From the NCBI GenBank assembly GCA_018816385.1, contig JAHIVK010000041.1, forward strand, positions 1 to 46,440: a stretch of 46,440 nucleotides of DNA. The letters run 5' to 3'. This DNA comes from Patescibacteria group bacterium. GTDB taxonomy: Bacteria > Patescibacteriota > Microgenomatia > UBA1400 > PJMF01. Positions within the stretch are counted from its first letter, which is position 1; every line of letters begins with the position of its first letter. The notes below the pieces were generated by a model. The model was given only the letters and a program-made list of their open reading frames with translations. It did no database searches and was not told the origin of the DNA. The translations under genes and the position numbers were made by a program. Below, piece after piece: positions 1 to 46,440 of this stretch.

Positions 1-105
1 GCTACTTATGGCATCTTTTATGCATTTTCTTTGCTGGTTCTTCCTCAACCAGCATTGGCTACTATCGTCATCAGAATCAACGAAAATGCTATAAAATCTA
101 TCCAT
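1..105 (-). CDS. Partial small ORF opened by the leader cassette (MDRFYSIFVDSDDDSSQCWLRKNQQRKCIKDAISS..., runs off the window); belongs to a repeat-borne short-ORF family
   Basis: ATG at 103-105 (minus) is directly preceded by the cassette and the frame is open to the window edge. A related 41-codon ORF at 7575-7700 (minus) shares DDDSSQxWLRK and KDAxS. Confidence 0.3.
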   Translation of the reverse strand, partial: MDRFYSIFVDSDDDSSQCWLRKNQQRKCIKDAISS

Positions 106-138
106 AATTAACTCATTTCTTATTTCGCGACAAGTCTA
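1..138. repeat. Left arm of a perfect 138-bp inverted repeat; the partner is 46301-46438 at the opposite window edge
   Basis: The reverse complement of 46301-46438 reads identically to 1-138 (compared base by base). Identity stops at 139 / 46300. The arm contains the conserved leader cassette at 103-138 in minus orientation. Confidence 0.9.
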
Positions 139-140
139 GT

Positions 141-214
141 GGATTCCCCCCGCCAGGGCGGGGGGAATGACAAACAGGAATTGGATTCACCCTGCCAAGG
201 GCGGGGGGAATGAC
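141..214. repeat. Two GC-rich palindromic hairpin (REP-like) units
   Basis: 141-171 is GGATTCCCCCCGCC-AG-GGCGGGGGGAATGAC (12-bp stem, 2-nt loop). 183-214 is a second, degenerate unit. The same family recurs at six other intergenic loci. Confidence 0.85.
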
Positions 215-243
215 GACTAACACGTTTTTTTTTTGCAGAAAGT

Positions 244-1479
244 CTATTGATGAGGGCCATCAAAAGCATGTCTTTCGGTCATTAATGTTGACAGTAAAAC
301 TGCCAAACTGCCAACCAAAAAGACACTTGTCCAGCCTTTGCCAATCAGAAAGATAACACCCACCACACTCCACATGAGGGTGCCAGCTATAGCTGCAATT
401 ATTTCACTATAAACAAAGTAAGAAAAAGCCTGACTGCCCTTGCCCCGACGCATCATTTGCATTTCAAAAAATAACCAATGGAAATTACCAACTAAAGTGT
501 TGGTGGCATCAATAAAGGCAATCGACCAAGGACTAATAATTTGGGTTCTGAACAACCATAAAACAGACATAATTCCGCCAGAAGTTTTAAAGAGTTTGTG
601 TGAACGAATTTTGTCAATCATGCTGGCCAAGAAAAAAGTAACTAAGAAAGCCATAAATAAGGCTATTGAATACAGATAACCCACTTTATCGACTGACCCC
701 AGGATAAAGAAGACATAGAGTGGCCAAATATAAATAATTGAATCATTGATGTATCTCCCACCCAAAGCCATGGCCAACCGACTATAGCGAGGCTCTCTCA
801 TCCAACTCAAAAATTCTCGCCAACTGATTTGATCTTTCTCAATAGTTGATTCGGTCATCATCGACAAAATCAAACTGACCATAGTGCCGGCAATCCCAAA
901 CAAGAAGAGGACAGACAAACCCAACTGAACCGAGATAAAACCAGCCACTGCTGGAGATAACATAGCTACAATTTGCAACATTAACTGCAAAACACCCAAA
1001 TCAGCTCCCATTTTTGACTTGATGGCATATCGCGAAAGCAGGGTGTAGTAGGTTGGCCAAAAAAGACCTGAGTGAATGGCTTCGAGAAATATGACCAGCC
1101 AAATTAAGTCAGGATATTGACCAGTATAGTAGATGACAACTAGAGAAATAATTCGCATCAAATAACTGGCAGTCATAGTGCGTTGATAACCAAATTTGAC
1201 AAAAAATCGATTGGTGGGAATGAACGTGATTAAGTTGATGATTTTCATCACTAAATAAAATATGACAACCATCAGCATGCCTTTCTGAATATCTGTTAGA
1301 GGTAAATCAGCTAAGACGCTGTTTTTGCCCAGTTCAAATAAATAAATTGGGAAAAAGAAAAAACTCAGTTTGTTAACTAAATCTCGAAAAACCCGATTTA
1401 AGTAAAGTAGTTTTAAATTGCGATTTGAATCGACCCGAATGTTGGACAAATGCAGTAAGTGATCAAGTATTTTGGGCAT
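244..1479 (-). CDS. Polytopic membrane protein, MFS-type transporter-like
   Basis: 411 aa, almost entirely hydrophobic helices (about 10-12 predicted by eye). The ATG is supplied by a leader cassette identical to the one at 103-138. The stop TAG lies in a partial cassette (AGTCTA, 241-246). Confidence 0.5.
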   Translation of the reverse strand: MPKILDHLLHLSNIRVDSNRNLKLLYLNRVFRDLVNKLSFFFFPIYLFELGKNSVLADLPLTDIQKGMLMVVIFYLVMKIINLITFIPTNRFFVKFGYQRTMTASYLMRIISLVVIYYTGQYPDLIWLVIFLEAIHSGLFWPTYYTLLSRYAIKSKMGADLGVLQLMLQIVAMLSPAVAGFISVQLGLSVLFLFGIAGTMVSLILSMMTESTIEKDQISWREFLSWMREPRYSRLAMALGGRYINDSIIYIWPLYVFFILGSVDKVGYLYSIALFMAFLVTFFLASMIDKIRSHKLFKTSGGIMSVLWLFRTQIISPWSIAFIDATNTLVGNFHWLFFEMQMMRRGKGSQAFSYFVYSEIIAAIAGTLMWSVVGVIFLIGKGWTSVFLVGSLAVLLSTLMTERHAFDGPHQ

Positions 1480-1512
1480 AATTAACTCATTTCTTATTTC
1501 GCGACAAGTCTA
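1477..1512 (-). promoter_or_regulatory. Conserved 36-nt leader cassette (TAGACTTGTCGCGAAATAAGAAATGAGTTAATT-ATG) fused to the start codon of 244-1479
   Basis: 36/36 identical to 103-138 and to 46301-46336. A partial tandem copy, TTATTTCGCAGAAAATCTA, follows at 1513-1531. Confidence 0.6.
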
Positions 1513-1536
1513 TTATTTCGCAGAAAATCTATTTAT

Positions 1537-2094
1537 TTATGTTGATTGAATTAAAACTGTCTTTAATTCTTTTACTACTCGCTGTTTAACTGACTCAATA
1601 ATCTCTTTTTCTGGTGGAGAAAAATTCACAAGTACATAATCACTGCCTGACTCTTGTCTTAAACCTTGGCGACCGTCAACTCCCACCCGAACATGCCAAA
1701 ACTGCTTACCCAATTGTTCATACAGCGAAGCTAAACCATTGTGTTGTTGAGGGCCGTGTCCCAGCTCAATCTTGAATTGACCCAGCTCAATGTCCAAGTC
1801 ATCATGAACCACATACCAATCGGATAAAGTTACTTGAGGGTATTTTTTCTTGAGGATTGGCACTACCAAACCCGATTGATTCATAAAAGTTTGTGGCTTA
1901 ACCATGACAATTTTTTCCTGAGCACCATCCGGCAAAACCATGTCTACTTGGGTGAAAATCAGCTTATCTTGCAAATGCCACTTGGCATCATCAGCCACCA
2001 GCTCATCAACAACTTGAAAGCCAACGTTGTGTCTGGTGAATTGGTATTTTGGACCTGGGTTACCTAAGCTAATCACAATTTTCATATCCCCCAT
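1537..2094 (-). CDS. pth: Peptidyl-tRNA hydrolase
   Basis: N-terminal ISLGNPGPKYQFTRHNVGF matches the Pth signature GLGNPGxxYxxTRHNxGF. The 185-aa length is typical. Confidence 0.9.
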   Translation of the reverse strand: MGDMKIVISLGNPGPKYQFTRHNVGFQVVDELVADDAKWHLQDKLIFTQVDMVLPDGAQEKIVMVKPQTFMNQSGLVVPILKKKYPQVTLSDWYVVHDDLDIELGQFKIELGHGPQQHNGLASLYEQLGKQFWHVRVGVDGRQGLRQESGSDYVLVNFSPPEKEIIESVKQRVVKELKTVLIQST

Positions 2095-2124
2095 TCTACC
2101 TTATGATTAACTCCAAAAGTGTCT

Positions 2125-2190
2125 GTCATTCTCGCAACGTGTTTCGTCATTCTCGCGCCACTGTTTGTCATTCTCGCGCCAGCGGAGATT
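2125..2190. repeat. Three tandem ~21-bp half-units of the GC-rich repeat family (GTCATTCTCGC at 2125, 2146 and 2167)
   Basis: Direct reading. The last unit ends GTCATTCTCGCGCCAGCGGAGATT and resembles the units at 7820-7880. Confidence 0.8.
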
Positions 2191-2241
2191 GAAAAACAAG
2201 ATATAATATATTTGTTCTCAACTTTATAAGCGCCAAAATAT

Positions 2242-3105
2242 ATGCCAAAACTACCTTTCTTTTCAATTGTGATTCCTACCCTGAATGAGGAGAAGTACCT
2301 GCCTTACTTACTCAAAGATCTGTCTGAACAAACTTTTGACTTATCTCTAGTTGAAGTGATTCATGTGGACGGCAGTAGTCCGGACAAAACAGTCCAAGTG
2401 GCCAAAAAGTTTGCCAACAAACTTAAACTGACCAGTATAGTTGTCAAAAAAAGAAATGTGGCTTTTCAACGCAACACTGGGGCCAGTCGGGCCAAAGGCA
2501 AGTGGATCATTTTTATGGATGCAGACAATCGCCTACCTAATGATTTTTTGGATGGCATTAAGTATCAACTGGCCAAAAACCCCCAATGTTCTGTCTTTAC
2601 ATCTTTGATCAAAGTGGAAAGCCTTAACCAAGCGGATCGAACAATTGAAACTGCCATTAATCTTGGATTAATGCTCCTTAACCAATCTAAGTTAAAAAGC
2701 GCCTTAGGAGCTTTAATAGGGGCTAATCAAAAAGTTTGCAGTCAAACCAAGTTTGACACCACTCAAAAAATTTATGAGGATTCGTTTTTCGTTCAATCAG
2801 CTATTAATAAAGGCTTTGAGTTTAAAACTTTTAAAGAACCTCGCTATTTCTTTTCTCTGCGCAGATTAAAAAAAGAAGGTGTCTTGAAAATGGCCAGAAC
2901 CGTAGCCAGTTTACAACTTCGATATTTAACTGGCCAAAAAGACTTTTCTAAATCAGATGCTGGTTATGTGATGGATGGTGGCGGGTACTACCAAACCAAA
3001 TCTCACCATGATGTTTTTTACAATCTAGAAAAATATATTAAGTTGGCATCCAAACGCCAACTCCAAAAGGCCAAAAAACTCCTCGAGACTTTGTTGCTTG
3101 ATTGA
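2242..3105 (+). CDS. Family 2 glycosyltransferase
   Basis: FSIVIPTLNEEKYLPYLLKDL is a GT2 N-terminal Rossmann motif, and FMDADN is the DxD motif. Confidence 0.85.
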   Translation: MPKLPFFSIVIPTLNEEKYLPYLLKDLSEQTFDLSLVEVIHVDGSSPDKTVQVAKKFANKLKLTSIVVKKRNVAFQRNTGASRAKGKWIIFMDADNRLPNDFLDGIKYQLAKNPQCSVFTSLIKVESLNQADRTIETAINLGLMLLNQSKLKSALGALIGANQKVCSQTKFDTTQKIYEDSFFVQSAINKGFEFKTFKEPRYFFSLRRLKKEGVLKMARTVASLQLRYLTGQKDFSKSDAGYVMDGGGYYQTKSHHDVFYNLEKYIKLASKRQLQKAKKLLETLLLD

Positions 3106-3117
3106 GAATTGCTACAT

Positions 3118-3186
3118 TAGACTTTCTGCGAAATAAAAAACGAGTTAATTATGTTAAGATTTTACTTCATTTCGCAGAAAGTCTAT
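3118..3186. repeat. Orphan leader cassette (3118-3153, plus) paired with an inverted partial copy (3170-3186), between convergent genes
   Basis: TAGACTTTCTGCGAAAT (3118-3134) is the exact reverse complement of ATTTCGCAGAAAGTCTA (3170-3186), giving a 17-bp perfect inverted repeat with a 35-nt spacer. The cassette ATG (3151) opens only an 18-codon ORF. Confidence 0.8.
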
Positions 3187-5013
3187 TTATTGCTTAGTTT
3201 GAGATAATCCCGCTAACTCACTTTGACTGGTGGCTTGTGGCCAAGTTTTATCGGGACGAATTTTGATTAACCGAGGAAAGCGCAAGGCTACTCCCGCCTC
3301 ATGAACCGAAGACTGAGTAATTTCATCGGCGGCAATTTCCAAAACTACAACTGGCTCCAACCAAGCGTCTGGCGTTAAAGTTTTGTGAACAGGCTGATAC
3401 TGCTTAGGTTGAGTTGAGGCTTGATGTATGTCAGCCAATTTTTTAAGTTGAGTCAATTGTTCTTCTGACATACCGGTACCAATCTTGGCAATAGTTTCAA
3501 TTTGACCTTGATCGTTGATAATGCCTGTCAAGATAGCCCCCAAACCAAACTGGGCTCTTTTTCCCCGACCCTTGTAGTAACCCATCATGACTAAGTCCAA
3601 AGTATCGGTTAATTTACCAGTCGTACCTTCGGCTTCTTTAATTTTGACCCACCGCCAACCCTTGCGACCACCAGCATATTGACTCTTTGGCTGTTTGATA
3701 ACTACTCCTTCTAAACCATCTGTTAACATTTGCTGATGATAGTTTTTCAACTTTTTGGCATCATCAAAAGTTTCAAATTTAACTTCGGTTAAAATGCCAG
3801 ATTCATCAGATTTAAGCAGATTGGATAAAATCTGTTTACGTTCCTCTAAAGACCGATCAATCAATGGCTGACCATCAAGTTCCATAATGTCAAACACAAA
3901 AAATTGCAGAGGTACGGCTTTGGCTGTGACCTCAATTTGATGTTTTCTTTTGCGAGTAATGGTTTCTTGAAAAGACTTGAAGTGGCCAGTGGCAGGATCA
4001 AATCCAATGGCTTCCCCGTCCAAAATACATGACTTGCAATCCAATTTTTCTACTAAAGTAAAGAGTTCTGGAAACATAGGGGAAATATTCTCTAAACTCC
4101 GGGTAAAAACCATAACTGGTTTCTGCTTATTTTCTGTGGACTTTAAAATGTGGATCTGGACTCTCATACCATCGTACTTGGGTTCGGCGATGACTTGGCC
4201 CATTTTGTCAATAATTTCTGTGGCTGTATTTAACCTTTGACACAAAGCTGGCACGACTGGTACTCCGACTTGAACAGAATACGATTTCAAGTTCGATCTT
4301 CTTTGGGCCACAGATAAAGAAGTCAACTTGAGATAGGACTCTGCCAGTTGACCTACATCTGCCCGCTTTTGATAAGCTTCCTCCAACAAGGGGGTTTCCA
4401 ATTTACTGCCACACACCGCCCAAGACAGAGCATCCAACATAGTCATGGTGGAAAAACCTAGTCTCATCTTACCCAAAATAATCCGAACAATAAATTTGGC
4501 CGAAATGGCGTCTAGTTGTTTAAGTAGCTCAACCAAACCGATGACTTTTTTTTCTTGAGAACCCGAGCCTGAAGCCTGGGCAATCTGGGTCAAACTGCCA
4601 AACACATCATGCAAAGACAGTGGTTTTGAGTGGGTAGCCCGGTGACTTAAGCCATAATTCTCAAACACCTTGACTGCAGTTTGACCCAGGTCACCGACTT
4701 GTTTATAAAGCTTGGTAATTTTGTCTCGACTGCTTGAGTCGTCTTCTTCTCCAAATAAATTAGTTTGAACTTGATCCTGATCAGCTTGAGTTGAAACTAA
4801 GCGAGTCAAAGCTCGGATGATCATTTTTTCTGATAACTGAAACTCTAAAGATAAGTATTGAGGCACTAATCGACCTTGAAGCAAGTAGCAAGCGGGTACA
4901 ATTTCTGCCTGATCTAAGTCAAGAAAAAATTTTGCTAGAACGGCCGTCATGTCCAGACGGGAACTGAGGCTTTCCAGCTGTTCTAAGTGTTGGGCAAAGT
5001 GACTAAACTGCAT
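3187..5013 (-). CDS. ATP-dependent DNA ligase (three-domain Lig1/archaeal-like architecture)
   Basis: Adenylation motif I is EPKYDGMRVQIH (KxDG). EGVVIK and GWRWVKIK match nucleotidyltransferase motifs IV and V. A long N-terminal region at a total of 608 aa is consistent with a DNA-binding domain. Confidence 0.88.
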   Translation of the reverse strand: MQFSHFAQHLEQLESLSSRLDMTAVLAKFFLDLDQAEIVPACYLLQGRLVPQYLSLEFQLSEKMIIRALTRLVSTQADQDQVQTNLFGEEDDSSSRDKITKLYKQVGDLGQTAVKVFENYGLSHRATHSKPLSLHDVFGSLTQIAQASGSGSQEKKVIGLVELLKQLDAISAKFIVRIILGKMRLGFSTMTMLDALSWAVCGSKLETPLLEEAYQKRADVGQLAESYLKLTSLSVAQRRSNLKSYSVQVGVPVVPALCQRLNTATEIIDKMGQVIAEPKYDGMRVQIHILKSTENKQKPVMVFTRSLENISPMFPELFTLVEKLDCKSCILDGEAIGFDPATGHFKSFQETITRKRKHQIEVTAKAVPLQFFVFDIMELDGQPLIDRSLEERKQILSNLLKSDESGILTEVKFETFDDAKKLKNYHQQMLTDGLEGVVIKQPKSQYAGGRKGWRWVKIKEAEGTTGKLTDTLDLVMMGYYKGRGKRAQFGLGAILTGIINDQGQIETIAKIGTGMSEEQLTQLKKLADIHQASTQPKQYQPVHKTLTPDAWLEPVVVLEIAADEITQSSVHEAGVALRFPRLIKIRPDKTWPQATSQSELAGLSQTKQ

Positions 5014-5148
5014 AGTGTTATCAGGTATTGTAACTTATTAGACTGCTGGCGAAATATGAGAAACGGTCACTGACAACATCTTTTAAGCAAAGTAGGTAAG
5101 CAAAGTACAACTTGACAAATTGTTATTTGTGTTTTATCCTGTACTTAA

Positions 5149-5703
5149 ATGTCTAGGATAAGAAAAACAAATCAGCAAAAAATCCTTTTAGAACAAGACG
5201 TGAGAATTTTTCGCACCTCTGATCTAGCAGTCTTGTGGGAAACCGAAAATAAAAACACTCTTTGGACCACCATCCGAAGATATATTCAAAGAAGGATTCT
5301 TTATAAAATACACAAAGGATTATATTCCACAATGCCTCTTGAAAAGCTCAATAAGTTCGAGCTTGGTTGTGCTATTTCTGGCCAACTTTCATATGTGAGT
5401 GCCGAAACAGTTTTGCAAAATTCTGGGATCATTATGCAAAATCTAACTCAAATAACCATTTTTGGAAAAAAGAAAAAGCAGTTTGAGATTAATGGCATCT
5501 CATATTTGTGTAGACATTTAAACAATAAATACCTGCTTAATAGAGAAGGTATCGAGGACGGTCAACAATTTTCTATGGCTATTCCAGAGAGAGCCATGGC
5601 AGACATGCTCTATATTAATTCACAATATTTTTTTGATAATGAGTTATCTATTAATAAAAATAAGTTAACAAGTATTACTAAAGAGGTGGGATACCAATGC
5701 TAA
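5149..5703 (+). CDS. AbiEi-like antitoxin / transcriptional regulator (type IV TA)
   Basis: The N-terminus, IFRTSDLAVLWETENKNTLWTTIRRYIQRRILYKIHKGLYS, fits the AbiEi wHTH pattern (...rLvk.G.l.ri.rGlY). It overlaps the AbiEii gene by 7 nt (ATGCTAA), suggesting translational coupling. Confidence 0.7.
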   Translation: MSRIRKTNQQKILLEQDVRIFRTSDLAVLWETENKNTLWTTIRRYIQRRILYKIHKGLYSTMPLEKLNKFELGCAISGQLSYVSAETVLQNSGIIMQNLTQITIFGKKKKQFEINGISYLCRHLNNKYLLNREGIEDGQQFSMAIPERAMADMLYINSQYFFDNELSINKNKLTSITKEVGYQC

Positions 5704-6416
5704 TACCTCAACTGATAGATATCAAACATAAAAACCAAATGTTTCGCCTCTTGCGAGAGATACTCAGAAATACTTTTCTGGCCAATCATTTGTTCTTCAA
5801 GGGTGGGACTTATGCTGCTCTGAGGGGAGTTTTGGATAGGTTTTCAATCGATCTTGATTTTGACCTACCAAACGTTGAATACAAAAACAAGGTGCGGGCT
5901 GAGTGTTACAAAATCTTCCAAAAACTTAACTTGGAAATAAAAGATGAGAGTAAAAATTACTTGCAGTTTTTTCTAAAATATGAATCAAAACCAAATGAAA
6001 GAAACACACTTAAGCTAGAGATTAACGACGAGGTGAATAAGGCGAATACATACGAAAAAGTGCATTTACTTGAGATCAATATGTTTTGTAATGCTCAAAC
6101 ATTAGGCACCATGTTTGCCAATAAATTGATTGCTGCCAAAGCTAGATTTGAAAAAAATGGCAAAATCGCCGGCAGAGATTTCTATGATATTCACCACTTC
6201 TTGCTAGAAAACATGCCTATTAATGAACAAGTAATTCAAGAAAAAACTGGTTTAAGCTTAAATCAATACATGAAAATGTTAAGCTTATTTATCAAAGAAA
6301 ACCTGACCCAAACTGCTTTAAATGAAGATCTTAATCCGTTAATGAAATCACCACAGCTCAGACATGTAGCCCAAAACCTAAAATTGGAACTGCTGGAGTT
6401 TTTGAAAGAATATTAA
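5697..6416 (+). CDS. AbiEii/AbiGii-family nucleotidyltransferase toxin
   Basis: FFKGGTYAALRGVLDRFSIDLDFD matches the AbiEii (DUF1814) NTase motif GGTaL...RfSxDlDf. The locus is visibly AT-rich. Confidence 0.8.
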   Translation: MLIPQLIDIKHKNQMFRLLREILRNTFLANHLFFKGGTYAALRGVLDRFSIDLDFDLPNVEYKNKVRAECYKIFQKLNLEIKDESKNYLQFFLKYESKPNERNTLKLEINDEVNKANTYEKVHLLEINMFCNAQTLGTMFANKLIAAKARFEKNGKIAGRDFYDIHHFLLENMPINEQVIQEKTGLSLNQYMKMLSLFIKENLTQTALNEDLNPLMKSPQLRHVAQNLKLELLEFLKEY

Positions 6417-6461
6417 TCCTCATGTAATAAACCCAGTTGATTTCCTGTAAAATAAGAAAGA

Positions 6462-7553
6462 CTACTCCACTAATCGATAACGCACACCCTTGGTGATACC
6501 GCGTTTTTCAATCACACCTTTGGCAATTAAGTCCTTAATATCCCTCAAAACTGTATCAACCGAAATATTTGGTAGCACGTTTTGAGCATCATCACTGGTT
6601 ACCTCATCTTGTTGTTGAAATAGCTCCAACAACACAATCTGCCGTTCAGAAAGAGCAATCTGCTTGCCCAACTGTTTTTTTAACTTTAAATCTTTAGAAA
6701 GTTTGCCAACCTGCCTCTGGATTTTATCAATTTCCAAAGCCACTCCATAACAAAAATACTCCAGCCAGAAGGTTAAATCAGCTTTGGGTGATTGTTGGAC
6801 AGATAGCAAGGAGTTGTAGTAGACCTCTACATCGCTATCAAAGTACTGTTCAAGCGAGAAGAAACGTTTAAAGTTATAGCCCAAAGAGTAAAGTAGCAAC
6901 GTAGCCATGCCCCTGGCAGTTCGGCCATTACCCTCGATAAATGGGTGAATATATGCCAACTGATAATGGATAATGCCAGCCCTAAAGATGGGATGGACCA
7001 ATTTGGCTTTTTGGGAATTACCCCAAGTAAATAGGTCTTCAATTAAGTAAGGCACTTCAACCGAAACTGGGGGTCTAAAGACCACTCCACCTTTTGCAGC
7101 ACTTTCTACAATCACCTGCTTATCCCGATATTGACCGGTCAGGCTATCATCAATCAAACCCTTAACCGTCAGTCGATGCAAAGTTTTGAGGGTACTTTCC
7201 GTAAAAACTTGAGCTGTTTTGATTTCCTGTTGAGCATCTATCCAAGCAATCACGTTTCGATAATTAATTACCTCCTGAATGTCTCGTTCCCTGGCCATAA
7301 TGCCAGTTTGCTTCATGACTTCTCTGGTATCAACCACGTTTTGCAGACGAACCACTTGCTGAGCCTGCTCTTGACTAAGTTCATTACCTTCAATCTTGGT
7401 ACCGAAATGAATGGCATTGGATAGAGCATCTTCTCTAAACTTGGCCTCGTAGGCTGGCACCAGAGGAGAAAGATCAATCACGGCTCTGGCCGCTTCAATA
7501 CTAGCAATGTAGGTTAATAGATTGTTGGAGATAGTAAAATTGGGTTGATACAT
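6462..7553 (-). CDS. Fic-family protein with a C-terminal winged-helix domain
   Basis: It carries the canonical Fic motif HPFIEGNGRTARGM (HPFxxGNGRxxR). The C-terminal ...VLRDIKDLIAKGVIEKRG looks like a wHTH. Confidence 0.9.
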   Translation of the reverse strand: MYQPNFTISNNLLTYIASIEAARAVIDLSPLVPAYEAKFREDALSNAIHFGTKIEGNELSQEQAQQVVRLQNVVDTREVMKQTGIMARERDIQEVINYRNVIAWIDAQQEIKTAQVFTESTLKTLHRLTVKGLIDDSLTGQYRDKQVIVESAAKGGVVFRPPVSVEVPYLIEDLFTWGNSQKAKLVHPIFRAGIIHYQLAYIHPFIEGNGRTARGMATLLLYSLGYNFKRFFSLEQYFDSDVEVYYNSLLSVQQSPKADLTFWLEYFCYGVALEIDKIQRQVGKLSKDLKLKKQLGKQIALSERQIVLLELFQQQDEVTSDDAQNVLPNISVDTVLRDIKDLIAKGVIEKRGITKGVRYRLVE

Positions 7554-7569
7554 ATCAGACTGGATTAAT

Positions 7570-7734
7570 TAGACTTATAGCGAAATAACTAAATAAATAC
7601 TTAATGCATCTTTTGACCATTTTCCCCTTTCTATCTTCCTCAGCCAGCTCTGGCTACTATCGTCATCTAAAAATGGTGAAAATGTATTAAAATCTATCAT
7701 TAATTTCTTTATTTCTTATTTCACTATAAGTCTA
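7570..7734. repeat. Composite repeat element: cassette (plus) + core + cassette (minus); a diverged internal copy of the window-edge repeat
   Basis: TAGACTTATAGCGAAATAA (7570-7588) and TTATTTCACTATAAGTCTA (7716-7734) form a 19-bp inverted repeat with 1 mismatch. The core aligns by eye to 1-102 over most of its length. It carries a 41-codon ORF at 7575-7700 (minus). Confidence 0.75.
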
Positions 7735-7775
7735 TTTTACCCCAATTACTGCAAGAAATGCAGGGAAAAGGGAAT

Positions 7776-7951
7776 GGATCCTCCTCTCTACGAGAGGAGG
7801 ATGACGGTCGTGGGCACTTGTCATCCTCGCGCCAGCAAGGGCAACCGTTCCCGTCATCCTCGCGCCAGCGGGGATCCAGAATCACGACTATGGTCACTGG
7901 ATTCCCCCCCGCCTGGGCGGGGGAGAATGACGGTCAAGGGAGGGGAATGAC
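7776..7951. repeat. Cluster of about six GC-rich palindromic hairpin units
   Basis: Examples: GGATCCTCCTCTC-TAC-GAGAGGAGGATGAC; GTCATCCTCGCGCCAGCGGGGATCC; GGATTCCCCCCCGCCTGGGCGGGGGAGAATGAC. These repeats explain the spurious ORF 7758-8114. Confidence 0.85.
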
Positions 7952-7963
7952 GGTTGGGGTTTA

Positions 7964-8794
7964 TCAGCCAGCCAGTAACGACCACAATGTTTTGGGGATC
8001 TGCTCTACCAAGTCACTGGCGTTAAAGTATGGGCCTTGTTTTTGCCAAAGGGCCTCACCGGCTCGTTTGTTAACCAAGCTGGCCACCACAGCCGAAGACA
8101 ATGCTTCATTTTGACAGTAAAAACCGGCTACCAATCCCGCCAAAACATCTCCAGTCCCACCTTTAGTTAAACCTGGATTACCACCCATCACCTCAATTTG
8201 TTCTCTTAAACAGTAAACTACATCTGTCTGACCTTTACTCAAAATGGTGGCGCCAGTTTGGATCAGTCTCTCCAAGTTTGATCCGGCTCCACCATCAGCC
8301 AGCTTTGCCAACAACAAATCTAGTTCTTTTTGGTGGGGAGTGATAACGTGGCGGGAGTTTAACAGCTTGGGATCGATCATCTGCAAGGCACCGCCATCAA
8401 TCACCCACTTTTGTCCACTAAAGCGATTAATTAAGTCGTTCACTATCTCGCTGGTCACCTCCGATCGCTCCATGCCAGGGCCAATTAACACCGCATCATC
8501 TTCCTGGATATATGATTCGACTGCCGACCACTCAACCACAATCCCATTCCAAAAGCCTTGTTTAAGTTTAAAGCGAAATAGATCATTGTTTTCATTAGCC
8601 GGACTGGTTAAGTGGACCATGTCCACAATCCTGCTGGCTACATCCGCCGACCAAAAAATACTGGAGTGAAAAAGTCGGGAACCACCAATTACCAGTAACT
8701 TGCCGTTCTGGCCTTTGTGGGAATCCCCGTCTGGCAGACGAATTTTTTTTAGTTTTTTTTGAATTTGCGAAGATAATTTCATATTGGCAAACAT
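7964..8794 (-). CDS. nnrD: ADP/ATP-dependent NAD(P)H-hydrate dehydratase (YjeF C-terminal / carbohydrate kinase family)
   Basis: GKLLVIGGS near the N-terminus, plus the C-terminal GGNPGLTKGGTGDVLAGLVAG signature. Confidence 0.85.
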   Translation of the reverse strand: MFANMKLSSQIQKKLKKIRLPDGDSHKGQNGKLLVIGGSRLFHSSIFWSADVASRIVDMVHLTSPANENNDLFRFKLKQGFWNGIVVEWSAVESYIQEDDAVLIGPGMERSEVTSEIVNDLINRFSGQKWVIDGGALQMIDPKLLNSRHVITPHQKELDLLLAKLADGGAGSNLERLIQTGATILSKGQTDVVYCLREQIEVMGGNPGLTKGGTGDVLAGLVAGFYCQNEALSSAVVASLVNKRAGEALWQKQGPYFNASDLVEQIPKTLWSLLAG

Positions 8795-8912
8795 TATCTC
8801 ACGTATCTGGCTAGTTTTTTATCAAAAGTAAACAGCTCAAAACCGCTTAATTTATGAGGCTCTATCACTTCTCTCTGCCAGACTGGATAAAGAAAAAGTC
8901 TGGTAATTGACC

Positions 8913-9308
8913 CTAAAGATTTATGAGGGCTTTCTGAAGCTTGCGGTCAAAGCTCAAGAGTTTTTCTGCTCTGCCCATCTTCATTTGAGCCAACAGGTAG
9001 GCGTCAATCAAAGACAGTGTCTGCTGGGCGAAGATGCTTAAAGTCAAGTTCATTAACTGATAATCGAGTACAAAGACTTTGTCGGCCACGATTGAGCTCA
9101 ATAATCTGCTCACTCTAACTTTGGGTACTTGATACACACTTAGCAAAACATAGCCAATTTCCAGGAGAACGGCATCCGGCAAGACCAAGCTCTTGGGTAG
9201 GGCTTGGTTAAACCAAGTCTTGGCTTGACTGGCTTGAGTAGGATGATCCTCCAACAAGAAACGTAAAATAACGTTGGTGTTAACGAGAGCGATCTTCTTT
9301 TTGGGCAT
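8913..9308 (-). CDS. PIN-domain (VapC-like) toxin
   Basis: 131 aa. The N-terminal IALVNTNVILRFLLED resembles the PIN motif (vlDTNVli). It overlaps the upstream AbrB-type antitoxin gene. The first acidic residue appears to be Asn. Confidence 0.6.
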   Translation of the reverse strand: MPKKKIALVNTNVILRFLLEDHPTQASQAKTWFNQALPKSLVLPDAVLLEIGYVLLSVYQVPKVRVSRLLSSIVADKVFVLDYQLMNLTLSIFAQQTLSLIDAYLLAQMKMGRAEKLLSFDRKLQKALINL

Positions 9309-9552
9309 ATTCTTGAATTTTGTAAACGCTTATACGCCGATCTATTTCTTTGTCGGTTAAAACCTTGCCTTTGACATAAGATTTTAGACAACCTGCCAAT
9401 GAAAGAAAGCTTTGGTTTTTTTTGACACTGACCAATGGTTGGGCAGAGAGGTCAAAAGTAATACTTTCCCCCGCTTCAACTCCCAAGGCTTGGCGCACTA
9501 TCTTGGGAATAATGATCTGGTTCTGACTACTCAAGGTGGCTGTGTACTGCAT
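9280..9552 (-). CDS. AbrB/MazE/SpoVT-family antitoxin
   Basis: IIIPKIVRQALGVEAGESITF is a typical looped-hinge-helix AbrB motif. 90 aa, located directly upstream of the PIN gene. Confidence 0.7.
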   Translation of the reverse strand: MQYTATLSSQNQIIIPKIVRQALGVEAGESITFDLSAQPLVSVKKNQSFLSLAGCLKSYVKGKVLTDKEIDRRISVYKIQEYAQKEDRSR

Positions 9553-9644
9553 AACTACTTAACATTGTACCTCAACATTTAGATTTGTCAAATACTTTGG
9601 TTTTTGAAAAGTTAAATATTAGCACGGCTTGACAAACAATTCAC

Positions 9645-10712
9645 TTAAAGAGTAATTTTGGTGAGCTTGGGAAAAGTTTTGCTGATTCTTTCCCCAATCC
9701 CCTGGCTGGCTGTGGTAATCATCGATTGGCGGCCCTCCAGCAAAGACAGAGTAAAGGTTCGGCTGGGACTGTCTAGTTCGGACAAAATGTCATCCAAAAG
9801 GAGCATGGGCGTTTCCTTGAGCTCCTGCTCGATGTACGCCAGTTGGCAAGTTTTGAGCCACAAGACCGCCAGCCTCTGCTGACCTCTTGAACCATAGATC
9901 GCCACATCTTTGAATTGGTCTGTCTGACCTCGATTTATGTTCACAACATCGGCCGCTACCACGAAGTCATCCTTGTGAGGGCCAATTAAAGCGTGGCCGG
10001 CGGCAATGGCACGAGGTTGATACTCGTTTAACCGTTCATCAGAAATTAAAGATGGTAAATAAGTCGCAGAAAATCGAACTGGAAACTTAGTTTGCTGGGT
10101 GGCGCCCAGCCACTTTCGTCGGTAGTTTTGCAGAATCTCCCCATGCTTGATTAAACTCATGTTCCAGTATTGAAGCGTAGTTTGAGGCTGTTCCCCATCT
10201 CGAACCGCTTGCAGAAGTTTATTCAAGCGAACTAAAGTTCTTTCATAGGTAGTCAGCGACCTGGCATATTCAGGAGAAAAACTAGTTGAAACTTGATCTA
10301 AAAATGCCCGTCTTCTTCTGGGAGAACCCTCAACCAATCTCAAGTCTTCCGGCCTAAACACCACTACTTGAAACTGACCCACCACATCTTTACCTCTTTT
10401 CTTGACCGAGTTAATTCGATAATGCTTATACGGAGTGCGTTGACCTTGAAGTAAACCTCTAGTTAACAAGATTTCGATTTTATCTTCCAAAGTAGCAACT
10501 TTAATTCTAGCCAGTTCCTGCTCAAAAGTAATCATTTCATCAGCTTTGCCAGCTCGAAAACTTTGACCAGTGCTGGCTAAAAACAAAGCCTCAATGATAG
10601 AAGTTTTACCACTACCGTTACCGCCCACAATCAATGTCACCGCCTGATCTAATTTAAGTTTTAAATTAATATGAGACCGGAAATTTTCTAGATCCAACTG
10701 CTTGAGCAACAT
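9645..10712 (-). CDS. recF: DNA replication and repair protein RecF
   Basis: LENFRSH...VGGNGSGKTSIIEALF (Walker A), LLLDDILSELD (Walker B/D-loop), and GQQRLAVLWLK (signature-like). Confidence 0.9.
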   Translation of the reverse strand: MLLKQLDLENFRSHINLKLKLDQAVTLIVGGNGSGKTSIIEALFLASTGQSFRAGKADEMITFEQELARIKVATLEDKIEILLTRGLLQGQRTPYKHYRINSVKKRGKDVVGQFQVVVFRPEDLRLVEGSPRRRRAFLDQVSTSFSPEYARSLTTYERTLVRLNKLLQAVRDGEQPQTTLQYWNMSLIKHGEILQNYRRKWLGATQQTKFPVRFSATYLPSLISDERLNEYQPRAIAAGHALIGPHKDDFVVAADVVNINRGQTDQFKDVAIYGSRGQQRLAVLWLKTCQLAYIEQELKETPMLLLDDILSELDSPSRTFTLSLLEGRQSMITTASQGIGERISKTFPKLTKITL

Positions 10713-10749
10713 CTTGAGTCGATTATATCAGGGCTAAGATGGAGTGAGA

Positions 10750-11061
10750 TTACTGCAAACCAACTACTAAATCTTTACCCATGGCTTGAGCCATGTGCAT
10801 GAGAGTTTCAAGAGTAGTATTGCGTCTGCCTGACTCAACCTTAACCACTGTGGCACGGGGTAAGTTGGCTTTTTCTGACAACTCTTTTTGAGTCAAACCA
10901 ATTTCCTGACGGAGATTTCTTAAAGAAACAACTAATTGATAGTATTTTTTCTCGTTTTCAACTGCTTGCCAATCTTCTTTAGTAGAATCGCCAGTTATAT
11001 TATCAATCGATACCACTTTTGGTCTGGTTTTATTAATTAAAGTTATTGGTTTTTTGTTCAT
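10750..11061 (-). CDS. XRE-family HTH protein (HigA-like antitoxin)
   Basis: LRNLRQEIGLTQKELSEKANLPRATVVKVESGRRNTTLETLMHMAQAMG is a Cro/C1 HTH. An AAGGAG SD lies 7 nt upstream. It sits immediately downstream of the HigB-like ORF. Confidence 0.8.
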   Translation of the reverse strand: MNKKPITLINKTRPKVVSIDNITGDSTKEDWQAVENEKKYYQLVVSLRNLRQEIGLTQKELSEKANLPRATVVKVESGRRNTTLETLMHMAQAMGKDLVVGLQ

Positions 11062-11084
11062 ACTTTCTCCTTATGCAAATTCAC

Positions 11085-11291
11085 TTAATCTTTTCTGAGC
11101 TTTATTCCTTGATGCTTGATTCTGATTTCGTATATAGCTGGACGTATAGTAAGTTTCTTAGCAAAAGGTTCATATAACTGACCAGTTTCTGCCAAAATAT
11201 CAGTATAAGCTTTGATTTTTGCACGAACAGCTTTTGGAAATTTACCAATTTCCTTTTCTGCTCTTGAATCGAGTGTGACTTGTTTCTTCAC
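11085..11291 (-). CDS. HigB/Gp49-like toxin, apparently C-terminally truncated (possible remnant)
   Basis: GTG start. LDSRAEKEIGKFPKAVRAKI...IYEIRIKHQG resembles RelE/Gp49-family N-terminal halves. The ORF stops at 68 aa, 23 nt before the antitoxin start. Confidence 0.45.
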   Translation of the reverse strand: MKKQVTLDSRAEKEIGKFPKAVRAKIKAYTDILAETGQLYEPFAKKLTIRPAIYEIRIKHQGIKLRKD

Positions 11292-11335
11292 TCACCATAG
11301 TGTGACATATATGTTACTTTTGTCAAGAATTAGAA

Positions 11336-11395
11336 TAGACTTGTAGTGAAATAAGATTCGTAAGTAGCCGTTGTGCTTATTTTGCTACAAGTCTA
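11336..11395. repeat. Inverted pair of cassette cores between the SpoIID-like stop and the higB-like start
   Basis: TAGACTTGTAGTGAAATAAG (11336-11355) against CTTATTTTGCTACAAGTCTA (11376-11395): a 20-bp inverted repeat with 2 mismatches and a 20-nt spacer containing GTAAGTAGCC (compare the window-edge sequence ATAAGTAGCC). Confidence 0.8.
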
Positions 11396-11397
11396 AT

Positions 11398-13137
11398 TTA
11401 CTTGTGTTCAATATTAAATAGACCAGATTTCAAAGCAATTCTGCCCGGAGCTCGCAGATTGAAAGCTTTATGAAACTCTAAACCCTTGATAGTGACTTCT
11501 CCCCGATCGGTCTGGAATTTAACTTCTGATGTCACGCCATTAGTACTATAAGTCACAGATACATTATTCACTTGATTGTAACCACCACTCAAACCATTAG
11601 CTCTATCTTTGAGCTCATTGATCGAATAAGGATTGCCTCCCCAGCAACCACCGCTAGGAGTGACTCGATCATCACTTTGACCATTTTTAATAATCACCAC
11701 CCAAGCATTAATCACATCAGCCATTTCTTGACCAGTTAACCAAGGATGAGATCGACCACAACTATCACCTGACCGGCTTTTATACCAGCCTTTATAAAAC
11801 CAAGGACTTTCGGCAATTTTTTCATAAGCCCCAGAGGTCCAACCCTCTCGACCATTTTGGGTGTCCCAAAAACCAGGCGTGCTATAACCATTGCCAGAGT
11901 ATGATTCTTGATAACCACCAGATGTGCTGGCATACCAAGTCGAAAAAGGCTGACCATTGGCATAGACCACTTTGCCCCGAGTCTCGTTGACGGCTTTTTC
12001 CCAGTTACCCCCTTTGGGATTGGGTTTAAAAACCTGGCAACTTTCGGTGGCACAGATTGAACCACCTCGAGCTAAAGCATAACTGCGAGCCGCGATGGCT
12101 TGGGCCTTGAGAGCTTCCATGCCTCCTTCATCTCCCCAACTGCTAGGAACTTCGTAAATTCTTTTAGCGTACTCTTCCAGTGAGTAAGTGCCATAACCCT
12201 GAACATTAATTTGGGCATCTGGGTTGTGATCTTTAATCTCAATCCCGCCACCATAATAGGCTCGTAAAATTTCCTCATAACTTTGACCACTCTTGGCTCG
12301 ACCCAAAGCTCCGTACTGACTCATGCCTTTAAAGTGAGGCGCTCCAAATGAAAAGGCGGCAAAAGCTGGACTAAATCCTGGATTGTAATCAGGCCGGCTA
12401 GCCGGGTCATCGGCCAAAGGCACATCACCGACCGTGGTTTGAAAAGTGCCAGATTTCTGAGATAGAATTTCTTGCTGTCTGGCGGAAAGCTCGGCAATCT
12501 GACTGGATAATTTCTGCTGATAATCCTTAGCTTTAGCAATCTCATCTTTAAAGAACTCAACCTGACTATCCAGTTGTTTTTCTAACTTGGCCAAGATAAC
12601 CTGGCGATCTTCATAAGCCTGTTTATCTCGCTCCAAGCCCACAATATCCTCACCAATGGTCTGGACTAACTGCCGATCTTGAGCTTTGATGGAACTGCGA
12701 TAAGCTAAATCTTTGGTCAACTGACCAGCCGTATCACTAGCCATGACAGATAAAAGTGGACTAGCCGATCGCCCTCGTTTGTACTGCTCTCCTACCCTGC
12801 GAGCAAATAGTTGATAGGAAACGGCTAAATCCAGCTCTCTCTGCTTAATGTTCTGGGCAGTTAAAATAGCCTGCTGTTTGGCTTGGGCAATACCGGCTCG
12901 GGCCGAGGCAATGCGGACCGTGAGACCGGCCACTTCTTTTTCCAAAGGTGTAGTGGCATCAGCCGATAGTTTGCGCAGTTTTTCCAGTTCGTTGATTTGT
13001 TGTTGCAGATCTGTGACTGGATCAATGGCCCGGGTTATAAACACTTGCCAATTCGGTCTCACCCCACTCAAGCCAGCCAACAAAGCCAGCAGGACCAGCC
13101 AAACACCCAGTTTTGTGGTTAGATTTATCTTGGGCAT
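11398..13137 (-). CDS. SpoIID/LytB-domain cell-wall protein with an N-terminal signal anchor and coiled coil
   Basis: The N-terminal TM is LGVWLVLLALLAGL. A Q/E/K-rich coiled coil follows. The SpoIID-like segment is YSLEEYAKRIYEVPSSWGDEGGMEALKAQAIAARSYAL...CATESCQVF. Confidence 0.75.
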   Translation of the reverse strand: MPKINLTTKLGVWLVLLALLAGLSGVRPNWQVFITRAIDPVTDLQQQINELEKLRKLSADATTPLEKEVAGLTVRIASARAGIAQAKQQAILTAQNIKQRELDLAVSYQLFARRVGEQYKRGRSASPLLSVMASDTAGQLTKDLAYRSSIKAQDRQLVQTIGEDIVGLERDKQAYEDRQVILAKLEKQLDSQVEFFKDEIAKAKDYQQKLSSQIAELSARQQEILSQKSGTFQTTVGDVPLADDPASRPDYNPGFSPAFAAFSFGAPHFKGMSQYGALGRAKSGQSYEEILRAYYGGGIEIKDHNPDAQINVQGYGTYSLEEYAKRIYEVPSSWGDEGGMEALKAQAIAARSYALARGGSICATESCQVFKPNPKGGNWEKAVNETRGKVVYANGQPFSTWYASTSGGYQESYSGNGYSTPGFWDTQNGREGWTSGAYEKIAESPWFYKGWYKSRSGDSCGRSHPWLTGQEMADVINAWVVIIKNGQSDDRVTPSGGCWGGNPYSINELKDRANGLSGGYNQVNNVSVTYSTNGVTSEVKFQTDRGEVTIKGLEFHKAFNLRAPGRIALKSGLFNIEHK

Positions 13138-13143
13138 GGTAGT

Positions 13144-13305
13144 AACCTCAATTCCAAAATAGATCTTGAGGAAATTGTATTATATTAAGACAATTTTAAC
13201 ATTTTCTGAAGACGATAGTAGCCGGAGCTACTTAAGGATGAAATAAAGTGGTAAAATTGCTCACATAGAATGAAATTAACCAAGATCTATTTTGGAATTG
13301 AGGTT
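13144..13305. repeat. 25-bp perfect inverted repeat flanking a 112-bp insert, in the divergent intergenic region at the left edge of the pilin/T4SS block
   Basis: AACCTCAATTCCAAAATAGATCTTG (13144-13168) is the exact reverse complement of 13281-13305. The insert contains a degenerate copy of the GACGATAGTAGCC core repeat. Confidence 0.85.
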
Positions 13306-13390
13306 AAAATAATAGCCTAATATAGCTATATATTGATCTTGGGTTTGTTATAACTATAGCAACTTGATAAATAATTAGGCGAAAAATAGT

Positions 13391-14623
13391 ATGAAGTTAT
13401 TTTCACAAATATTAAGCGGATTACTTATATCAATGGTGGTTTTTACTGGAACTGGTCAATTTAATTTGGCAAAAGCTACAGGCAAGTGTGATGTAGAAGA
13501 ATTTATTGGTGAAACAAGTTTACCAAATGAAGTTCTGCTTGGAACTGAGATATCGATGAATTTTAAAGTTACTTTAAAAAATAACGTCCTGGCGAATAAC
13601 GCCCAATACACTGTTAAAATTGAAAAAGGTTCCGGTAATTTCGACCCGGTTGGTACTGCTGTAGCATCGGGTGGTTCAATAACGTTTACTGGAGAATATA
13701 AGTTTACAGATGAGAAAGAAAAGTTTTATTTAATCATTTCTGGACCGGGTTTGGAAAATTTTTTGTCTTTGACTAATGGATGCTCAATTCACGAGTTTCG
13801 CCAAGTAAGTGGGCTTAAAAATCTTAGTTACAAAAATATATATATCAAACAAACAAGAGATGGTAAAACCTGTTACGGAGGATTTGGAACTGCTAGCAAC
13901 AGTTGCCTGGAAACTGGTAGTCCTTTTGAAGTAATTATTCAAGGTTTATTATATGGACGATCAATTTGGGCGAACCAAAAGGTCTGGGTCGGATTAGATA
14001 CAGGGCTAGGTACGTCTTCGCTATTAACAACTGATAGCAGTGGTAATCTTGATCCAATATCATATCATTCAAATAAAGTTGGATCTCATACTTTATATGT
14101 TGAATACCCCAGTGGTGCATTTCAAACAGGATTAGGAACCAGCAACTTTTTTTATAAAAAACAATTTTATTTAAGCTCTAATTGTAATCCAGATCAGTGC
14201 GATCAAACAGAACCTACCTACACTGGTTCGGACAATATAGCTAGCGTGCCATATAAAATTTGTGACCAAATTGATCAAAACAAATTCAAAGAATTATATG
14301 ATAATTGTATCACTTGTGTTGGTGATGACGAGGAAGGTCGAGAAGGTGTCTGGACCGCGATTGGTTGTATTAAAAAAGACCCCATCCAAATAGTTCAAAA
14401 TCTAATTAGAATTGGTTTGGGTATGGGGGGAGGTGTGGCCCTACTGATGATTCTGGCCTCTGGATTTATTTTTTCCATTTCTCAAGGTGACCCCAAAAAA
14501 GTCGGCGATGCTAAAGAAATGGTCGTCGCGGCCGTGACAGGCTTGTTGTTTGTGATTTTTTCTGTCACCATTCTGGAGTTTATTGGTTACTCGGTCTTTC
14601 GCATACCAGGGTTTGGAGGGTAA
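13391..14623 (+). CDS. Secreted protein with a C-terminal T4SS pilin-like (VirB2/TrbC-like) two-helix module (paralogue 1)
   Basis: It has a signal peptide. The C-terminus reads GGGVALLMILASGFIFSISQGDPKKVGDAKEMVVAAVTGLLFVIFSV: hydrophobic helix, short basic loop, hydrophobic helix, as in paralogues 2-11. Confidence 0.6.
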   Translation: MKLFSQILSGLLISMVVFTGTGQFNLAKATGKCDVEEFIGETSLPNEVLLGTEISMNFKVTLKNNVLANNAQYTVKIEKGSGNFDPVGTAVASGGSITFTGEYKFTDEKEKFYLIISGPGLENFLSLTNGCSIHEFRQVSGLKNLSYKNIYIKQTRDGKTCYGGFGTASNSCLETGSPFEVIIQGLLYGRSIWANQKVWVGLDTGLGTSSLLTTDSSGNLDPISYHSNKVGSHTLYVEYPSGAFQTGLGTSNFFYKKQFYLSSNCNPDQCDQTEPTYTGSDNIASVPYKICDQIDQNKFKELYDNCITCVGDDEEGREGVWTAIGCIKKDPIQIVQNLIRIGLGMGGGVALLMILASGFIFSISQGDPKKVGDAKEMVVAAVTGLLFVIFSVTILEFIGYSVFRIPGFGG

Positions 14624-14635
14624 AAAAATAACAAA

Positions 14636-15670
14636 ATGAAAAAATTAATCAAGATATTCAAGCAGTTAACAATAGGTGGAATGTTCGCACTTGCGCTTTG
14701 TTTGGGATTTGTAACTCAAGTTAAGGCAGTAGATTGCGCCAAAATATACGACAGATGGAACACTCTATTTTTTTGTGATCTCAATAACAACCAAGCATCA
14801 GATCAAGGAGAAAAGCCCTATACCATCTGTGCTACAAATCAGATTGGTCAACCGTGTTGTGCCGGAACTAGTGATTTAGCAGTATCAGCTTGTGCGCAGA
14901 TAATTTCTCCACCACTTTGCGGAGTCACCCGTTATTCAAGTGTCATAATAGGACACTACTGTGATACAAACCTAAATTCTAAACTCGATGTCTTTGACAA
15001 CACAAGAAATGAGGGTATATTTACCGACTGTGTTGGATCACCCTCTCGTCGAGAGAGTCACCCATGTTGCATTGGTCCTGATGCCATAGCAAAATGTACT
15101 CAGGCTCTATCTCCCACTGCGATTCCCGCTACGATTCCTACTCCCATAACCTTGGCTTGCGGTAATACATTTCCACAAGCTCAAATAGCATCAACTACTT
15201 GTACTTGCCCCCATCCAATTAAAGCAATGGAAGAAAATGATTTATATTGTTGCGGATGGATTGATCCCAGTGATAAAACAAAGTGCCTAAAAACTAACCC
15301 TGGCGGAATTGAGCATCCTTTTGATGCGCCTTCTAGCGAAACTTTTGATTCTCTGAATCCCTTGTGGATTGGCGGAGGAGATTCAATCCAAGATGCAACT
15401 GGCGCCACGTCTCCATACGCCAGCGACCTTTCCACCCCAGGGGGCATCATTTCTCGCTTACTTGACTTTATCTTCCCCATCGCCGGCTTAATCTTATTTG
15501 TCATGCTGGTTTGGGGTGGCTTTGAAATGTTGATTGGAGCTCCCACCAAGAAATCAATTGAAGCTGGCAAAAATCGCATCACTGCCGCCATCATTGGCTT
15601 CCTATTGCTGTTTGCCTCATACTGGTTAATGCAAATTGTGGAAGTAGTATTTGGTATAGTGGTTTTATAA
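14636..15670 (+). CDS. Secreted Cys-rich protein with a C-terminal pilin-like module (paralogue 2)
   Basis: Signal peptide ending VKA. Many Cys residues. The C-terminus is LILFVMLVWGGFEMLIGAPTKKSIEAGKNRITAAIIGFLLLFASYW. Confidence 0.6.
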   Translation: MKKLIKIFKQLTIGGMFALALCLGFVTQVKAVDCAKIYDRWNTLFFCDLNNNQASDQGEKPYTICATNQIGQPCCAGTSDLAVSACAQIISPPLCGVTRYSSVIIGHYCDTNLNSKLDVFDNTRNEGIFTDCVGSPSRRESHPCCIGPDAIAKCTQALSPTAIPATIPTPITLACGNTFPQAQIASTTCTCPHPIKAMEENDLYCCGWIDPSDKTKCLKTNPGGIEHPFDAPSSETFDSLNPLWIGGGDSIQDATGATSPYASDLSTPGGIISRLLDFIFPIAGLILFVMLVWGGFEMLIGAPTKKSIEAGKNRITAAIIGFLLLFASYWLMQIVEVVFGIVVL

Positions 15671-15694
15671 TAGACTTACTGCGAAAATAGACTT

Positions 15695-16060
15695 ATGTTT
15701 AACCTCATTTCTCAAGCGCAAGCCCAAGTTGCCAGTCAAGGTGGTTGTAATCCTGGCGAAGGTGGTCTTAATCTAGGAGACTGTCTCCAGTTGAGTGATA
15801 GCACTCACGTCAGTAGCAAATACAGTTCTTTAAGCTTTCTGGTAAATTTAGTGGTGCGTAATGTTTTTGTCATTGCTGGTATTGGATTGTTTATCATGTT
15901 TTTTGTAGCCGGTTTCCAGTTTATTGCTAAAGGCAAACAAGGCATTGAAGATGCCAAGCAAACAGCCACGGCGGCTGTCTTGGGTTTTGTGATTATGTTT
16001 TGCGCCTACTGGATAGTGCAGCTTGTGAAATATATCACTGACACCAATATTTTGCTTTAA
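15695..16060 (+). CDS. T4SS pilin-like protein (paralogue 3)
   Basis: 121 aa with FIMFFVAGFQFIAKGKQGIEDAKQTATAAVLGFVIMFCAYW. A short cassette (TAGACTTACTGCGAAAATAGACTT-ATG) lies upstream. Confidence 0.65.
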   Translation: MFNLISQAQAQVASQGGCNPGEGGLNLGDCLQLSDSTHVSSKYSSLSFLVNLVVRNVFVIAGIGLFIMFFVAGFQFIAKGKQGIEDAKQTATAAVLGFVIMFCAYWIVQLVKYITDTNILL

Positions 16061-16067
16061 AAAAATT

Positions 16068-16448
16068 ATGCTAACTCCATCCACCCTCCTCGCTCAAGCT
16101 CCTCAACTGGAAGACGTGGTGGGCATGATTGACACTCCACCCGGCATCGACAAGCAAATTACTGCCGCCGGTATAGGACCCGGAGATAACGCATTGTTAT
16201 TTTTTATTTCTAATCTCTTACGAATTGCCACTATTCTGGTCGGAGTCTGGGTATTGTTTAATGTCCTGCTGGCGGGCTACGATTTTATTTCTTCACAAGG
16301 TAAATCAGACGCATATCAAAAAGTGCGTGATAAATTGACAATGAGTGTGATTGGCTTACTGTTGATCACAGTGGCTTACACCATTGGTGGCTTGATCGGA
16401 TTAATTTTGTTTGGGGATGCCGGCTATCTACTTAATCCGCAGTTTTAG
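16068..16448 (+). CDS. T4SS pilin-like protein (paralogue 4)
   Basis: 126 aa with VWVLFNVLLAGYDFISSQGKSDAYQKVRDKLTMSVIGLLLITVAY. Confidence 0.65.
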   Translation: MLTPSTLLAQAPQLEDVVGMIDTPPGIDKQITAAGIGPGDNALLFFISNLLRIATILVGVWVLFNVLLAGYDFISSQGKSDAYQKVRDKLTMSVIGLLLITVAYTIGGLIGLILFGDAGYLLNPQF

Positions 16449-16501
16449 ATAAATAGACTTATAGCGAAATAAGAAACGAAATCAGAAAGCTCGAGCAAGC
16501 A

Positions 16502-17164
16502 ATGAAACAACATCGTCATAAATTTAACTTTCATTATCATCTTTGCAAGTTCATCATGGGCGTGGGAGTTGGAAGCTTATTTCTGATTGTTGGTTTAACT
16601 GGATTGGGAACGTTCAATATCTCTTTTGTTTCTGATGTACGGGCAGTGGCCTGTACTCCGCCTCAATGCGGGACAGATGGTTGTTATGATAAGTGCGGAG
16701 GTGGCTGTACTTATCAGGGTCAATGCATTAGTAATCGCTTGTGTCAAGTTTCCACCGTTGGGAAAGAAAGGTGGTTGGTGCTTTCAGTAGCAGGATGTGG
16801 TTCAACCGTGGTGGGCAAAATCAAGATGCCCGATGGGGTAGCGGACTATAACGCTCAAGCCGCCCTAGGCGGAGGTAGAATCGGCGTTATCCTGTTTGCC
16901 TCTCGCCTGCTTAACATCTTAACCATTATTGCCGGCCTGTGGGTGATGGCCAACTTTATGATAGGTGGTTTTGAGTTTGTGGTGGGTGCTGGCAACGCCG
17001 AAACCATGGGCAAAGTTAAAGAAAAAATTATGTTTAGCTTAGTGGGCATTATTTTGATCGTGGCCGCCTACAGCGTGGCCGGCGTCATTGGCCTCATCTT
17101 CTTTGGCGATGCCGGCTTTATCTTGAAACCCGACATCAGTCAATATGGAGCCTTGGCGCCTTAA
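16502..17164 (+). CDS. T4SS pilin-like protein with an N-terminal Cys-rich module (paralogue 5)
   Basis: CTPPQCGTDGCYDKCGGGCTYQGQC is followed by LWVMANFMIGGFEFVVGAGNAETMGKVKEKIMFSLVGIILIVAAY. A partial cassette lies at 16454-16480. Confidence 0.65.
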   Translation: MKQHRHKFNFHYHLCKFIMGVGVGSLFLIVGLTGLGTFNISFVSDVRAVACTPPQCGTDGCYDKCGGGCTYQGQCISNRLCQVSTVGKERWLVLSVAGCGSTVVGKIKMPDGVADYNAQAALGGGRIGVILFASRLLNILTIIAGLWVMANFMIGGFEFVVGAGNAETMGKVKEKIMFSLVGIILIVAAYSVAGVIGLIFFGDAGFILKPDISQYGALAP

Positions 17165-17328
17165 AAAATAGGTATCAATGTGAGGTATATTAAACTTAAA
17201 TCAACGCTTCCCTTATTTTGCCACAGGTCTAATGCAAATTTGAACGGCGCAAGTTCTATAAAACTTAGGTATAATTAAATAGAGTGGTGATAAAATAGAC
17301 TTGTCGCGAAATAAGAAACGAGTTAATT

Positions 17329-17709
17329 ATGCCTCAGACAACCCTCCAGCTAGCTCAATTTGGCGATCAAGGTCTCATGCCACCAGTGGTTAACGATTAC
17401 ACCAGGGGTGTAGCTGAAGGTGAAACAGCTTTTTCCAGTTTGGAGTTAATTATTTCCAACGTGATTGGCCTGCTCACCACCATTGGTGCCATCATGTTCA
17501 TCCTCTACTTTATCTTGGGAGCCATTAGTTGGATCGGCTCTGGTGGCGATAAGGGCAAGCTAGAGTCTGCCCGCAATCAGATGATGCATGGAGCGCTGGG
17601 CTTGATCATTATTGTGAGCGCTTATGCCATCATTGGCTTGATTGGCCGAGTGGTAGGATTGGATATCTTGAGTCTGGCCGATCAGCTAAAAAAGTTAACA
17701 CCTAACTGA
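17329..17709 (+). CDS. T4SS pilin-like protein (paralogue 6)
   Basis: FILYFILGAISWIGSGGDKGKLESARNQMMHGALGLIIIVSAY. The ATG is supplied by a full cassette at 17296-17331. Confidence 0.7.
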   Translation: MPQTTLQLAQFGDQGLMPPVVNDYTRGVAEGETAFSSLELIISNVIGLLTTIGAIMFILYFILGAISWIGSGGDKGKLESARNQMMHGALGLIIIVSAYAIIGLIGRVVGLDILSLADQLKKLTPN

Positions 17710-17801
17710 ATTGGATCTTATAAATAAACAAGGCAAATATAGATTGGTGGCAAAATAAAAAAATAGCCGATTAGATCTGTCGAAAAATAAGAAACGAGTT
17801 C

Positions 17802-18353
17802 ATGATGAATAAATTTAAGAGCGCTTTAGTTAATTTTGATCACAATAGCCAAAGATTTTCTTTTTCAATTAGTCAAGTTAGTACGAAGGTGCCATTTCTT
17901 AAATTGTTACTCACGATCGTGGTTGGATCTGCTTTTTTACTCAACACTGCCTTTTCCAATCCTGTTCGGGCCGATATTATCAATCCGGCCGTTGGCACCT
18001 TGGGTGGCTGTCAGCCTGGTGACGGTGAGTGTGTGGAAAATCCAGTGGCCATTGACCAAGTTAAGTCCGGCGCCACTTTTCTGTTGCAGTTTGTTAAACT
18101 CTGGCGCAACACCATCAACCTGGGCGCCATCATGGTCCTGCTTTACTTTATTTGGGGAGCGGTGGAGTGGATTAGCTCTGGAGGTGACAAAAATAAGCTG
18201 GAGAGTGCTCGCAACAAGATGTTGCATGCAGTCTTGGGGCTGATTATCCTGGTGAGCTCGTTTGTGATCATTGGTTTTATTAGCGGTGGTCTGTTTGCCA
18301 AAAATTTTGATATATTAAATCTGCAGTTTTTTACCCCGGGAGAGGGCTCATAG
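17802..18353 (+). CDS. T4SS pilin-like protein (paralogue 7)
   Basis: VLLYFIWGAVEWISSGGDKNKLESARNKMLHAVLGLIILVSSF. It has a signal anchor. The cassette lies at 17772-17804. Confidence 0.7.
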   Translation: MMNKFKSALVNFDHNSQRFSFSISQVSTKVPFLKLLLTIVVGSAFLLNTAFSNPVRADIINPAVGTLGGCQPGDGECVENPVAIDQVKSGATFLLQFVKLWRNTINLGAIMVLLYFIWGAVEWISSGGDKNKLESARNKMLHAVLGLIILVSSFVIIGFISGGLFAKNFDILNLQFFTPGEGS

Positions 18354-18455
18354 AATTTGGCAGTGAAAAACAAAATATCAGACATAAAATCAAATCAGAT
18401 AAACTGATAGCTAGTTATAAAGAGACCTGTAGCGAAATTAAGAAACGAGTTAATT

Positions 18456-18968
18456 ATGCCTCAAACTTTACTGCTCGCCTCTACTCAACTGGCCGAGGCC
18501 CTGCCTTTTAACATTGGAGAAAAGGCCCAGGACATTATTCCCATGATCGGGGCCAGCAACTCCGGCGATGACTCGTACCGTTCCAACTTTTCATATCTTG
18601 TCACCAGTCTGATGAGCTTCATCATGGCCATCGCCGCTCTGGCCGTCCTGTTGTTTTTGCTGTTTGGAGCCATCGAATGGATTAGTTCCGGCGGCGATAA
18701 AAACAAACTGGAGTCCGCCCGCAACAAGATGATGCACGCGGCTTTAGGAATTATTATTCTCTCGGCTACCACCGCTATCTTTATGGTCATCCAACAGTTT
18801 GTGGGCATTAGAGTGATTAATTTTGTTGGAGGAAGCGCGCCAAATTACTCTTATGCTTGCATGGATGTACATGCTTGTGGAATCATAAATGGTAATGTGG
18901 TAGTTGATAATAACGGCACTTGTCGGGGCGGATGTGCTCATTCTAATATCTGTTGTCAATCTAATTAG
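18456..18968 (+). CDS. T4SS pilin-like protein with a C-terminal Cys-rich extension (paralogue 8)
   Basis: LLFLLFGAIEWISSGGDKNKLESARNKMMHAALGIIILSATT, then ...YACMDVHACG...GTCRGGCAHSNICCQSN. The cassette lies at 18421-18458. Confidence 0.7.
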   Translation: MPQTLLLASTQLAEALPFNIGEKAQDIIPMIGASNSGDDSYRSNFSYLVTSLMSFIMAIAALAVLLFLLFGAIEWISSGGDKNKLESARNKMMHAALGIIILSATTAIFMVIQQFVGIRVINFVGGSAPNYSYACMDVHACGIINGNVVVDNNGTCRGGCAHSNICCQSN

Positions 18969-18989
18969 TAGTCATTAAAAAATCCGAGC

Positions 18990-19019
18990 TTGACTATTGA
19001 GAAATCTACCCTATATAAT
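18990..19019 (+). promoter_or_regulatory. Near-consensus sigma70-type promoter upstream of pilin paralogue 9
   Basis: TTGACT (18990-18995) and TATAAT (19014-19019) are 18 nt apart; the alternative -10 TATATA is 16 nt away. AAGGA lies 9 nt before the ATG at 19080. Confidence 0.5.
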
Positions 19020-19079
19020 GAAATTATCTAATCGCTACTTAAAAAAGTCTGGTACTAACATAAAAAAGGATATATATAT

Positions 19080-19517
19080 ATGAAACAGACACTGCAAAAA
19101 TACGGGTTGACGGCCGTTGTCACCCTAGCCGGCTTGGCTTCAAGCGCGGGAGCCGTCTTTGCCCAAGCTGGTGGCAATACGGGTATTAATATCGGTACCA
19201 CTACACTAGCTAAAGGCTTTGCCGGTGATTTGGGCTCAATCATTACTGGGGCGCTGGGCTTCATCATGGCCATTGCCGCTCTGTTGGTTTTTCTCTACCT
19301 GATTTTGGGAGGCATCCAGTGGATTACCTCCGGTGGAGACAAAGGCAAGACGGAAGAGGCTCGCAACAAGATCACGTCAGCGGTGATTGGTTTAATTGTG
19401 CTGGCCGCGGCCTACGCTGTCCTGCAAATTATGTTGGGATTCCTTGGCTTAACTTCTATCACTGATGCTTTCAAGAATATTAAAGTGATTGATAGTACAA
19501 GAGATGGACCTGTCTAA
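19080..19517 (+). CDS. T4SS pilin-like protein (paralogue 9), candidate major pilin
   Basis: Signal peptide ending VFAQA|GG. LVFLYLILGGIQWITSGGDKGKTEEARNKITSAVIGLIVLAAAY. It has its own promoter-like site and is followed by a strong intrinsic terminator. Confidence 0.7.
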   Translation: MKQTLQKYGLTAVVTLAGLASSAGAVFAQAGGNTGINIGTTTLAKGFAGDLGSIITGALGFIMAIAALLVFLYLILGGIQWITSGGDKGKTEEARNKITSAVIGLIVLAAAYAVLQIMLGFLGLTSITDAFKNIKVIDSTRDGPV

Positions 19518-19538
19518 TTGGGGTTTTTTGGTGAAGTT

Positions 19539-19574
19539 TAAACCCCCTGCCTTTTGGTAGGGGGTTTTTGATTT
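19539..19574 (+). terminator. Rho-independent terminator after pilin paralogue 9
   Basis: AAACCCCCTGCC-TTTT-GGTAGGGGGTTT forms a 12-bp stem (one G-U pair) with a 4-nt loop, running into TTTTTGATTTT. Confidence 0.8.
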
Positions 19575-19783
19575 TAACACGAGGTTTTGCACTGCTTGAT
19601 TATTCCTGACTTCGCCAATTACGTTACCCAACAGCCTGAAAACATTTAGCGAAAGTTAATACCTGACTTTCGTACTTAACCCAGATCAGGCTTATCACTG
19701 GTTCTCTTATTTTGGGACAGGTCTACCAAACCAACTCACTGCGAGTTCGTGTTTCCCATCAGAATAAGGTATAATCAACCATT

Positions 19784-20302
19784 ATGACAATTAAAAAAAA
19801 TCTGGCTGTCTTTTCCCTAATCTTTGGGTTGGCGTTGGGTCTTTTTTTTGGAGCCTCGCCCGCTCTAGCCAGTGGTTTAAAAACTAGCACTGACTCAACC
19901 TCAGGTCAAGTTGAAACCACCACTCAAGACGAGGCCACTTTTCTCACTACCAACATTGCCAATCAGGGAGTAGCTGAAACTCTCTTCACTTTGCCAGTGG
20001 GTTTTGCCAGAAACCTAGGCATCTGGATCACTGGTGTGGCAAGTTTATTGATTGCCATCATTGTGTTACTGGTTTTCTTCCAGCTGATCATGGGCGGCTT
20101 CTCCTGGATAACTTCAGGCGGAGATAAGGGCAAAACTGATGAAGCCAGAAACAGATTGGTGGCGGCCATTATTGGTCTATTAATCATCGCCGCTTCATAT
20201 GCAGTGTTAGTTGTGCTACTTAGATTCATAGGTTTTGAATCAGTCAGCGATGCTTTTAATAACATTCGACCCATCAGCTCTAATCCTAGTGTCCTCAGAT
20301 AA
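19784..20302 (+). CDS. T4SS pilin-like protein (paralogue 10)
   Basis: Signal peptide ending ALA|SG. VFFQLIMGGFSWITSGGDKGKTDEARNRLVAAIIGLLIIAASY. A TATAAT at 19770-19775 ends 8 nt before the ATG. Confidence 0.7.
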   Translation: MTIKKNLAVFSLIFGLALGLFFGASPALASGLKTSTDSTSGQVETTTQDEATFLTTNIANQGVAETLFTLPVGFARNLGIWITGVASLLIAIIVLLVFFQLIMGGFSWITSGGDKGKTDEARNRLVAAIIGLLIIAASYAVLVVLLRFIGFESVSDAFNNIRPISSNPSVLR

Positions 20303-20310
20303 TCAAAGCT

Positions 20311-20724
20311 ATGTTTAGCCTCAAACTGTTCAAGCTAACTTGCAAAACTCTTAGCACTTCCGCTATAGCCTTATTGTTGAGCGCCTCGCCCATCTATGCT
20401 CAACAAAGAGCTTGGACAGGAGTCTGCGTCGGAAGCGCTGATAGCGATGTGGCCACGATTCAGGGCCTGGAGTGTTTGATTGCCAATGTCTTTACAGTCA
20501 TCATCACTCTAATTGGCGTAGCGGCCTTTGTCATGTTTGTAGTTGGATCTCTAACCTGGTTAACTGCTGGTGGCAATTCCAACAACATGGAAAAGGCCAA
20601 AAAATCTTTTACTTACGCCGTGGTGGGCATCGTGGTGGCTTTAAGCGCTTTTATTATCATCAATTTGATTGCCTCTTTTACCGGCGTCAACATTATTCGC
20701 AACTTCTCCATTCCCACTTCTTAA
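20311..20724 (+). CDS. T4SS pilin-like protein (paralogue 11)
   Basis: Signal peptide ending IYAQQ. FVMFVVGSLTWLTAGGNSNNMEKAKKSFTYAVVGIVVALSAF. Confidence 0.65.
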   Translation: MFSLKLFKLTCKTLSTSAIALLLSASPIYAQQRAWTGVCVGSADSDVATIQGLECLIANVFTVIITLIGVAAFVMFVVGSLTWLTAGGNSNNMEKAKKSFTYAVVGIVVALSAFIIINLIASFTGVNIIRNFSIPTS

Positions 20725-20865
20725 TTTGGGTTTTTAGGTATATCTAATCAAGCTTGAAAATTTGATCCGGTTGGTTGCTGACGGTCTTGCTTATTCTACG
20801 AAGCTCATATAAGTTACACTATTAAAACATGGTGATTGGGTTGATTAAACCAGATTTGCTATATA

Positions 20866-23800
20866 ATGGCAAATGTGAAACGCAGTTTAATCGTCTTGAT
20901 TATTTTGTTTTTTCTTGGCCAGGCAGTCAAGCCTGTTCGGGCCTATGGAATCGCTGAACTCAAGGCTGATCTTGATTTTTTGGGCACAGTCTCCATTGGC
21001 AAACTGCTCTTCGTTCCCTTTGGCTCAAACCCTGACCCTAATTTCGTCAAACACCGACTTGATGACCAACAAATTGATTATTTGTGTGATGGTGATTGCA
21101 CCAGCAAGAACATTGGGGCGAATTTTGGTACCTTCTACAAAAATGGGAAATATGAAAAAGCTCGAAACCACAAAATGAACTGGACACTGGAAATTGCCCA
21201 AGCAGGCAGCGCTCAAGCCATTGCTGACGTCATTAACAGTGAGGGCATTAATAACGTTGTCATACGTATCGGCGTAAGTGGCAGTAGTTTTGGTTTTGAC
21301 GATCCCAATACTTATGCCGCCTTTTTGGCAGACATTGCCAGCAAAGTGGGAGGGAAAACTTTTTATGCCATTGCTGGACCTAACGAACCCGATATCGAAA
21401 CCTGGGCCACTCCTGGATGCTCTCCAGCCAATGGTAGCGACAGCCCCAATGCCAGAGCAGCTTTTTATGAATGCGCTGGCCCTCAATTGGCCGATTACAT
21501 GAACGCCGTTATTGCTTACAAACCCAATGGCGTCAAGTTGCTCTCCCCCGCTTTTAATCTGACAAGCTTCATGTTTAACGATGATACTGGCCAACCGGAC
21601 GGTCTTCCCCTGGCGATGTTGCGCCACGGAGCCAATTTCACCGGACTCGATGCCATTGCTGGGAATATTTATCCCAACGGCGACAGCATGCAGAATATTT
21701 GGAACAGCCACGTAGCCCCCATAATTTCCAAGCTTGGGAAGCCCGTAGTCATTACAGAGACTGGTCCTTGGGGAGTTATTAATCAACCCTTCGAGGGTTA
21801 CGATACCTCACAGTATGATTCATACAATGTTGACGACGATGAGTTTTACATCCAACCTATCAAGGGTATTATCCCAAGTTCTACCGATCCCACGACGCGA
21901 GAGCTGTGGGGAGTAGGTGGCAGCAGACAAACTAGCGTAATCAGAGACGATTTGATTAAACAAGGTTATGAAGCACACTGTGCTACACCAGGTTTCAAAA
22001 TTGTTTTTGAAAAAATTGGCCAACAATGGATGGATACATTTCTGAAATTACCCAACACCCCAATTGGGGTTGCTTATGGAGCTTCTATTTTATACCCGAG
22101 CAATGCCGATTGGCTGGTGGAAGGAACTCCTTTTCGCTCTACTTTAACCGTTGATTATCAAGAACTTTTAACTCCTTTATTTAGAGATGTCTCAGATAAA
22201 AAATTTCTCATGACGTCACTGGAAGAATTTTTTGGGTACAAAGATCAAGCCGAAAATCCCAGTGATGCAGAAATTAACTCAAGTGCGATTAACTCTCTAC
22301 TTACCAACCAACAGCGTTGCATTTTATCGGTGAATATGCTGCTTAAAGAAAAAGAAATGTGCCAAAAATTGGTTAATCCTAACAGTTGCGCTCTTTACCC
22401 CAGGCCTGTTACTAATACCGACTGGACGGTAAAACAAACACTGGATAATTACCAAACATTTGTTAATCAGCATCAAAGCGATTTGATTCAAGAGAAGCTG
22501 AGCGGACAGGCAGATGATCCAGACACCATTCGGTATGTATGTCGGGAACTGGTGGCCAGTAATCAGCCCTATGTCGACGAGGAATTAAAATCAGCCCTTT
22601 TACAAGTACCTCTCACCTTAGACCGAAGTTACAGACTGGCTTTTTTGGTCACAACTATTGAAATGAAATATACCAAAGGTACTAAAAGTATTTTTAATTT
22701 ATATGAGCATCCTAACGCCGGATTCTTCTCTGGGGGTCCAAGCAAACCCAAGCATGGCATTTTGGTAACCGCTTTTAAAGTTCCAGATATTACTACTAAT
22801 CAAGGAAGTGGTGGAAATGGCAATACAGCTTGGCTTGACGCGGCCAGCCTAACTAGAAATTCTCTTTTAACCAAAGAACAAATTGAAAAAGTTAATGAAA
22901 ATGACGCTGATCGAACGGAAGAAATGCTGCAAGAAGCTAAAAAATATGATGTAGATAGTCAAACCTCAAGCGACGAGATCTTTTGTATTGTTGGTCAAGC
23001 CGCCGGCGGCGTTGGTGCCCCCGAATGCCACGACCCACTTAGTAAGGCTTTAACAGATATCGTTAATACTCAGGCCAATATTAGCAAGAGTGGAAGTTCG
23101 GACTACAACCTGTTTGAAACCGAGTGTCCTGAGTTAGATAGAGAGTCTAACGACACCATTAGTGACCTAGGATCTTTTGGGGACACTAGTTTAGATAGCA
23201 AACTTTATACCACCGAATTTGGTGCTGATTTGCTTAATCAGTTATTTATTGACTCAACGCATCTGCTCAACAAAGATGAGAGCAAACCAAATACGCAATT
23301 TGCGGAAACTTGGAGAGAAGGCGATCCAGAATATGAAGATCATAATCCTTGGGGAGGATTAAATGACTGGGGATTAAAGAATATCTTTTATGTCGTTCCC
23401 AAAATGAAAGAAGCCGGCTGGCCATATAGTGACTGTTGTGATCCAGTAGAGGTTAAGCATTTTCTTGTTTATCCAGAGGGATACACCTTAAAAACTATTG
23501 AGGAAACTTTGGCCGGAAGCTTCTTTAGTCAAGACCAGCTTGCCAGCCTACAAACTAAGTCTGAAGAATATGATCGTTTTGATAGTCACGGCTCCCAAGT
23601 AACATTTGAAGGAGCAACTTTTAATAAGAACTTTGATGATTATTCAAATGAACCACCCAATACGCCGGTTGAGGGTCAACCGGAGTGCGCACATGAAAGA
23701 ACAATTGGCTATGATAAACTTGGCAATCCAATTACGGAAACTTACTATGCCCTGCCTTGTAGAAGGAGTTTTGGTTTCCAGATTGTGCAATGGGGCAAAA

Positions 23801-24324
23801 ACTTGCAACCAGGGTTTTTGGGTGCTAAATTAGGTTTTTGGGTTAGGACCATTCAACAGCAACTTAGCAGTAGCACTAGCTCTGCCTGGAAATATTTGGA
23901 TAGCTGCGAAACAACCGAGCAATTTTTGCTTGGCAAGTGTGGAAATGCCGCGCCAGAAGTTGAACAACAAGACAGTGATAGCTGCACTGATTTAAGCTGC
24001 GCGGTTCCGGCTGAGCCAGAGCCTGAAGTCACACCATCCGCTTCTCAATCTGGAAGTTGTCTCGAAATTTGGGTTGATAATGGGATTGTTTTTGCCAAAA
24101 ATAAATGTGCTTGCTCATTTGGTGACTGGCAACTTCAAGACGCTGGGGGCGGACTTTGGTGCGGTCCACTGGGAGCTAATAATACCCTTTTTCCTTTTGA
24201 AACGAAGGGTGGTTTCTGCAGCAACACAGCGCCACCCAATCCGGTTTGCGGTTTAATTTTTGCACCCGGTGCTGACCCAGGCAATTGTTTAACGGCCAAC
24301 GAAAGAGTTTGTGTTAGCTGGTAA
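20866..24324 (+). CDS. Large secreted protein with an N-terminal clan GH-A (TIM-barrel) glycoside-hydrolase-like signature and a Cys-rich C-terminus
   Basis: Signal peptide MANVKRSLIVLIILFFLGQAVKPVRA. AIAGPNEPDIE is an NEP acid/base-like motif and KPVVITETGPWG is a TETG nucleophile-like motif, about 125 aa apart. The C-terminal ~100 aa are Cys-rich. The true start may be the in-frame GTG at 20875. Confidence 0.55.
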   Translation: MANVKRSLIVLIILFFLGQAVKPVRAYGIAELKADLDFLGTVSIGKLLFVPFGSNPDPNFVKHRLDDQQIDYLCDGDCTSKNIGANFGTFYKNGKYEKARNHKMNWTLEIAQAGSAQAIADVINSEGINNVVIRIGVSGSSFGFDDPNTYAAFLADIASKVGGKTFYAIAGPNEPDIETWATPGCSPANGSDSPNARAAFYECAGPQLADYMNAVIAYKPNGVKLLSPAFNLTSFMFNDDTGQPDGLPLAMLRHGANFTGLDAIAGNIYPNGDSMQNIWNSHVAPIISKLGKPVVITETGPWGVINQPFEGYDTSQYDSYNVDDDEFYIQPIKGIIPSSTDPTTRELWGVGGSRQTSVIRDDLIKQGYEAHCATPGFKIVFEKIGQQWMDTFLKLPNTPIGVAYGASILYPSNADWLVEGTPFRSTLTVDYQELLTPLFRDVSDKKFLMTSLEEFFGYKDQAENPSDAEINSSAINSLLTNQQRCILSVNMLLKEKEMCQKLVNPNSCALYPRPVTNTDWTVKQTLDNYQTFVNQHQSDLIQEKLSGQADDPDTIRYVCRELVASNQPYVDEELKSALLQVPLTLDRSYRLAFLVTTIEMKYTKGTKSIFNLYEHPNAGFFSGGPSKPKHGILVTAFKVPDITTNQGSGGNGNTAWLDAASLTRNSLLTKEQIEKVNENDADRTEEMLQEAKKYDVDSQTSSDEIFCIVGQAAGGVGAPECHDPLSKALTDIVNTQANISKSGSSDYNLFETECPELDRESNDTISDLGSFGDTSLDSKLYTTEFGADLLNQLFIDSTHLLNKDESKPNTQFAETWREGDPEYEDHNPWGGLNDWGLKNIFYVVPKMKEAGWPYSDCCDPVEVKHFLVYPEGYTLKTIEETLAGSFFSQDQLASLQTKSEEYDRFDSHGSQVTFEGATFNKNFDDYSNEPPNTPVEGQPECAHERTIGYDKLGNPITETYYALPCRRSFGFQIVQWGKNLQPGFLGAKLGFWVRTIQQQLSSSTSSAWKYLDSCETTEQFLLGKCGNAAPEVEQQDSDSCTDLSCAVPAEPEPEVTPSASQSGSCLEIWVDNGIVFAKNKCACSFGDWQLQDAGGGLWCGPLGANNTLFPFETKGGFCSNTAPPNPVCGLIFAPGADPGNCLTANERVCVSW

Positions 24325-24442
24325 TACTCATTGCCCACTAAGATTTTTCAATTGACCAAAGAGTAAATAAACTCAAGTATCTCTGTTTATCTAACACCAG
24401 TATTTTTATCTTGCCGACAAAATGAATCTATTAATTACGTGA

Positions 24443-24769
24443 CTAACGAAATTTTTTACCCCCGCCAACTGGACCAGTCTGATTGATCTTCTTGGTTGAT
24501 TGAGGAGTTTTAGTTGAATTAAGTTCTAAGTTACCACCTAGCTTTAATTGAGGCCTAATGGCTTCGGTCTTTTTAGTCATCTTGGCTGAGGTGTCTGAAG
24601 TAGTTTTGGGTGCGCTACCCGACCAAGTTTGAGGTTTAATCACTCTTCTGGCTCCTCTCTTGAGCAAGTCAGAAACAATAGCAAAAGTCTCGGCATTGGT
24701 AGTTCGTGATTGAAAACAATTAGACGCTTGTTCAATTCCGGCCAACAAAGGAGGCAACCACATTACCAT
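24443..24769 (-). pseudogene. 5'-truncated duplicate of the 3' third of gene 26946-27992
   Basis: LLAGIEQASNCFQSRTTNAETFAIVSDLLKRGARRVIKPQ...GGGKKFR against LLAGIEQATNCFQSRTTNAETFAVVADLLKKGARRVVKPQ...MGGRKFR. Only the last ~100 aa are represented. Confidence 0.7.
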
Positions 24770-24791
24770 TGATACTTACTTAGTCTATCCA

Positions 24792-26654
24792 GTGGGGACC
24801 GAACTGGACAGCGTTGAGGCGGCCTTGTCTGGAGCCTTTTTCACCCAGGATGAGCTCAAGTCTCTCAATCGAGATGATCCTTATCAGCGCCAGGGTTTTG
24901 CCATGGATGATACTCTCCAGAGCTTCACCGGCGGTGGCGGCTCTCACTCTTTTGATGACACTACCAAACCTCCTCAAATATCTTTTGATGAGGCCAATGA
25001 CCCCCAGCATTTACGCCCCATTCTAACTTACGAAGAAAAATCATTTGCCGGCTCCATCGCCAGCGTGATCGAAAAACCGGCTCGAATTTTAGGCGGCCAC
25101 TTAGGTTACTGGATGAGAATTATTCAGCTTAACCTGCATCAGCTAGTGTCAGTCCCTCGCCAATACCTGGCCACTTGCCACACCACCGAAGAGTTTTTAT
25201 TGGGCCGGTGTGGGGGAGAAGATGTGGCGCCCAAGTACATTAAAGACACCACACCCGTACTGGCCGAGATGGGCGAGTACTGCGGTAGCGCCAATGATTG
25301 GATTACCAACTACAGTAGCAACTATATTATCAAGAGAGGCAACACTCCCTTGGACGATGCCACCCAGGATGGTTACTTTGTGGATAGCCGCAGTCCCCTT
25401 AAGCTTGACGCCAGATCGTTCGTGGTTGATGGGGCCACTTTGGTGACTACCAACACCATTGTGGCTATGAATCCGGGCCAAGCCTCGGCCAATCGGTGCG
25501 GTGGCAGTGGATCGCAAGTTTTCCTTACATATCTGCCAGACGGGGCTTATAGTTCAACCCAACTCAATGACCGGGGCTTTTGGGAAACCAACGCCTCTGT
25601 CTTGGAGTATGTGGCGCCGGAAATCAAAGATACGGCCGTCAACCTGGCATTTTCCCTCAATGTCAAACCCGGTTACTACAAGTTTTTCCTCAATAATGCC
25701 GGTTGCTTCATGGGCACTATTGTGCAAGTCAAAGCTGATGGCACTTCATTTGACGACAGTGACAAGACCCATTACTTCCGATTAAACAGCAACCAAAGTT
25801 TGGGTCAAGCGCGTATCTGCAGTCAAATTGTGATGAACTCGAATATGCCAGGGGCGGAAGGATTAGCTGATAATGTCAGAGGCTGTCCGATTAATCCGCC
25901 TTATCAGTTAGATTTAAACTTGGCTTGTGGGGGATTGCATGGCGATAATCAGACTGTGCCAAAGGTGCCGGTAGATTGGGATGAAAAACTAGCTCTGCCC
26001 GGCCTGGCTACCTATCAGCAACTCTTTAACCGACCTTTTGTCCTGCCAACCGAAGAATACAGATGTCAAGACCTTTTTCCCAATGTGATTGCCGAAGTTG
26101 ACTGCAATCAATCTTTTACCAGAAACCCGATTGGGTGCAACGTCATCAGACGACAATGCCCAGTCAACGATCCAAATAAACCTCTCGACCCGGACGAGCC
26201 CAAATGTACCCAGTCCGACACCAATTTTTGCGCCGTCGAGTATTTACAGGAAAAGATCGAGGCCTATGCCGCTTCAAATAATCAGACTTTGTCTCCGGAG
26301 GAAGCTAACAAGAGGGCTAAAAACGCCTCGATGATTTGCCAAAAAGAAAGTCGGGGCAATTCAGGATTGCTCAACGATGGCTGTGTCCGGCGCGCCAGTC
26401 TGGACTACAGCGTGGGTCTGTTCCAAATTAACATGCTGGCGCATGACTGTAGTGACACTTTCCTCGATTACGGCACGGCCACCGACCCTTTCTGCACCCT
26501 CGATTCCAGTCCAGACGCCACTCAAAGGCGAGCGGCTTGTGTGACTCAACTGCAAGACCCAGACTACAACGCGCAAAAGATGCTGGAGCTCTCCGGTGGC
26601 GGCGTCAACTGGAACCCCTGGCTTAACGCTAAACGGCAGTGCGGAATTAATTAG
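24792..26654 (+). CDS. Lysozyme-like / lytic transglycosylase-domain protein (VirB1-like role); its N-terminus is a truncated paralogue of the 20866-24324 C-terminal region
   Basis: The C-terminus reads ICQKESRGNSGLLNDGC...DYSVGLFQINMLAHDC (catalytic Glu-Ser plus a GLxQIN lysozyme-fold signature). The N-terminal VEAALSGAFFTQDELKSL...LGYWMRIIQ...CHTTEEFLLGRCG parallels residues ~880-1010 of the 1152-aa protein. Similarity (LVYPVG vs LVYPEG) begins at 24780, upstream of the GTG start. No signal peptide. Confidence 0.6.
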   Translation: MGTELDSVEAALSGAFFTQDELKSLNRDDPYQRQGFAMDDTLQSFTGGGGSHSFDDTTKPPQISFDEANDPQHLRPILTYEEKSFAGSIASVIEKPARILGGHLGYWMRIIQLNLHQLVSVPRQYLATCHTTEEFLLGRCGGEDVAPKYIKDTTPVLAEMGEYCGSANDWITNYSSNYIIKRGNTPLDDATQDGYFVDSRSPLKLDARSFVVDGATLVTTNTIVAMNPGQASANRCGGSGSQVFLTYLPDGAYSSTQLNDRGFWETNASVLEYVAPEIKDTAVNLAFSLNVKPGYYKFFLNNAGCFMGTIVQVKADGTSFDDSDKTHYFRLNSNQSLGQARICSQIVMNSNMPGAEGLADNVRGCPINPPYQLDLNLACGGLHGDNQTVPKVPVDWDEKLALPGLATYQQLFNRPFVLPTEEYRCQDLFPNVIAEVDCNQSFTRNPIGCNVIRRQCPVNDPNKPLDPDEPKCTQSDTNFCAVEYLQEKIEAYAASNNQTLSPEEANKRAKNASMICQKESRGNSGLLNDGCVRRASLDYSVGLFQINMLAHDCSDTFLDYGTATDPFCTLDSSPDATQRRAACVTQLQDPDYNAQKMLELSGGGVNWNPWLNAKRQCGIN

Positions 26655-26945
26655 TCGGTAAACTTGATATATTTATGAAACTTAATAAATTGGCAATTTG
26701 CTCAGGCGTTCACTCCATCAATAAACTCAAAAAGGCGCGCTTTGTTGAGACGTTCGCTCCAGATACGTTTTGGCTCAAAGACTGTGAGCTCACTCAATTC
26801 GTTCAACTCCAAACTAATAGCTGAACTTAGTTTTGATATGTTGAACTCATATGCTCTACAAATCGCGCTTTTTTCGTTTATCTATAGTACTCGCAAAACA
26901 AGTTTAGTGAATCGGTAACGACTTGGTAGAGCGTGGAAGAGGCGT

Positions 26946-27992
26946 TTAGCGAAACTTCCGACCACCCATGAGGCTGGTGGGACTCTTGTCTTTGCTCGGT
27001 TTTTTGACCTTAGCTTGACCGAGTTCCAAGTCGCCACTCAACTCTGATTTAATTGGGGTTAATTTGCCCATCACCAAAGGCGCGGTTTTATTAGGCACGG
27101 TTTCACCGATTGGCTGGCTCAAACTGCCACTCAAATTGCCGTTTGAGGTGCCAAGTCGGGCTTGAGGTTTCACCACCCGGCGAGCCCCTTTCTTGAGCAG
27201 GTCGGCCACCACGGCAAAAGTCTCGGCATTAGTGGTGCGTGATTGAAAACAGTTGGTGGCTTGTTCAATGCCAGCCAGCAAATTGGTGGCAACATCAGAA
27301 GAAGTGTCCAAACCCAAATGAGACAGCAACTCGTAAACAGCTTCGGCCGTACTGGAAAAAGTGCTGGTATCAATCTTGACCGTGCCAAAATCAGTTTCAA
27401 AAACATGGAAAGACACCAAGGGCGTGTTGCGATACAGCTCTTCGTAACCAAAATAAAGTTGGTTTAACTTATCCAGCTCGCTCACCCCAAATAAAATTAG
27501 CAGATCTGCTTCTGCTCCTGTCAAAGAGTACTCAACTGTTTTGGGATCAAGCGGCTCGACGCCAACCTTGGGTTTGACAGTCAAATAAAACTTGCCCGCC
27601 TCTTCACCAATGTGGTAACTAATTTTGTCGACTTTTTCTTCTGAATATTCAAAACTGATAGTCAAGCTCTGATGTCCCAGCTCCTGACTCATCATGTCCA
27701 AACCAGTTAACTGGGGTGTATCAAGTCTTGGTTTGGGTGAAGCTAAGCGAATTTGTTTGTGGTGATTGGAGTCGGCCACTGGTTTTTCCTGGGCATCACT
27801 CCCAGACTCCAAACCGGGATTGGCGGTTAGTTGATCGTTTTCCCTGCGAGTAGCACTCAAGACTTGAGCCAAAGCTAAACCAGCGGCTGACTGATCAAAA
27901 CTAGCCTCAACTCCTATGACAATAATGATGTTTTGGGCCGATACGATCAAATTTTTTAGGTGGTTTAATTGGCTGTCATCTATCATCATCAA
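26946..27992 (-). CDS. Degenerate DHH/NrnA-like protein (catalytic motifs not evident) with a low-complexity basic tail
   Basis: NIIIVIGVEASFDQSAAGLALAQVL sits where NrnA has HxxPDGDAxGS. LLAGIEQATNCFQSRTTNAETFAVVADLLKKGA resembles the NrnA LYTGIxTDTGxFRxSNTTPxTxxxAAxLLExGA segment. Confidence 0.35.
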   Translation of the reverse strand: MMMIDDSQLNHLKNLIVSAQNIIIVIGVEASFDQSAAGLALAQVLSATRRENDQLTANPGLESGSDAQEKPVADSNHHKQIRLASPKPRLDTPQLTGLDMMSQELGHQSLTISFEYSEEKVDKISYHIGEEAGKFYLTVKPKVGVEPLDPKTVEYSLTGAEADLLILFGVSELDKLNQLYFGYEELYRNTPLVSFHVFETDFGTVKIDTSTFSSTAEAVYELLSHLGLDTSSDVATNLLAGIEQATNCFQSRTTNAETFAVVADLLKKGARRVVKPQARLGTSNGNLSGSLSQPIGETVPNKTAPLVMGKLTPIKSELSGDLELGQAKVKKPSKDKSPTSLMGGRKFR

Positions 27993-28112
27993 TAACCATC
28001 ATACTATAATTTCCAGTAACAAAAATAGGCAAATAAGCTCGATAAATGGTAACAAATATCATTAAAGATTCTAGTGCGAAGTTGCACCAAGCCTGCTACA
28101 ATACCAAATTAG

Positions 28113-29876
28113 ATGAAACGATTATTAACCATTTCGTTAATTTTTTTGGTTGGTTTTGTTGTCACCATGCAACTGGCTAATTGGTCACCGGTTTTGGCTC
28201 AAACAGCTCCCTCGCCTCCCTTACCTCCTGGCGCCTTGCCCGATGATACGGCCGATGTTTATGGCTTTAAGTTCACCGAAGAAGAACAGGCCTCTTATTT
28301 TGACGCCGTCCAAAATTGTGACACACCATCACTCGAGTGTTTGGTGCATCATGTGACTCGCTTTTCTGCCATGGAGTGGATTTACAATATTTTGGGCACT
28401 GAACATCGAACATCTTTGGGAGCTGATGCTGGCTCTACTGGCACTCCCCAAGTCGCCCAAGCAGGCGGAGGCATTATTGGGGGCTTAGGATATTTAATGG
28501 GTGTCATGTACGCCAATCCCGTGGCCAGTTCCACAACTTATGTGGCTGATGTGTTAAATTCAGCTCATATTGCCACCCCCGCTTACGCTCAAGGCTTAGG
28601 TTTTGCTTCTTTAGACCCCATTTTGCCTCTCTGGAAAAACTTTAGGAATCTAGCTTATTTATTCTTTGTGGTGATTTTTATTGTCATCGGCTTCATGATT
28701 ATGTTTAGATCAAAAATTGGCGGTCAAACTGCAGTTACAGCTCAACAGGCTATTCCTCAAGTGGTTATCTCACTGTTGTTTGTAACCTTTAGCTATGCAG
28801 TGGCTGGTTTACTGATTGATGCTATGTATATTGTGATGATTTTGCTACTTGGTATTTTTGGTGAAACGTTTGGAGAAGGCAATTCCAACATCTTAAGTTA
28901 TAACATCCTAAACTTGTTTGGTGTGCTCTGGAAAGCTGGACCAGCCAATATAGGTCGAAACATGGACATTGCCGGTACATTCCTTGAGGGATTTGCTGGT
29001 GATACCGGAGCTGTGGGTACGGTTTTGGGCTTCCTAACTGGTTTAATGTTAACTTTGCTTTTGGCAGTAGCGGTTTTAATTGGCTCAGTCCGACTCTTTT
29101 TTGAACTGCTCAAGTCCTATGCATCAATCGTTCTAAGTGTGGTGACTTCACCCATTATTCTGATGACGGGAGCTATTCCAGGCAAAAATGTGTTTGTGCC
29201 TTGGGTTAAAGACTTAATTGGCAACTTACTACCCTTCCCTACAGTCTTGCTGGTGGTAATTATGTTTTATCAATTCACCGCTATGGGCTCTAGAACCCAG
29301 GGTGGTTTTAACCCACCATTTTTACTCAACAATTCGGACACCGGAGCCTTAAGTGCCTTGATGGGTTTAGCCATCATTCTGTCTCTGCCGGATATTGTGA
29401 AAAAAATCAAAGAGCCATTAGTCAATAAGGATGGATTGGGTCTATGGTTAGCCAGTACTGCTGGTAAAAATCTTGGTCGTAGCGCTGATTATGGCTTACC
29501 TTTTGCCACATCTATTGGGGGCACAGTTGGAAGTGGCGCACTTGGTGCCGGAGCCCACTTACTTAATCGACAGGAACCGAAAACTTGGAGAAGCATCAAG
29601 GATGCTGCTCTCAGAGGATCTGCTGTCAAGGACAGAGAGGGTAATATTTTAAGTTACAGAGGTGGCGCATTAAGCCAAGGAGATGATAGAAGTAAGGGTG
29701 GACTATCTCGTGGCTGGCAAACTGGGCAAAATATGCGAAAAACTATTGATGATATTCGAGATGGCAGACTCTTTCAACCTGATAATACAAGAAGGCTATT
29801 GGAGAGAATTGCTGGAGGTAAAGAGAAAGATGAAACACCTTCACCAGGTTCCGGCAATCCACCAGCCTCATCTTAG
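28113..29876 (+). CDS. VirB6/TrbL-like polytopic membrane protein of the T4SS-like apparatus
   Basis: A signal peptide is followed by about 7-8 hydrophobic helices across 587 aa and a hydrophilic C-terminal tail. The call rests on size, topology and context within a VirB4/PrgI/pilin cluster. Confidence 0.5.
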   Translation: MKRLLTISLIFLVGFVVTMQLANWSPVLAQTAPSPPLPPGALPDDTADVYGFKFTEEEQASYFDAVQNCDTPSLECLVHHVTRFSAMEWIYNILGTEHRTSLGADAGSTGTPQVAQAGGGIIGGLGYLMGVMYANPVASSTTYVADVLNSAHIATPAYAQGLGFASLDPILPLWKNFRNLAYLFFVVIFIVIGFMIMFRSKIGGQTAVTAQQAIPQVVISLLFVTFSYAVAGLLIDAMYIVMILLLGIFGETFGEGNSNILSYNILNLFGVLWKAGPANIGRNMDIAGTFLEGFAGDTGAVGTVLGFLTGLMLTLLLAVAVLIGSVRLFFELLKSYASIVLSVVTSPIILMTGAIPGKNVFVPWVKDLIGNLLPFPTVLLVVIMFYQFTAMGSRTQGGFNPPFLLNNSDTGALSALMGLAIILSLPDIVKKIKEPLVNKDGLGLWLASTAGKNLGRSADYGLPFATSIGGTVGSGALGAGAHLLNRQEPKTWRSIKDAALRGSAVKDREGNILSYRGGALSQGDDRSKGGLSRGWQTGQNMRKTIDDIRDGRLFQPDNTRRLLERIAGGKEKDETPSPGSGNPPASS

Positions 29877-32443
29877 TGGCTGTCCTTGCCTCCCTGTTCA
29901 TCAATTCGTACCATTGATTTCACCCTGCTAACTCCAGGGTCAGGAATTGCCACTAAACCGTCTACAATCTTTCTGTATTTTTTATATTCTTCTTGCGTTT
30001 GCCCAGCTGGTAACAAATGAGATATGACTGGAGCCGGAATGCTCATTTTCTTTTCCTTATAAATACAATCTGCATATATTTTTCTATTACCTCTTCTTAA
30101 ATATTTAGGATCTTTGAAACAATCGCCCATTCTCGTTCCATTTGTACCATTGGAAATAGCTCTGATAGCTCCATCAATTTGGTCTGTAAACGATTCTAAG
30201 CCTCCTCCCGACTTATATGTACCTCTTAGTCTCTCAACTATCTCCTTATGAATGTAGGTCTTTCTTTGTTCACTTACGGCCAAGCGAGCGATAACTCTAA
30301 GTAAAAACCAAGTCAAAAGAGGTTGGAGTGCTTTCTGATGATTTCCTGGAAACAACTTCATTCTATCGGGTCCACCTTTAACAAAGGTATCAAGCAATCC
30401 CATTTCTTTGCCATCATCGCCTTTGGCATAGCTTTCAAACAACATTTCTTCTGTAATTTTTTGAGGCAAATCACCCAAAACTAACAACAACATGTCTTTC
30501 CATGCCGAAAGAGCTAACTGATAATTGTCAGTTGTCCAAACTGACTTAATTTCATCACCATCACCAGGATCGGTTTCAGGACCTCTGTATTTTCCCCTTG
30601 TGGTCACAGTTCCCAATTCTTGATACTCTCCTGCTCGGTTAAATCCCCAAACCTCATTGCCAAAAACCAGCATTTCTCCTTTTTGTAAAGTTAAAAAGCC
30701 GAACGTATCTGGGAAAGTTGGTTCCAAAATTGATGAAGGGGGAATACCATTTGCCTCACCACTAAACGAATCGGTAGGATAATAACACTCTTGCTGAAGT
30801 TTGAGTTTATCTCGAATTTTTTCCAGTTGTTTATGATATTCTGGTTGCCCATTTCTACCATAATTTCTTGGAACTTCTGATTGAACAACTAGCCACCATG
30901 CAGACCAATCACTTAAAATATTATACCTCTGTATTCTGTGAACCGTAGCAGCATCAGGACGTGAAAGCCAAATCCAATCATCTTCTTTGACTGTCGTGCC
31001 GTGGATGCGAGTTGTCGTTTGGGTTTGTCGTTCAGCCAATGACACCGAAAGCAAATCAAAGAGTAAGAAAAGGTTGAGGGTTAATTTTAGTATCCGATCA
31101 ATTTTCTTGCCTCTTTCATCTTCATTGAGATCTTGATACAAATTTAACATCATTGTATTTCTATAGTGATCACTAATATAATTATCTATTAATGAGCGAC
31201 CCTCGCCAGAACCACAAAGATATTCATAATTTTTTCTGTCGTATTTTGAAAATTCCCTATTTTTTTTGTCTGCAACTTTTTCTATGATTTCTTGTAAAAT
31301 TTTTCTAACGTATTCACCATAGATCGGATGAAAAGTTGTGACCTGAAGCAATTGCTCTCTTTCAAGTTTTCGATGACTCCTGCCTTCTTTTCCGGTCAGT
31401 TCTGGAAAAAGCTTGCTGTGAACACAGCTTGGAACTTGACCCTCTTCTTCGTTGATTTCTTTCGCCCAATGAACCTGAGCGTATACCCACCATTCCAATT
31501 TGTACTGCCTCACCTCAGAAGTGTCTCTTGAATTGACACCAAATCTGTTATGAAACTCTGTCCAAAGATCTCTACGATACTGAGATCCGCCTGGATCAAC
31601 GTAAACAGTACTAGTAGCTGCGGGATCTACTCCCTGCCTCATCATTTCTTCAACCAAATCTTCATCAGAAAGATCGTCTATGTTTCTCTCTGCATTGCGA
31701 TTTATATCTGGTGGCGGCGCTATTGGCGGAGCTTGAGGAGGCTGAGGAATCTGTGGAGCCTGAAGTCTAGCTCTTAGAGCTCTAATTATTACTAGTATTC
31801 TATCTCTAGTTGTAGCATCCAGGGTTTGAAATTCAGCTCTTCTTTGACGAACTAATTGTTCTAGTTCATCTTTAGCTGATTCTGGACTAAAAAAACCACT
31901 GTCAAGACTGATTCTAATATTTTCAAGTTCTTGTTCAAAATCTGGACCAGTGGGAGGTTCGGCTTCCACAGGTGGCGCAGGTGGCTCGGGTGGTGGAGGA
32001 GGTCCGCCACCGGTTGGATCTGGCGAGTTTACAACGGGTGGGGCTACTATATCTGGTGGCGGAGGTGTGTTTCCTGAACCAGCGCCCGTCTTGCTTTTAA
32101 TTTCTCGATTAACTCTGTCCACAGTATTCTGCACAGCTACTCTTAATCTAGTTACGTCGTTACCCGTTGTTACGCTCAACGAAGTCAACATTTCAAGATC
32201 TAAAGTAATATTTAAAATTTTATCTTCAATATCGTCTAAATAGTCTTGAGGTAATTCACCCACATGAGCTTTGATATAAGGAATAACCTTGTTTATAAAC
32301 TCACCCATGACAGTAGATATTTTTGGAATTAAAGCAATAATTTCTCGATTAGCTGCACTTCTATCGTCAGCGCTTGGCTCTCTACCTCCTGTTGAAGATG
32401 GCGGAGTGGCATCGGGTTGACCTGACGGATTTCTTTCACTCAT
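29873..32443 (-). CDS. Large cytoplasmic orphan protein with Pro-rich linkers; the only long opposite-strand gene inside the T4SS-like block
   Basis: 856 aa with no signal peptide or TM. It has PPPPPEPPAPP and PQIPQPPQAPPIAPPP tracts. I recognise no catalytic motif. Most of the gene is visibly more AT-rich than its neighbours. The 3' end overlaps the VirB6-like gene by 4 nt (convergent). Confidence 0.6.
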   Translation of the reverse strand: MSERNPSGQPDATPPSSTGGREPSADDRSAANREIIALIPKISTVMGEFINKVIPYIKAHVGELPQDYLDDIEDKILNITLDLEMLTSLSVTTGNDVTRLRVAVQNTVDRVNREIKSKTGAGSGNTPPPPDIVAPPVVNSPDPTGGGPPPPPEPPAPPVEAEPPTGPDFEQELENIRISLDSGFFSPESAKDELEQLVRQRRAEFQTLDATTRDRILVIIRALRARLQAPQIPQPPQAPPIAPPPDINRNAERNIDDLSDEDLVEEMMRQGVDPAATSTVYVDPGGSQYRRDLWTEFHNRFGVNSRDTSEVRQYKLEWWVYAQVHWAKEINEEEGQVPSCVHSKLFPELTGKEGRSHRKLEREQLLQVTTFHPIYGEYVRKILQEIIEKVADKKNREFSKYDRKNYEYLCGSGEGRSLIDNYISDHYRNTMMLNLYQDLNEDERGKKIDRILKLTLNLFLLFDLLSVSLAERQTQTTTRIHGTTVKEDDWIWLSRPDAATVHRIQRYNILSDWSAWWLVVQSEVPRNYGRNGQPEYHKQLEKIRDKLKLQQECYYPTDSFSGEANGIPPSSILEPTFPDTFGFLTLQKGEMLVFGNEVWGFNRAGEYQELGTVTTRGKYRGPETDPGDGDEIKSVWTTDNYQLALSAWKDMLLLVLGDLPQKITEEMLFESYAKGDDGKEMGLLDTFVKGGPDRMKLFPGNHQKALQPLLTWFLLRVIARLAVSEQRKTYIHKEIVERLRGTYKSGGGLESFTDQIDGAIRAISNGTNGTRMGDCFKDPKYLRRGNRKIYADCIYKEKKMSIPAPVISHLLPAGQTQEEYKKYRKIVDGLVAIPDPGVSRVKSMVRIDEQGGKDSH

Positions 32444-32512
32444 AAGTCAGTGCAAATTATATCACCCTGATCTGAATCCGCATAGAATTGCTTCAAAAAT
32501 TTAGACTAATTT

Positions 32513-35500
32513 TTGGCTGGTCTTCCCGCTATAATAAGAGTTGTGGCAAATGATTATTTCCAACCTCCAGATGGGTCGGACGATTCTGGCGTGCAGACGG
32601 CGGGCGGTCCGCCCGCTTTTGGTTTAGGCGATCAAGCCTCGACTACAGACGGTGGTCCATCTCCCTTGCCCACAACCGTTCAAGAGCCACCGGTCATGGG
32701 TGAGCAAAACCCAGATCCAAGTGGCAATCCACCCAAATTTATTGGAGCCAACCTTTCTCAAATCAAAGACATCAAGCAACTCAATCTCCAAGATTTTAAT
32801 GCCGATCAGCTGGGGGAATTTTTGCTGACAGTTGACCACATCTTTGATCCCAAGTTAGGTTTAAGACACGACCAAACTGCCATTTTTAAAACCATTAGAC
32901 AGGGTCAAAAATCATTTTTGATTTTTGACCCCAAAAACCCCCAACCAGCCCAAAAAAATCGGGATAGTTATTTATTCCCCAGCGACTTAGCTAGATTTCT
33001 AATTCAAACAGCAGAGAAAACCCAACTCCTAGTTTTGGCTATTGAAGCACCCAATCCCCCAACCGGCTTAACTCAATATCAAACCCAAAACTGGCAGTAC
33101 TACGTCCGTCAGTGGGGTCATACTTTAGAAGTCAAACAAGAGTCTGATGATGATGTAGTTGATGAGCTGAGTCTTCTATCTTCAGTTTCTTTGAGCCAAC
33201 AAGAAACTTTAATCAATTTACTCAATCAGGCATACAGCTTTATTCAAGGTCGGCAGGCCGAGGTCAAAGCTGGCAAAACTGGAGATGCAGAAATTGTCAT
33301 TAAAAAACCCACTTCCGACGCCATTATTGGCGGTGGTAAAACCAGCCATGGTCCGGGCAAACCTGCATCAGAAGAAACGGGTGAAGCTGGTGCAGAAACT
33401 CAAACTCAAGACACTACTCCCGCCAGCGAGACTGTAAAAACCGCGGATGCCACGGTCAAACGCCAACTGACAAAAGTTGTGTCTTATGAAACCGCCTGGG
33501 TCTACAATCGCCTGCTGTTTGAACTTTTTACCAAGCAGGGTATTGATCCGGATCAAGTTGACCCTTTGCTACTCAGTGGGCTGTATCGGTCTGCCAGCCA
33601 TGAGTTGTGGAAGCAAACTCCCTCTGAACTAGCCCGACTCTTTGCCAGTCCTAGCGCTAGACAAGTCGCACTGCAGTTGGTCTATGAAGCCATTGCTCAG
33701 GATCCTAAATTGACGTCGCTGATTTACTTCACATATACTCAATTTAAAGCTAATCAGACCTTGAATTTGGATGTTGATCTGGATGATTTTGAGGCTGATG
33801 TACCTGTCAACTTTGACCAACAGCTTGAAGACGAGCTCCTGAATGCTGAAGATTCACCAGACAAAGTATTTGAAGTCCAGTTGGATGAACTACTCAGACA
33901 AGTTGGCGGTGTTTCGGACAATTTATCTCCCGATGTTAATCCCCTAATTATCAATGCCAAAGATCAAGTCGAATTTCTGTTGAGAACCTTTGGTGTCAGC
34001 CCTAAAGACTTAGTTCCAGACCGAGTTTTTAAACCAGATGTAGCAGTAGAGGCAGTCGAGTTAACCAGAGCCTTAGCCGTGATTGATAGTTTAAGCATTA
34101 GACAGCTTTGGCAAACTATCTTCCCCCAGCTGGACGTTAAAAAAATTGCTGGCGTTGATATAGAGCGCAAAAGACTAGAAATAGACGCCCGGTTTGCTCC
34201 GTTTAAAATCAAGCTCCAAGCTTTGATTAAAAGTTATTTAAAAGTCAGAGCCTCAGAGTTGAGTCTGGAAAACCAAACCTGGCAAGCCGATCAAGTTCCA
34301 GTTCCAGAAGAAGTGGCGGAAGAGGTGGTTAAAGAAGCCGAAGCCCAACCCAAGCTGCCCCCCCACACCTTGGGTCAACTAAATTTTATCTCTTTGAGTT
34401 CCAACTCCAGAGCTCAAGAGGAAGAAGATGAAATAAACTCCAAGCGTAGTCCTAGACTGAGCAGAAGAGGTGGAGAGAAAGATGCAGAGGAAGACACCGG
34501 GGGTCGTCAAAAAAGAAGCGGTCACGGTTTTGATATTAATCACAAAAAATTAGCTGGTTACATTGCTCAATATCAAAGAGCTTGGGAGTTTTTACCCTTT
34601 TATGTCAAGCTGGTGGCTTATGAAAAATCTGGACTGTTAGATACCACGCCACTGCCCAAAAGCTACACTAAGGAAAAATTGCTGGAGCTAACTGCTCCTC
34701 AACTGGATGAATTAATCCGTCAGCAGGGTGATTTTTTAGTCTTTCATGAAGCCGTCTTCTTTAGGGCTCCGCTGGAAGGTGTGATGGCGGAGGCCAGGAA
34801 ACTTTCTAGACGAAACAGGGATGACAAAGGGGTACGCGAGGATGACATAGTTAGCCCTCAAGCCCAAACAGCCATCAGAGAGGCAGAAATAGCTCGGGGA
34901 GATTTTGTGTTGGCCATGGCCAAAGAGCAAGAATTTGAAGCGGAAAGACAGGCCAGAGTTCAGACCTATATCAAACAACTGGGCGCTCAAAGACGGGCGC
35001 AAATTCTGGCAGTGGCCAAAGCTCAAGTTGTGGCTCAAATTCAAGAGCAACAAGCGACCATTCAAGCTCACCGAGTGGCTTTGATGATATATCTGGCTGA
35101 AACCGGTCAACAACTGGCCGAAATCGAAGCCATGGAGTTTGAAGCTCAATATCAAGAACTGGTGAGTCAACAACAAGCCACGGACGGGGCAGAGTTAGGT
35201 GACCTTTCCATTAATGACATTGTGTCTGCTGATGCGGGTTTAGACGCCAGTCAAGGTTCTCAAAAACTATCTTTGGGTGAACGCCTGCGCAGAAAAGGGG
35301 CTGGTTCAGCCAATGCTAGAGCTCAAAAAATGATGGCGCAAGTAGCCCAAAAAAAGATGGGTGAGGAAGTGGCGCTCAAAATGCTGTCTCAAGCTGGCTG
35401 GCAAGGCAAGGCGGCAGCTTTCGCCATTAAGCATCGCAAAAAAATTGCGACTATTTGGGGCGGAACCATTGGTGGTTTGACCGCCTTCATTCTTGGCCAG

Positions 35501-37117
35501 ATCATGAAATACGGCAAGGTGGCTTTGAATGGAGCCATCGCCGGTGGTTTGGGAGGTGGTATTGGTGGAGCTATTTTGGGTGCCAAAGCTGGAGCTTTTG
35601 TGGGGGCATTTTTTGGAGGCATTGGGGCTCCGATTGGGGCTGTGATTGGTGGGGTTGTGGGCGGTATTACTGGCTTGGCGGCTGGCGGAGCTTTAGGTGC
35701 ATTTGGAGCTGTCAAAATAGCTCAAGCTGGTGGTATCTCAATTGGTCCGCCGCTCAAATCGGCCATCCAAACCGTGGGTCAAGCCATTAATCCATCCTCA
35801 CCCAGTGTTCTACCTCAAACCGGATCGGCTATTGATCCATCAGCTACATCGTCAGAAATGCTGGGCAGAACTGGTGGTGAATCAACTACTCAGGCCGGCA
35901 ACACTTTGTCTCAAACTGGTGCCACTCCAGCCCAAGCAGGTTCAACTTCAATTCAAACTGGTACCACTCCAGCTCAAGTCAGCGCCTACAATCAGGCCCT
36001 GCGAGCCAGTGCCACCAATTCTCTGGCTTCATCGCTGGCCGAGGCGGCGGCTAAAGCCCAAGCCGCAGGAGCTTGGGCAGTGGGCAGTGGCATTGCGGTC
36101 AGTTCAACTTTAATTATGGTTGGTTTAATGGTCATGACTTCCGTCTACACCATGTACGTGATTTTTTCTGCTTTTTTAGTCCCCTTGCCCGTGGGTAATT
36201 CCGGCGATAGAAATACATCAGAATCCAAGTACTTAAGCTTAACCAAAGTCGCCAGCCCGACTCAACTGGAAAACAGTCCCAGTGACACCACCATTACCTA
36301 TACAGTGACTGTCAAGCCCAAGCCAGGCTACATTATAGAAATTACCGAACTGTCCGATACTTTTTCATATCAATCTGGAGCTGAAGTCAACTCTCCACCA
36401 ACTCGCAATCCCAACCTGTCTCCCCTCACCATTGGTGACATTATTTTTGACCCGACCGTAGCTGATCCAGCCGACTATGACCCCATGATCAGTCAAATTA
36501 AAATCACTCAATATGAGGTCACACTATCTGGAGGTACCAACACTCAAGTTCAGAATCAACTGTCCATCACTTTTAATGCCTACGCCGCCAACGACCCAAC
36601 TGCCAAAGTGGCCACCGAAACCCAAACTACCATGGCGACCGTTAACATTGGCGATCCTCAAGTTAACTGCTGGCCGGTCTCAGGCACTATTACTCAATTA
36701 CCGTGGGGGAGTTTTTCTCACTCCAATTCTGATGCTTATGACATTGCCGCCCCCATTGGTTCAGATGTCAGAGCTCCTTTTGCTGGAACGCTGTTACCTG
36801 CTAACGTCAACAAAACTACTTATGGCCCCTACCCTGTCTACCTACGCTTTGATGTAAATGGACAAGCGCGAACGCTATTGTTTGGTCACTTAGTGTCTGC
36901 CAATGTTAATTCAACTAATACTGCTGGCATCAGCGTCAGTGTTGGAGATATGATTGGTCAAGTTGGCAACGGAGGTAGTTCGACCGGGCCTCATCTTCAT
37001 TACGCCTTAGTCGGCAGTAGTAAAATTGGCTCTGGTCTTAAACTTAAAGACTTGATTCCTGTCCGAGATGTGAATATTGCTATTGGCGCATCCATATATA
37101 CTTGTTTAAATAGGTAA
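32513..37117 (+). CDS. Giant PrgK-like T4SS cell-wall hydrolase: cytoplasmic coiled-coil region, glycine-zipper/TM segments, beta-rich domain, C-terminal M23 (LytM) peptidase
   Basis: The C-terminus has HSNSDAYDIAAPIGSDV (HxxxD) and GNGGSSTGPHLHYAL (HxH), the M23 signature. GGLGGGIGGAILGAKAGAFVGAFFGGIGAPIGAVIGGVVGGITGLAAGGALGAFG is a glycine zipper. A TM follows (IMVGLMVMTSVYTMYVIFSAFLV). The start is uncertain: TTG 32513 or GTG 32543. Confidence 0.7.
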   Translation: MAGLPAIIRVVANDYFQPPDGSDDSGVQTAGGPPAFGLGDQASTTDGGPSPLPTTVQEPPVMGEQNPDPSGNPPKFIGANLSQIKDIKQLNLQDFNADQLGEFLLTVDHIFDPKLGLRHDQTAIFKTIRQGQKSFLIFDPKNPQPAQKNRDSYLFPSDLARFLIQTAEKTQLLVLAIEAPNPPTGLTQYQTQNWQYYVRQWGHTLEVKQESDDDVVDELSLLSSVSLSQQETLINLLNQAYSFIQGRQAEVKAGKTGDAEIVIKKPTSDAIIGGGKTSHGPGKPASEETGEAGAETQTQDTTPASETVKTADATVKRQLTKVVSYETAWVYNRLLFELFTKQGIDPDQVDPLLLSGLYRSASHELWKQTPSELARLFASPSARQVALQLVYEAIAQDPKLTSLIYFTYTQFKANQTLNLDVDLDDFEADVPVNFDQQLEDELLNAEDSPDKVFEVQLDELLRQVGGVSDNLSPDVNPLIINAKDQVEFLLRTFGVSPKDLVPDRVFKPDVAVEAVELTRALAVIDSLSIRQLWQTIFPQLDVKKIAGVDIERKRLEIDARFAPFKIKLQALIKSYLKVRASELSLENQTWQADQVPVPEEVAEEVVKEAEAQPKLPPHTLGQLNFISLSSNSRAQEEEDEINSKRSPRLSRRGGEKDAEEDTGGRQKRSGHGFDINHKKLAGYIAQYQRAWEFLPFYVKLVAYEKSGLLDTTPLPKSYTKEKLLELTAPQLDELIRQQGDFLVFHEAVFFRAPLEGVMAEARKLSRRNRDDKGVREDDIVSPQAQTAIREAEIARGDFVLAMAKEQEFEAERQARVQTYIKQLGAQRRAQILAVAKAQVVAQIQEQQATIQAHRVALMIYLAETGQQLAEIEAMEFEAQYQELVSQQQATDGAELGDLSINDIVSADAGLDASQGSQKLSLGERLRRKGAGSANARAQKMMAQVAQKKMGEEVALKMLSQAGWQGKAAAFAIKHRKKIATIWGGTIGGLTAFILGQIMKYGKVALNGAIAGGLGGGIGGAILGAKAGAFVGAFFGGIGAPIGAVIGGVVGGITGLAAGGALGAFGAVKIAQAGGISIGPPLKSAIQTVGQAINPSSPSVLPQTGSAIDPSATSSEMLGRTGGESTTQAGNTLSQTGATPAQAGSTSIQTGTTPAQVSAYNQALRASATNSLASSLAEAAAKAQAAGAWAVGSGIAVSSTLIMVGLMVMTSVYTMYVIFSAFLVPLPVGNSGDRNTSESKYLSLTKVASPTQLENSPSDTTITYTVTVKPKPGYIIEITELSDTFSYQSGAEVNSPPTRNPNLSPLTIGDIIFDPTVADPADYDPMISQIKITQYEVTLSGGTNTQVQNQLSITFNAYAANDPTAKVATETQTTMATVNIGDPQVNCWPVSGTITQLPWGSFSHSNSDAYDIAAPIGSDVRAPFAGTLLPANVNKTTYGPYPVYLRFDVNGQARTLLFGHLVSANVNSTNTAGISVSVGDMIGQVGNGGSSTGPHLHYALVGSSKIGSGLKLKDLIPVRDVNIAIGASIYTCLNR

Positions 37118-37119
37118 CA

Positions 37120-38067
37120 ATGAAAATCAAACTGACCAAGTGGCAAAAATTTTCCTTCTGGCTGATACTGGCCACCATCATTGGTTTGGTCTTCAAATCC
37201 CTAACTCCCCAGTCAACCCCCGAGTCAAACCCTCAACTGGCTAGCGTGGGCGGGGTCCAAACTCAAGTCAAGCAACTGAGTTATCAAGGACTTGAGCCAA
37301 CTATTCCAGAAAAATTAAGCGCTGGCCAAGCCACTCTCATTAAGACTGATGGATTGTTGGCTATGCTTTTAGATAAGTTTAGTTTGTCTGTTAATTTAGA
37401 CAGCCCCAATCTTTGGGTGGGAGACGAGTACTCACTCTTTTTTGACAAAGTCCAAAGTATCTATGGCTTGAGCTTAAACTTGCCTCAGCCTGTTTCTGCT
37501 CAACTCAATTCAGCCGAGTTATCCAGTCAAGCTGAACAGTTAGTAAGTCAGCTTTTACCTCAAACAAACTTGGTGATTGATCAAACAAAAACCAGATACT
37601 TAACTGGTCAATATCAACAAAAAGAAGTGGCTGAAAGTTTGGCTGAATATATGGAGTTGTCCTTCTTTCAAAAGTTTCAAGATTTCCCTGTCTACAACCA
37701 AGCCTCTCTTCGCCCCTCAGTCTTAGTATTAATGGATGCCAATGGCCAAATCACTAAATTGGAGGTGTCAACCCAACTATTTACTATTGCCCCGCCCAGC
37801 GATCAAACGCCAATTAGCCTTGATCGGGCTCAAGCCAATATTGAGCAAGGCAATGCCAGTTTGCTTGACCTGGAAACAAACAGTCTACAAACTATTGATC
37901 GATCCAAGTTTGCGTCAGGCCAACTCTACGAAGTTCAAATTGAGTACAGGGTGGACAAACAACTGTTAGTCAAACCCTTTTATCGATTTTCCGGCAATTT
38001 AGTGACCACGGGTGGTCAAACAGTTCAAGCTGAAATTATTACTCCCTCTACCCTGGATTCCCCCTAG
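37120..38067 (+). CDS. Membrane-anchored hypothetical protein (bitopic); T4SS-associated by position
   Basis: An N-terminal TM (FSFWLILATIIGLVF) is followed by a ~280-aa soluble domain. The start is 2 nt after the giant gene's stop. The last codons and the stop lie inside a GC-rich repeat unit (38055-). Confidence 0.5.
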   Translation: MKIKLTKWQKFSFWLILATIIGLVFKSLTPQSTPESNPQLASVGGVQTQVKQLSYQGLEPTIPEKLSAGQATLIKTDGLLAMLLDKFSLSVNLDSPNLWVGDEYSLFFDKVQSIYGLSLNLPQPVSAQLNSAELSSQAEQLVSQLLPQTNLVIDQTKTRYLTGQYQQKEVAESLAEYMELSFFQKFQDFPVYNQASLRPSVLVLMDANGQITKLEVSTQLFTIAPPSDQTPISLDRAQANIEQGNASLLDLETNSLQTIDRSKFASGQLYEVQIEYRVDKQLLVKPFYRFSGNLVTTGGQTVQAEIITPSTLDSP

Positions 38068-38136
38068 CGCGGGAATGACAAGTGGCGCGGGAAAGACATG
38101 GACACTGTCATTCTTCGACCGCAGGGAGGAGAATCC
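38055..38136. repeat. GC-rich palindromic hairpin units overlapping the 3' end of CDS 37120-38067
   Basis: GGATTCCCCCTAGCGCGGGAATGAC ... GTCATTCTTCGACCGCAGGGAGGAGAATCC. The stop codon TAG at 38065-38067 is inside the first unit. Confidence 0.8.
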
Positions 38137-38400
38137 ATTAAATTCCTGTGTGTTTTAAATGCATCAAACTTCTTGAGAAATAATGGAAACGATAAAATGG
38201 CAATTGTCCTAGGATGACATAAGTTTAAGTTTTTATTTCGAAAGAAGTTTGATGCATTTCATAGACAAACGCTTTCCACAGTGTTTAAATAATTGACGAT
38301 TTGGTCTGTCGATCAGGTAATAAAATCTGCTAGAATGAGTTTGTCATTAAGCTTGCAGTAAAGTTCAACAGCTTTGCTGTGGATTATATGTAGACTGCCC

Positions 38401-39540
38401 ATGAGAGAACATCCCATTCCCCAAGACATCACTGGTTACCGCTTCCATATTGTGGGTAATATGACCCTCAAGCAATTTGCTGAGGTCGGCGCGGGTTGTA
38501 TCGTGGCCATTATCTTATATAAGACTGGACTACCGGATTTCATCAAGTGGCCAATGGTGGTTTTTTCCTTTGGTTTAGGAGCACTGGCAGCTTTTGTACC
38601 CATCGAAGAAAGACCAATTGACCATTGGATTGCAACGTTCATCAGCATTATGTATAAACCTACTCAGTATTTTTGGAAAAGAATACCATTTATTCCCTCA
38701 GCTTTTGCTTATCAAACCGAAACTGTAACTCAACCACTGCCCGCCGAAGTTGACCTGTCTCCAGCGCGTCGCCATCGGGTCAAAGAGTTTATGGCTTCAA
38801 TTCAAGCCGTTGGTTTCAATCGATACGACCTTGACCAATCAGAAAAAGCCCAAATTGGCGCCATATTAAATTTATTTGGTCAAACCCAAGTGGTTGTTAA
38901 CCAGACTAAACCCAAGGTGGTGAAACCTCAGCTTGACGTCAGAGTCCGAAAACTGGGCAAGCTTGATCGATCGCGCCATAGTTCGGACAAAATGTTTGAG
39001 GCCGCCATCATTATGGATCAATCCGACAAAAAGCGCCAAGCCAAACCCAAAAAAGCCGGCATGACCACTAGCCAAATTGCCAAGCAAATTACCATCCCAA
39101 TCACCCCCAATCTTGATATTGAAGCCGAACCGATCAGTGATGAAGAGCTAGCCATCTCTCATCGTCAAGCGGATGATGGAGACAGAGCTTACATTCAAAA
39201 TCAACCTCAAGATCAACTTGATACCAATCAAGCCAAGTCGGCTCTTTTCAATGCCAGCCTACCATTTCCCACCGCCCCCACCGAACCCAACAAATTGGTT
39301 GGCATGGTGCTGACTCCTCGCAACGAATTAATTCCTGGAGCGATTATTGAAGTTAAAACTTTAGATGGCCATACGACTCGAGCAGTTAAATCAAACGCCT
39401 TGGGCCAATTCTACGTGACCACCCCATTGAAAAATGGTCAATACGTAGTGGAAATTGAAAAAGATGGCTTTAAATTTGAACCGCAGAAACTTGAAGTGGC
39501 GGGTAAAAATCTTCAACCAATGGAGGTGAGAAGTGTTTAA
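38401..39540 (+). CDS. PrgI-family (VirB3-like) membrane protein fused to a C-terminal carboxypeptidase-regulatory-like beta-sandwich
   Basis: MREHPIPQDITGYRFHIVGNMTLKQFAEVGAGCIVAIILY plus a second TM fits the PrgI pattern. The C-terminus is GMVLTPRNELIPGAIIEVKTLDGHTTRAVKSNALGQFYVTTPLKNGQYVVEIEKDGF. I prefer ATG 38401 over the upstream TTG 38374. Confidence 0.65.
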   Translation: MREHPIPQDITGYRFHIVGNMTLKQFAEVGAGCIVAIILYKTGLPDFIKWPMVVFSFGLGALAAFVPIEERPIDHWIATFISIMYKPTQYFWKRIPFIPSAFAYQTETVTQPLPAEVDLSPARRHRVKEFMASIQAVGFNRYDLDQSEKAQIGAILNLFGQTQVVVNQTKPKVVKPQLDVRVRKLGKLDRSRHSSDKMFEAAIIMDQSDKKRQAKPKKAGMTTSQIAKQITIPITPNLDIEAEPISDEELAISHRQADDGDRAYIQNQPQDQLDTNQAKSALFNASLPFPTAPTEPNKLVGMVLTPRNELIPGAIIEVKTLDGHTTRAVKSNALGQFYVTTPLKNGQYVVEIEKDGFKFEPQKLEVAGKNLQPMEVRSV

Positions 39541-39600
39541 TCTTCGTCTCAATTGCGCCAACCCAGCTCCAATTGCGCTACCCCTGTCAACTCAGGTAAG

Positions 39601-40983
39601 ATGGAATGGATTGATCGCAACATGAAAAACACCACATCAGACTCCACCACTCAGCAATTTTTAGATATCTACAACATCACTAATGACATCGTGATTATGA
39701 AAGATGGTTCGGTGTCCATGTTGTTGACAGTTGATGCCATGAATTTTGGTTTACTGGCCGAAGAGGAACAAGACGCCGTCATGTATGCTTACGCCGGACT
39801 TTTAAACTCCCTAAATTATCCAATTCAAGTGGTGATTAGTTCTCACACCAAAGACGTGACTAAGTACTTAGATTTGCTCAAATCTCAAGAGGAGCAAACT
39901 AGTAATCAGTTAATGAGGCAGAGGATCAAAACCTATCGTCAATTTGTGGCCAATTTAATTAAAGAGCGCAACGTGTTGGACAAAAAGTTTTATGTGGCCA
40001 TTCCGGCCAGTGGGCTAGAACTAGGGTTTATTTCTGCTAAATCATTTGTGCCTGGTCAACAAGGCGGATTTGATATTGGCACTATTGAAACAAATGTGAT
40101 CGTCGAAAAAGCTCACAACCTGCTGGAGCCCAGGCGAGATCACCTCATCACTCAATTTGCCAGAATCGGTCTTTATGCCAAGCAACTCACCACTCAAGAA
40201 ATTATTCAGCTGTTTTACATCAGCTACAATCCAGAAGCCGCCGAAGGTCAACTAATTGCCGATAGTAATAATTACACTAGTCCTTTAGTAACTGCTAGTA
40301 TAGAGAAAGATTTTATGCTCAATGCCACCCCCTCTTCCCAAGGTACAAATGTTGGAACCGGATCCAGTCCTACGCCTGCGACTATTGATCAGACACAGGA
40401 GGTTGTCGATCAAACACCCGCTTCAACCCCGCCCAGCCCTATCCCAACTCCATCGATTGAGACTCCCACCGCCGATCTCCCAACTGCCAATCCTTTTTCT
40501 CAACCCCCAACTTCCTCAATTCCAGTTGGTTCAACTCCTCAGGATGCAGGCTTAGATTTGCCACCCCAAGCCATGCCACCTGCTCCCCAATTACCAACTA
40601 CTCCCACACCTCCAGCGGAAATGAGCAGTCCAATTGCGCCTCCAACGCCCATGTCTCCAGATTTCCCAATCAGCGCGCCCGATCCACTCGTGACCACGCC
40701 GTTACCCGCAACCCCCACTCCACCACCAATCACGGACGCTGGTGTCCAAGCAGAAATTAACCAAGTGGTTGACCAATTTAATGTGGCTCCGGATGTGACG
40801 ATACCCACTGCCCCATCAGAATCAAGCAACCAATCAGAACCAATCAATGTGGCAGAAGTTCCCGCTGTAGACAGTCAGATTGCCGACCAAAAAATTGGAC
40901 AGGTCAGTGCTCAACCGCCAGTAGTAGAAAAACCGGCATCAGGAATGGCGCAAAGCACTCCGCCACCCATTCCCGAGCTCTAA
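39601..40983 (+). CDS. VirB4 N-terminal-domain-like protein lacking the ATPase, with a ~200-aa Pro/Thr/Ser-rich tail
   Basis: FLDIYNITNDIVIMKDGSVSMLLTVDAMNFGLLAEEEQDAVMYAYAGLLNSLNYPIQVVISSHTKDVTKYL parallels the N-domain of the following VirB4 (IQDIIAPEAIEVDF...YTRTLFVAGYP...WLSPLINFPHQVSIAMFMYP). There is no Walker motif. I prefer ATG 39601 over TTG 39553. Confidence 0.55.
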   Translation: MEWIDRNMKNTTSDSTTQQFLDIYNITNDIVIMKDGSVSMLLTVDAMNFGLLAEEEQDAVMYAYAGLLNSLNYPIQVVISSHTKDVTKYLDLLKSQEEQTSNQLMRQRIKTYRQFVANLIKERNVLDKKFYVAIPASGLELGFISAKSFVPGQQGGFDIGTIETNVIVEKAHNLLEPRRDHLITQFARIGLYAKQLTTQEIIQLFYISYNPEAAEGQLIADSNNYTSPLVTASIEKDFMLNATPSSQGTNVGTGSSPTPATIDQTQEVVDQTPASTPPSPIPTPSIETPTADLPTANPFSQPPTSSIPVGSTPQDAGLDLPPQAMPPAPQLPTTPTPPAEMSSPIAPPTPMSPDFPISAPDPLVTTPLPATPTPPPITDAGVQAEINQVVDQFNVAPDVTIPTAPSESSNQSEPINVAEVPAVDSQIADQKIGQVSAQPPVVEKPASGMAQSTPPPIPEL

Positions 40984-40998
40984 ACACATAACGTAGCC

Positions 40999-43053
40999 AT
41001 GCCCAACTTACTTAATAAGCTACCATTTTTCCCCAAAAAACCTGACCCAACTCAGGTGACTCCGGAAGAACTTAGGCAACAAAAAGAGCTGGAGAAGGTT
41101 AAGGAATTTTCTAGGGGCTTGGTCACCATTCAAGACATTATCGCCCCCGAAGCTATTGAAGTTGATTTTACTTTTCAGAAAATTAATTCAACTTATACTC
41201 GAACTCTATTTGTGGCCGGTTACCCCAGAAGTGTGCCGGCTAACTGGCTGTCACCCCTGATCAACTTCCCCCATCAGGTCTCGATCGCCATGTTCATGTA
41301 CCCAACCGATTCAACAGAAATTCTCAACAACCTCAAGCGCAAAATTACCGAGATGGAGGCCGAAATTCAGTCCGATTTAAGGGCGGGCAAAATCAGCAAT
41401 ATCAACACCGAGGTCAAATTGGAAGATGCCCGCTACATCAGAGAGGATTTGGCCAAAGGTGCGGAGCGCTTTTTCCAGTTTGGGCTATACATAACTATTC
41501 AGGCCAAAGATAAGGACGAGCTAGACAAGGTCACTCAAGCCATTCAATCAAGTTTGGGAGCGCTCCTGATTGTTTCCAAAAAAGCCACTCTCCAAATGGA
41601 TGAGGGCTTCAAAACCACCCTGCCCATGGGTATCGACAAACTCTTGATCACTCGCAACATGGACACCACCAGTTTGGCCACCACTTTTCCTTTTACTTCT
41701 TCCGAACTGACCATGGAGTCGGGCATTATGTATGGCATCAACGAACATAATGACTCATTGGTAATTTTTGATCGCTTTAAGATGGAAAACGCCAACATGG
41801 TCATTTTTGCCAAATCTGGAGCCGGTAAATCCTATGCTGTGAAATTGGAAATTCTCCGCCAACTCATGTTTGGTGTAGAAATTATTGTCATGGATGCTGA
41901 ACGCGAGTATGAAGAATTAACCAAAGCTGTGGGTGGTCAATACATTAACTTCACTTTTGGTTCGGATGCCAAAATCAATCCTTTTGATTTATCAACAGTT
42001 TACGAAGAGGGAGAAAATGAGTTGGGTCAAAAAATCATCTCCATTCATGGCTTATTAAAAGTCATGTTGGGTCAGATGACTCCCCAACAAGAAGCTATGC
42101 TGGATCGATCTTTGGTAGCCACGTATAAGGCCAAAGGCATTACGCCCGACCCCGCCAGCCAAACTAATATCGCCCCTCTAATGGAAGATTTGTATAAAGC
42201 TTTAATTGGTATGGAAAATGATGAAGCAGATGATGTGGCCGCTCGACTAGAAAAATTCATTACTGGCTCGTTTAGAGGCATCTTTGATCAAGCCTCAAAC
42301 ATCAATATTCAAAGTCAACTAACCATTTTTTCTGTTAAAGAAATGGAAGAAGGCATGCGACCCATTGCTATGTATGTAATTCTGGATTTCATTTGGACTA
42401 GAATTAAAAAGGATTTAAAGAAGCGAATTTTGGTCATTGATGAGGCGTGGTACTTTATGAAGCACCCCGATTCGGCATCCTTTATTCACTCTATGGTCAA
42501 GAGAGCTCGTAAATACTTTTTAGGCATTACCACTATCACTCAAGACGTGGAAGATTTCCTTCACAACGACTACGGCAAAGCCATTGTTACCAACTCCTCA
42601 ATCCAACTATTAATGAAACAATCAACTGCCTCAATTCCAGTTTTGGCCGAAACATTTTATTTGTCTCAAGGAGAGCGTCAGTTATTAGTCACTTCTGATA
42701 TTGGCGAGGGCATCTTTTTTGCTGGCCAAAATCACGTAGCCCTCAGAGTGGTGGCTAGTGACGAAGAACACCAATTGATTACCACCGATCCAGAAGAATT
42801 AGTTAGGCGCAAACAAGAGCAACAAGCAGAATTAGAGCTGGTTCAACCAATTGCTCCCCCGATCATGCCTCCAACCAATTTGCCCGAATCGCCAGAGTCG
42901 CCCAATTCGCCCGAATCGCCCATAGAAACTGATGACCCACCAGCCGATCAAAGCCACAATCAAAGCTCGGGTTTAGATCTCGATGCCCAACCCGCTCGCT
43001 ATATAAATTCAGCCACTATTGACGACTACCAACCACCCTCGGGTCAAAAATGA
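40999..43053 (+). CDS. VirB4/TrsE/PrgJ-family T4SS ATPase
   Basis: Walker A is FAKSGAGKSYAVK and Walker B is RILVIDEAWYFM, followed by GITTITQDVEDF and typical N-domain. The C-terminal Pro-rich tail contains a 9-bp tandem repeat (42883-42921, PESPESPNSPESP). Confidence 0.9.
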   Translation: MPNLLNKLPFFPKKPDPTQVTPEELRQQKELEKVKEFSRGLVTIQDIIAPEAIEVDFTFQKINSTYTRTLFVAGYPRSVPANWLSPLINFPHQVSIAMFMYPTDSTEILNNLKRKITEMEAEIQSDLRAGKISNINTEVKLEDARYIREDLAKGAERFFQFGLYITIQAKDKDELDKVTQAIQSSLGALLIVSKKATLQMDEGFKTTLPMGIDKLLITRNMDTTSLATTFPFTSSELTMESGIMYGINEHNDSLVIFDRFKMENANMVIFAKSGAGKSYAVKLEILRQLMFGVEIIVMDAEREYEELTKAVGGQYINFTFGSDAKINPFDLSTVYEEGENELGQKIISIHGLLKVMLGQMTPQQEAMLDRSLVATYKAKGITPDPASQTNIAPLMEDLYKALIGMENDEADDVAARLEKFITGSFRGIFDQASNINIQSQLTIFSVKEMEEGMRPIAMYVILDFIWTRIKKDLKKRILVIDEAWYFMKHPDSASFIHSMVKRARKYFLGITTITQDVEDFLHNDYGKAIVTNSSIQLLMKQSTASIPVLAETFYLSQGERQLLVTSDIGEGIFFAGQNHVALRVVASDEEHQLITTDPEELVRRKQEQQAELELVQPIAPPIMPPTNLPESPESPNSPESPIETDDPPADQSHNQSSGLDLDAQPARYINSATIDDYQPPSGQK

Positions 43054-43132
43054 CTTGAGGTGAGTTTGGCTGAATCGGTCAAAACTGCCCCTTGCCAAGT
43101 GTGAAAAAGTCTGTGTATAACTTAGGCACATT

Positions 43133-43200
43133 GTCATCCTCGCGCAACGGGGAATGACAATTCGCCCGTCATCCTCCCCGCCCAGGCGGGGGGGGGATCC
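43133..43200. repeat. Two GC-rich palindromic hairpin units immediately upstream of dnaA
   Basis: GTCATCCTCGCGCAACGGGGAATGAC and GTCATCCTCCCCGCCCAGGCGGGGGGGGGATCC. The second includes a 9-G run at 43188-43196. Confidence 0.85.
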
Positions 43201-43217
43201 AGGGAAAGAAGTCTATT

Positions 43218-44720
43218 ATGCAAACATTCGACCAAGTAGAACTCAGTCAAATTTGGAAAAAAACCTGTCAAAAACTGAGGCAGGAGTTGTCGCCAGCAGT
43301 TTATAACACCTGGATTGTGGCTAACCCGGCTAGCCAAATTGTGATGACCAACCCAGACTCTGCCCAAGTCACTATCTCTAGTCCCACGGCATTTCACTCT
43401 ACCAATTTAAAGAAGAACCTTCATCCCACGTTGGTAGTAGCCCTCGAATCAGTTTTGCAAGCTAAAGTTGAAGTTGAGTATCAGGTGGGTCAGCGACTTA
43501 AGCCAGTTTTGGGCGACCAAGCACAAAGCCAAAACTTAGAACCCAAAGATTTAAACCAAGAAAATTACTTTGCCTCAAACCATAGTCCCAGAGAATCGTT
43601 TAGTCCTGGCCAATCGCCTAGAGCAGAAGATCTTTTTTCCCAACAAACCATCCAATCAACCAGGGAAGACAGGATTAGGGCCAAAGCCCAAAGCATTGGT
43701 TTAAAAACCGATTATATTTTTGAAAGTTTTGCAGTTTCCACCAGCAACGAAATGGCTCACGCGGCGGCAGTGGCCGTCTCCAACAATCCAGCCACTTCAT
43801 ACAACCCCCTCTTCTTCTATGGGGGCGTGGGGGTGGGTAAAACCCACCTGATGCATGCCATTGCTCACAATATTTTAAAAAGAGATTTTGACGTCAAAAT
43901 TGTCTACTGTACCGGCGAGGAGTTTACCAACGAGATAGTTCAGGCCATTCAAACCAAAAGAGCTAGTAATTTTAAACTTAAATATCGGTCGGCTCAAGTT
44001 TTGCTAATTGATGACATCCAATTTATTGCCGGCAAAAATGCGGTTCAAGAAGAATTTTTTCACACCTTCAACGCCTTGATTAAACAAAATAGCCAAGTTG
44101 TTTTAACATCCGATCGTCCGCCTCAAGAAATTTCCCTGCTGGAAAGTCGCTTGAGAAGTCGGTTTGAGGCGGGGTTGATGGTTGATATTCAACAACCTTC
44201 TTTTGAACTCAGAACGGCTATTTTGTTGGTCAAATCTCAGGCCGCCAACCTACCCATCCCCATTGAGTTGGCCAAAATTGTCGCTTCTCGAGTTGAAAGT
44301 GCCCGCAAAATTGAGGGCATTATTACTAGTATTAGATCTGAGGTAGAACTAAAAGGTAAACAAATTACTCCAGAACTAATAGAAAAAATTTTGAGTCTTG
44401 AAACCAAGCGGGCTCGACCAGGCATTACTGCCAGTCCGGGACAAGTCATTCGAGCAGTGGCTAATCATTTTAAACTCAAACAATCCGCCCTCAGGGGTAC
44501 TAGGCGGGTCAAACACATCGTGTTTGCCCGCCATATAGCCATGTATATTCTCAAGGAAGAATTATCTTTACCTCTAGCCGAAATTGGCCGCTGGTTTTCT
44601 GATCGAGATCACACATCTATTCTCTACGCCACTCGGAAAATTAGTCAAGAAATCAGGGTTAATGACCAGATGTTTCAGGACGTTTCTGCCCTGCGCACCA
44701 CTTTGGCTTTGGTTGGGTAG
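43218..44720 (+). CDS. dnaA: Chromosomal replication initiator protein DnaA
   Basis: NPLFFYGGVGVGKTHLMHAIAH (Walker A), LLIDDIQFIAGK (Walker B), TSDRPP, and the domain IV segment RHIAMYILKE...IGRWFSDRDHTSILYATRKI. Confidence 0.95.
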   Translation: MQTFDQVELSQIWKKTCQKLRQELSPAVYNTWIVANPASQIVMTNPDSAQVTISSPTAFHSTNLKKNLHPTLVVALESVLQAKVEVEYQVGQRLKPVLGDQAQSQNLEPKDLNQENYFASNHSPRESFSPGQSPRAEDLFSQQTIQSTREDRIRAKAQSIGLKTDYIFESFAVSTSNEMAHAAAVAVSNNPATSYNPLFFYGGVGVGKTHLMHAIAHNILKRDFDVKIVYCTGEEFTNEIVQAIQTKRASNFKLKYRSAQVLLIDDIQFIAGKNAVQEEFFHTFNALIKQNSQVVLTSDRPPQEISLLESRLRSRFEAGLMVDIQQPSFELRTAILLVKSQAANLPIPIELAKIVASRVESARKIEGIITSIRSEVELKGKQITPELIEKILSLETKRARPGITASPGQVIRAVANHFKLKQSALRGTRRVKHIVFARHIAMYILKEELSLPLAEIGRWFSDRDHTSILYATRKISQEIRVNDQMFQDVSALRTTLALVG

Positions 44721-44723
44721 GGG

Positions 44724-44891
44724 TTTTCCACAAATGTGGAAAGGGCTGGGCGAAAGTTCTGGAAAAGATGTGAATAAACGTGGAAAAATATTAACAAAGA
44801 GTGGGGTTTTAAACCAAGTTTTTCCTCCCCACCCAATAAATCGGAGAATTTTCTCCACAAAAACGGACGGAGAAACTCTCACCCAATCCAC
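44724..44891. promoter_or_regulatory. Candidate oriC: cluster of six DnaA-box-like 9-mers in the dnaA-dnaN spacer
   Basis: Each box is listed with its mismatches to TTATCCACA. TTTTCCACA 44724-44732 (1 mm). Reverse CTTTCCACA 44735-44743 (2 mm). Reverse TTATTCACA 44769-44777 (1 mm). Reverse TTTTCCACG 44779-44787 (2 mm). TTCTCCACA 44851-44859 (1 mm). CAATCCACA 44883-44891 (2 mm). An AT-rich stretch at 44950-44975 follows. Confidence 0.6.
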
Positions 44892-45012
44892 ATTGATCTA
44901 CTTGATAATTGGAGCCGGTTTTTCCCCGATTTACATAAGGCCTACTACTAAGACTACTAATATATATTACAATATGCACTAGACTCTTTGCGAAATGAGG
45001 ACAAATTTTGTT

Positions 45013-45114
45013 GTCATTCTCCGACCGCAGGGAGGGGAATCTAGGAGTAACCACTCGCTACTGGACCCCCACCGCCTGGGCGGGGAGGATGACGGATGAA
45101 ATCGCGAGGATGAC
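45013..45114. repeat. GC-rich palindromic hairpin units upstream of dnaN
   Basis: GTCATTCTCCGACCGCAGGGAGGGGAATC; GGACCCCCACCGCCTGGGCGGGGAGGATGAC; ...CGCGAGGATGAC. Confidence 0.85.
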
Positions 45115-45154
45115 ACACTCAGAAGTAATCATTAATAAGAAACTTTAAAGAGCC

Positions 45155-46264
45155 ATGAAAGCTAAACTTAAAAAATCCGATTTGTTAGTTGCTGTTAAAG
45201 TTGTCAGTAAAGCTATAACTAGCAGAGCTCAACTACCAATCCTATCATCGATCAAGATTGAAGTTAATAAAGAAGGTTGCTTTTTAGCCGCTACCGATTT
45301 GTATCTAGGCATTGAGATGAAGATTCCTGTAGTCACCAGCCAGGTTGGAATAGCCATCGTTTCTGGTAAAGAGTTCAGAGAACTTCTGAATACCGTCCAA
45401 GAGGGAGAGATTGAACTAACTCAAGAAGACAACCAACTATTGGTTAAGAGTCAAGATTTTAAAGCCAAGTTTAGCCTTTATAACAGCATTGATTATCCCG
45501 AATTTCCCCAGGTTAAGGGTAAAAATATCATTTTGCCATTAACTCAATTAGAAAAGATTGAAAAACGAGCTTTTTTTGCGGCTTCTAGCGACCAAACTAG
45601 ACCACTACTAACTGGTGTTTTACTCATCAAGAGTAAGGAATCTTGGGAAGCTGTCACCACCGATGGTTTTAGATTAACCAAAACAGAGCTGGTCGACTTA
45701 GATGTGGGCGAGGGAGTTGAATCACTACTTGTTCCCGCTCAATCACTCAAGGAAGTTATTAGTATCGCGCGAGACGAAAAGGTCGAGAGAATTAAAGTTA
45801 CTATCTCGGCCCAAAATCAACAATTACTGTTCCAGATCGGTGAAATCAAGGTCTACGTCAGGCTGTTGGAGGGCGAGTATCCACCTTACCAAAAAATTAT
45901 CCCATCCTCTTTTAGTTTGAGAGCCGAGGTAGATAGAGAACAATTATTAAACCACGTTAAAAGAGCTTTAATTTTTTGTCAAAATACTTCAAACATTGTG
46001 CGTTTTTCTCTGAACAAGACTCTAGAAGTGTCTGCTGTTTCTAGTACCCTAGGTACTTATCAAGGAGAAGTCGAACTAGAAAAAATGGAGGGCGAAAGCA
46101 ACAATGTGGCTTTTAATGGTCGATACTTACTTGATTATTTAAGTAGTTCAGACCAAACAGGGGTTATATTTATGATGGTTGAGCCACTTAAGCCCGTGGT
46201 TTTTTGCTGGCCAGATAATCCTAAATCGATTTATGTAGTCATGCCCTTCAGGGTTAATAATTAG
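45155..46264 (+). CDS. dnaN: DNA polymerase III beta sliding clamp
   Basis: 369 aa, directly downstream of dnaA. AFNGRYLLDYL matches the conserved fNxkYLxDxL motif, and the C-terminus is PVVFC...YVVMPFRV. Confidence 0.9.
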   Translation: MKAKLKKSDLLVAVKVVSKAITSRAQLPILSSIKIEVNKEGCFLAATDLYLGIEMKIPVVTSQVGIAIVSGKEFRELLNTVQEGEIELTQEDNQLLVKSQDFKAKFSLYNSIDYPEFPQVKGKNIILPLTQLEKIEKRAFFAASSDQTRPLLTGVLLIKSKESWEAVTTDGFRLTKTELVDLDVGEGVESLLVPAQSLKEVISIARDEKVERIKVTISAQNQQLLFQIGEIKVYVRLLEGEYPPYQKIIPSSFSLRAEVDREQLLNHVKRALIFCQNTSNIVRFSLNKTLEVSAVSSTLGTYQGEVELEKMEGESNNVAFNGRYLLDYLSSSDQTGVIFMMVEPLKPVVFCWPDNPKSIYVVMPFRVNN

Positions 46265-46300
46265 GCTCCTTGCTAAATAATGACATCGCTGGGAGGGGAA

Positions 46301-46438
46301 TAGACTTGTCGCGAAATAAGAAATGAGTTAATTATGGATAGATTTTATAGCATTTTCGTTGATTCTGATGACGATAGTAGCCAATGCTGGTTGAGGAAGA
46401 ACCAGCAAAGAAAATGCATAAAAGATGCCATAAGTAGC
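46301..46438. repeat. Right arm of the perfect 138-bp inverted repeat (partner 1-138); begins with a full leader cassette at 46301-46336
   Basis: Exact reverse complement of 1-138. It is preceded by a partial GC-rich unit (46279-46300). Confidence 0.9.
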
Positions 46439-46440
46439 CA
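46334..46440 (+). CDS. Partial small ORF identical to the one at 1-105 (minus); runs off the window
   Basis: ATG at 46334-46336 is supplied by the cassette. The translation MDRFYSIFVDSDDDSSQCWLRKNQQRKCIKDAISS is identical to the left-edge copy. Confidence 0.3.
   Translation, partial: MDRFYSIFVDSDDDSSQCWLRKNQQRKCIKDAISS

What the first reader, a model, noticed from the sequence alone, without database searches (positions are those of the whole stretch)
1..138. The two window edges are a perfect 138-bp inverted repeat of each other
Bases 1-138 are the exact reverse complement of 46301-46438, and identity ends abruptly at 139 / 46300. Internal relatives of the same element (7570-7734, and the remnant at 13190-13260) are clearly diverged, so these two copies are either very recent or homogenised.

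If the right edge were joined to the left edge, the junction (...CCATAAGTAGC-CA-GCTACTTATGG...) would form a ~278-bp near-perfect palindrome.

Possible explanations:
- the 46-kb origin-containing segment is bracketed by inverted copies of a dispersed repeat, making it a substrate for origin-centred inversion;
- the assembly broke at, or folded back on, a long palindrome;
- these are true terminal inverted repeats of a linear replicon.

I cannot tell these apart from the sequence alone.
Basis: seen in the sequence. Interest (0 to 1): 0.6.

Follow-up and report, generated by a model that had tools for sequence, protein, structure and literature searches.

The report
Contig broke at two MITE copies
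The matching 138-base ends are cut-off copies of a 165-base miniature transposon (MITE) with about 150 loci in this tiny Patescibacteria genome. The short-read assembler stopped there, so this is an assembly boundary, not a chromosome end or a giant palindrome.

Summary
In detail: bases 1-138 are the exact reverse complement of 46301-46438.

The window is a whole contig (C77) of a 77-contig, 1.0-Mb Paceibacteria-like MAG. Its ends are truncated copies of a 165-nt MITE with 20-nt terminal inverted repeats and a 3-bp ANT target duplication. The element occupies 153 loci, 1.8% of the assembly.
- 65 of 154 contig ends stop inside it.
- The end pieces are 135-141 nt long, and identical end matches never exceed 141 nt. 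That is the signature of a k=141 de Bruijn assembly; a near-identical public contig is named k141_792002.
- Ten contigs have such "terminal inverted repeats" and eight have direct ones.

Sister assemblies (99.4-99.9% identical) finish both copies. One reads through the right copy into sequence identical to own contig C71. Another completes the left copy to 165 nt.

Both ends carry the same part of the element, so they cannot close on each other. No palindromic junction exists anywhere in the data.

The element's ends match (19/20) a 1016-bp IS5-family insertion sequence in a same-order genome. No transposase was found in this genome.

One point is unresolved. The right copy's core is variant A here but variant B in two sister assemblies and on C71. 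The perfect identity may therefore be strain-specific or a graph artefact.

The parts
1..138 (+). Left truncated MITE copy: consensus positions 28-165 of the 165-nt element, core variant A. The missing 27 nt (TAGACTTGTCGCGAAATAAGGGCAATG) lie beyond the contig end.
   Evidence: Completed to 165 nt in sister contig L123 (GCA_043826185.1).
138..140 (.). Inner half of the presumed 3-bp target-site duplication (AGT) of the left copy, taking the element proper as AGAC...GTCT.
   Evidence: Inferred from the family-wide ANT duplication (16 of 31 full copies perfect; flank logo A 90% / N / T 97%). The outer half was not seen.
46301..46440 (-). Right truncated MITE copy: consensus positions 165 down to 26, core variant A in this record. 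140 nt = k-1 for k=141.
   Evidence: A full 165-nt copy at this site in sister contig L117 continues into sequence that is 100% identical to own C71.
46299..46301 (.). Target-site duplication AAT of the right copy (inner half).
   Evidence: Sister read-through L117 shows ...GGGGAAT|AGAC...GTCT|AAT|GATGATGG, a perfect 3-bp duplication.
7570..7734 (+). Full-length, diverged internal copy of the same family (74% identity to the consensus), with co-varying terminal inverted repeats.
13182..13255 (-). Partial, decayed copy (76% complementary to 7620-7693).
   Evidence: pair I2.
1477..1512 (+). Solo 36-nt element end (consensus 130-165, 100% identical) abutting the start codon of the MFS transporter gene 244..1479(-).
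17296..17331 (-). Solo 36-nt element end (97%) abutting the start codon of a T4SS-pilin-like gene (17329..17709). Similar pieces lie at 17772-17826 and 18423-18458.
3118..3172 (-). 55-nt fragment of the element's right arm (80%) between the glycosyltransferase and ligase genes.

Best explanation
The two window edges are the ends of a MEGAHIT-type (k=141) contig. Each stops about 140 nt inside a separate copy of a 165-nt non-autonomous transposon (MITE) that is highly repeated in this Paceibacteria-like genome.

Many copies are identical over more than 141 nt, so the de Bruijn graph cannot be resolved through them. Every flanking contig runs at most k-1 bases into the element and then ends. The two copies bordering this contig happen to lie in opposite orientation, which about half of such contigs show, so the ends read as a perfect inverted repeat.

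The element is a long imperfect hairpin with 20-nt terminal inverted repeats. It duplicates 3 bp (ANT) on insertion. Inferred, not shown: it is moved in trans by an IS5-family (DDE_Tnp_4) transposase.

The contig is an internal piece of the chromosome. Beyond the right copy lies the tRNA-Ser / maf contig C71, at least in a sister strain.
For: - The window is the whole of contig C77, in a 77-contig, 999.5-kb assembly.
- The element has 153 loci (17.6 kb, 1.76% of the assembly), including 35 full internal copies at 71-99% identity.
- 65 of 154 contig ends stop inside it, with end pieces 135-141 nt long.
- All-against-all comparison of contig ends gives 100%-identical end-anchored matches that pile up at 137-141 nt, with none longer.
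- A near-identical public contig is named k141_792002 (46,443 bp).
- 18 contigs have both ends in the element: 10 inverted (including C77) and 8 direct. Contigs C10 and C38 show 141-nt terminal inverted repeats made of other repeats.
- Both C77 ends carry the same part of the element (positions 26/28-165), so a single copy cannot join them.
- There are 0 palindromic junctions and 45 canonical continuations.
- Sister contig L117 (99.4% identical) reads dnaN, then a full 165-nt copy with an AAT duplication, then 369 nt that are 100% identical to own C71:2484-2116.
- Sister contig L123 (99.9% identical) completes the left copy to 165 nt.
- MITE nature: 20-nt terminal inverted repeats and an ANT duplication; hairpin fold z-scores of -10.6 and -11.9; no Rfam match at gathering threshold.
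- A 1016-bp insertion sequence has the same ends (AGACTTGTAGCGAAATAAG, 19 of 20), a 3-bp duplication and a 298-aa DDE_Tnp_4 transposase (PF13359, E = 3e-27).
Against: - The k=141 origin of this particular record is inferred from end-length statistics and from the name of a near-identical public contig.
- The left neighbour is unknown: every assembly found breaks there.
- In this assembly the right end (core variant A) and C71's end (core variant B) disagree at 7 of 112 overlapping positions. Either they are not the two halves of one copy in this strain, or one of them is mis-threaded.
- No transposase related to the matching insertion sequence is present in this genome or in 59 of 60 relatives searched. 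The mobilising enzyme is therefore inferred only.
Confidence: 0.9

Rival explanations
1. The identity is biological. The two bordering copies were homogenised by gene conversion. Alternatively, the 46-kb dnaA segment inverts by recombination between them, so that a variant-A core now sits next to dnaN.
For: - The dnaN-side copy has core A in the window and in the ENA contig, but core B in two sister MAGs that are only 0.4-0.6% diverged. That is seven linked differences within 21 nt at one locus.
- Own C71 carries core B, which would fit a different adjacency in this strain.
- Another sample shows a different context upstream of maf, next to a MITE copy.
Against: - An inversion with crossover inside the element predicts an MFS-side copy with core B. 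All four assemblies show core A there.
- Conversion predicts core A on the C71 side of the same assembly. That is not seen.
- Multi-k assembly of mixed strains can produce the same conflict.
- With about 150 loci in both orientations, any segment is bracketed by copies, so the origin is not singled out.
Confidence: 0.12
2. The assembly folded back on, or broke at, a real palindrome of about 278 bp (a head-to-head element dimer), or the ends are chimeric fold-back artefacts.
For: Joining the ends would arithmetically give a near-perfect palindrome. The element itself is hairpin-like.
Against: - No such junction occurs in the genome or in 161 fetched loci, against 45 canonical continuations.
- The two extra right-end bases follow the canonical element.
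- Sister contigs complete both copies as ordinary 165-nt elements.
- The same kind of end occurs on 65 contig ends.
Confidence: 0.02
3. These are genuine terminal inverted repeats of a linear replicon, or the closure point of a circular 46-kb replicon.
For: Only the perfect terminal inverted repeat itself.
Against: - The contig holds chromosomal core genes: dnaA, dnaN, pth, an ATP-dependent ligase and T4SS-pilin-like genes.
- The bin is 97.5% complete at about 1 Mb.
- The ends are shared with 63 other contig ends and with internal copies.
- A sister contig reads through the right copy.
- Both ends hold the same half of the element, which rules out circular closure through one copy.
Confidence: 0.01

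Closest known systems
Repeat-induced contig breaks in de Bruijn graph assemblies (MEGAHIT, largest k = 141)
   Same: Contig ends extend at most k-1 (or k) bases into a collapsed repeat. Identical end overlaps are capped at 141 nt. Many contigs share the same terminal sequence. A sister contig bears the k141_ name.
   Different: Nothing differs. The assembler and its settings for this exact record were not seen and are inferred.
Prokaryotic MITEs derived from IS5-family insertion sequences (DDE_Tnp_4 / PIF-Harbinger-like; eukaryotic counterpart: Tourist MITEs)
   Same: 165 nt long with no transposase. 20-nt terminal inverted repeats that match 19 of 20 those of a 1016-bp IS5-family element. A 3-bp AT-rich target duplication. 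Dozens of copies. Folds as a hairpin.
   Different: The matching insertion sequence is in another genome of the same order. None was found in this genome or its family. The duplicated triplet is ANT rather than the TWA/TNA I recall for Harbinger/IS1031 (from memory). The host is a roughly 1-Mb Patescibacteria genome, for which I found no published MITE description.
Correia elements (CREE/NEMIS) of Neisseria
   Same: About 100-160 nt, with terminal inverted repeats and a TA-containing target. Highly repeated and intergenic, with ends that can lie against gene starts. (The Correia properties are from my own knowledge.)
   Different: The sequence is unrelated. The target duplication and the putative transposase family are different. 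No evidence here of promoter or RNase III functions.

Membership tests
MITE (non-autonomous DNA transposon) | Small size with no transposase gene | tested here: met
   165 nt. The only reading frame is a roughly 25-55-codon reverse-strand frame that is broken in many copies.
MITE (non-autonomous DNA transposon) | Terminal inverted repeats | tested here: met
   20-nt perfect repeats, TAGACTTGTCGCGAAATAAG / CTTATTTCGCGACAAGTCTA, which co-vary between subfamilies.
MITE (non-autonomous DNA transposon) | Target-site duplication flanking the copies | tested here: met
   A 3-bp ANT duplication is perfect in 16 of 31 full copies, against 0 of 31 for a 3-bp duplication at the other element boundaries tried. 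AAT/AAT at the dnaN site in sister contig L117.
MITE (non-autonomous DNA transposon) | Many dispersed copies forming subfamilies | tested here: met
   153 loci, 35 full internal copies at 71-99% identity, plus 65 contig ends. Also present in 6 of 40 related genomes.
MITE (non-autonomous DNA transposon) | Ends shared with an autonomous element that supplies the transposase | tested here: inconclusive
   One 1016-bp insertion sequence with 19 of 20 matching ends in a same-order genome. None in this genome or in the other 59 relatives.
IS5 family (for the matching insertion sequence L106:5727-6744) | DDE transposase of the DDE_Tnp_1 / DDE_Tnp_4 type | tested here: met
   PF13359 E = 3.1e-27 and PF01609 E = 3.2e-18, both above their cut-offs. 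NCBIfam transpos_IS5_4 scores 90 bits, below its 140-bit cut-off.
IS5 family (for the matching insertion sequence L106:5727-6744) | About 0.8-1.5 kb, short terminal inverted repeats, short AT-rich target duplication | tested here: met
   1016 bp, 19-nt repeats, AAA/AAA duplication.
Terminal inverted repeats of a linear replicon | The repeat is confined to the two physical ends of one replicon | tested here: not met
   The same sequence is on 65 contig ends and at 35 internal sites. A sister contig reads through it.
Terminal inverted repeats of a linear replicon | Molecule ends visible in reads, or telomere-maintenance genes (terminal protein, telomere resolvase) | not testable with these tools
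I did not screen for such genes.
Structured RNA family (Rfam) | Match to a curated covariance model | tested here: not met
   0 matches at gathering score over the whole window.

The most novel reading that the evidence does not exclude
MITE copies are active recombination or conversion substrates in this population. The core of the copy next to dnaN was swapped (variant B to A, seven linked changes) between strains less than 0.6% apart. The neighbourhoods of copies differ between strains. So a burst of a 165-nt hairpin element would be reshaping gene order, possibly including the origin region, in a 1-Mb reduced genome. A related reading is that the hairpin is kept by selection on single-stranded DNA: 23 of 43 pairs show double compensatory changes and G-U intermediates are almost absent.
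Probability: 0.15. Interest if true: 0.5.

Novelty: new member of a known kind. Interest (0 to 1): 0.2.

Why it matters
Mostly as a caution. In k=141 short-read MAGs, perfect "terminal inverted repeats" of up to 141 nt are a routine by-product of contigs ending in oppositely oriented repeat copies. They should not be read as telomeres, palindromes or inversion modules.

Practically, one 165-nt element accounts for 42% of the contig ends in this bin. Paired-end linking across it should therefore scaffold much of the genome, for example C77 to C71.

Biologically, a MITE burst covering about 1.8% of a roughly 1-Mb Patescibacteria genome, with no transposase in sight, is a modest addition to what is known of mobile DNA in these reduced genomes. 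The held literature has no description of MITEs in this group.

Tried and rejected
- **Read evidence.** I did not try read laying with run names seen elsewhere. Older runs are laid only as Logan contigs, and the Logan contigs found here (L120-L122) already stop about 25-30 nt into the element.
- **Rfam.** Nothing over the whole window at gathering threshold.
- **Autonomous partner in this genome.** Spacings between terminal-repeat pairs show classes of 165-168, 68 and 51 nt only, with no insertion-sequence-sized class. tblastn with the L106 transposase found nothing.
- **Relatives of that transposase.** The closest elsewhere are about 31% identical, in Nitrosopumilus and others, and no terminal inverted repeat like this element's was found at those loci.
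- **Left neighbour.** I looked up the genes next to the three variant-A partner ends. For C21-L (radA) and C35-R (DHFR), every assembly breaks at the same place. The C76-R gene is not on record.
- **Synteny beyond dnaN.** More distant relatives (59% DnaA identity) have no maf or NTP-transferase within 1.6 kb.
- **Reverse-strand small ORF** (MDRFYSIFVDSDDDSS..LRKKK). It is interrupted or shifted in many diverged copies, and its conserved block coincides with a hairpin. I do not treat it as a gene.

Full report
**Observation.** Bases 1-138 and 46301-46438 are 100% reverse-complementary over 138 nt (read directly). The window is not an arbitrary slice. It is the whole of contig C77, the longest of 77 contigs in a 999,501-bp assembly. 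The "window edges" are therefore contig ends. Gene content points to a chromosome piece of a Patescibacteria (Paceibacteria-like) genome: dnaA, dnaN, pth, an ATP-dependent ligase and T4SS-pilin paralogues. The closest DnaA relatives are Candidatus Pacebacteria/Paceibacterota MAGs at 59%. The bin is scored 97.5% complete.

**What the repeat is.** A BLAST of the ends against the whole assembly shows that the 138 nt are part of a 165-nt dispersed element. Its consensus is TAGACTTGTCGCGAAATAAGGGCAATG|GCTACTTATGG...CTTATTTCGCGACAAGTCTA, with 20-nt perfect terminal inverted repeats.
- It occupies 153 loci, 17.6 kb or 1.76% of the assembly. These include 35 full-length internal copies at 71-99% identity, 58 fragments and shorter derivatives (68-nt and 51-nt classes), and 65 pieces at contig ends.
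- Taking the element proper as AGAC...GTCT, copies are flanked by a 3-bp direct duplication, ANT. It is perfect in 16 of 31 full copies; a 3-bp duplication at the other boundaries tried fits none. The flank logo is A 90%, N, T 97%.
- The element folds into one long imperfect hairpin, with z-scores of -10.6 and -11.9.
- It matches no Rfam family.
- A 1016-bp element in a same-order Paceibacterota MAG (L106:5727-6744) has the same ends, 19 of 20, identical to the repeat variant of several copies here. It has a 3-bp duplication (AAA/AAA) and a 298-aa DDE_Tnp_4/DDE_Tnp_1 transposase.

The element is therefore an IS5-type MITE. No homologue of that transposase is in this assembly or in the other 59 relatives searched. 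Mobilisation in trans is thus inferred, not shown. Related copies occur in 6 of 40 related genomes, with a second expansion in G017.

**Why the contig ends in it.**
- 65 of 154 contig ends (42%) stop inside a copy, and the end pieces are almost all 135-141 nt long.
- Comparing all contig ends with each other, 100%-identical end-anchored matches pile up at 137-141 nt and none is longer.
- A de Bruijn assembler with k=141 leaves exactly this pattern: a flanking unitig can carry at most k-1 bases of a collapsed repeat. The right end holds 140 element bases plus one unique base, which makes one 141-mer.
- A near-identical public contig of 46,443 bp is literally named k141_792002.
- Of the 18 contigs with both ends in the element, 10 have the two copies inverted (C77 is one of them) and 8 have them direct. 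This is what random orientation predicts.
- Contigs C10 and C38 show 141-nt terminal inverted repeats made of unrelated repeats.

**What lies beyond the ends.** Assemblies of the same population (99.4-99.9% identical over 7 kb) settle most of this.
- In GCA_043825415.1, contig JBDRRW010000050.1 (L117) runs from dnaN through a complete 165-nt copy flanked by AAT/AAT. It continues for 369 nt that are 100% identical to own contig C71:2484-2116, which carries tRNA-Ser(GCT), maf and an NTP-transferase.
- In GCA_043826185.1, L123 extends the left copy by exactly the missing 27 nt (...CATTGCCCTTATTTCGCGACAAGTCTA).
- The two extra bases at the window's right end (CA) fit this canonical continuation.
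- Both C77 ends carry the same portion of the element (positions 26/28-165). They cannot be the two halves of one copy, so the contig does not circularise on itself.
- The hypothetical palindromic junction occurs nowhere in the genome or in 161 fetched loci. The canonical continuation occurs 45 times.

**An unresolved wrinkle.** The element has two abundant core variants:
- variant A: ...CCAATGCTGGTTGAGGAAGAACCAGC...
- variant B: ...CCTCAGCTACTTGAGGAAGAAGAAGC...

Variant B dominates, with 58 of the 65 ends. The left copy is variant A in all four assemblies that cover it. The right copy is variant A in the window and in the ENA contig, but variant B in both sister MAGs. Own C71, its presumed other half, is variant B and differs from the window's right end at 7 of 112 overlapping positions.

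Three explanations remain:
- The strain dominating this assembly really has a variant-A copy next to dnaN, through conversion or a different adjacency.
- Strain mixture.
- Multi-k graph threading produced an inconsistent pair of ends.

A simple inversion between the two bordering copies predicts a variant-B core on the MFS side, which no assembly shows.

**Structure conservation (side result).** I aligned 22 diverged copies. In the consensus hairpin, 95.4% of cells are paired and 23 of 43 pairs show double compensatory changes. The shuffled mean is 10.8, with 0 of 500 shuffles reaching the observed value; slid controls give 2-8. One-sided (G-U) intermediates are rare. That points to a DNA-level palindrome constraint, or arm-to-arm copying, rather than a strand-specific RNA. 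It fits the MITE reading but is more than transposase recognition of the tips requires.

**Verdict.** The linear-replicon and giant-palindrome readings are rejected. Origin-centred inversion is unsupported. The element family itself is a new member of a known kind, an IS5-type MITE, in a host group for which the searchable literature has no MITE description. Earlier notes of this scan reached the same classification for this genome and for other Patescibacteria. I re-derived the classification independently here.

Noticed in passing
window 46301-46440 versus G000 C71:2485-2621 and loci L117, L119: The copy next to dnaN has core variant A in this record and in the ENA contig. It has variant B in two sister MAGs and on own contig C71, with 7 mismatches in the 112-nt overlap. 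This is either a strain polymorphism or conversion at one MITE locus, or an assembly-threading conflict.
   Followed up: partly
window 1477-1512, 17296-17331, 17772-17826, 18423-18458: Solo 33-36-nt element ends (TAGACTTGTCGCGAAATAAGAAAyGAGTTAATT-ATG) sit exactly against the start codons of host genes: an MFS transporter and three T4SS-pilin paralogues. These end remnants may supply the 5' leader and the ATG.
   Followed up: no
alignment A1 of 22 copies (for example window 7570-7734): The full-length hairpin is kept by compensatory double substitutions (23 of 43 pairs) with very few G-U intermediates. Unpaired blocks (CTTCCTCAAGTAG, GGCTACTATCGTCATC, GAAAATG) are nearly invariant in copies that are otherwise about 70% identical.
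   Followed up: partly
reverse strand of the element (for example window 46335 onward; 7700 down to 7570): There is a short frame, M-x-RFY-x-I-F/L-V-x-SDDDSS-x-x-Y/W-LRKKK.... It is recognisable in most copies but is cut by stops or shifted in many diverged ones. It is probably a by-product of the conserved hairpin block.
   Followed up: partly
window 141-214 (also near 46279-46300): GC-rich hairpin units (GGATTCCCCCCGCCAGGGCGGGGGGAATGAC) form a second dispersed repeat family, seen on many contigs. They lie directly next to the left MITE copy.
   Followed up: no
G000 C71:2116-2484 (locus L129), beyond the right end: Next to tRNA-Ser(GCT) at 2055-2140, the motif GCGGAAGCGGTGGG(A/T), which resembles a tRNA 3' end, recurs three times within about 350 nt. 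It looks like stacked integration scars at a tRNA gene.
   Followed up: no
locus L142 (ENA ERZ27247117 k141_624911): In another sample, the identical Maf protein gene has a different upstream context: C26-like sequence, then a diverged MITE copy, then C59/C19-like sequence. This hints that the neighbourhoods of MITE copies are shuffled between strains, or are mis-assembled.
   Followed up: partly
loci L092, L095, L104, L107, L113, L116: The exact 20-nt terminal repeat also occurs in Okeania (cyanobacteria), a Woesearchaeota MAG and a Methanoperedenaceae MAG. This suggests that the parent IS5-type element crosses phyla and domains.
   Followed up: no
G000 C10 and C38, both ends: These contigs have 141-nt perfect terminal inverted repeats made of other repeats. 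This confirms that such ends are a generic feature of this assembly.
   Followed up: partly

What the first reader, a model, noticed from the sequence alone, without database searches (positions are those of the whole stretch)
13391..20724. Array of eleven tandem VirB2/TrbC-like pilin paralogues, several fused to Cys-rich modules
Eleven consecutive plus-strand genes all end in, or consist of, the same module: a hydrophobic helix, a short basic loop, then a second hydrophobic helix. A graded consensus is visible in the sequences:
- SWIGSGGDKGKLESARNQMMHGALGLIIIV;
- EWISSGGDKNKLESARNKM(L/M)HA;
- QWITSGGDKGKTEEARNKITSAVIGLIVL;
- SWITSGGDKGKTDEARNRLVAAIIGLLII;
- more diverged: FQFIAKGKQGIEDAKQTATAAVLGF, FEMLIGAPTKKSIEAGKNRITAAIIGF and IFSISQGDPKKVGDAKEMVVAAVTG.

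This is the layout of conjugative-pilus subunits and of the CPR T4SS-pilin family.

Unusual points:
- There are eleven copies in one locus.
- The first two are 410- and 344-aa secreted fusions (adhesin- or tip-like).
- Paralogue 5 has an N-terminal Cys-rich module and paralogue 8 a C-terminal one.
- The closest paralogues (7 and 8) differ mostly at synonymous sites in the conserved loop, which points to purifying selection rather than recent gene conversion.
- Paralogues 3, 4, 6 and 8 start just before an AQA-like motif (MFNLISQAQAQV, MLTPSTLLAQAPQ, MPQTTLQLAQF) and lack the hydrophobic core of a signal peptide. The others have one, and at 6 and 8 the ATG comes from the leader cassette.
Basis: partly seen in the sequence, partly recalled or inferred. 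Interest (0 to 1): 0.75.

Follow-up and report, generated by a model that had tools for sequence, protein, structure and literature searches.

The report
Conserved eleven-gene T4SS pilin array

Summary
Observation confirmed. Eleven consecutive plus-strand ORFs (13391-20724) all carry a helix / basic-loop / helix module. All eleven hit Pfam PF18895 (T4SS_pilin): four above the curated cut-off, seven just below.

The array sits upstream of SLT_3 and M23 hydrolases, a PrgI/VirB3-like gene, a VirB4-like ATPase and dnaA/dnaN. This is the chromosomal, origin-proximal T4SS locus described for Patescibacteria.

The kind is already published. Wang 2023 reported an essential pilin series. Quiñonero-Coronel 2025 reported 441 arrays of 2-11 pilin genes, mean identity 25% and maximum 54%. 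This array measures 25.6% and 54%.

What I add:
- Synonymous sites are near saturation between the six paralogue pairs tested.
- The paralogues have collinear 1:1 orthologues in two other species, and the same order recurs in 17 metagenome loci.
- The six paralogues (p6-p11) covered by other strain assemblies are almost invariant among strains. This argues for a fixed set of specialised subunits, not variation cassettes.
- Only p9 has its own promoter-like site and terminator, so it is the candidate major subunit.
- p1 is a signal peptide, two Ig-like domains and the pilin hairpin.
- Four paralogues truly lack a signal peptide.
- The 'leader cassette' is a genome-wide dispersed repeat.

Filament formation is untested.

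The parts
13391..14623 (+). p1, 410 aa: signal peptide, two Ig-like beta-sandwich domains, a small Cys-rich knob with the WTAIGCI motif, then the pilin hairpin and an invariant C-terminal PGFGG
   Evidence: PF18895 E 1.5e-4, 22.2 bits. AF2 model pLDDT 82.5. Foldseek hits to Ig/FN3/MG-type sandwiches, E 1e-6 to 1e-4. 197 homologues of about 400 aa; invariant residues from alignment A2.
14636..15670 (+). p2, 344 aa: signal peptide, Cys-rich ectodomain (19 Cys), Pro/Thr-rich linker, pilin hairpin
   Evidence: PF18895 37.0 bits, above cut-off. Cys positions. The ectodomain varies in length and sequence among orthologues while the linker and hairpin are conserved.
15695..16060 (+). p3, 121 aa: no signal peptide; conserved two-Cys motif CNPGEGGLNLGDC (possible disulfide loop) before the hairpin
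   Evidence: PF18895 25.9 bits. In-frame TAG directly upstream. Orthologues a3 and b3 have a signal peptide.
16068..16448 (+). p4, 126 aa: no signal peptide; hairpin
   Evidence: PF18895 23.5 bits. Hydropathy. 41% identical to the p5 module.
16502..17164 (+). p5, 220 aa: signal peptide or anchor, N-terminal Cys-rich module (8 Cys in residues 51-99), hairpin
   Evidence: PF18895 24.9 bits. Cys positions. Module motif C..C.GGC.Y.G.C..N..C conserved in a5 and b5.
17329..17709 (+). p6, 126 aa: no signal peptide (also absent in both orthologues); hairpin
   Evidence: PF18895 34.2 bits; TrbC 15.1 bits, E 0.026. Orthologue N-termini.
17802..18353 (+). p7, 183 aa: signal peptide, hairpin
   Evidence: PF18895 26.2 bits. 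Hydropathy.
18456..18968 (+). p8, 170 aa: no signal peptide; hairpin followed by a C-terminal Cys-rich module (6 Cys in residues 135-167)
   Evidence: PF18895 21.2 bits. Cys positions. A C-terminal Cys module is also present in a8 and b8.
19080..19517 (+). p9, 145 aa: signal peptide plus hairpin; candidate major subunit
   Evidence: PF18895 35.2 bits. 1109 homologues; all 120 listed carry PF18895. AF2 hairpin. NF045849 E 6e-8. Bracketed by intergenic spacers in most related arrays.
18990..19019 (+). Promoter-like site TTGACT-18-TATAAT upstream of p9
   Evidence: 11 of 12 consensus matches. Equivalent TTGACA-17-TACAAT upstream of the L008 orthologue, and a 120-nt spacer holding TG-extended -10-like elements in L007 (read by eye).
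19540..19567 (+). Intrinsic-terminator-like hairpin with T-tract just after p9
   Evidence: 12-bp stem. dG -22.6 kcal/mol, z -4.8.
19784..20302 (+). p10, 172 aa: signal peptide, Ser/Thr-rich spacer, hairpin
   Evidence: PF18895 25.7 bits. 54% identical to the p9 module.
20311..20724 (+). p11, 137 aa: signal peptide, conserved Cys pair flanking VATIQGLE, hairpin
   Evidence: PF18895 42.4 bits. Most conserved orthologue pair, 59-65%.
17212..17333 (+). p6 upstream region: inverted copy of the 20-nt dispersed repeat, an AGGTATAAT -10-like box (17267-17275), then a forward copy of the repeat with an SD-like AGAAACGAG and the ATG
19706..19775 (+). p10 upstream region: inverted copy of the 20-nt repeat and an AGGTATAAT -10-like box (19767-19775)
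20866..24324 (+). 1152-aa secreted protein with no Pfam match, found just downstream of the array in several relatives
   Evidence: No Pfam hit. N-terminal hydrophobic segment. 48-51% identical homologues directly after the arrays in L007 and L008. tblastn matches downstream of the array in 7 metagenome loci.
24792..26654 (+). SLT_3 lysozyme-like protein (VirB1-type function)
   Evidence: PF18896 39.8 bits.
28113..29876 (+). 587-aa protein with an N-terminal hydrophobic segment plus six further hydrophobic segments (the count depends on the threshold); VirB6/PrgH-like candidate (inferred only)
   Evidence: Hydropathy. No Pfam family.
32513..37117 (+). 1534-aa protein with a C-terminal M23 peptidase domain
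   Evidence: PF01551 41.8 bits.
38374..39540 (+). PrgI (VirB3-like) protein with a CarboxypepD_reg-like domain
   Evidence: PF12666 31.3 bits, above cut-off; PF13620 32.1 bits, just below its 32.3-bit cut-off.
40999..43053 (+). VirB4-like T4SS ATPase, immediately upstream of dnaA (43218-44720) and dnaN (45155-46264)
   Evidence: PF19044 76.2 bits; CagE_TrbE_VirB 25.1 bits; DnaA and DnaN domains.

Best explanation
The region is the pilin array of the chromosomal, origin-proximal, monoderm-type (MPF-FATA-related) type IV secretion system of a Patescibacterium. The lineage is probably Microgenomatia-like, and near-identical strains occur in Äspö deep groundwater.

**Shown.**
- Each of the eleven genes ends in a PF18895 VirB2-like module: two long hydrophobic helices joined by a short loop with 3-4 Lys/Arg.
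- The eleven are ancient, mutually divergent paralogues.
- They have collinear 1:1 orthologues in other species.
- p6-p11, the six covered by other strain assemblies, are almost invariant among strains.

**Inferred.**
- The proteins insert in the membrane with the ectodomain and C-terminus outside and the basic loop in the cytoplasm, as VirB2/TraA do.
- Seven insert by way of a cleavable signal peptide. Four (p3, p4, p6, p8) insert by translocation of a short acidic N-tail.
- The VirB4-driven machine extracts them and assembles a surface filament or conduit. This structure is needed for the epibiotic lifestyle.
- p9 is the only gene with its own promoter-like site, SD-like sequence and terminator. 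It is set apart by spacers in most related arrays. It would therefore be the abundant major subunit.
- The other ten would be low-copy specialised subunits. Their ectodomains (two Ig-like domains in p1, Cys-rich modules in p2, p5 and p8, conserved Cys-pair motifs in p3 and p11) would provide the tip, adhesion or base functions.
For: **Family.**
- PF18895 hits all 11 proteins, 4 above cut-off.
- 77 of 77 members of the p9-family alignment hit PF18895, and 15 of 77 also hit TrbC/VirB2 (best E 2.8e-8).
- Weak hits to NF045849, a Mycoplasma ICE pilin-like family: p9 E 6e-8, and p6, p7, p8 and p11 as well.

**Fold.**
- AF2 gives hairpins for p9 and p1.
- The top Foldseek PDB hit for p9 is the Aeropyrum pernix conjugation pilus 8dfu: probability 0.91, TM 0.67, rmsd 3.0 Å.

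**Topology.** Loops hold 3-4 K/R in all 11. The 30 residues before helix 1 are net acidic in 9 of 11.

**Context.** SLT_3, M23, PrgI, VirB4, dnaA and dnaN follow on the same strand.

**Age.** pS is 0.64-0.80 between the six paralogue pairs tested.

**Orthology.**
- The BLASTP matrices are strictly diagonal against L007 (12 genes) and L008 (11 genes).
- The same 1→11 order holds in 17 metagenome loci.

**Strain invariance.** p6-p11 are 99.5-100% nt identical in four to five other assemblies.

**p9 expression signals.**. Median upstream gap is 82 nt and downstream gap 76 nt. Other junctions have a median of 17 nt or less, apart from the large insert between p2 and p3.

**Literature.**
- The pilin series is essential in Southlakia epibionticum (PMC10633639; review PMC12857230).
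- Arrays of 2-11 pilin genes, mean identity 25% and maximum 54%, with the T4SS near dnaA (PMC12102498).
- This array measures 25.6% mean and 54% maximum.
Against: - No pilus built by a T4SS has been seen in any Patescibacterium. Filament formation is an inference by homology.
- No window protein reaches the TrbC/VirB2 cut-off.
- A profile of the p9 family finds no solved structure by sequence.
- The Foldseek match to a conjugation pilus has E 1.5. Helical hairpins match many unrelated folds.
- Seven of the eleven proteins are below Pfam's gathering score.
- The promoter scan as a whole is not enriched (19 sites found, 17.8 expected). The p9 promoter call therefore rests on its near-consensus sequence and on conservation of the spacer.
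- p3 and p11 are as conserved across species as p9, so conservation alone does not single out p9.
- No VirD4-type coupling protein or relaxase was recognised in the window, so the transported substrate is unknown.
Confidence: 0.75

Rival explanations
1. Variation cassettes. The paralogues are interchangeable major pilins, expressed alternately or selected for diversity so the cell can adapt to different host strains or evade host defences. This is what is proposed for VirB2 paralogues of Bartonella and Anaplasma, and PMC12102498 suggests it for Patescibacteria.
For: - Within-array identity is low, 15-54%.
- The ectodomains differ among paralogues.
- Separate transcription signals are suggested upstream of p1, p6, p9 and p10.
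- The idea is stated in PMC12102498.
Against: - Each paralogue is closer to its positional orthologue in other species than to any neighbour, and the order is conserved in 17 further loci.
- Synonymous sites are near saturation between the six pairs tested, so there is no recent amplification or conversion.
- p6-p11 are 99.5-100% identical among strains, while the nearby SLT_3 gene differs by about 7.6% in three of the four.
- Paralogue-specific modules are conserved.
Confidence: 0.1
2. Membrane-resident components, not a filament. The two-helix module serves as a membrane anchor, or as part of the T4SS channel itself. It would display the ectodomains (Ig-like, Cys-rich) on the cell surface without polymerising.
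For: - Gram-positive T4SSs generally lack pili (PMC10633639; PMC12102498).
- p1, p2, p5 and p8 carry sizeable ectodomains that look like surface proteins.
- The structural match to pilins is not statistically significant.
Against: - Five paralogues (p3, p4, p6, p9, p11) are little more than the hairpin, which leaves nothing to display.
- Sequence links run to TrbC/VirB2, CagC and a pilin-like ICE protein family.
- The loop is strongly conserved (WI[ST]SGGDK.K.E.ARN). In solved conjugative pili the corresponding loop faces the lumen (from established knowledge, not tested here).
Confidence: 0.13
3. Chance resemblance. These are unrelated small two-TM proteins (holin-, immunity- or transporter-like) that merely share hydrophobic composition.
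For: Weak sub-threshold hits to many unrelated membrane families, such as MatE, Cyt_bd_oxida_II, TctB and DUF996.
Against: - PF18895 hits all 11 and is the top hit for 10; it is the only family above its cut-off.
- The non-hydrophobic loop motif is conserved.
- Synteny with VirB4 and PrgI is fixed.
Confidence: 0.02

Closest known systems
VirB2-like pilin arrays of Patescibacterial T4SSs (Quiñonero-Coronel et al. 2025, PMC12102498; essential pilin series of Southlakia epibionticum ML1, Wang et al. 2023, PMC10633639; 'Sec-secreted array' of TM7x)
   Same: - Tandem PF18895 genes next to a chromosomal T4SS (VirB4, PrgI/VirB3, hydrolases) near dnaA.
- No relaxase or coupling protein recognised.
- Within-array identity 25.6% mean and 54% maximum here, against 25% and 54% published.
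- Arrays are reported to be abundant in Microgenomatia.
   Different: - Eleven genes is the top of the published range (2-11). My more sensitive HMM finds 12 in relatives L007, L015, L018 and L083.
- The main text of the 2025 paper, searched by term, does not mention three things shown here: collinear 1:1 orthology of the paralogues across species, the loss of signal peptides in some paralogues, or the separate transcription signals around one paralogue.
TrbC/VirB2/TraA conjugative pilins of diderm T4SSs (Pfam PF04956; T-pilus, F-pilus, RP4)
   Same: - Small proteins with two hydrophobic helices and a short basic loop, often with a cleavable leader.
- Encoded with a VirB4 ATPase.
- 15 of 77 members of the p9-family alignment cross-match PF04956.
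   Different: - No window protein reaches the PF04956 cut-off.
- The host is a monoderm.
- There are eleven paralogues instead of one.
- Several carry large ectodomains.
- Four have no leader.
- No VirB5 or VirB7-10 homologues were recognised.
Mbov_0395 family pilin-like conjugal transfer protein of Mycoplasma ICEs (NCBIfam NF045849)
   Same: A two-helix protein of about 80 residues from a monoderm conjugative element. p9 matches over 75 of 80 profile positions (E 6e-8). p6, p7, p8 and p11 match weakly.
   Different: - All scores are below the curated cut-off (32.3 against 40 bits).
- In ICEs the gene is single-copy and belongs to a DNA-transfer system with a relaxase.
Amplified VirB2 paralogues of Bartonella and Anaplasma phagocytophilum T4SSs
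   Same: Several tandem virB2-like genes beside one T4SS.
   Different: Those are thought to serve antigenic or host-range variation. Here the paralogues are ancient, positionally orthologous across species and (for p6-p11) invariant among strains.
Archaeal conjugation (Ced/Ted) pili, e.g. Aeropyrum pernix CedA1 pilus, PDB 8dfu
   Same: Best structural match of the p9 hairpin: probability 0.91, TM 0.67, rmsd 3.0 Å over 74 columns.
   Different: E-value 1.5 and 16% identity. The resemblance is in fold only and is not statistically supported.

Membership tests
Pfam PF18895 T4SS_pilin | HMM score at or above the gathering score (26.6 bits) | tested here: met
   Met by p2 37.0, p6 34.2, p9 35.2 and p11 42.4 bits.
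Pfam PF18895 T4SS_pilin | HMM score at or above the gathering score, for the other seven paralogues | tested here: inconclusive
   - p1 22.2, p3 25.9, p4 23.5, p5 24.9, p7 26.2, p8 21.2, p10 25.7 bits. All have E of 3e-4 or better; PF18895 is the top hit except for p8, where DUF996 scores 21.5 bits.
- All seven align with the four that pass.
- Many p1 homologues carry a precomputed PF18895 hit.
Pfam PF18895 T4SS_pilin | Two hydrophobic helices joined by a short polar or basic loop | tested here: met
   Hydropathy for all 11. AF2 for p9 and p1.
Patescibacterial VirB2 array (PMC12102498) | Two or more pilin genes in tandem, or separated by one gene | tested here: met
   Eleven in tandem. Gaps range from 7 to 266 nt.
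Patescibacterial VirB2 array (PMC12102498) | Linked to virB4 and other MPF-FATA-type T4SS genes, often near dnaA | tested here: met
   VirB4-like gene at 40999-43053, PrgI at 38374-39540, dnaA at 43218. virB4 lies about 20 kb downstream of the array on the same strand.
Patescibacterial VirB2 array (PMC12102498) | High divergence within the array (mean about 25%, maximum about 54%) | tested here: met
   Mean 25.6%, range 15-54% over the module.
TrbC/VirB2 pilin (Pfam PF04956) | HMM score at or above the gathering score (27.9 bits) | tested here: not met
   Only p6 matches, at 15.1 bits and E 0.026. Indirect link: 15 of 77 members of the p9-family alignment match, best E 2.8e-8.
TrbC/VirB2 pilin (Pfam PF04956) | Structural similarity to solved conjugative pilins | tested here: inconclusive
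   The top Foldseek hit is a conjugation pilus (8dfu) but E is 1.5. A sequence profile against the PDB finds nothing.
TrbC/VirB2 pilin (Pfam PF04956) | Leader cleavage (and, in some, cyclisation), then polymerisation into a lipid-containing pilus | not testable with these tools
   A signal-peptide-like N-terminus is present in 7 of 11 by hydropathy. Processing and assembly need experiments.
NCBIfam NF045849 Mbov_0395 pilin-like conjugal transfer protein | Score at or above the curated cut-off (40 bits) | tested here: not met
   p9 32.3 bits (E 6e-8); p6, p7, p8 and p11 16-21 bits.
Antigenic or host-range variation arrays (Bartonella/Anaplasma-type VirB2 amplification) | Recent amplification, and variation among strains or lineages | tested here: not met
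   pS 0.64-0.80 between the six pairs tested. 1:1 collinear orthologues. p6-p11 are 99.5-100% identical among strains.

The most novel reading that the evidence does not exclude
The eleven paralogues are obligate, non-interchangeable parts of one heteromeric VirB2-type filament or conduit in a monoderm. p9 would be the bulk subunit. The other ten would be fixed-position minor subunits (tip, adhesin, base), comparable to the minor-pilin complexes of type IV pili. The conserved gene order 1→11 would reflect that architecture. The family would have been inherited with the monoderm FATA-type T4SS (the link to Mycoplasma ICE pilin-like proteins) and not borrowed from diderm systems.
Probability: 0.3. 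Interest if true: 0.7.

Novelty: new member of a known kind. Interest (0 to 1): 0.3.

Why it matters
The T4SS and its pilin series are essential for the one genetically tractable Patescibacterium, yet nobody knows what the machine does or whether it builds a pilus. This locus adds no new kind of system.

The comparative result does sharpen the question. The paralogues form an ancient, ordered, non-redundant set, and one is set apart for separate expression. That argues against the published 'variation for host adaptation' idea.

It also gives concrete predictions:
- p9 is the major subunit.
- p1 and p2 are surface-exposed adhesin-like subunits.
- Subunits without a leader are still inserted in the membrane.

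These can be tested by transcriptomics, proteomics, cryo-ET or multimer modelling.

Tried and rejected
- **tRNA and Rfam scans** of the window found nothing.
- **Sequence profile of the p9 family against the PDB** gave no meaningful hit.
- **Foldseek of p9.** Only non-significant matches (E 1.5 or worse), so the fold cannot prove VirB2 homology.
- **Pfam at E up to 1 on the unassigned neighbours** (1152, 348, 587, 856, 315, 476 and 108 aa) gave nothing usable.
- **NCBIfam** gave no above-cut-off name for any pilin.
- **Organism name.** The genome contigs record titles call the two related MAGs 'uncultured Pseudomonadales'. I treat this as a placeholder or mislabel, because homologues elsewhere are named Woesebacteria, Pacebacteria, Microgenomates or Patescibacteria. 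The exact class of the window's organism was not established.
- **Leader cassette as an RNA structure.** I saw no consistent pairing among the copies by eye. The p6 upstream region folds no better than shuffles (z -1.3).
- **Leader cassette as a sigma-70 promoter.** By my own reading of the sequence, the spacing of the candidate hexamers does not fit.
- **The 1.7-5.5 kb insert** that separates p2 from p3 in most related arrays is not matched by the 1152-aa protein in any locus where that protein was found. There its homologue maps downstream of the array.
- **Gene conversion among paralogues.** Rejected, because synonymous differences are near saturation even inside the identical loop.
- **General promoter and terminator scan.** Not enriched over shuffles. 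Only the sites supported by conservation were used.

Full report
**1. The observation**

The window holds eleven consecutive plus-strand ORFs at exactly the reported coordinates: p1 410 aa, p2 344, p3 121, p4 126, p5 220, p6 126, p7 183, p8 170, p9 145, p10 172 and p11 137 aa. Their C-terminal parts, each about 80 residues, align as hydrophobic helix, short loop, hydrophobic helix (alignment A1).

Pfam PF18895 (T4SS_pilin) hits all eleven.
- Above the 26.6-bit gathering score: p2 37.0, p6 34.2, p9 35.2, p11 42.4.
- Below it: the other seven, at 21.2-26.2 bits and E of 3e-4 or better. PF18895 is the top hit for all of them except p8, where DUF996 scores 21.5 bits against 21.2.

An HMM built from the eleven modules finds no further copy among window ORFs of 60 aa or more. 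The array is real and far beyond chance.

**2.

*Signal peptides.* Kyte-Doolittle profiles show an N-terminal hydrophobic core in p1, p2, p5, p7, p9, p10 and, more weakly, p11. This is a hydropathy heuristic, not a signal-peptide predictor. In p3, p4 and p6 the first hydrophobic stretch is helix 1 itself, and p8 has only a weak one. These four ORFs cannot be extended, because the ORF listing starts each ORF at the first start codon after a stop. For p3 the in-frame TAG lies 24 nt upstream.

*Cys-rich modules.* p5 has 8 Cys in residues 51-99, and p8 has 6 Cys in residues 135-167. p2 (19 Cys) and p1 (10 Cys) are Cys-rich as well.

*The p7/p8 loop.* EWISSGGDKNKLESARNKM is identical in both proteins, and 10 of its 19 codons differ, all synonymously. 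Across the six paralogue pairs tested, pS is 0.64-0.80 (near saturation) and pN is 0.31-0.40. The duplications are therefore old and there is no recent gene conversion.

*One correction.* The closest pairs over the module are p9/p10 (54%) and p6/p7 (52%). p7/p8 share 46%.

**3. Genomic context**

Downstream on the same strand lie:
- a 1152-aa secreted protein with no Pfam match;
- an SLT_3 lysozyme-like protein;
- a 587-aa protein with an N-terminal hydrophobic segment and six further hydrophobic segments (a VirB6-like candidate, inferred only);
- a 1534-aa protein with an M23 peptidase domain;
- a PrgI/VirB3-like protein;
- a VirB4-like ATPase;
- then dnaA and dnaN.

No coupling protein or relaxase was recognised.

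The contig is ENA ERZ27247128 k141_792002. Near-identical sequences occur in GCA_043826185.1, GCA_043825415.1, SRR6514274 and two Äspö deep-groundwater metagenomes. Homologues are named Patescibacteria group, Woesebacteria, Pacebacteria or Microgenomates.

**4. What is already known**

- Wang et al. [quoted passage not shown]
- Quiñonero-Coronel et al. 2025 (PMC12102498) screened 3,035 Patescibacteria genomes with PF18895 and PF04956. They found 441 arrays of 2-11 pilin genes, especially in Microgenomatia and Saccharimonadia. Mean within-array identity was 25% and the maximum 54%. The T4SS often lay near dnaA/dnaN and usually lacked a relaxase.
- A 2025 review (PMC12857230) discusses the possibility of a pilus in these monoderms.

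The present array has mean identity 25.6% and maximum 54%. It is a typical member at the top of the published size range.

**5. New comparative results**

*Two other species.* A genome-collection scan anchored on the 1152-aa neighbour found two species whose anchor protein is 48-51% identical (L007, L008). They carry 12 and 11 pilin-module genes. All-against-all BLASTP is strictly diagonal: every window paralogue has one best, collinear orthologue in each species. The only change is an extra p9-like copy in L007.

*Paralogue-specific features are conserved*:
- the N-terminal Cys module of p5;
- the C-terminal Cys module of p8;
- the conserved Cys-pair motifs (possible disulfide loops) of p3 and p11;
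- the linker of p2.

*Metagenome loci.* A metagenome scan anchored on the p1 family returned 80 loci. Fifteen of them hold 8-12 modules. In all seventeen loci with seven or more modules, including two cut by contig ends, the order is 1-2-3-4-5-6-7-(8/9)-9-10-11. Other loci hold only the p1+p2 pair.

*Strains.* Among strains of the window's own species, p6-p11 are 99.5-100% identical in nucleotide sequence. The few differences are mostly synonymous.

Together these results argue against recent amplification and against variation cassettes. They favour eleven specialised, non-redundant proteins.

**6. Expression architecture**

Most junctions inside the array are short. Several longer spacers carry signals.
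- Upstream of p9 there is a near-consensus TTGACT-18-TATAAT at 18990-19019. By my reading of the sequence, an AAGGA (SD-like) follows it.
- Downstream of p9 there is a 12-bp-stem hairpin with a T-tract (dG -22.6 kcal/mol, z -4.8).
- The p9 orthologues in L007 and L008 also follow spacers of 100-120 nt. These hold TTGACA-17-TACAAT (L008) or -10-like elements (L007) and SD-like sequences (read by eye).
- Across 14 related arrays, the junction before the p9-type gene has a median gap of 82 nt, and the junction after it (9 arrays) 76 nt. The other junctions have a median of 17 nt or less, apart from the large insert between p2 and p3.

I infer that p9 is transcribed separately and abundantly, which makes it the candidate major subunit. 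This is inference. The promoter scan as a whole is not enriched over shuffles.

**7. Structures**

*p1.* The model was built with 96 sequences and has pLDDT 82.5. It consists of:
- a signal-peptide helix;
- two beta-sandwich domains (about 47-139 and 149-262). Full-length Foldseek matches, about 220-270 aligned columns, are to Fab, EpoR/FN3 and complement MG-type sandwiches (E 1e-6 to 1e-4);
- a small Cys-rich element carrying the family-invariant WTAIGCI motif;
- the hairpin (331-363 and 368-402);
- an invariant C-terminal PGFGG.

About 200 homologues of around 400 aa exist.

*p9.* The model was built with 77 sequences. It is a signal-peptide helix, a disordered spacer, and a hairpin (45-82 and 88-121, mostly pLDDT above 90). 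Its best PDB match is the Aeropyrum pernix conjugation pilus 8dfu (probability 0.91, TM 0.67, rmsd 3.0 Å), but E is 1.5.

*Sequence links to classical pilins are indirect.*
- 15 of 77 members of the p9-family alignment hit TrbC/VirB2 (best E 2.8e-8), and 7 hit CagC.
- p9 hits the Mycoplasma ICE 'Mbov_0395 pilin-like conjugal transfer protein' model at E 6e-8, below its cut-off.

The last hit hints that such hairpin proteins exist in monoderm FATA-type systems. The 2025 paper left that point open.

**8. Topology and the leaderless paralogues**

Every loop holds 3-4 Lys/Arg. The 30 residues before helix 1 are net acidic in 9 of 11. This fits the VirB2/TraA membrane topology: termini out, loop in. 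That topology comes from established knowledge and was not tested here.

Signal-peptide presence varies among orthologues:
- p3 has one in L007 and L008 but not here.
- p4 and p8 have one in L007 only.
- p6 lacks one in all three species.
- The extra p9-like copy in L007 also lacks one.

The leaderless forms keep an AQA-like remnant. I infer that the leader is dispensable for this hairpin, and that the short acidic N-tail is translocated with helix 1 acting as a reverse signal-anchor.

**9. The 'leader cassette'**

The repeat upstream of p3, p5, p6, p7 and p8 is real. In p6, p7 and p8 it contains the ATG. It is not pilin-specific.
- Its 20-nt core, TAGACTTGTCGCGAAATAAG, occurs 10 times in the window in both orientations, against 0.05 expected.
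- Copies lie at the start of the MFS gene and at both contig ends.
- Two inverted pairs form strong hairpins at gene 3' ends: 11336-11395 (dG -20.7, z -6.7) and 3118-3185 (dG -24.2, z -6.3).
- Inverted copies lie upstream of the AGGTATAAT boxes of p6 and p10.
- It is absent from all other-species loci.

It is a species-specific dispersed element, either REP-like or operator-like. Its role is unresolved.

**10. Verdict**

The system is a member of a published kind. The useful additions are:
- the ancient, collinear, non-redundant nature of the paralogue set;
- the p9-specific expression signals;
- the domain structure of p1;
- the evolutionary lability of the signal peptide.

Filament formation, the transported substrate and the role of each paralogue remain untested.

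Noticed in passing
window 119-138, 1475-1519, 3118-3185, 11336-11395, 15671-15694, 16454-16489, 17212-17231, 17289-17333, 17772-17807, 18423-18458, 19706-19725, 46301-46330: A species-specific dispersed repeat with 20-nt core TAGACTTGTCGCGAAATAAG: 10 hits against 0.05 expected, in both orientations. Inverted pairs form strong hairpins at gene 3' ends (z -6.3 and -6.7). An extended 36-45-nt form supplies an SD-like AGAAAYGAG and the ATG of the MFS gene, of p6, p7 and p8, and of the ORF at the contig ends. It is absent from every related-species locus. REP-like or operator-like; function unresolved.
   Followed up: partly
window 1-138 and 46301-46438: The two ends of the contig are a perfect 138-nt inverted repeat. 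It includes a copy of the dispersed repeat and the start of a small ORF (MDRFYSIFVDS...). Given the k141 assembly, this may be an assembly-graph artefact or a true repeated gene flanking the region.
   Followed up: no
window 24792-26654: The SLT_3 lysozyme-like gene is only about 92.4% identical (with indels) in three of four other strain assemblies, while the pilin genes, the 1152-aa gene and the 348-aa gene are 99.5-100% identical. It looks like a local hot spot of divergence or recombination in the T4SS hydrolase. In two loci the gene is called as 698 aa, against 620 aa here.
   Followed up: partly
window 20866-24324: A 1152-aa secreted protein with no Pfam hit. 48-51% identical homologues follow the pilin arrays in L007 and L008, and tblastn matches lie downstream of the array in 7 metagenome loci. 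By eye it contains NEP and TETG motifs reminiscent of clan GH-A glycoside hydrolases. That reading was not tested.
   Followed up: partly
window 19080-19517 (also p6, p7, p8, p11): Sub-threshold but clear similarity (p9 E 6e-8, 75 of 80 profile positions) to NCBIfam NF045849, the Mbov_0395 pilin-like conjugal transfer protein of Mycoplasma ICEs. This suggests VirB2-like hairpin proteins also exist in monoderm FATA-type conjugation systems, which bears on the origin of the Patescibacterial pilins.
   Followed up: no
window 13391-14623; alignment A2: The p1 family (about 200 homologues of around 400 aa) has invariant Cys residues, an invariant WTAIGC motif just before helix 1, and an invariant extreme C-terminal PGFG(G). 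An invariant C-terminus suggests a processing, sorting or subunit-contact signal.
   Followed up: no
L011, L013, L019, L026, L034, L038, L042, L057, L062, L066, L070, L079, L083 (between the p2-like and p3-like genes): In 13 of 15 related arrays, 1.7-5.5 kb separate p2 from p3. In the window, L015 and L018 the two genes are adjacent. The content of this gap was not examined. It is not matched by the 1152-aa protein in any locus where that protein was found.
   Followed up: partly
window 5149-11061: A cluster of toxin-antitoxin and defence-type genes lies upstream of the array: AbiEii nucleotidyltransferase (5697-6416), a Fic/DOC protein with HTH (6462-7553, -), a PIN-domain protein (8913-9308, -), and an Xre-type HTH (10750-11061, -) next to a Gp49-like ORF called in L001. 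A RecF/SMC-like ATPase (9645-10712, -) is also there.
   Followed up: no
window 3187-5013 (-): An ATP-dependent DNA ligase with three domains (DNA_ligase_A_N, _M and _C, i.e. the ATP-dependent type) is encoded in this bacterial genome.
   Followed up: no
L007 7942-8292: The relative L007 has a lineage-specific extra copy of the p9-type pilin (116 aa). It has lost the signal peptide (N-terminus MKLLVTQAFAAD...). This is another independent case of leader loss in the family.
   Followed up: partly

Follow-up and report, generated by a model that had tools for sequence, protein, structure and literature searches.

In a contig of a Patescibacteria group bacterium (JAHIVK010000041.1 of assembly GCA_018816385.1; positions 1 to 46,440, hereafter referred to as the window), a 36-nt sequence ending in ATG recurs between genes and in several places stands directly before a coding sequence. 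This raises the question of whether the sequence is a leader shared by these genes, a promoter, or a part of a mobile element.

Copy number and placement of the repeat

The first-pass annotation of this DNA had reported at least 15 copies that occur only between genes, and both points held. The 36-mer is present four times with at most one mismatch (103-138 and 1477-1512 on the minus strand, 17296-17331 and 46301-46336 on the plus strand; chance expectation 0), and near-full copies were found at 3118-3153, 17772-17807, and 18422-18458. Its 20-nt core, with up to 5-6 mismatches allowed, has about 20 copies or remnants within 1-20 kb and 44.9-46.4 kb of the 46-kb window (Table 1). All core copies are intergenic and thus located in the approximately 10% of the window that is non-coding, with a gene set covering 89.7%; the few that overlap coding sequence do so by a stop codon only. 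Two details had to be corrected, as the copies at 103, 1477, and 46301 read AAATGAG and not AAACGAG, and the copy previously listed at 19697-19716 is the one at 19706-19725.

Table 1. Copies and remnants of the element in the window.
Position	Strand	Feature	Context
1-138	-	truncated MITE (left TIR, left arm, loop)	window edge, downstream of MFS gene; inverted repeat of 46301-46438; complete at this site in L107
227-246	-	degenerate solo TIR TAGACTTTCTGCAAAAAAAA	TAG is the MFS stop codon; TTTCTGC subtype, as copy at 3118
1477-1512	-	36-nt left-end remnant	adjoins native ATG of MFS transporter
1512-1531	-	truncated second TIR TAGATTTTCTGCGAAATAAT	tandem with 1477-1512 copy; nested or older insertion
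3118-3185	+	68-bp mini-MITE: both TIRs, 28 nt of left arm	between convergent genes
5039-5065	+	solo left-end remnant	points toward AbiEi/AbiEii genes
7570-7734	-	full-length 165-bp MITE	left end at 7734; empty TA site in sister species
11336-11395	+	60-bp mini-MITE: both TIRs, 20 nt of right arm	the one copy in antisense orientation to local transcription
15671-15694	+	remnant TAGACTTACTGCGAAAATAGACTT	occupies gap from pilin 2 stop codon to pilin 3 ATG
16454-16480	+	27-nt left-end remnant	upstream of pilin 5, not abutting ATG
17212-17231	-	right TIR of sense-oriented copy, left part lost	right-arm remnant to its left (compared with MITE right arm)
17296-17331	+	36-nt left-end remnant	adjoins native ATG of pilin 6; strains differ just outside TIR
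17740-17759	+	degenerate TIR	tandem with 17772-17848 copy
17772-17848	+	77 nt of MITE left arm	77% identity to edge copy; enters pilin 7 ORF
18422-18458	+	left-end remnant	adjoins native ATG of pilin 8
19706-19725	-	right TIR remnant of sense-oriented copy	upstream of pilin 10 promoter
44980-44999	+	degenerate solo TIR	dnaA-dnaN spacer
46262-46281	+	degenerate TIR-like sequence	TAG is the dnaN stop codon
46301-46440	+	truncated MITE	window edge, downstream of dnaN; complete in L083 at 11147-11311

Anatomy of the element

The core has the consensus TAGACyTnnnGCrAAATAAG and forms the terminal inverted repeat (TIR) of a palindromic MITE of approximately 165 bp; the 36-nt sequence is made up of this 20-nt TIR and the adjoining 16 nt of the left arm, at the end of which the ATG is found. 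Among the options considered in the first-pass annotation, a miniature mobile cassette thus came close to the truth, since what recurs is one end of a mobile element. Where the core occurs in inverted pairs, these delimit units of 165, 68, and 60 bp. The 165-bp hairpin has a dG of -40.2 kcal/mol (z = -11.2), and internally deleted derivatives keep 20 to 77 nt of the left arm. All copies are flanked by TA...TA with no longer duplication, where the TA could formally belong to the TIR. The properties by which MITEs are recognized were all found, namely a short unit (below about 300 bp; here 165 bp) bounded by 20-bp TIRs, multiple dispersed copies (about 20 in 46 kb and more in 14 metagenome loci), the lack of an internal transposase, a target-site duplication with an empty site in a relative, and insertion polymorphism. 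The only ORF of the element (MxRFYSIxVxSDDDSS...) was considered as a peptide gene and rejected; its stop codons fall at different positions, the DNA sequence of the loop is invariant, and the variable codons pair with the other arm.

Two of the copies had been described as donating the start codon to an ORF at either edge of the window. Positions 1-138 and 46301-46438 are perfect inverted repeats of each other over 138 nt, with TAGACT as the exact starting point. L083 and L107 contain, at the exact window-end sites, the complete element of 165 bp, whose 20-bp TIRs are perfect. These "edge ORFs" are not unrelated genes but truncated copies of one MITE that was cut by the assembly and is complete in other assemblies of the same species. 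As annotations they are spurious, and the 82-aa ORF across the copy in L083 is an artefact. Of the three copies (103, 1477, and 46301) that were thought to precede different coding sequences, only the one at the MFS transporter is followed by a gene. The contigs of other assemblies of this species also end at the repeat, which is a point where its assemblies break.

Comparison with a sister species and other strains

A sister species is syntenic over about half of the window, and its syntenic contig contains no copy at all. At the site of the full-length MITE (7570-7734), it has a single TA and thus an empty site. Within the species, GCA_043825415.1 carries an extra full MITE upstream of pilin 6, and another strain differs by 18 nt beside the TIR at pilin 6. 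The family is active-looking, despite the reduced genomes of Patescibacteria, and tied to IS5-type elements across several phyla.

Connection to the IS5 family

The same TIR delimits units of 128-204 bp in many other genomes, and in Thiotrichaceae BB3 it delimits an insertion sequence (IS) of approximately 900 bp that encodes HTH_Tnp_4 and DDE_Tnp_4/DDE_Tnp_1. The best NCBIfam match of this transposase is the IS5 family, with a score of 106.8 that, owing to the split of the copy, stays below the cut-off of 140. Homologous transposase genes in Neisseria, in Dolichospermum, and in a metagenome are bounded by TAGACCTTTTGCGAAAGTAT, TTAGACCTCTTGCATAAGT, and TAGACATCTTGCGAAACTAA, and the TIR is thus shared with autonomous IS5-family elements from all four sources. 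The consensus TAGACyTnTTGCGAAA is common to the window element and the Thiotrichaceae, Neisseria, and Dolichospermum copies. In the autonomous relatives, the transposase ATG lies just inside the left repeat, at the same position as the ATG of the 36-nt sequence. The IS427/IS1301-like group of the IS5 family duplicates TA. In its TIR consensus, its TA flanks, and its ATG near the left repeat, the element therefore resembles IS5-family ISs of about 0.9 kb with HTH_Tnp_4 and DDE_Tnp_1/DDE_Tnp_4, whereas it differs from them as a 165-bp hairpin that lacks a transposase, with no autonomous copy found among the lineage loci examined.

A transposase with this TIR was found neither in the window nor in a few other contigs of the species or the examined Patescibacteria loci, and tblastn of the Thiotrichaceae transposase against the window and all examined loci gave matches in Thiotrichaceae only. 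Neither blastn of the Thiotrichaceae IS and the MITE against plasmids nor a scan of viral contigs returned a match. When contigs were scanned with the 17-base core, the matches listed were mostly chance occurrences in coding sequence (rplB, rpsM, LacI-type genes), plus one Thiotrichaceae IS. Judged by the similarity of its TIR to elements in other phyla, the MITE appears to be derived from an IS5-family insertion sequence. We consider the account as a whole likely, namely that the core is the TIR of a transposase-less, TA-flanked hairpin MITE of approximately 165 bp and of IS5-family origin, and that the 36-nt sequence is this TIR together with the start of the left arm.

Remnants at start codons

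The claim that copies end in the ATG of unrelated genes stood for the MFS transporter, pilin 6, and pilin 8, where a 33-nt left-end remnant lies directly before the native ATG. These start codons are genuine, as the N-termini align with those of homologues and orthologues; in the MFS transporter, the N-terminus MP(K/R) is conserved. Pilin 7 is a different case, as the repeat runs on for 77 nt and the left arm of the MITE lengthens the ORF by about 23 codons. The orthologue in the sister species is 23 aa shorter, and the ATG at the repeat may be non-native. In three or four places, the MITE end supplies the whole 5′ region up to the real start codon. This is a clean natural example of a transposon end that replaces the entire 5′ region of resident genes, which include a type IV secretion pilin operon that was split up by the element.

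In the sister species, only 7 nt separate pth from the ATG of the MFS gene, pilin 6 has TAGGTATAATTAAAATACAGTTT-ATG with a TATAAT 12 nt before the ATG, pilin 8 has a 5-nt gap (TAATCTTT-ATG), and the pilin 3 site reads TAAAATAT-ATG. We infer that the TA of a T|ATG start was the target of the MITE, whose insertion retained the ATG, and that a hairpin-stimulated slippage deletion between the TATG of the element (nt 33-36) and the TATG of the junction then removed the remaining element. The leftover 33 nt of the A-rich, unstructured left arm would serve as a new 5′ UTR, and a gene with a short leader or with translational coupling would thereby become a leadered one. A T precedes the ATG at four of four sister-species sites, compared to about half of the window genes (p about 0.06), which gives the deletion model weak support because a T at this position is common. 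The second codon is CCT in both pilin 6 and pilin 8 and different in the sister species, a feature that the model leaves unexplained. For the solo remnants, we propose a route like that of the nearly precise excision of Tn10/Tn5 and of palindrome-stimulated deletions, in which slippage takes place between short direct repeats on either side of a long inverted repeat. A short piece of the element would likewise be left behind, with a direct repeat that would measure just 4 nt (TATG).

The lack of a GGAGG Shine-Dalgarno sequence in the repeat had been noted. A GGAGG-like motif 5-10 nt before the ATG is indeed absent, with only GAG present, but this is not special, as most genes of the window have no Shine-Dalgarno sequence either; a TATAAT-like box precedes their ATG by 8-14 nt.

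Arm pairing and orientation

In an alignment of the MITE arms, 95% of the cells are paired. Compensatory changes were found in 24 of 58 pairs, whereas shuffles gave 9.6 ± 1.8 and slid controls no more than 7; the sequences are related, and their covariation could also come from homogenisation of the arms of a DNA palindrome. G.U cells outnumber A.C cells by 25 to 4, or 11 to 4 by column, again among related sequences, and 11 of 12 copies are co-directional with the flanking genes. The strong covariation of the arms and the co-orientation with transcription are hints of a role at the RNA level. Given the covariation, the G.U bias, and the co-orientation, full copies are probably co-transcribed with neighboring genes and fold as RNA hairpins.

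A functional reading would go one step further. Repeated insertion at T|ATG starts and loss of the right arm would place one and the same A-rich leader of 33 nt before unrelated genes, the left arm would be a portable translation-initiation region, and the full element would act as a sense RNA hairpin within operon transcripts. We regard this combination as rather doubtful; if true, the portable leader would rewire a genome in which very short leaders prevail.

Alternative functions of the repeat

It is distinctly unlikely that the MITE spreads promoters in the manner of Correia elements, with TAGACT as the -10 box and a transcript start about 20 nt before the ATG. TAGACT is compatible with TAnnnT, the organism seems to use -10-dominated promoters near start codons, and the insertions have split the ancestral pilin operon, so that new promoters would be useful. 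However, TAGACT matches in 4 of 6 positions and has neither a TG extension nor a consistent -35, and many copies are located at the 3′ ends of genes. A scan for sigma-70 promoters and terminators over 13.0-20.9 kb did not flag any cassette and gave the same counts as shuffled sequences, and -35/-10 hexamers with a spacing of 16-18 nt were listed in none of the cassettes there, in agreement with the earlier view that this is not a plain sigma-70 promoter. In addition, the pilin 6 copy is already preceded by a canonical TAGGTATAAT box that is conserved in the sister species. We also rejected the idea that abutted ends create a junction promoter, as inspection revealed no -35-like hexamer at the proper spacing.

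The first-pass annotation had also offered a shared 5′ leader, operator, or translation-initiation module. As a conserved regulatory element, it would co-regulate the paralogous pilins together with the MFS transporter and further genes. Although copies stand directly before start codons in the orientation of the genes, and the 3′ part is the best-conserved portion of the solo copies, the orthologues in the sister species entirely lack the repeat while gene order and N-termini are kept. Between strains, which differ around the repeat, the cassette has 2 differences in 36 positions and is no better conserved than the flanking spacer; nearly all copies of a 24-mer in other metagenomes lie inside full MITEs and not before genes; many copies of the window follow genes or lie between convergent genes; and an Rfam scan of the window gave no match at gathering score. 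The sister-species comparison already largely refutes such co-regulation, which we consider very improbable.

A further reading, in which pilins, AbiE, and MFS are cargo genes moved by the repeats, either as the ends of mobile insertion cassettes or as recombination sites, is hardly credible. The AbiEi/AbiEii module is missing in the sister species, where synteny resumes at the outer end of the 5039 TIR, and pilin 5 is flanked by inverted TIRs (16454 and 17212-17231), but the AbiE module has just a degenerate direct TIR and no inverted partner, and we rejected the pilins and MFS as TIR-bounded cargo because MFS and pilins 3, 5, 6, and 8 occupy identical places in the sister species, where no TIR accompanies them, and are thus resident.

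Relation to known elements

A MITE with IS5-type ends is an element of a known kind that is little described in Patescibacteria; the literature searched contained nothing relevant on Patescibacteria/CPR MITEs or on the TIR string. The Correia repeat-enclosed elements (CREE/NEMIS) of Neisseria are intergenic, palindromic MITEs with a length of about 100-160 bp that have TIRs and duplicate a TA target. They occur in many copies, are co-transcribed with their neighbors as hairpins, and alter the expression of adjacent genes; their ends contain demonstrated promoters and an IHF site, and cleavage by RNase III has been shown. The element described here resembles them in its palindromic intergenic form, TIRs, TA flanks, and many copies, and probably also in its co-transcription with neighboring genes as a hairpin. 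In contrast, its TIR sequence is unrelated and can be linked to IS5-family elements, and its host belongs to a different phylum. REP, ERIC, BOX, and RUP repeats are likewise short intergenic hairpins within operon transcripts in which the complementarity of the arms is maintained, but this TIR is absent from these families, and for most of them there is no clear IS parent. In mobile insertion cassettes of the MIC231 type, IS-type TIRs without a transposase likewise stand beside passenger-like genes, as at the AbiE boundary, whereas the genes behind most copies in the window are resident and not passengers.

The cassette is one end of a palindromic element

The 36-mer TAGACTTGTCGCGAAATAAGAAA[C/T]GAGTTAATTATG occurs four times in the window at no more than one mismatch, with none expected from shuffles, and about 20 copies of its 20-nt core, TAGACyTnnnGCrAAATAAG, are present when up to 5-6 mismatches are tolerated. 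The core copies are confined to 1-20 kb and 44.9-46.4 kb, with none at this tolerance from 20 to 44.9 kb, and all lie within the 10% of the window left by a gene set with 89.7% coverage, a stop codon being the sole overlap (n=3). As the copies sit outside the gene set and none are expected in shuffles, the repeat is a real, non-random feature of intergenic sequence, which bears out the first-pass annotation that a cassette recurs only between genes. That annotation had also counted the ORFs at the two window edges as unrelated genes. However, positions 1-138 and 46301-46438 form a perfect inverted repeat, with exactly TAGACT as the first bases, so the edge ORFs are one and the same sequence; moreover, the three identical copies read AAATGAG and not AAACGAG as given there.

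Convergent inverted pairs of the core delimit three units in the window (see table). The window corresponds to ENA contig k141_792002 of assembly ERZ27247128, and its DnaN, MFS transporter, and pilin proteins are identical in two same-species NCBI MAGs. In L083, a same-species contig from another assembly, the sequence 3' of dnaN runs beyond the window end into a complete 165-bp element with perfect 20-bp terminal inverted repeats, and L107, a further such contig, likewise has a complete element at the opposite window end. Both window ends therefore fall inside copies of an assembly-breaking repeat. The copy upstream of pilin 6 likewise coincides with, or lies close to, contig ends in other assemblies. 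The 36-nt cassette is nt 1-36 of this 165-bp transposase-less element (MITE), which as single-stranded DNA is predicted to form one long hairpin (dG -40.2 kcal/mol versus -11.5 +/- 2.6 for shuffles). An 82-aa public gene call (L083, 11180-11428), which begins at the MITE ATG and exits the element, is almost certainly spurious.

Repeats and neighbouring features in the window
Feature	Position	Strand	Remark
36-mer copy	103-138	-	<=1 mismatch
36-mer copy	1477-1512	-	<=1 mismatch
36-mer copy	17296-17331	+	<=1 mismatch
36-mer copy	46301-46336	+	<=1 mismatch
Core-bounded unit	7570-7734		165 bp
Core-bounded unit	3118-3185		68 bp
Core-bounded unit	11336-11395		60 bp
G+C-rich hairpin repeats	140-208, 2167-2189, 7820-7924, 43133-43195, 45017-45100
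119-bp palindromic unit	38149-38267		also L116, about 500-640
AbiEi/AbiEii pair	5039-6461		type IV toxin-antitoxin
Pilin array	13391-20724		eleven tandem T4SS_pilin (PF18895) paralogues
Type IV secretion-like cluster	20866-43053		after the pilins, adjoining dnaA-dnaN
dnaA-dnaN spacer	44720-45155		DnaA-box-like motifs

The ends of the element are of the IS5-family type

We scanned the core against species-representative genomes, where the matches listed include chance coding ones. Among these matches, units of 128-204 bp bounded by the same repeat occur in several taxa, namely in Patescibacteria (L005, L021, L023, L079, and L080, with partial copies in L053 and L075), in MAGs labelled Pseudomonadales, in Defluviitaleaceae, in Anaerolineae, and in a deltaproteobacterium. 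This 20-mer also terminates, in Thiotrichaceae BB3, a multicopy element of ~900 bp with two ORFs matching HTH_Tnp_4 and DDE_Tnp_4/DDE_Tnp_1. The top NCBIfam match of the joined protein is the IS5-family model NF033581 (E 1e-30), with a score below the cut-off because this copy is split. More than 25 of the BB3 contigs (L001-L078) end <500 nt from this element, which thereby fragments the assembly.

Homologues of the Thiotrichaceae transposase are 260-285 aa long, are named 'IS5 family transposases', and reside mostly on ~0.9-1 kb contigs. All three homologue loci examined had ends of the same type as the core: TAGACCTTTTGCGAAAGTAT ... ATATTTTCGCAAGAGGTCTA in Neisseria sp. CP9, TTAGACCTCTTGCATAAGT at each end in Dolichospermum, and TAGACATCTTGCGAAACTAA in a metagenome copy. 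The transposase start codon lies ~15-45 nt inward of the left repeat in 3/3 IS elements examined, and, judged by its sequence, the cassette has this anatomy of an IS5-family left end, with inverted repeat, short leader, and ATG. The MITE is flanked by TA...TA every time, with no longer duplication, in keeping with the group of IS5 elements that duplicate TA, the IS427/IS1301 type. Neither the window nor any Patescibacteria locus examined yielded a transposase of this kind. By its ends, the MITE is grouped with the IS5 family as a further example of a known element type, and in its working it appears to resemble the Correia elements of Neisseria and comparable hairpin repeats found between genes. 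Our literature search found no published description of such elements for Patescibacteria.

Remnants of the element at start codons

A sister-species contig, Ga0210057_1001344, keeps the gene order of about the first half of the window, with identities of 77% (pilin 6) and 82% (MFS). It contains no core copy at <=5 mismatches, and where the window has the 7570-7734 copy it reads GGTAGAA-TA-GCTCAAGTCTGATATG, an empty TA site. Upstream of pilin 6, same-species strains diverge directly outside the repeat; one has an extra full MITE, 38 additional nt, and a variable triplet of different sequence, and in another strain 18 nt next to the outer repeat end are missing. In JGI metagenomes, 14 loci contain the 24-mer that ends in ATG, nearly all copies being within full or internally deleted MITEs and not before genes.

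The MFS N-terminus, MP(K/R)..., is kept across ten homologues, and those of pilins 6 and 8 align without gaps with the sister orthologues, so the ATG that ends the cassette is the native start of these genes. At the ancestral junctions, as represented by the sister species, the MFS start follows the stop codon of the adjoining pth gene after 7 nt, pilin 6 follows TAGGTATAAT after 12 nt, pilin 8 has a 5-nt gap, and pilin 3 reads TAAAATAT-ATG. In the window, left-end remnants of the MITE occupy these four gaps and end exactly at the ATG. The ancestral start is T-ATG in all four cases; in pilin 5, where the remnant does not abut the ATG, it is C-ATG.

We infer that these remnants arose by insertion and subsequent deletion. 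The MITE would insert into TA, and at T|ATG the start codon would survive, as would a TAA or TAG stop codon upon insertion into its TA; MFS, dnaN, and one gene in the retrieved locus L091 end with the TAG of the repeat. Slippage deletion across the hairpin, between TATG of the element (nt 33-36) and TATG of the junction, would then leave exactly 33 nt plus ATG, as seen. Break points elsewhere, in remnants of 20, 27, 45, 48, and 77 nt, show that internal deletions are frequent. As T stands at -1 in about half of the window genes, the four T-ATG starts support this model weakly, and it leaves the CCT second codon common to pilins 6 and 8 unexplained. Each remnant would replace a very short leader or coupled junction by a ~33-60-nt A-rich leader without Shine-Dalgarno sequence. 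In the window generally, a Shine-Dalgarno-like motif precedes only ~8/37 genes, and many genes have TATAAT, TACAAT, or GATATAAT 8-14 nt 5' of the start codon, a spacing suggestive of very short leaders.

It is unlikely that the cassette is a portable promoter with TAGACT as the -10 box, as a sigma-70 scan gave no support and a canonical box is already present upstream of the pilin 6 copy. We consider it very improbable that the cassettes move cargo genes: the genes behind the copies are resident in the sister species, and only the AbiE module is both missing there and bordered by the repeat on one side. A conserved leader or operator, contradicted by the absence of the cassette from the sister species, is just as hard to credit.

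On its ligase side, the AbiE insertion is bounded by the outer end of a MITE repeat. In the sister species, Fic adjoins the DNA ligase gene, and the spacer between them holds a repeat-less remnant similar to the MITE interior.

A possible role at the RNA level

Along with the exact start-codon remnants, the strand-biased covariation of the arms is an aspect of this element that merits attention. Nine full copies aligned with a mean column identity of 86%, and 95.2% of the cells in the consensus hairpin were paired. Both sides had changed in 24/58 pairs, compared to 9.6 +/- 1.8 in shuffles (0/500 reached 24) and <=7 in slid controls; the repeat's 'variable' triplet differs from copy to copy but is complementary inside each one. 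On the cassette-sense strand, G.U outnumbered A.C by 25 to 4 cells (11 to 4 by column). Full or mini copies from the window and other loci were co-directional with the flanking gene(s) in 11/12 cases, and the orientation of the window copies tracks transcription and not where a copy lies with respect to the dnaA-dnaN origin region. Covariation, G.U excess, and co-orientation, in a small sample of related copies, suggest that the MITE may be read as RNA in one sense. Arm covariation could also result from homogenisation of the arms of a DNA palindrome.

Neighboring features

G+C-rich hairpins, GTCATTCCCCCCGCCCTGGCGGGGGGAATCC and GTCATCCTCGCGCCAGCGGGGAT among them, make up a second repeat class; they are often in tandem, often beside MITE copies, and look like REP-type elements. 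The 119-bp palindromic unit has the ends CAAACTTCTTGAGAAATAA / TTATTTCGAAAGAAGTTTG, which resemble a diverged form of the MITE terminal repeat, and the sister species has a similar unit in its SpoIID-SMC spacer. In that species the pilin genes form a compact array, but in the window MITE remnants split it; the secretion-like cluster encodes PrgI-like and TraC-like proteins, a VirB4-like ATPase, and a 1534-aa Peptidase_M23 protein. The dnaA-dnaN spacer, with its TTTTCCACA / TGTGGAAA motifs, is likely oriC and also carries a single degenerate MITE repeat along with hairpins of the G+C-rich class.

Follow-up and report, generated by a model that had tools for sequence, protein, structure and literature searches.

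A type IV secretion gene cluster without coupling protein or relaxase, fixed beside dnaA in a Patescibacteria group bacterium

Directly upstream of dnaA, a contig of a Patescibacteria group bacterium (46,440 nt, analysed whole and here called the window) carries genes resembling a type IV secretion system (T4SS), which raises the question of whether they form a conjugative element, the remnant of one, or a machine fixed in the chromosome for another task. The region 13391-43053 encodes 11 VirB2-like pilins, a VirB6-like protein, a 1534-aa M23 protein, a 315-aa bitopic protein, PrgI/VirB3 and VirB4, together with a TrsD/TraC-like protein (Table 1). All listed ORFs were found at their coordinates and are intact, with catalytic motifs preserved. 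The block is a genuine type IV secretion gene cluster that lacks a coupling protein (T4CP) and a relaxase; it is very probably one instance of the Patescibacteria-clade T4SS, a vertically inherited chromosomal derivative of MPF_FATA conjugation systems from monoderms, adjoining the replication origin. A sequence-only reading of the window had correctly named VirB4, the PrgI/VirB3-like protein, the giant wall hydrolase, the bitopic protein and the pilin array; its component list left out the TrsD/TraC-like gene, and it did not recognise two opposite-strand genes (856 aa and 348 aa) as conserved members of the locus.

Table 1. Features of the secretion locus and its origin-side neighbours
Feature	Position	Strand	Basis or remark
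11 tandem VirB2-like pilin genes	13391..20724	+	PF18895 T4SS_pilin, E 7e-11 to 3e-4
Pilin genes 1-4	13391-14623, 14636-15670, 15695-16060, 16068-16448	+	PF18895
Pilin genes 5-8	16502-17164, 17329-17709, 17802-18353, 18456-18968	+	PF18895
Pilin genes 9-11	19080-19517, 19784-20302, 20311-20724	+	PF18895
1152-aa protein	20866..24324	+	N-terminal hydrophobic signal-like segment (TM scan)
108-aa truncated paralogue of C-terminal part of 348-aa gene	24443..24769	-	DNA repeat and protein similarity
620-aa protein, C-terminal lysozyme-like SLT_3 domain	24792..26654	+	PF18896
348-aa cytoplasmic DHH-domain-like protein	26946..27992	-	PDB 4ls9, 4py9/3w5w matches
587-aa polytopic membrane protein, VirB6-like (candidate)	28113..29876	+	Topology and fold match
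856-aa protein, no signal peptide	29873..32443	-	Conserved family, orphan fold
1534-aa giant protein	32513..37117	+	C-terminal M23 peptidase, TM segments
315-aa bitopic protein	37120..38067	+	N-terminal TM aa 11-29; extracytoplasmic domain ~285 aa
PrgI/VirB3-like membrane protein	38374..39540 (alternative start 38401)	+	PF12666 and PF13620
TrsD/TraC-like protein	39553..40983	+	NCBIfam VirB4_plasma, TrsD NF041427, CD1110; PF26593
VirB4 ATPase, 684 aa, MPF_FATA affinity	40999..43053	+	NCBIfam conju_CD1110
dnaA	43218-44720	+	Pfam Bac_DnaA, E 1.6e-65; context, outside the machine
dnaN	45155-46264	+	Three DNA_pol3_beta domains (Pfam); context, outside the machine

VirB4 scores 378 bits against conju_CD1110 (cut-off 325; model positions 177-734 of 752), also matches the Pfam families TraG P-loop, AAA_10 and CagE_TrbE_VirB, and retains Walker A (AKSGAGKS) and Walker B (DEAW) motifs. 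Residues 222-751 of pCF10 PrgJ align to its residues 42-556 (E 3e-33), and both this alignment and the CD1110 match show that the first 180-220 residues of a canonical VirB4 are missing. As judged from these alignments, the motor is split, and the missing domain sits on the TrsD-like protein, of which approximately aa 25-235 correspond to the N-terminal domain of VirB4 as a free-standing unit; the tail after it is rich in Pro, Thr and Ser and predicted to be disordered. This protein matches VirB4_plasma at positions 95-283 (E 2.6e-8), TrsD NF041427 (E 3e-4) and CD1110 at positions 2-109, and its precomputed annotation is TraC-like. The PrgI-like protein carries PF12666 (E 3.1e-7, 31.3 bits vs. 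a cut-off of 27) and a C-terminal CarboxypepD_reg/PEGA-like beta-sandwich (PF13620, E 1.4e-7, or 2.9e-8 for the C-terminus alone). A search of species-representative genomes found 435 VirB4 relatives, of which 80 species representatives, 69-85% identical, were kept; the TrsD-like protein is encoded in 75 and the PrgI-like protein in 71 of these 80. Membership of VirB4 in the Patescibacteria clade is suggested by its nearest neighbours and its best-scoring family model.

Every pilin shows two C-terminal hydrophobic helices in a TM scan (n = 11), and 4 of the 11 exceed the PF18895 cut-off of 26.6 bits. Pairwise identity of the pilin domains averages ~30% (maximum 54%), and pilins 1 and 2 (410 and 344 aa) carry long N-terminal extensions. 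In the giant protein, Peptidase_M23 (PF01551) occupies aa 1407-1499 (E 1.2e-10) with its HxxxD and HxH motifs present, the family profile matches M23 peptidases in the PDB down to E 5e-21, and M23 occurs in 24 of 30 family members with no other recurrent domain. Its N-terminal region of ~1000 aa is charged and cytoplasmic-looking, with predicted coiled coils; membrane segments follow in a glycine-rich block (~aa 985-1075) and at ~aa 1190-1225, and the C-terminus with M23 is extracellular. This predicted architecture is that of a wall-cutting and scaffold component. The earlier label "PrgK-like" was loose, in that the M23 domain is indeed here whereas the lysozyme-like domain lies in the separate 620-aa protein, outside 28113-43053. 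The latter protein (SLT_3, E 6.6e-10, 39.8 bits vs. a cut-off of 27) is a candidate VirB1-type wall hydrolase with no signal peptide. Its N-terminus is a duplicate of the C-terminal region in the 1152-aa protein, and in relatives it finds matches within the 1152-like genes. The 1152-aa protein is probably secreted, because it begins with a signal-like segment, and its homologues occupy the same place, after the pilins and before the VirB6-like gene, in four related loci (L090, L092, L095 and L096). Of the GH-A-like signature ascribed to it, NEP and ITETG motifs are visible by eye in the N-terminal region, but Pfam, NCBIfam and PDB searches returned no match. The neighbouring 108-aa gene is probably a local duplication remnant; a DNA repeat here (24629-24749) is 79% identical to 27162-27282.

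The 587-aa protein has an N-terminal signal or TM segment and at least six further TM segments, confirming the polytopic topology claimed for it. Its VirB6 label has no sequence-family support: 583 homologues were found at E <= 0.001, not one of the 120 listed carries a Pfam domain, and hhalign against PrgH was negative. The top five PDB fold matches of its AF2 model (mean pLDDT 69) are all TrwI/VirB6 of R388 (probability 0.75-0.99, E 0.017-0.23, TM 0.30-0.43 on the target), and this weak match, together with the topology, makes it a candidate VirB6-like channel subunit. The 315-aa protein is bitopic because it has a single N-terminal TM segment, and homologues hold the same position in 42 of the 80 relatives. 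It does stand in the "VirB8 position" assigned to it, but profile searches against VirB8, PrgL and PrgD were negative, as were PDB and Pfam searches, and a VirB8-like component is not demonstrated among the locus proteins.

Two cytoplasmic proteins are encoded on the opposite strand. The 348-aa protein matches the DHH family protein 4ls9 (E 8.4e-5) and 4py9/3w5w (E 2.4e-4); the DHH and DTG motifs are missing from its family alignment and it has no DHHA1 domain, and the family is apparently inactive, with degenerate catalytic motifs. Its gene keeps position and orientation in related loci. The 856-aa gene and the giant M23 gene are transcribed in opposite directions from a 69-bp spacer, and the position and orientation of the former are identical in L090/L091, L092 and L095. 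Its product begins with a proline-rich, coiled-coil-like helical region and continues into a conserved C-terminal domain of ~600 aa, all-alpha and mostly above pLDDT 90 in an AF2 model averaging 79; the fold found no match in the PDB or BFVD. Among 1.84 billion representatives, 76 relatives were found.

How these parts would work together can be proposed from family knowledge and from published studies of Southlakia epibionticum. In the single membrane, a channel would form from the ATPase and membrane proteins, the hydrolases (M23, SLT_3) would open the cell wall, and the pilins would polymerise into a surface filament contacting a host bacterium. Such a machine would serve an epibiotic lifestyle through contact, export of proteins or other cargo, or both, rather than plasmid-like conjugation, a function carried over by analogy from one cultivated Saccharimonadia species to another class. 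Alternatively, the locus may be a pilus-assembly or adhesion organelle without cargo, in which VirB4 only extracts and polymerises 11 pilin variants for host attachment. In canonical systems VirB4 acts as a pilin dislocase, the substrate receptor (T4CP) is absent here, and two of the divergent pilins have large extensions, which could be adhesive. Pilin diversity has also been suggested to help adaptation to different hosts (PMC12102498). However, Patescibacteria already adhere by type IV pili (PMC12102498, PMC12857230), protein-exporting T4SSs without a T4CP are known (Ptl, Brucella VirB; PMC12102498), and it is hard to see what the conserved 856-aa and 348-aa partners and the cytoplasmic part of the giant protein would do in a machine that only builds a pilus, so that we regard a cargo-free organelle as unlikely.

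Pfam and NCBIfam searches of the main ORFs of the window found no relaxase, T4CP or recombinase family, and a six-frame scan found no genuine Walker ATPase beyond VirB4, RecF and DnaA. No tRNA is present in the window, tblastn with pCF10 PcfC and PcfG gave no match in the window or in the 80 related loci, and searches for ComEC, a relaxase or a T4CP were negative both for the window and for the sequence up to 10 kb from virB4 in the 80 relatives. The coupling-protein and relaxase negatives cover the whole contig and the virB4 surroundings in relatives. The sequence-only reading had denied a second transport ATPase, T4CP, relaxase or recombinase in these 46 kb, and this is upheld. It had also named the 856-aa and 1534-aa proteins as places where a T4CP or relaxase might lie hidden. 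Both families were rejected as such: 30 members of the former contain no Pfam domain, hhalign against PcfC was negative and the confident model matches no P-loop or HUH fold, while sequence profiles of 30 members of the latter yielded M23 only.

DNA might still be moved, either by conjugation-like export, for which a coupling protein and an unrecognised relaxase would be supplied from elsewhere in the genome, or by T4CP-independent uptake like that of ComB or Ced. VirB4 is weakly similar to CedB (E 4.7e-17) and CedD (E 6e-7), which are ATPases of DNA import, the DHH-like protein shares its fold with the nucleases RecJ and NrnA, and some His, Arg, Glu and Lys positions are invariant in the 856-aa family. 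According to the 2025 survey, most Patescibacteria genomes have VirD4-like genes at a great distance from virB4, and the locus of class ABY1 sits with comF, recG and radA (PMC12102498). However, the CedB match reaches 61.8 bits against a cut-off of 700, compared with 378 bits for CD1110, the DHH-like protein lacks the catalytic motifs and the DHHA1 domain as described above, and the surroundings of virB4 lack ComEC, relaxase and T4CP. In S. epibionticum, moreover, the T4SS is essential and a distant t4cp homologue is not, and deletion of comEC abolished competence without affecting viability (PMC12102498, PMC12857230). DNA movement is thus improbable as the task of the locus.

The setting of the locus argues for long-term fixation. 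dnaA and dnaN mark the chromosomal origin region directly downstream of virB4, and GC skew changes sign there (52 loci compared). In 77 of the 80 relatives the gene directly after virB4 is dnaA, in 48 the giant protein lies upstream of virB4, and 30 loci share the modal order of giant M23 protein, 315-aa protein, PrgI, TrsD, VirB4, dnaA and dnaN. Five other loci repeat the upstream half of the block: pilins, a protein of ~1000-1400 aa, a reverse-strand one of ~310-350 aa, the VirB6-like protein, another reverse-strand one of ~880-1440 aa, and the giant protein. The same order and dnaA junction at 69-85% VirB4 identity imply long-term vertical inheritance under selection, and the block is not a mobile element. 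It has no att-like flanks and is present in relatives, contrary to a typical integrative conjugative element, and the earlier preference for a chromosomally fixed pilus or secretion machine over a self-transmissible element is supported by both synteny and absences. A decayed integrative conjugative element, a passenger without core function after loss of its mobility genes, would look like T4SS genes without T4CP, relaxase and integrase and could account for a block GC content (0.41-0.48) slightly above that of the left flank (0.38-0.44), a TA and abortive-infection islet close by (5149-11397) and a 39-nt direct repeat at 13204 and 46363 (the sole flanking repeat), but it has next to no standing, being already contradicted by the conserved order and junction, the intact ORFs and motifs, the multicopy repeat (four copies in both orientations, its bracket including dnaA and dnaN) and the essentiality of the corresponding cluster in S. 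epibionticum (PMC10633639).

The observation is correct rather than new, because descriptions of the system in ultrasmall Patescibacteria (CPR) appeared in 2023-2025. Wang et al. (2023) report an essential T4SS in S. epibionticum (SEML1_0006-0019) with a pilin array and without coupling protein or relaxase (PMC10633639), and Quinonero-Coronel et al. (2025) catalogue 2,425 VirB4s, place those of Patescibacteria in a monophyletic clade within MPF_FATA, and list TrsD, PrgI, VirB6, M23-containing VirB1-like proteins and arrays of 2-11 pilin genes, with relaxases rare or lacking and loci near dnaA/dnaN (PMC12102498); a review also covers the system (PMC12857230). "Incompletely described", as the locus had been called, therefore fits the mechanism only; the system as such, the missing T4CP and relaxase, the pilin arrays and the proximity to dnaA are all published. 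As far as we found, the two conserved opposite-strand proteins are undescribed in the literature.

Among known systems, Bordetella Ptl, Brucella VirB, Helicobacter ComB and archaeal Ced resemble the locus in being chromosomal, without coupling protein or relaxase, and given to a non-conjugative task; the first three are of the diderm MPF_T type and Ced comes from archaea, they are related to it only at the level of the VirB4 superfamily, and the likeness is one of functional analogy only. MPF_FATA conjugation systems (pCF10 Prg/Pcf, CTn2 CD1110 type) share a VirB4 above the CD1110 cut-off, a PrgI family protein, membrane-anchored wall hydrolases and the absence of an outer-membrane core. In contrast to pCF10, a PcfC-type T4CP, a PcfG-type relaxase and accessory relaxosome proteins are absent here, homology to PrgL/PrgD (VirB8-like) and PrgH was undetected, and so was a PrgB-like adhesin or LPXTG protein by Pfam, NCBIfam and blastp with pCF10 PrgD-PcfG, a query set excluding PrgB. 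The present locus is chromosomal, origin-adjacent and vertically inherited, and has a split VirB4 and VirB2-like pilins, the latter lacking in Gram-positive systems. Closest is the Patescibacteria-clade T4SS, although the lineage differs from S. epibionticum (nearest relatives here are labelled Pacebacteria, Woesebacteria and Microgenomates). The pilins number 11, at the upper limit of the published range, vs. 6 in S. epibionticum; the giant protein ends in M23 rather than a DD-peptidase-like domain; the VirB6-like protein is compact at 587 aa vs. ~1000-1090 aa; and the orphan-fold and DHH-like opposite-strand genes are unmentioned in the available portions of the published accounts. Matched gene to gene with SEML1 by annotation only, both systems have an MPF_FATA VirB4 with a TrsD-like gene directly upstream, PrgI, a polytopic VirB6-like protein, a peptidase at the C-terminal end of a giant protein, a lysozyme-like protein encoded separately and tandem PF18895 pilins, in a cluster without T4CP or relaxase located at dnaA/dnaN/recF.

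The VirB4 ATPase of the type IV secretion (T4SS) block scored 378 bits against the NCBIfam model conju_CD1110 (cut-off 325), followed by the models for the Mycoplasma ICE VirB4 (259 bits), F-type TraC (188) and the generic VirB4_CagE (119), and its Walker motifs are intact. It covers only positions 177-734 of the CD1110 model, and PrgJ, the VirB4 of the monoderm conjugative plasmid pCF10, aligns with it (E 3e-33) from PrgJ residue 222 onward. The adjacent gene, which was absent from the core gene list of the sequence-only reading although the ORFs on that list stand, encodes a product resembling both the VirB4 N-terminal domain and TrsD-family proteins (VirB4_plasma positions 95-283, E 2.6e-8; TrsD, E 3e-4), with a precomputed PF26593 TraC-like match. 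Since VirB4 aligns only beyond its N-terminal region and the neighboring product matches that domain, the VirB4 function is split over two adjacent genes. The PrgI/VirB3 protein matched PF12666 at 31.3 bits (cut-off 27) and ends in a CarboxypepD_reg-type beta-sandwich. Each of the 11 tandem pilin genes encodes two C-terminal hydrophobic helices, and identity between the pilin domains averages about 30%, with a maximum of 54%. The T4SS-like core that had been recognized by eye is thus borne out by VirB4, PrgI and the pilins. The titles of the 80 nearest VirB4 matches among species representatives (mostly Patescibacteria, Pacebacteria, Woesebacteria and Microgenomates) are consistent with membership in the Patescibacteria clade, as is the label of the source MAG, Candidatus Paceibacterota, placed by the taxonomy dump in phylum Minisyncoccota. 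Other titles among these relatives, i.e., 'uncultured Pseudomonadales bacterium' (many), TM6 (CP011212.1) and Limisphaerales, appear to be placeholders or taxonomic mislabelling in public records.

The 587-aa protein had been called VirB6-like, and its polytopic topology agrees with this name. No family match was obtained: the family (583 word-index matches at E <= 0.001) carries a Pfam domain in none of the 120 members listed, and no match was found to Pfam, NCBIfam, PDB sequences or, by hhalign, the PrgH profile. The best five PDB matches of its AF2 model (45 sequences, mean pLDDT 69) are without exception chains of TrwI/VirB6 from the R388 T4SS, with probabilities of 0.75-0.99, weak E values of 0.017-0.23 and TM scores of 0.30-0.43 on the target, suggesting that the protein is likely, if weakly supported, a VirB6-like channel subunit. 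Subunits of the VirB8/PrgL/TcpC type join an N-terminal TM to an NTF2-like extracytoplasmic domain, and the 315-aa protein has such a TM. For this protein, which had been placed in the VirB8 position, homologues were gathered from the related loci, the word-index search having given two proteins. The resulting 36-sequence profile found no VirB8, TcpC, TraM or PrgL chain in the PDB at E <= 10, and the protein matched no Pfam family and, by hhalign, neither PrgL nor PrgD of pCF10. As these profile searches gave no match, it is not filed as VirB8.

The first ~1000 residues of the giant 1534-aa protein are charged, with predicted coiled coils, and are followed by a glycine-rich hydrophobic block, a second TM segment and an extracytoplasmic part that ends in the M23 peptidase. 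M23 occurs in 24 of 30 family members as the only recurrent domain, and the convincing PDB matches of the family profile are M23 peptidases only. Neither SLT nor CHAP was found in the 30 members or the profile, and blastp against pCF10 PrgK gave E 0.49. In contrast, proteins of the PrgK/CwlT type combine a muramidase (SLT) with a CHAP or LytM peptidase in one membrane-anchored protein, whereas the giant carries M23 alone. The giant is thus not filed as PrgK, although it had been called PrgK-like; from its domains, it is predicted to work like VirB1/PrgK in function and is not a member of the PrgK family. The lysozyme-like domain listed in the sequence-only reading does exist, as a muramidase-like SLT_3 domain, and resides on the separate 620-aa protein and not on the giant hydrolase. 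The block itself encodes two wall hydrolase domains, M23 and SLT_3, and SpoIID lies immediately beyond it. The 620-aa protein, though a wall hydrolase, has no signal peptide. No family match was found in Pfam, NCBIfam or the PDB for the 1152-aa protein, and a GH-A-like domain at its N-terminus, proposed from motifs seen by eye, was dropped for want of support from any of the three. This region contains a segmental duplication, to which the 620-aa protein owes its N-terminus, a copy of C-terminal sequence of the 1152-aa protein; in relatives, the order is simpler, namely 1152-like, 348-like, VirB6-like.

Coordinates of the T4SS block, its flanks, repeats and related genes; positions in other loci are those of the named locus
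Feature	Coordinates	Strand	Description
Left flank			MFS transporter, pth, GT2 glycosyltransferase, ATP-dependent DNA ligase, AbiEii, Fic, NAD(P)HX dehydratase, PIN/MazE, recF, HTH protein, SpoIID (Pfam/NCBIfam)
Toxin-antitoxin / abortive-infection islet	5149-11397		AbiEii and partner, Fic, PIN/MazE-like pair, Gp49(HigB-like)/HTH pair
T4SS block	13391-43053	mostly +	ORF listing, Pfam/NCBIfam
Pilin array	13391-20724		11 PF18895 T4SS_pilin genes
1152-aa protein	20866-24324	+	N-terminal hydrophobic signal-like segment
Segmental duplication	23500-27992		
108-aa gene	24443-24769	-	truncated copy of the 3' end of the 348-aa gene, 121-nt repeat, 79% identical
620-aa protein	24792-26654	+	C-terminal lysozyme-like SLT_3 domain
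348-aa protein	26946-27992	-	DHH-domain-like, PDB 4ls9 E 8.4e-5
587-aa VirB6-like protein	28113-29876	+	N-terminal signal/TM and at least 6 TM segments
856-aa protein	29873-32443	-	no signal peptide
1534-aa giant protein	32513-37117	+	M23 peptidase, motifs HxxxD and HxH; no signal peptide
315-aa protein	37120-38067	+	bitopic, one N-terminal TM
PrgI/VirB3	38374-39540		
TrsD-like gene	39553-40983		
VirB4	40999-43053		
dnaA	43218-44720		right flank
dnaN	45155-46264		right flank
Contig-end inverted repeat, left	1-137	reverse	
Contig-end inverted repeat, right	46298-46440		
Diverged copy of contig-end repeat	7634-7734	reverse	
Partial copy of contig-end repeat	13204-13242		
Diverged full copy of small ORF	7700-7551	reverse	~50 aa
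Motif TAGACTTGTCGCGAAATAAGAAA(C/T)GAGTTAATTATG	3118, 7567, 11333, 16451, 17296, 17772, 18436, 46301	+	
Motif TAGACTTGTCGCGAAATAAGAAA(C/T)GAGTTAATTATG	82, 1456, 7678	reverse complement	
GC-rich hairpin repeats	140-166, 182-208, 7898-7924, 43168-43194, 45062-45088; also 2167, 7820, 7853, 43133		
856-aa homologue, L090	9763-13125		
856-aa homologue, L092	9298-12765		
856-aa homologue, L095	11888-16222		
ECF-type sigma factor and NUDIX gene, L096	866-1390		
ECF-type sigma factor and NUDIX gene, JGI 3300072015 locus	1957-2523		

The absence of a coupling protein, relaxase or recombinase from the window was confirmed in several searches. No coupling-protein, relaxase, integrase, resolvase or transposase family was found in any window ORF with Pfam/NCBIfam. 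A six-frame Walker A scan found genuine P-loop ATPases in VirB4, DnaA and RecF only; Walker-A-like strings in the 1152-aa and 1534-aa proteins were rejected as chance, their regions having no P-loop family match, and the remaining matches lie in short or stop-interrupted frames. In addition, tblastn with the coupling protein PcfC and the relaxase PcfG, taken from the annotated pCF10 plasmid, gave no match in the window or in the 80 related loci. Nor is a type IV coupling protein (T4CP) or relaxase domain hidden in the 856-aa or 1534-aa proteins, as judged from 30 members of each family, their profiles and, for the 856-aa protein, its predicted fold. Recognition of an oriT needs the relaxase family. 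The window contains no tRNA. A conjugative element (ICE or plasmid) of the monoderm class MPF_FATA needs a T4CP, a relaxase and an integrase, whereas none of these was found in the window for the present block.

The position of the block was followed by scanning one genome per species (GTDB representatives), which gave 435 loci with a VirB4 relative, the best 80 of which share 69-85% identity. Within 10 kb of virB4 in these best 80 of 435 loci, dnaA lies immediately downstream in 77, dnaN is present in 69, the TrsD-like gene, adjoining virB4, in 75, PrgI in 71, the giant M23 protein in 48 and the 315-aa protein in 42. Their modal order, always on one strand, is giant-M23, 315-aa, PrgI, TrsD, VirB4, dnaA, dnaN, and this core order is conserved across species. 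In each of the 77 relatives with dnaA among these 80, the core operon precedes dnaA and reads in the same direction, and in the window, the virB4 stop lies 164 bp upstream of the dnaA start. The same junction in 77/80 relatives supports the earlier view of a machine that is chromosomally fixed and not self-transmissible. Of 52 loci, 50 show negative GC skew on the left side of dnaA and 39 show positive skew on its right side, values that may include gene-strand composition effects; this suggests an oriC near dnaA/dnaN, in which case the T4SS operon would be transcribed head-on to replication. DnaA boxes are not enriched window-wide (11 found vs. 13 expected), and a loose cluster of three one-mismatch boxes occupies the dnaA-dnaN spacer. 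The gene table of Southlakia epibionticum shows this T4SS-dnaA relation as a mirror image, on the opposite side of dnaA (PMC10633639).

The architecture of the upstream half is repeated in five further loci, which were reached via the homologues of the VirB6-like and 856-aa proteins: a pilin array, a 930-1420-aa protein, a 280-350-aa protein (opposite strand), the VirB6-like protein, an 880-1440-aa protein (opposite strand) and the giant protein. Directly upstream of the pilin array, two loci (L096 and a JGI 3300072015 locus) carry an ECF-type sigma factor and a NUDIX gene, in the place that SpoIID and recF take in the window; the T4SS thus varies at its left border, whereas its right border (dnaA) is fixed. 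This sigma factor could be a dedicated regulator. In the window, a toxin-antitoxin/abortive-infection islet without an integrase also lies to the left of the T4SS.

The only repeat flanking the block, a direct repeat at 13204 / 46363, was considered as an att pair and rejected because it belongs to a dispersed element, four copies of which occur, in both orientations, and because it brackets dnaA and dnaN as well. The att-flanked, patchy pattern of an ICE is therefore not seen, and from the fixed synteny in relatives and the dispersed nature of this repeat, the block is taken to be an old, vertically inherited chromosomal feature and not an ICE.

The window is one whole contig (46,443 bp; ENA ERZ27247128 k141_792002, in reverse orientation). 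Both of its ends are formed by an exact inverted repeat of ~140 nt, which looks like an assembly overlap, since the contig name (k141_...) points to a k of 141, close to the length of the repeat. It includes the start of a small ORF (MDRFYSIF..DDDSSQCWLRK..KDAISS), and further copies of both the repeat and the ORF lie within the window. Near-identical contigs are present in the MAGs GCA_043825415.1 and GCA_043826185.1, and the sister MAG contigs end at the same repeat; a dispersed small-gene/repeat family probably explains why contigs break right after dnaN, both here and in the sister MAGs. An Rfam scan of the window, contig-end repeat included, gave no family at gathering score. The motif TAGACTTGTCGCGAAATAAGAAA(C/T)GAGTTAATTATG recurs on both strands directly 5' of start codons, those of several pilin genes included, and is probably a module of promoter -10 element, short leader and RBS typical of this genome. 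GC-rich hairpin repeats (CCCCCCGCC..GGCGGGGGG and GTCATCCTCGCGCCAGCGGGGAT) occupy intergenic spacers, including virB4-dnaA and dnaA-dnaN, and may be terminators or a REP-like element. A promoter and terminator scan of the window gave counts within ~1.6 sd of the shuffle mean, too close to it to be informative.

Two conserved genes inside the block run against its main direction. The 856-aa gene lies on the opposite strand between the VirB6-like and giant M23 genes, sharing a 69-bp spacer with the divergent giant gene, and its family invariably occurs within loci of this T4SS type. A word-index search returned the protein itself alone, probably owing to its proline-rich words, and a full HMMER search was used instead, which gave 76 relatives in 1.84 billion representatives. 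These relatives have in common a C-terminal domain of ~600 aa behind variable N-termini, with invariant R362, G376, G415, T478, H481, R506, E590 and K696. No credible Pfam domain was found in any of 30 members, and hhalign of the family against PcfC gave a probability of 0.1. The AF2 model (mean pLDDT 79, mostly >90 in the C-terminal domain) is all-alpha, with neither a RecA-like nor a HUH fold, and found no PDB or BFVD match (best probabilities 0.15 and 0.21, for alignments of >100 columns). The 348-aa gene is conserved in the same position and opposite orientation in the four loci L090, L092, L095 and L096; among the five further loci, sequence homology was confirmed in 4/5 for the 348-aa protein and in 3/5 for the 856-aa protein. 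A five-member alignment of the 348-aa protein shows other residues in place of the DHH and DTG motifs and no DHHA1 domain, suggesting that it is probably not an active phosphoesterase. As far as found, the published accounts of the Patescibacteria T4SS do not report the 856-aa and 348-aa genes.

Canonical T4SS biology and the genetics of S. epibionticum together point to a mechanism in which TrsD, VirB4, PrgI and the VirB6-like protein would form the membrane translocon and the hydrolases would breach the epibiont's own wall. The pilins would be extracted from the membrane by VirB4 to build a filament reaching the host cell, and the machine may thereby support host-dependent growth through contact and/or export of non-DNA cargo. 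As minority alternatives, the T4SS might take up or transfer DNA, or it might serve adhesion by the pilus only. It is a speculative and rather improbable idea that the 856-aa and 348-aa proteins, both signal-less, form a lineage-specific cytoplasmic module that, helped by the giant's 1000-aa cytoplasmic arm, recruits substrates in place of the coupling protein, or that they are themselves the dedicated cargo; for either role, these proteins and the arm are the best candidates. The two proteins are sensible first targets in a search for how substrates are recruited without a coupling protein.

Overall, the observation of the sequence-only reading is confirmed with corrections and its interpretation is supported; every feature it described, and its conclusion, had already been published, and the system is a known one and no new kind. 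The interest of the locus rests on the mechanism of the system and on two partner families, rather than on the finding as first stated. Few envelope machines are known to be essential to epibiotic life in this huge and largely uncultivated bacterial radiation, and the Patescibacteria T4SS is among them. From the Microgenomates/Pacebacteria side, the window offers a clean and complete example, with 11 pilins, a split VirB4, a giant M23 scaffold protein, strict dnaA linkage and the two conserved partner proteins.

In the first account (Wang et al., Cell 2023), an essential T4SS cluster of S. epibionticum, SEML1_0006-0019, lies beside dnaA, dnaN and recF, resembles Gram-positive conjugative systems and has essential pilins and no recognisable coupling or relaxase proteins (PMC10633639). 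That epibiotic growth requires the T4SS has been seen solely by Tn-seq in this species (PMC10633639). A subsequent survey of 3,035 genomes (Quinonero-Coronel et al., Microbial Genomics 2025) placed 2,425 VirB4s in a Patescibacteria clade nested in MPF_FATA, with TrsD as the most abundant VirB4 partner, PrgI/VirB3 and VirB6 homologues common and VirB8 almost undetectable (PMC12102498). The survey also reported M23 on some VirB1-like proteins, 441 pilin arrays of 2-11 genes (identity mean 25%, maximum 54%), relaxases in only 103 genomes, T4CP homologues mostly far from virB4, and dnaA and dnaN as frequent virB4 neighbors in Paceibacteria and Microgenomatia (PMC12102498). A 2025 T4SS review restates these points (PMC12857230). 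The absence of a relaxase and T4CP near virB4 marks the Patescibacteria-clade T4SS, and neither was found here across the window and 80 loci. Among its positive features, an MPF_FATA-type VirB4, TrsD, PrgI, a PF18895 array and the dnaA/dnaN site are present in the window, and by this gene content, the present locus is a member of the published Patescibacteria T4SS.
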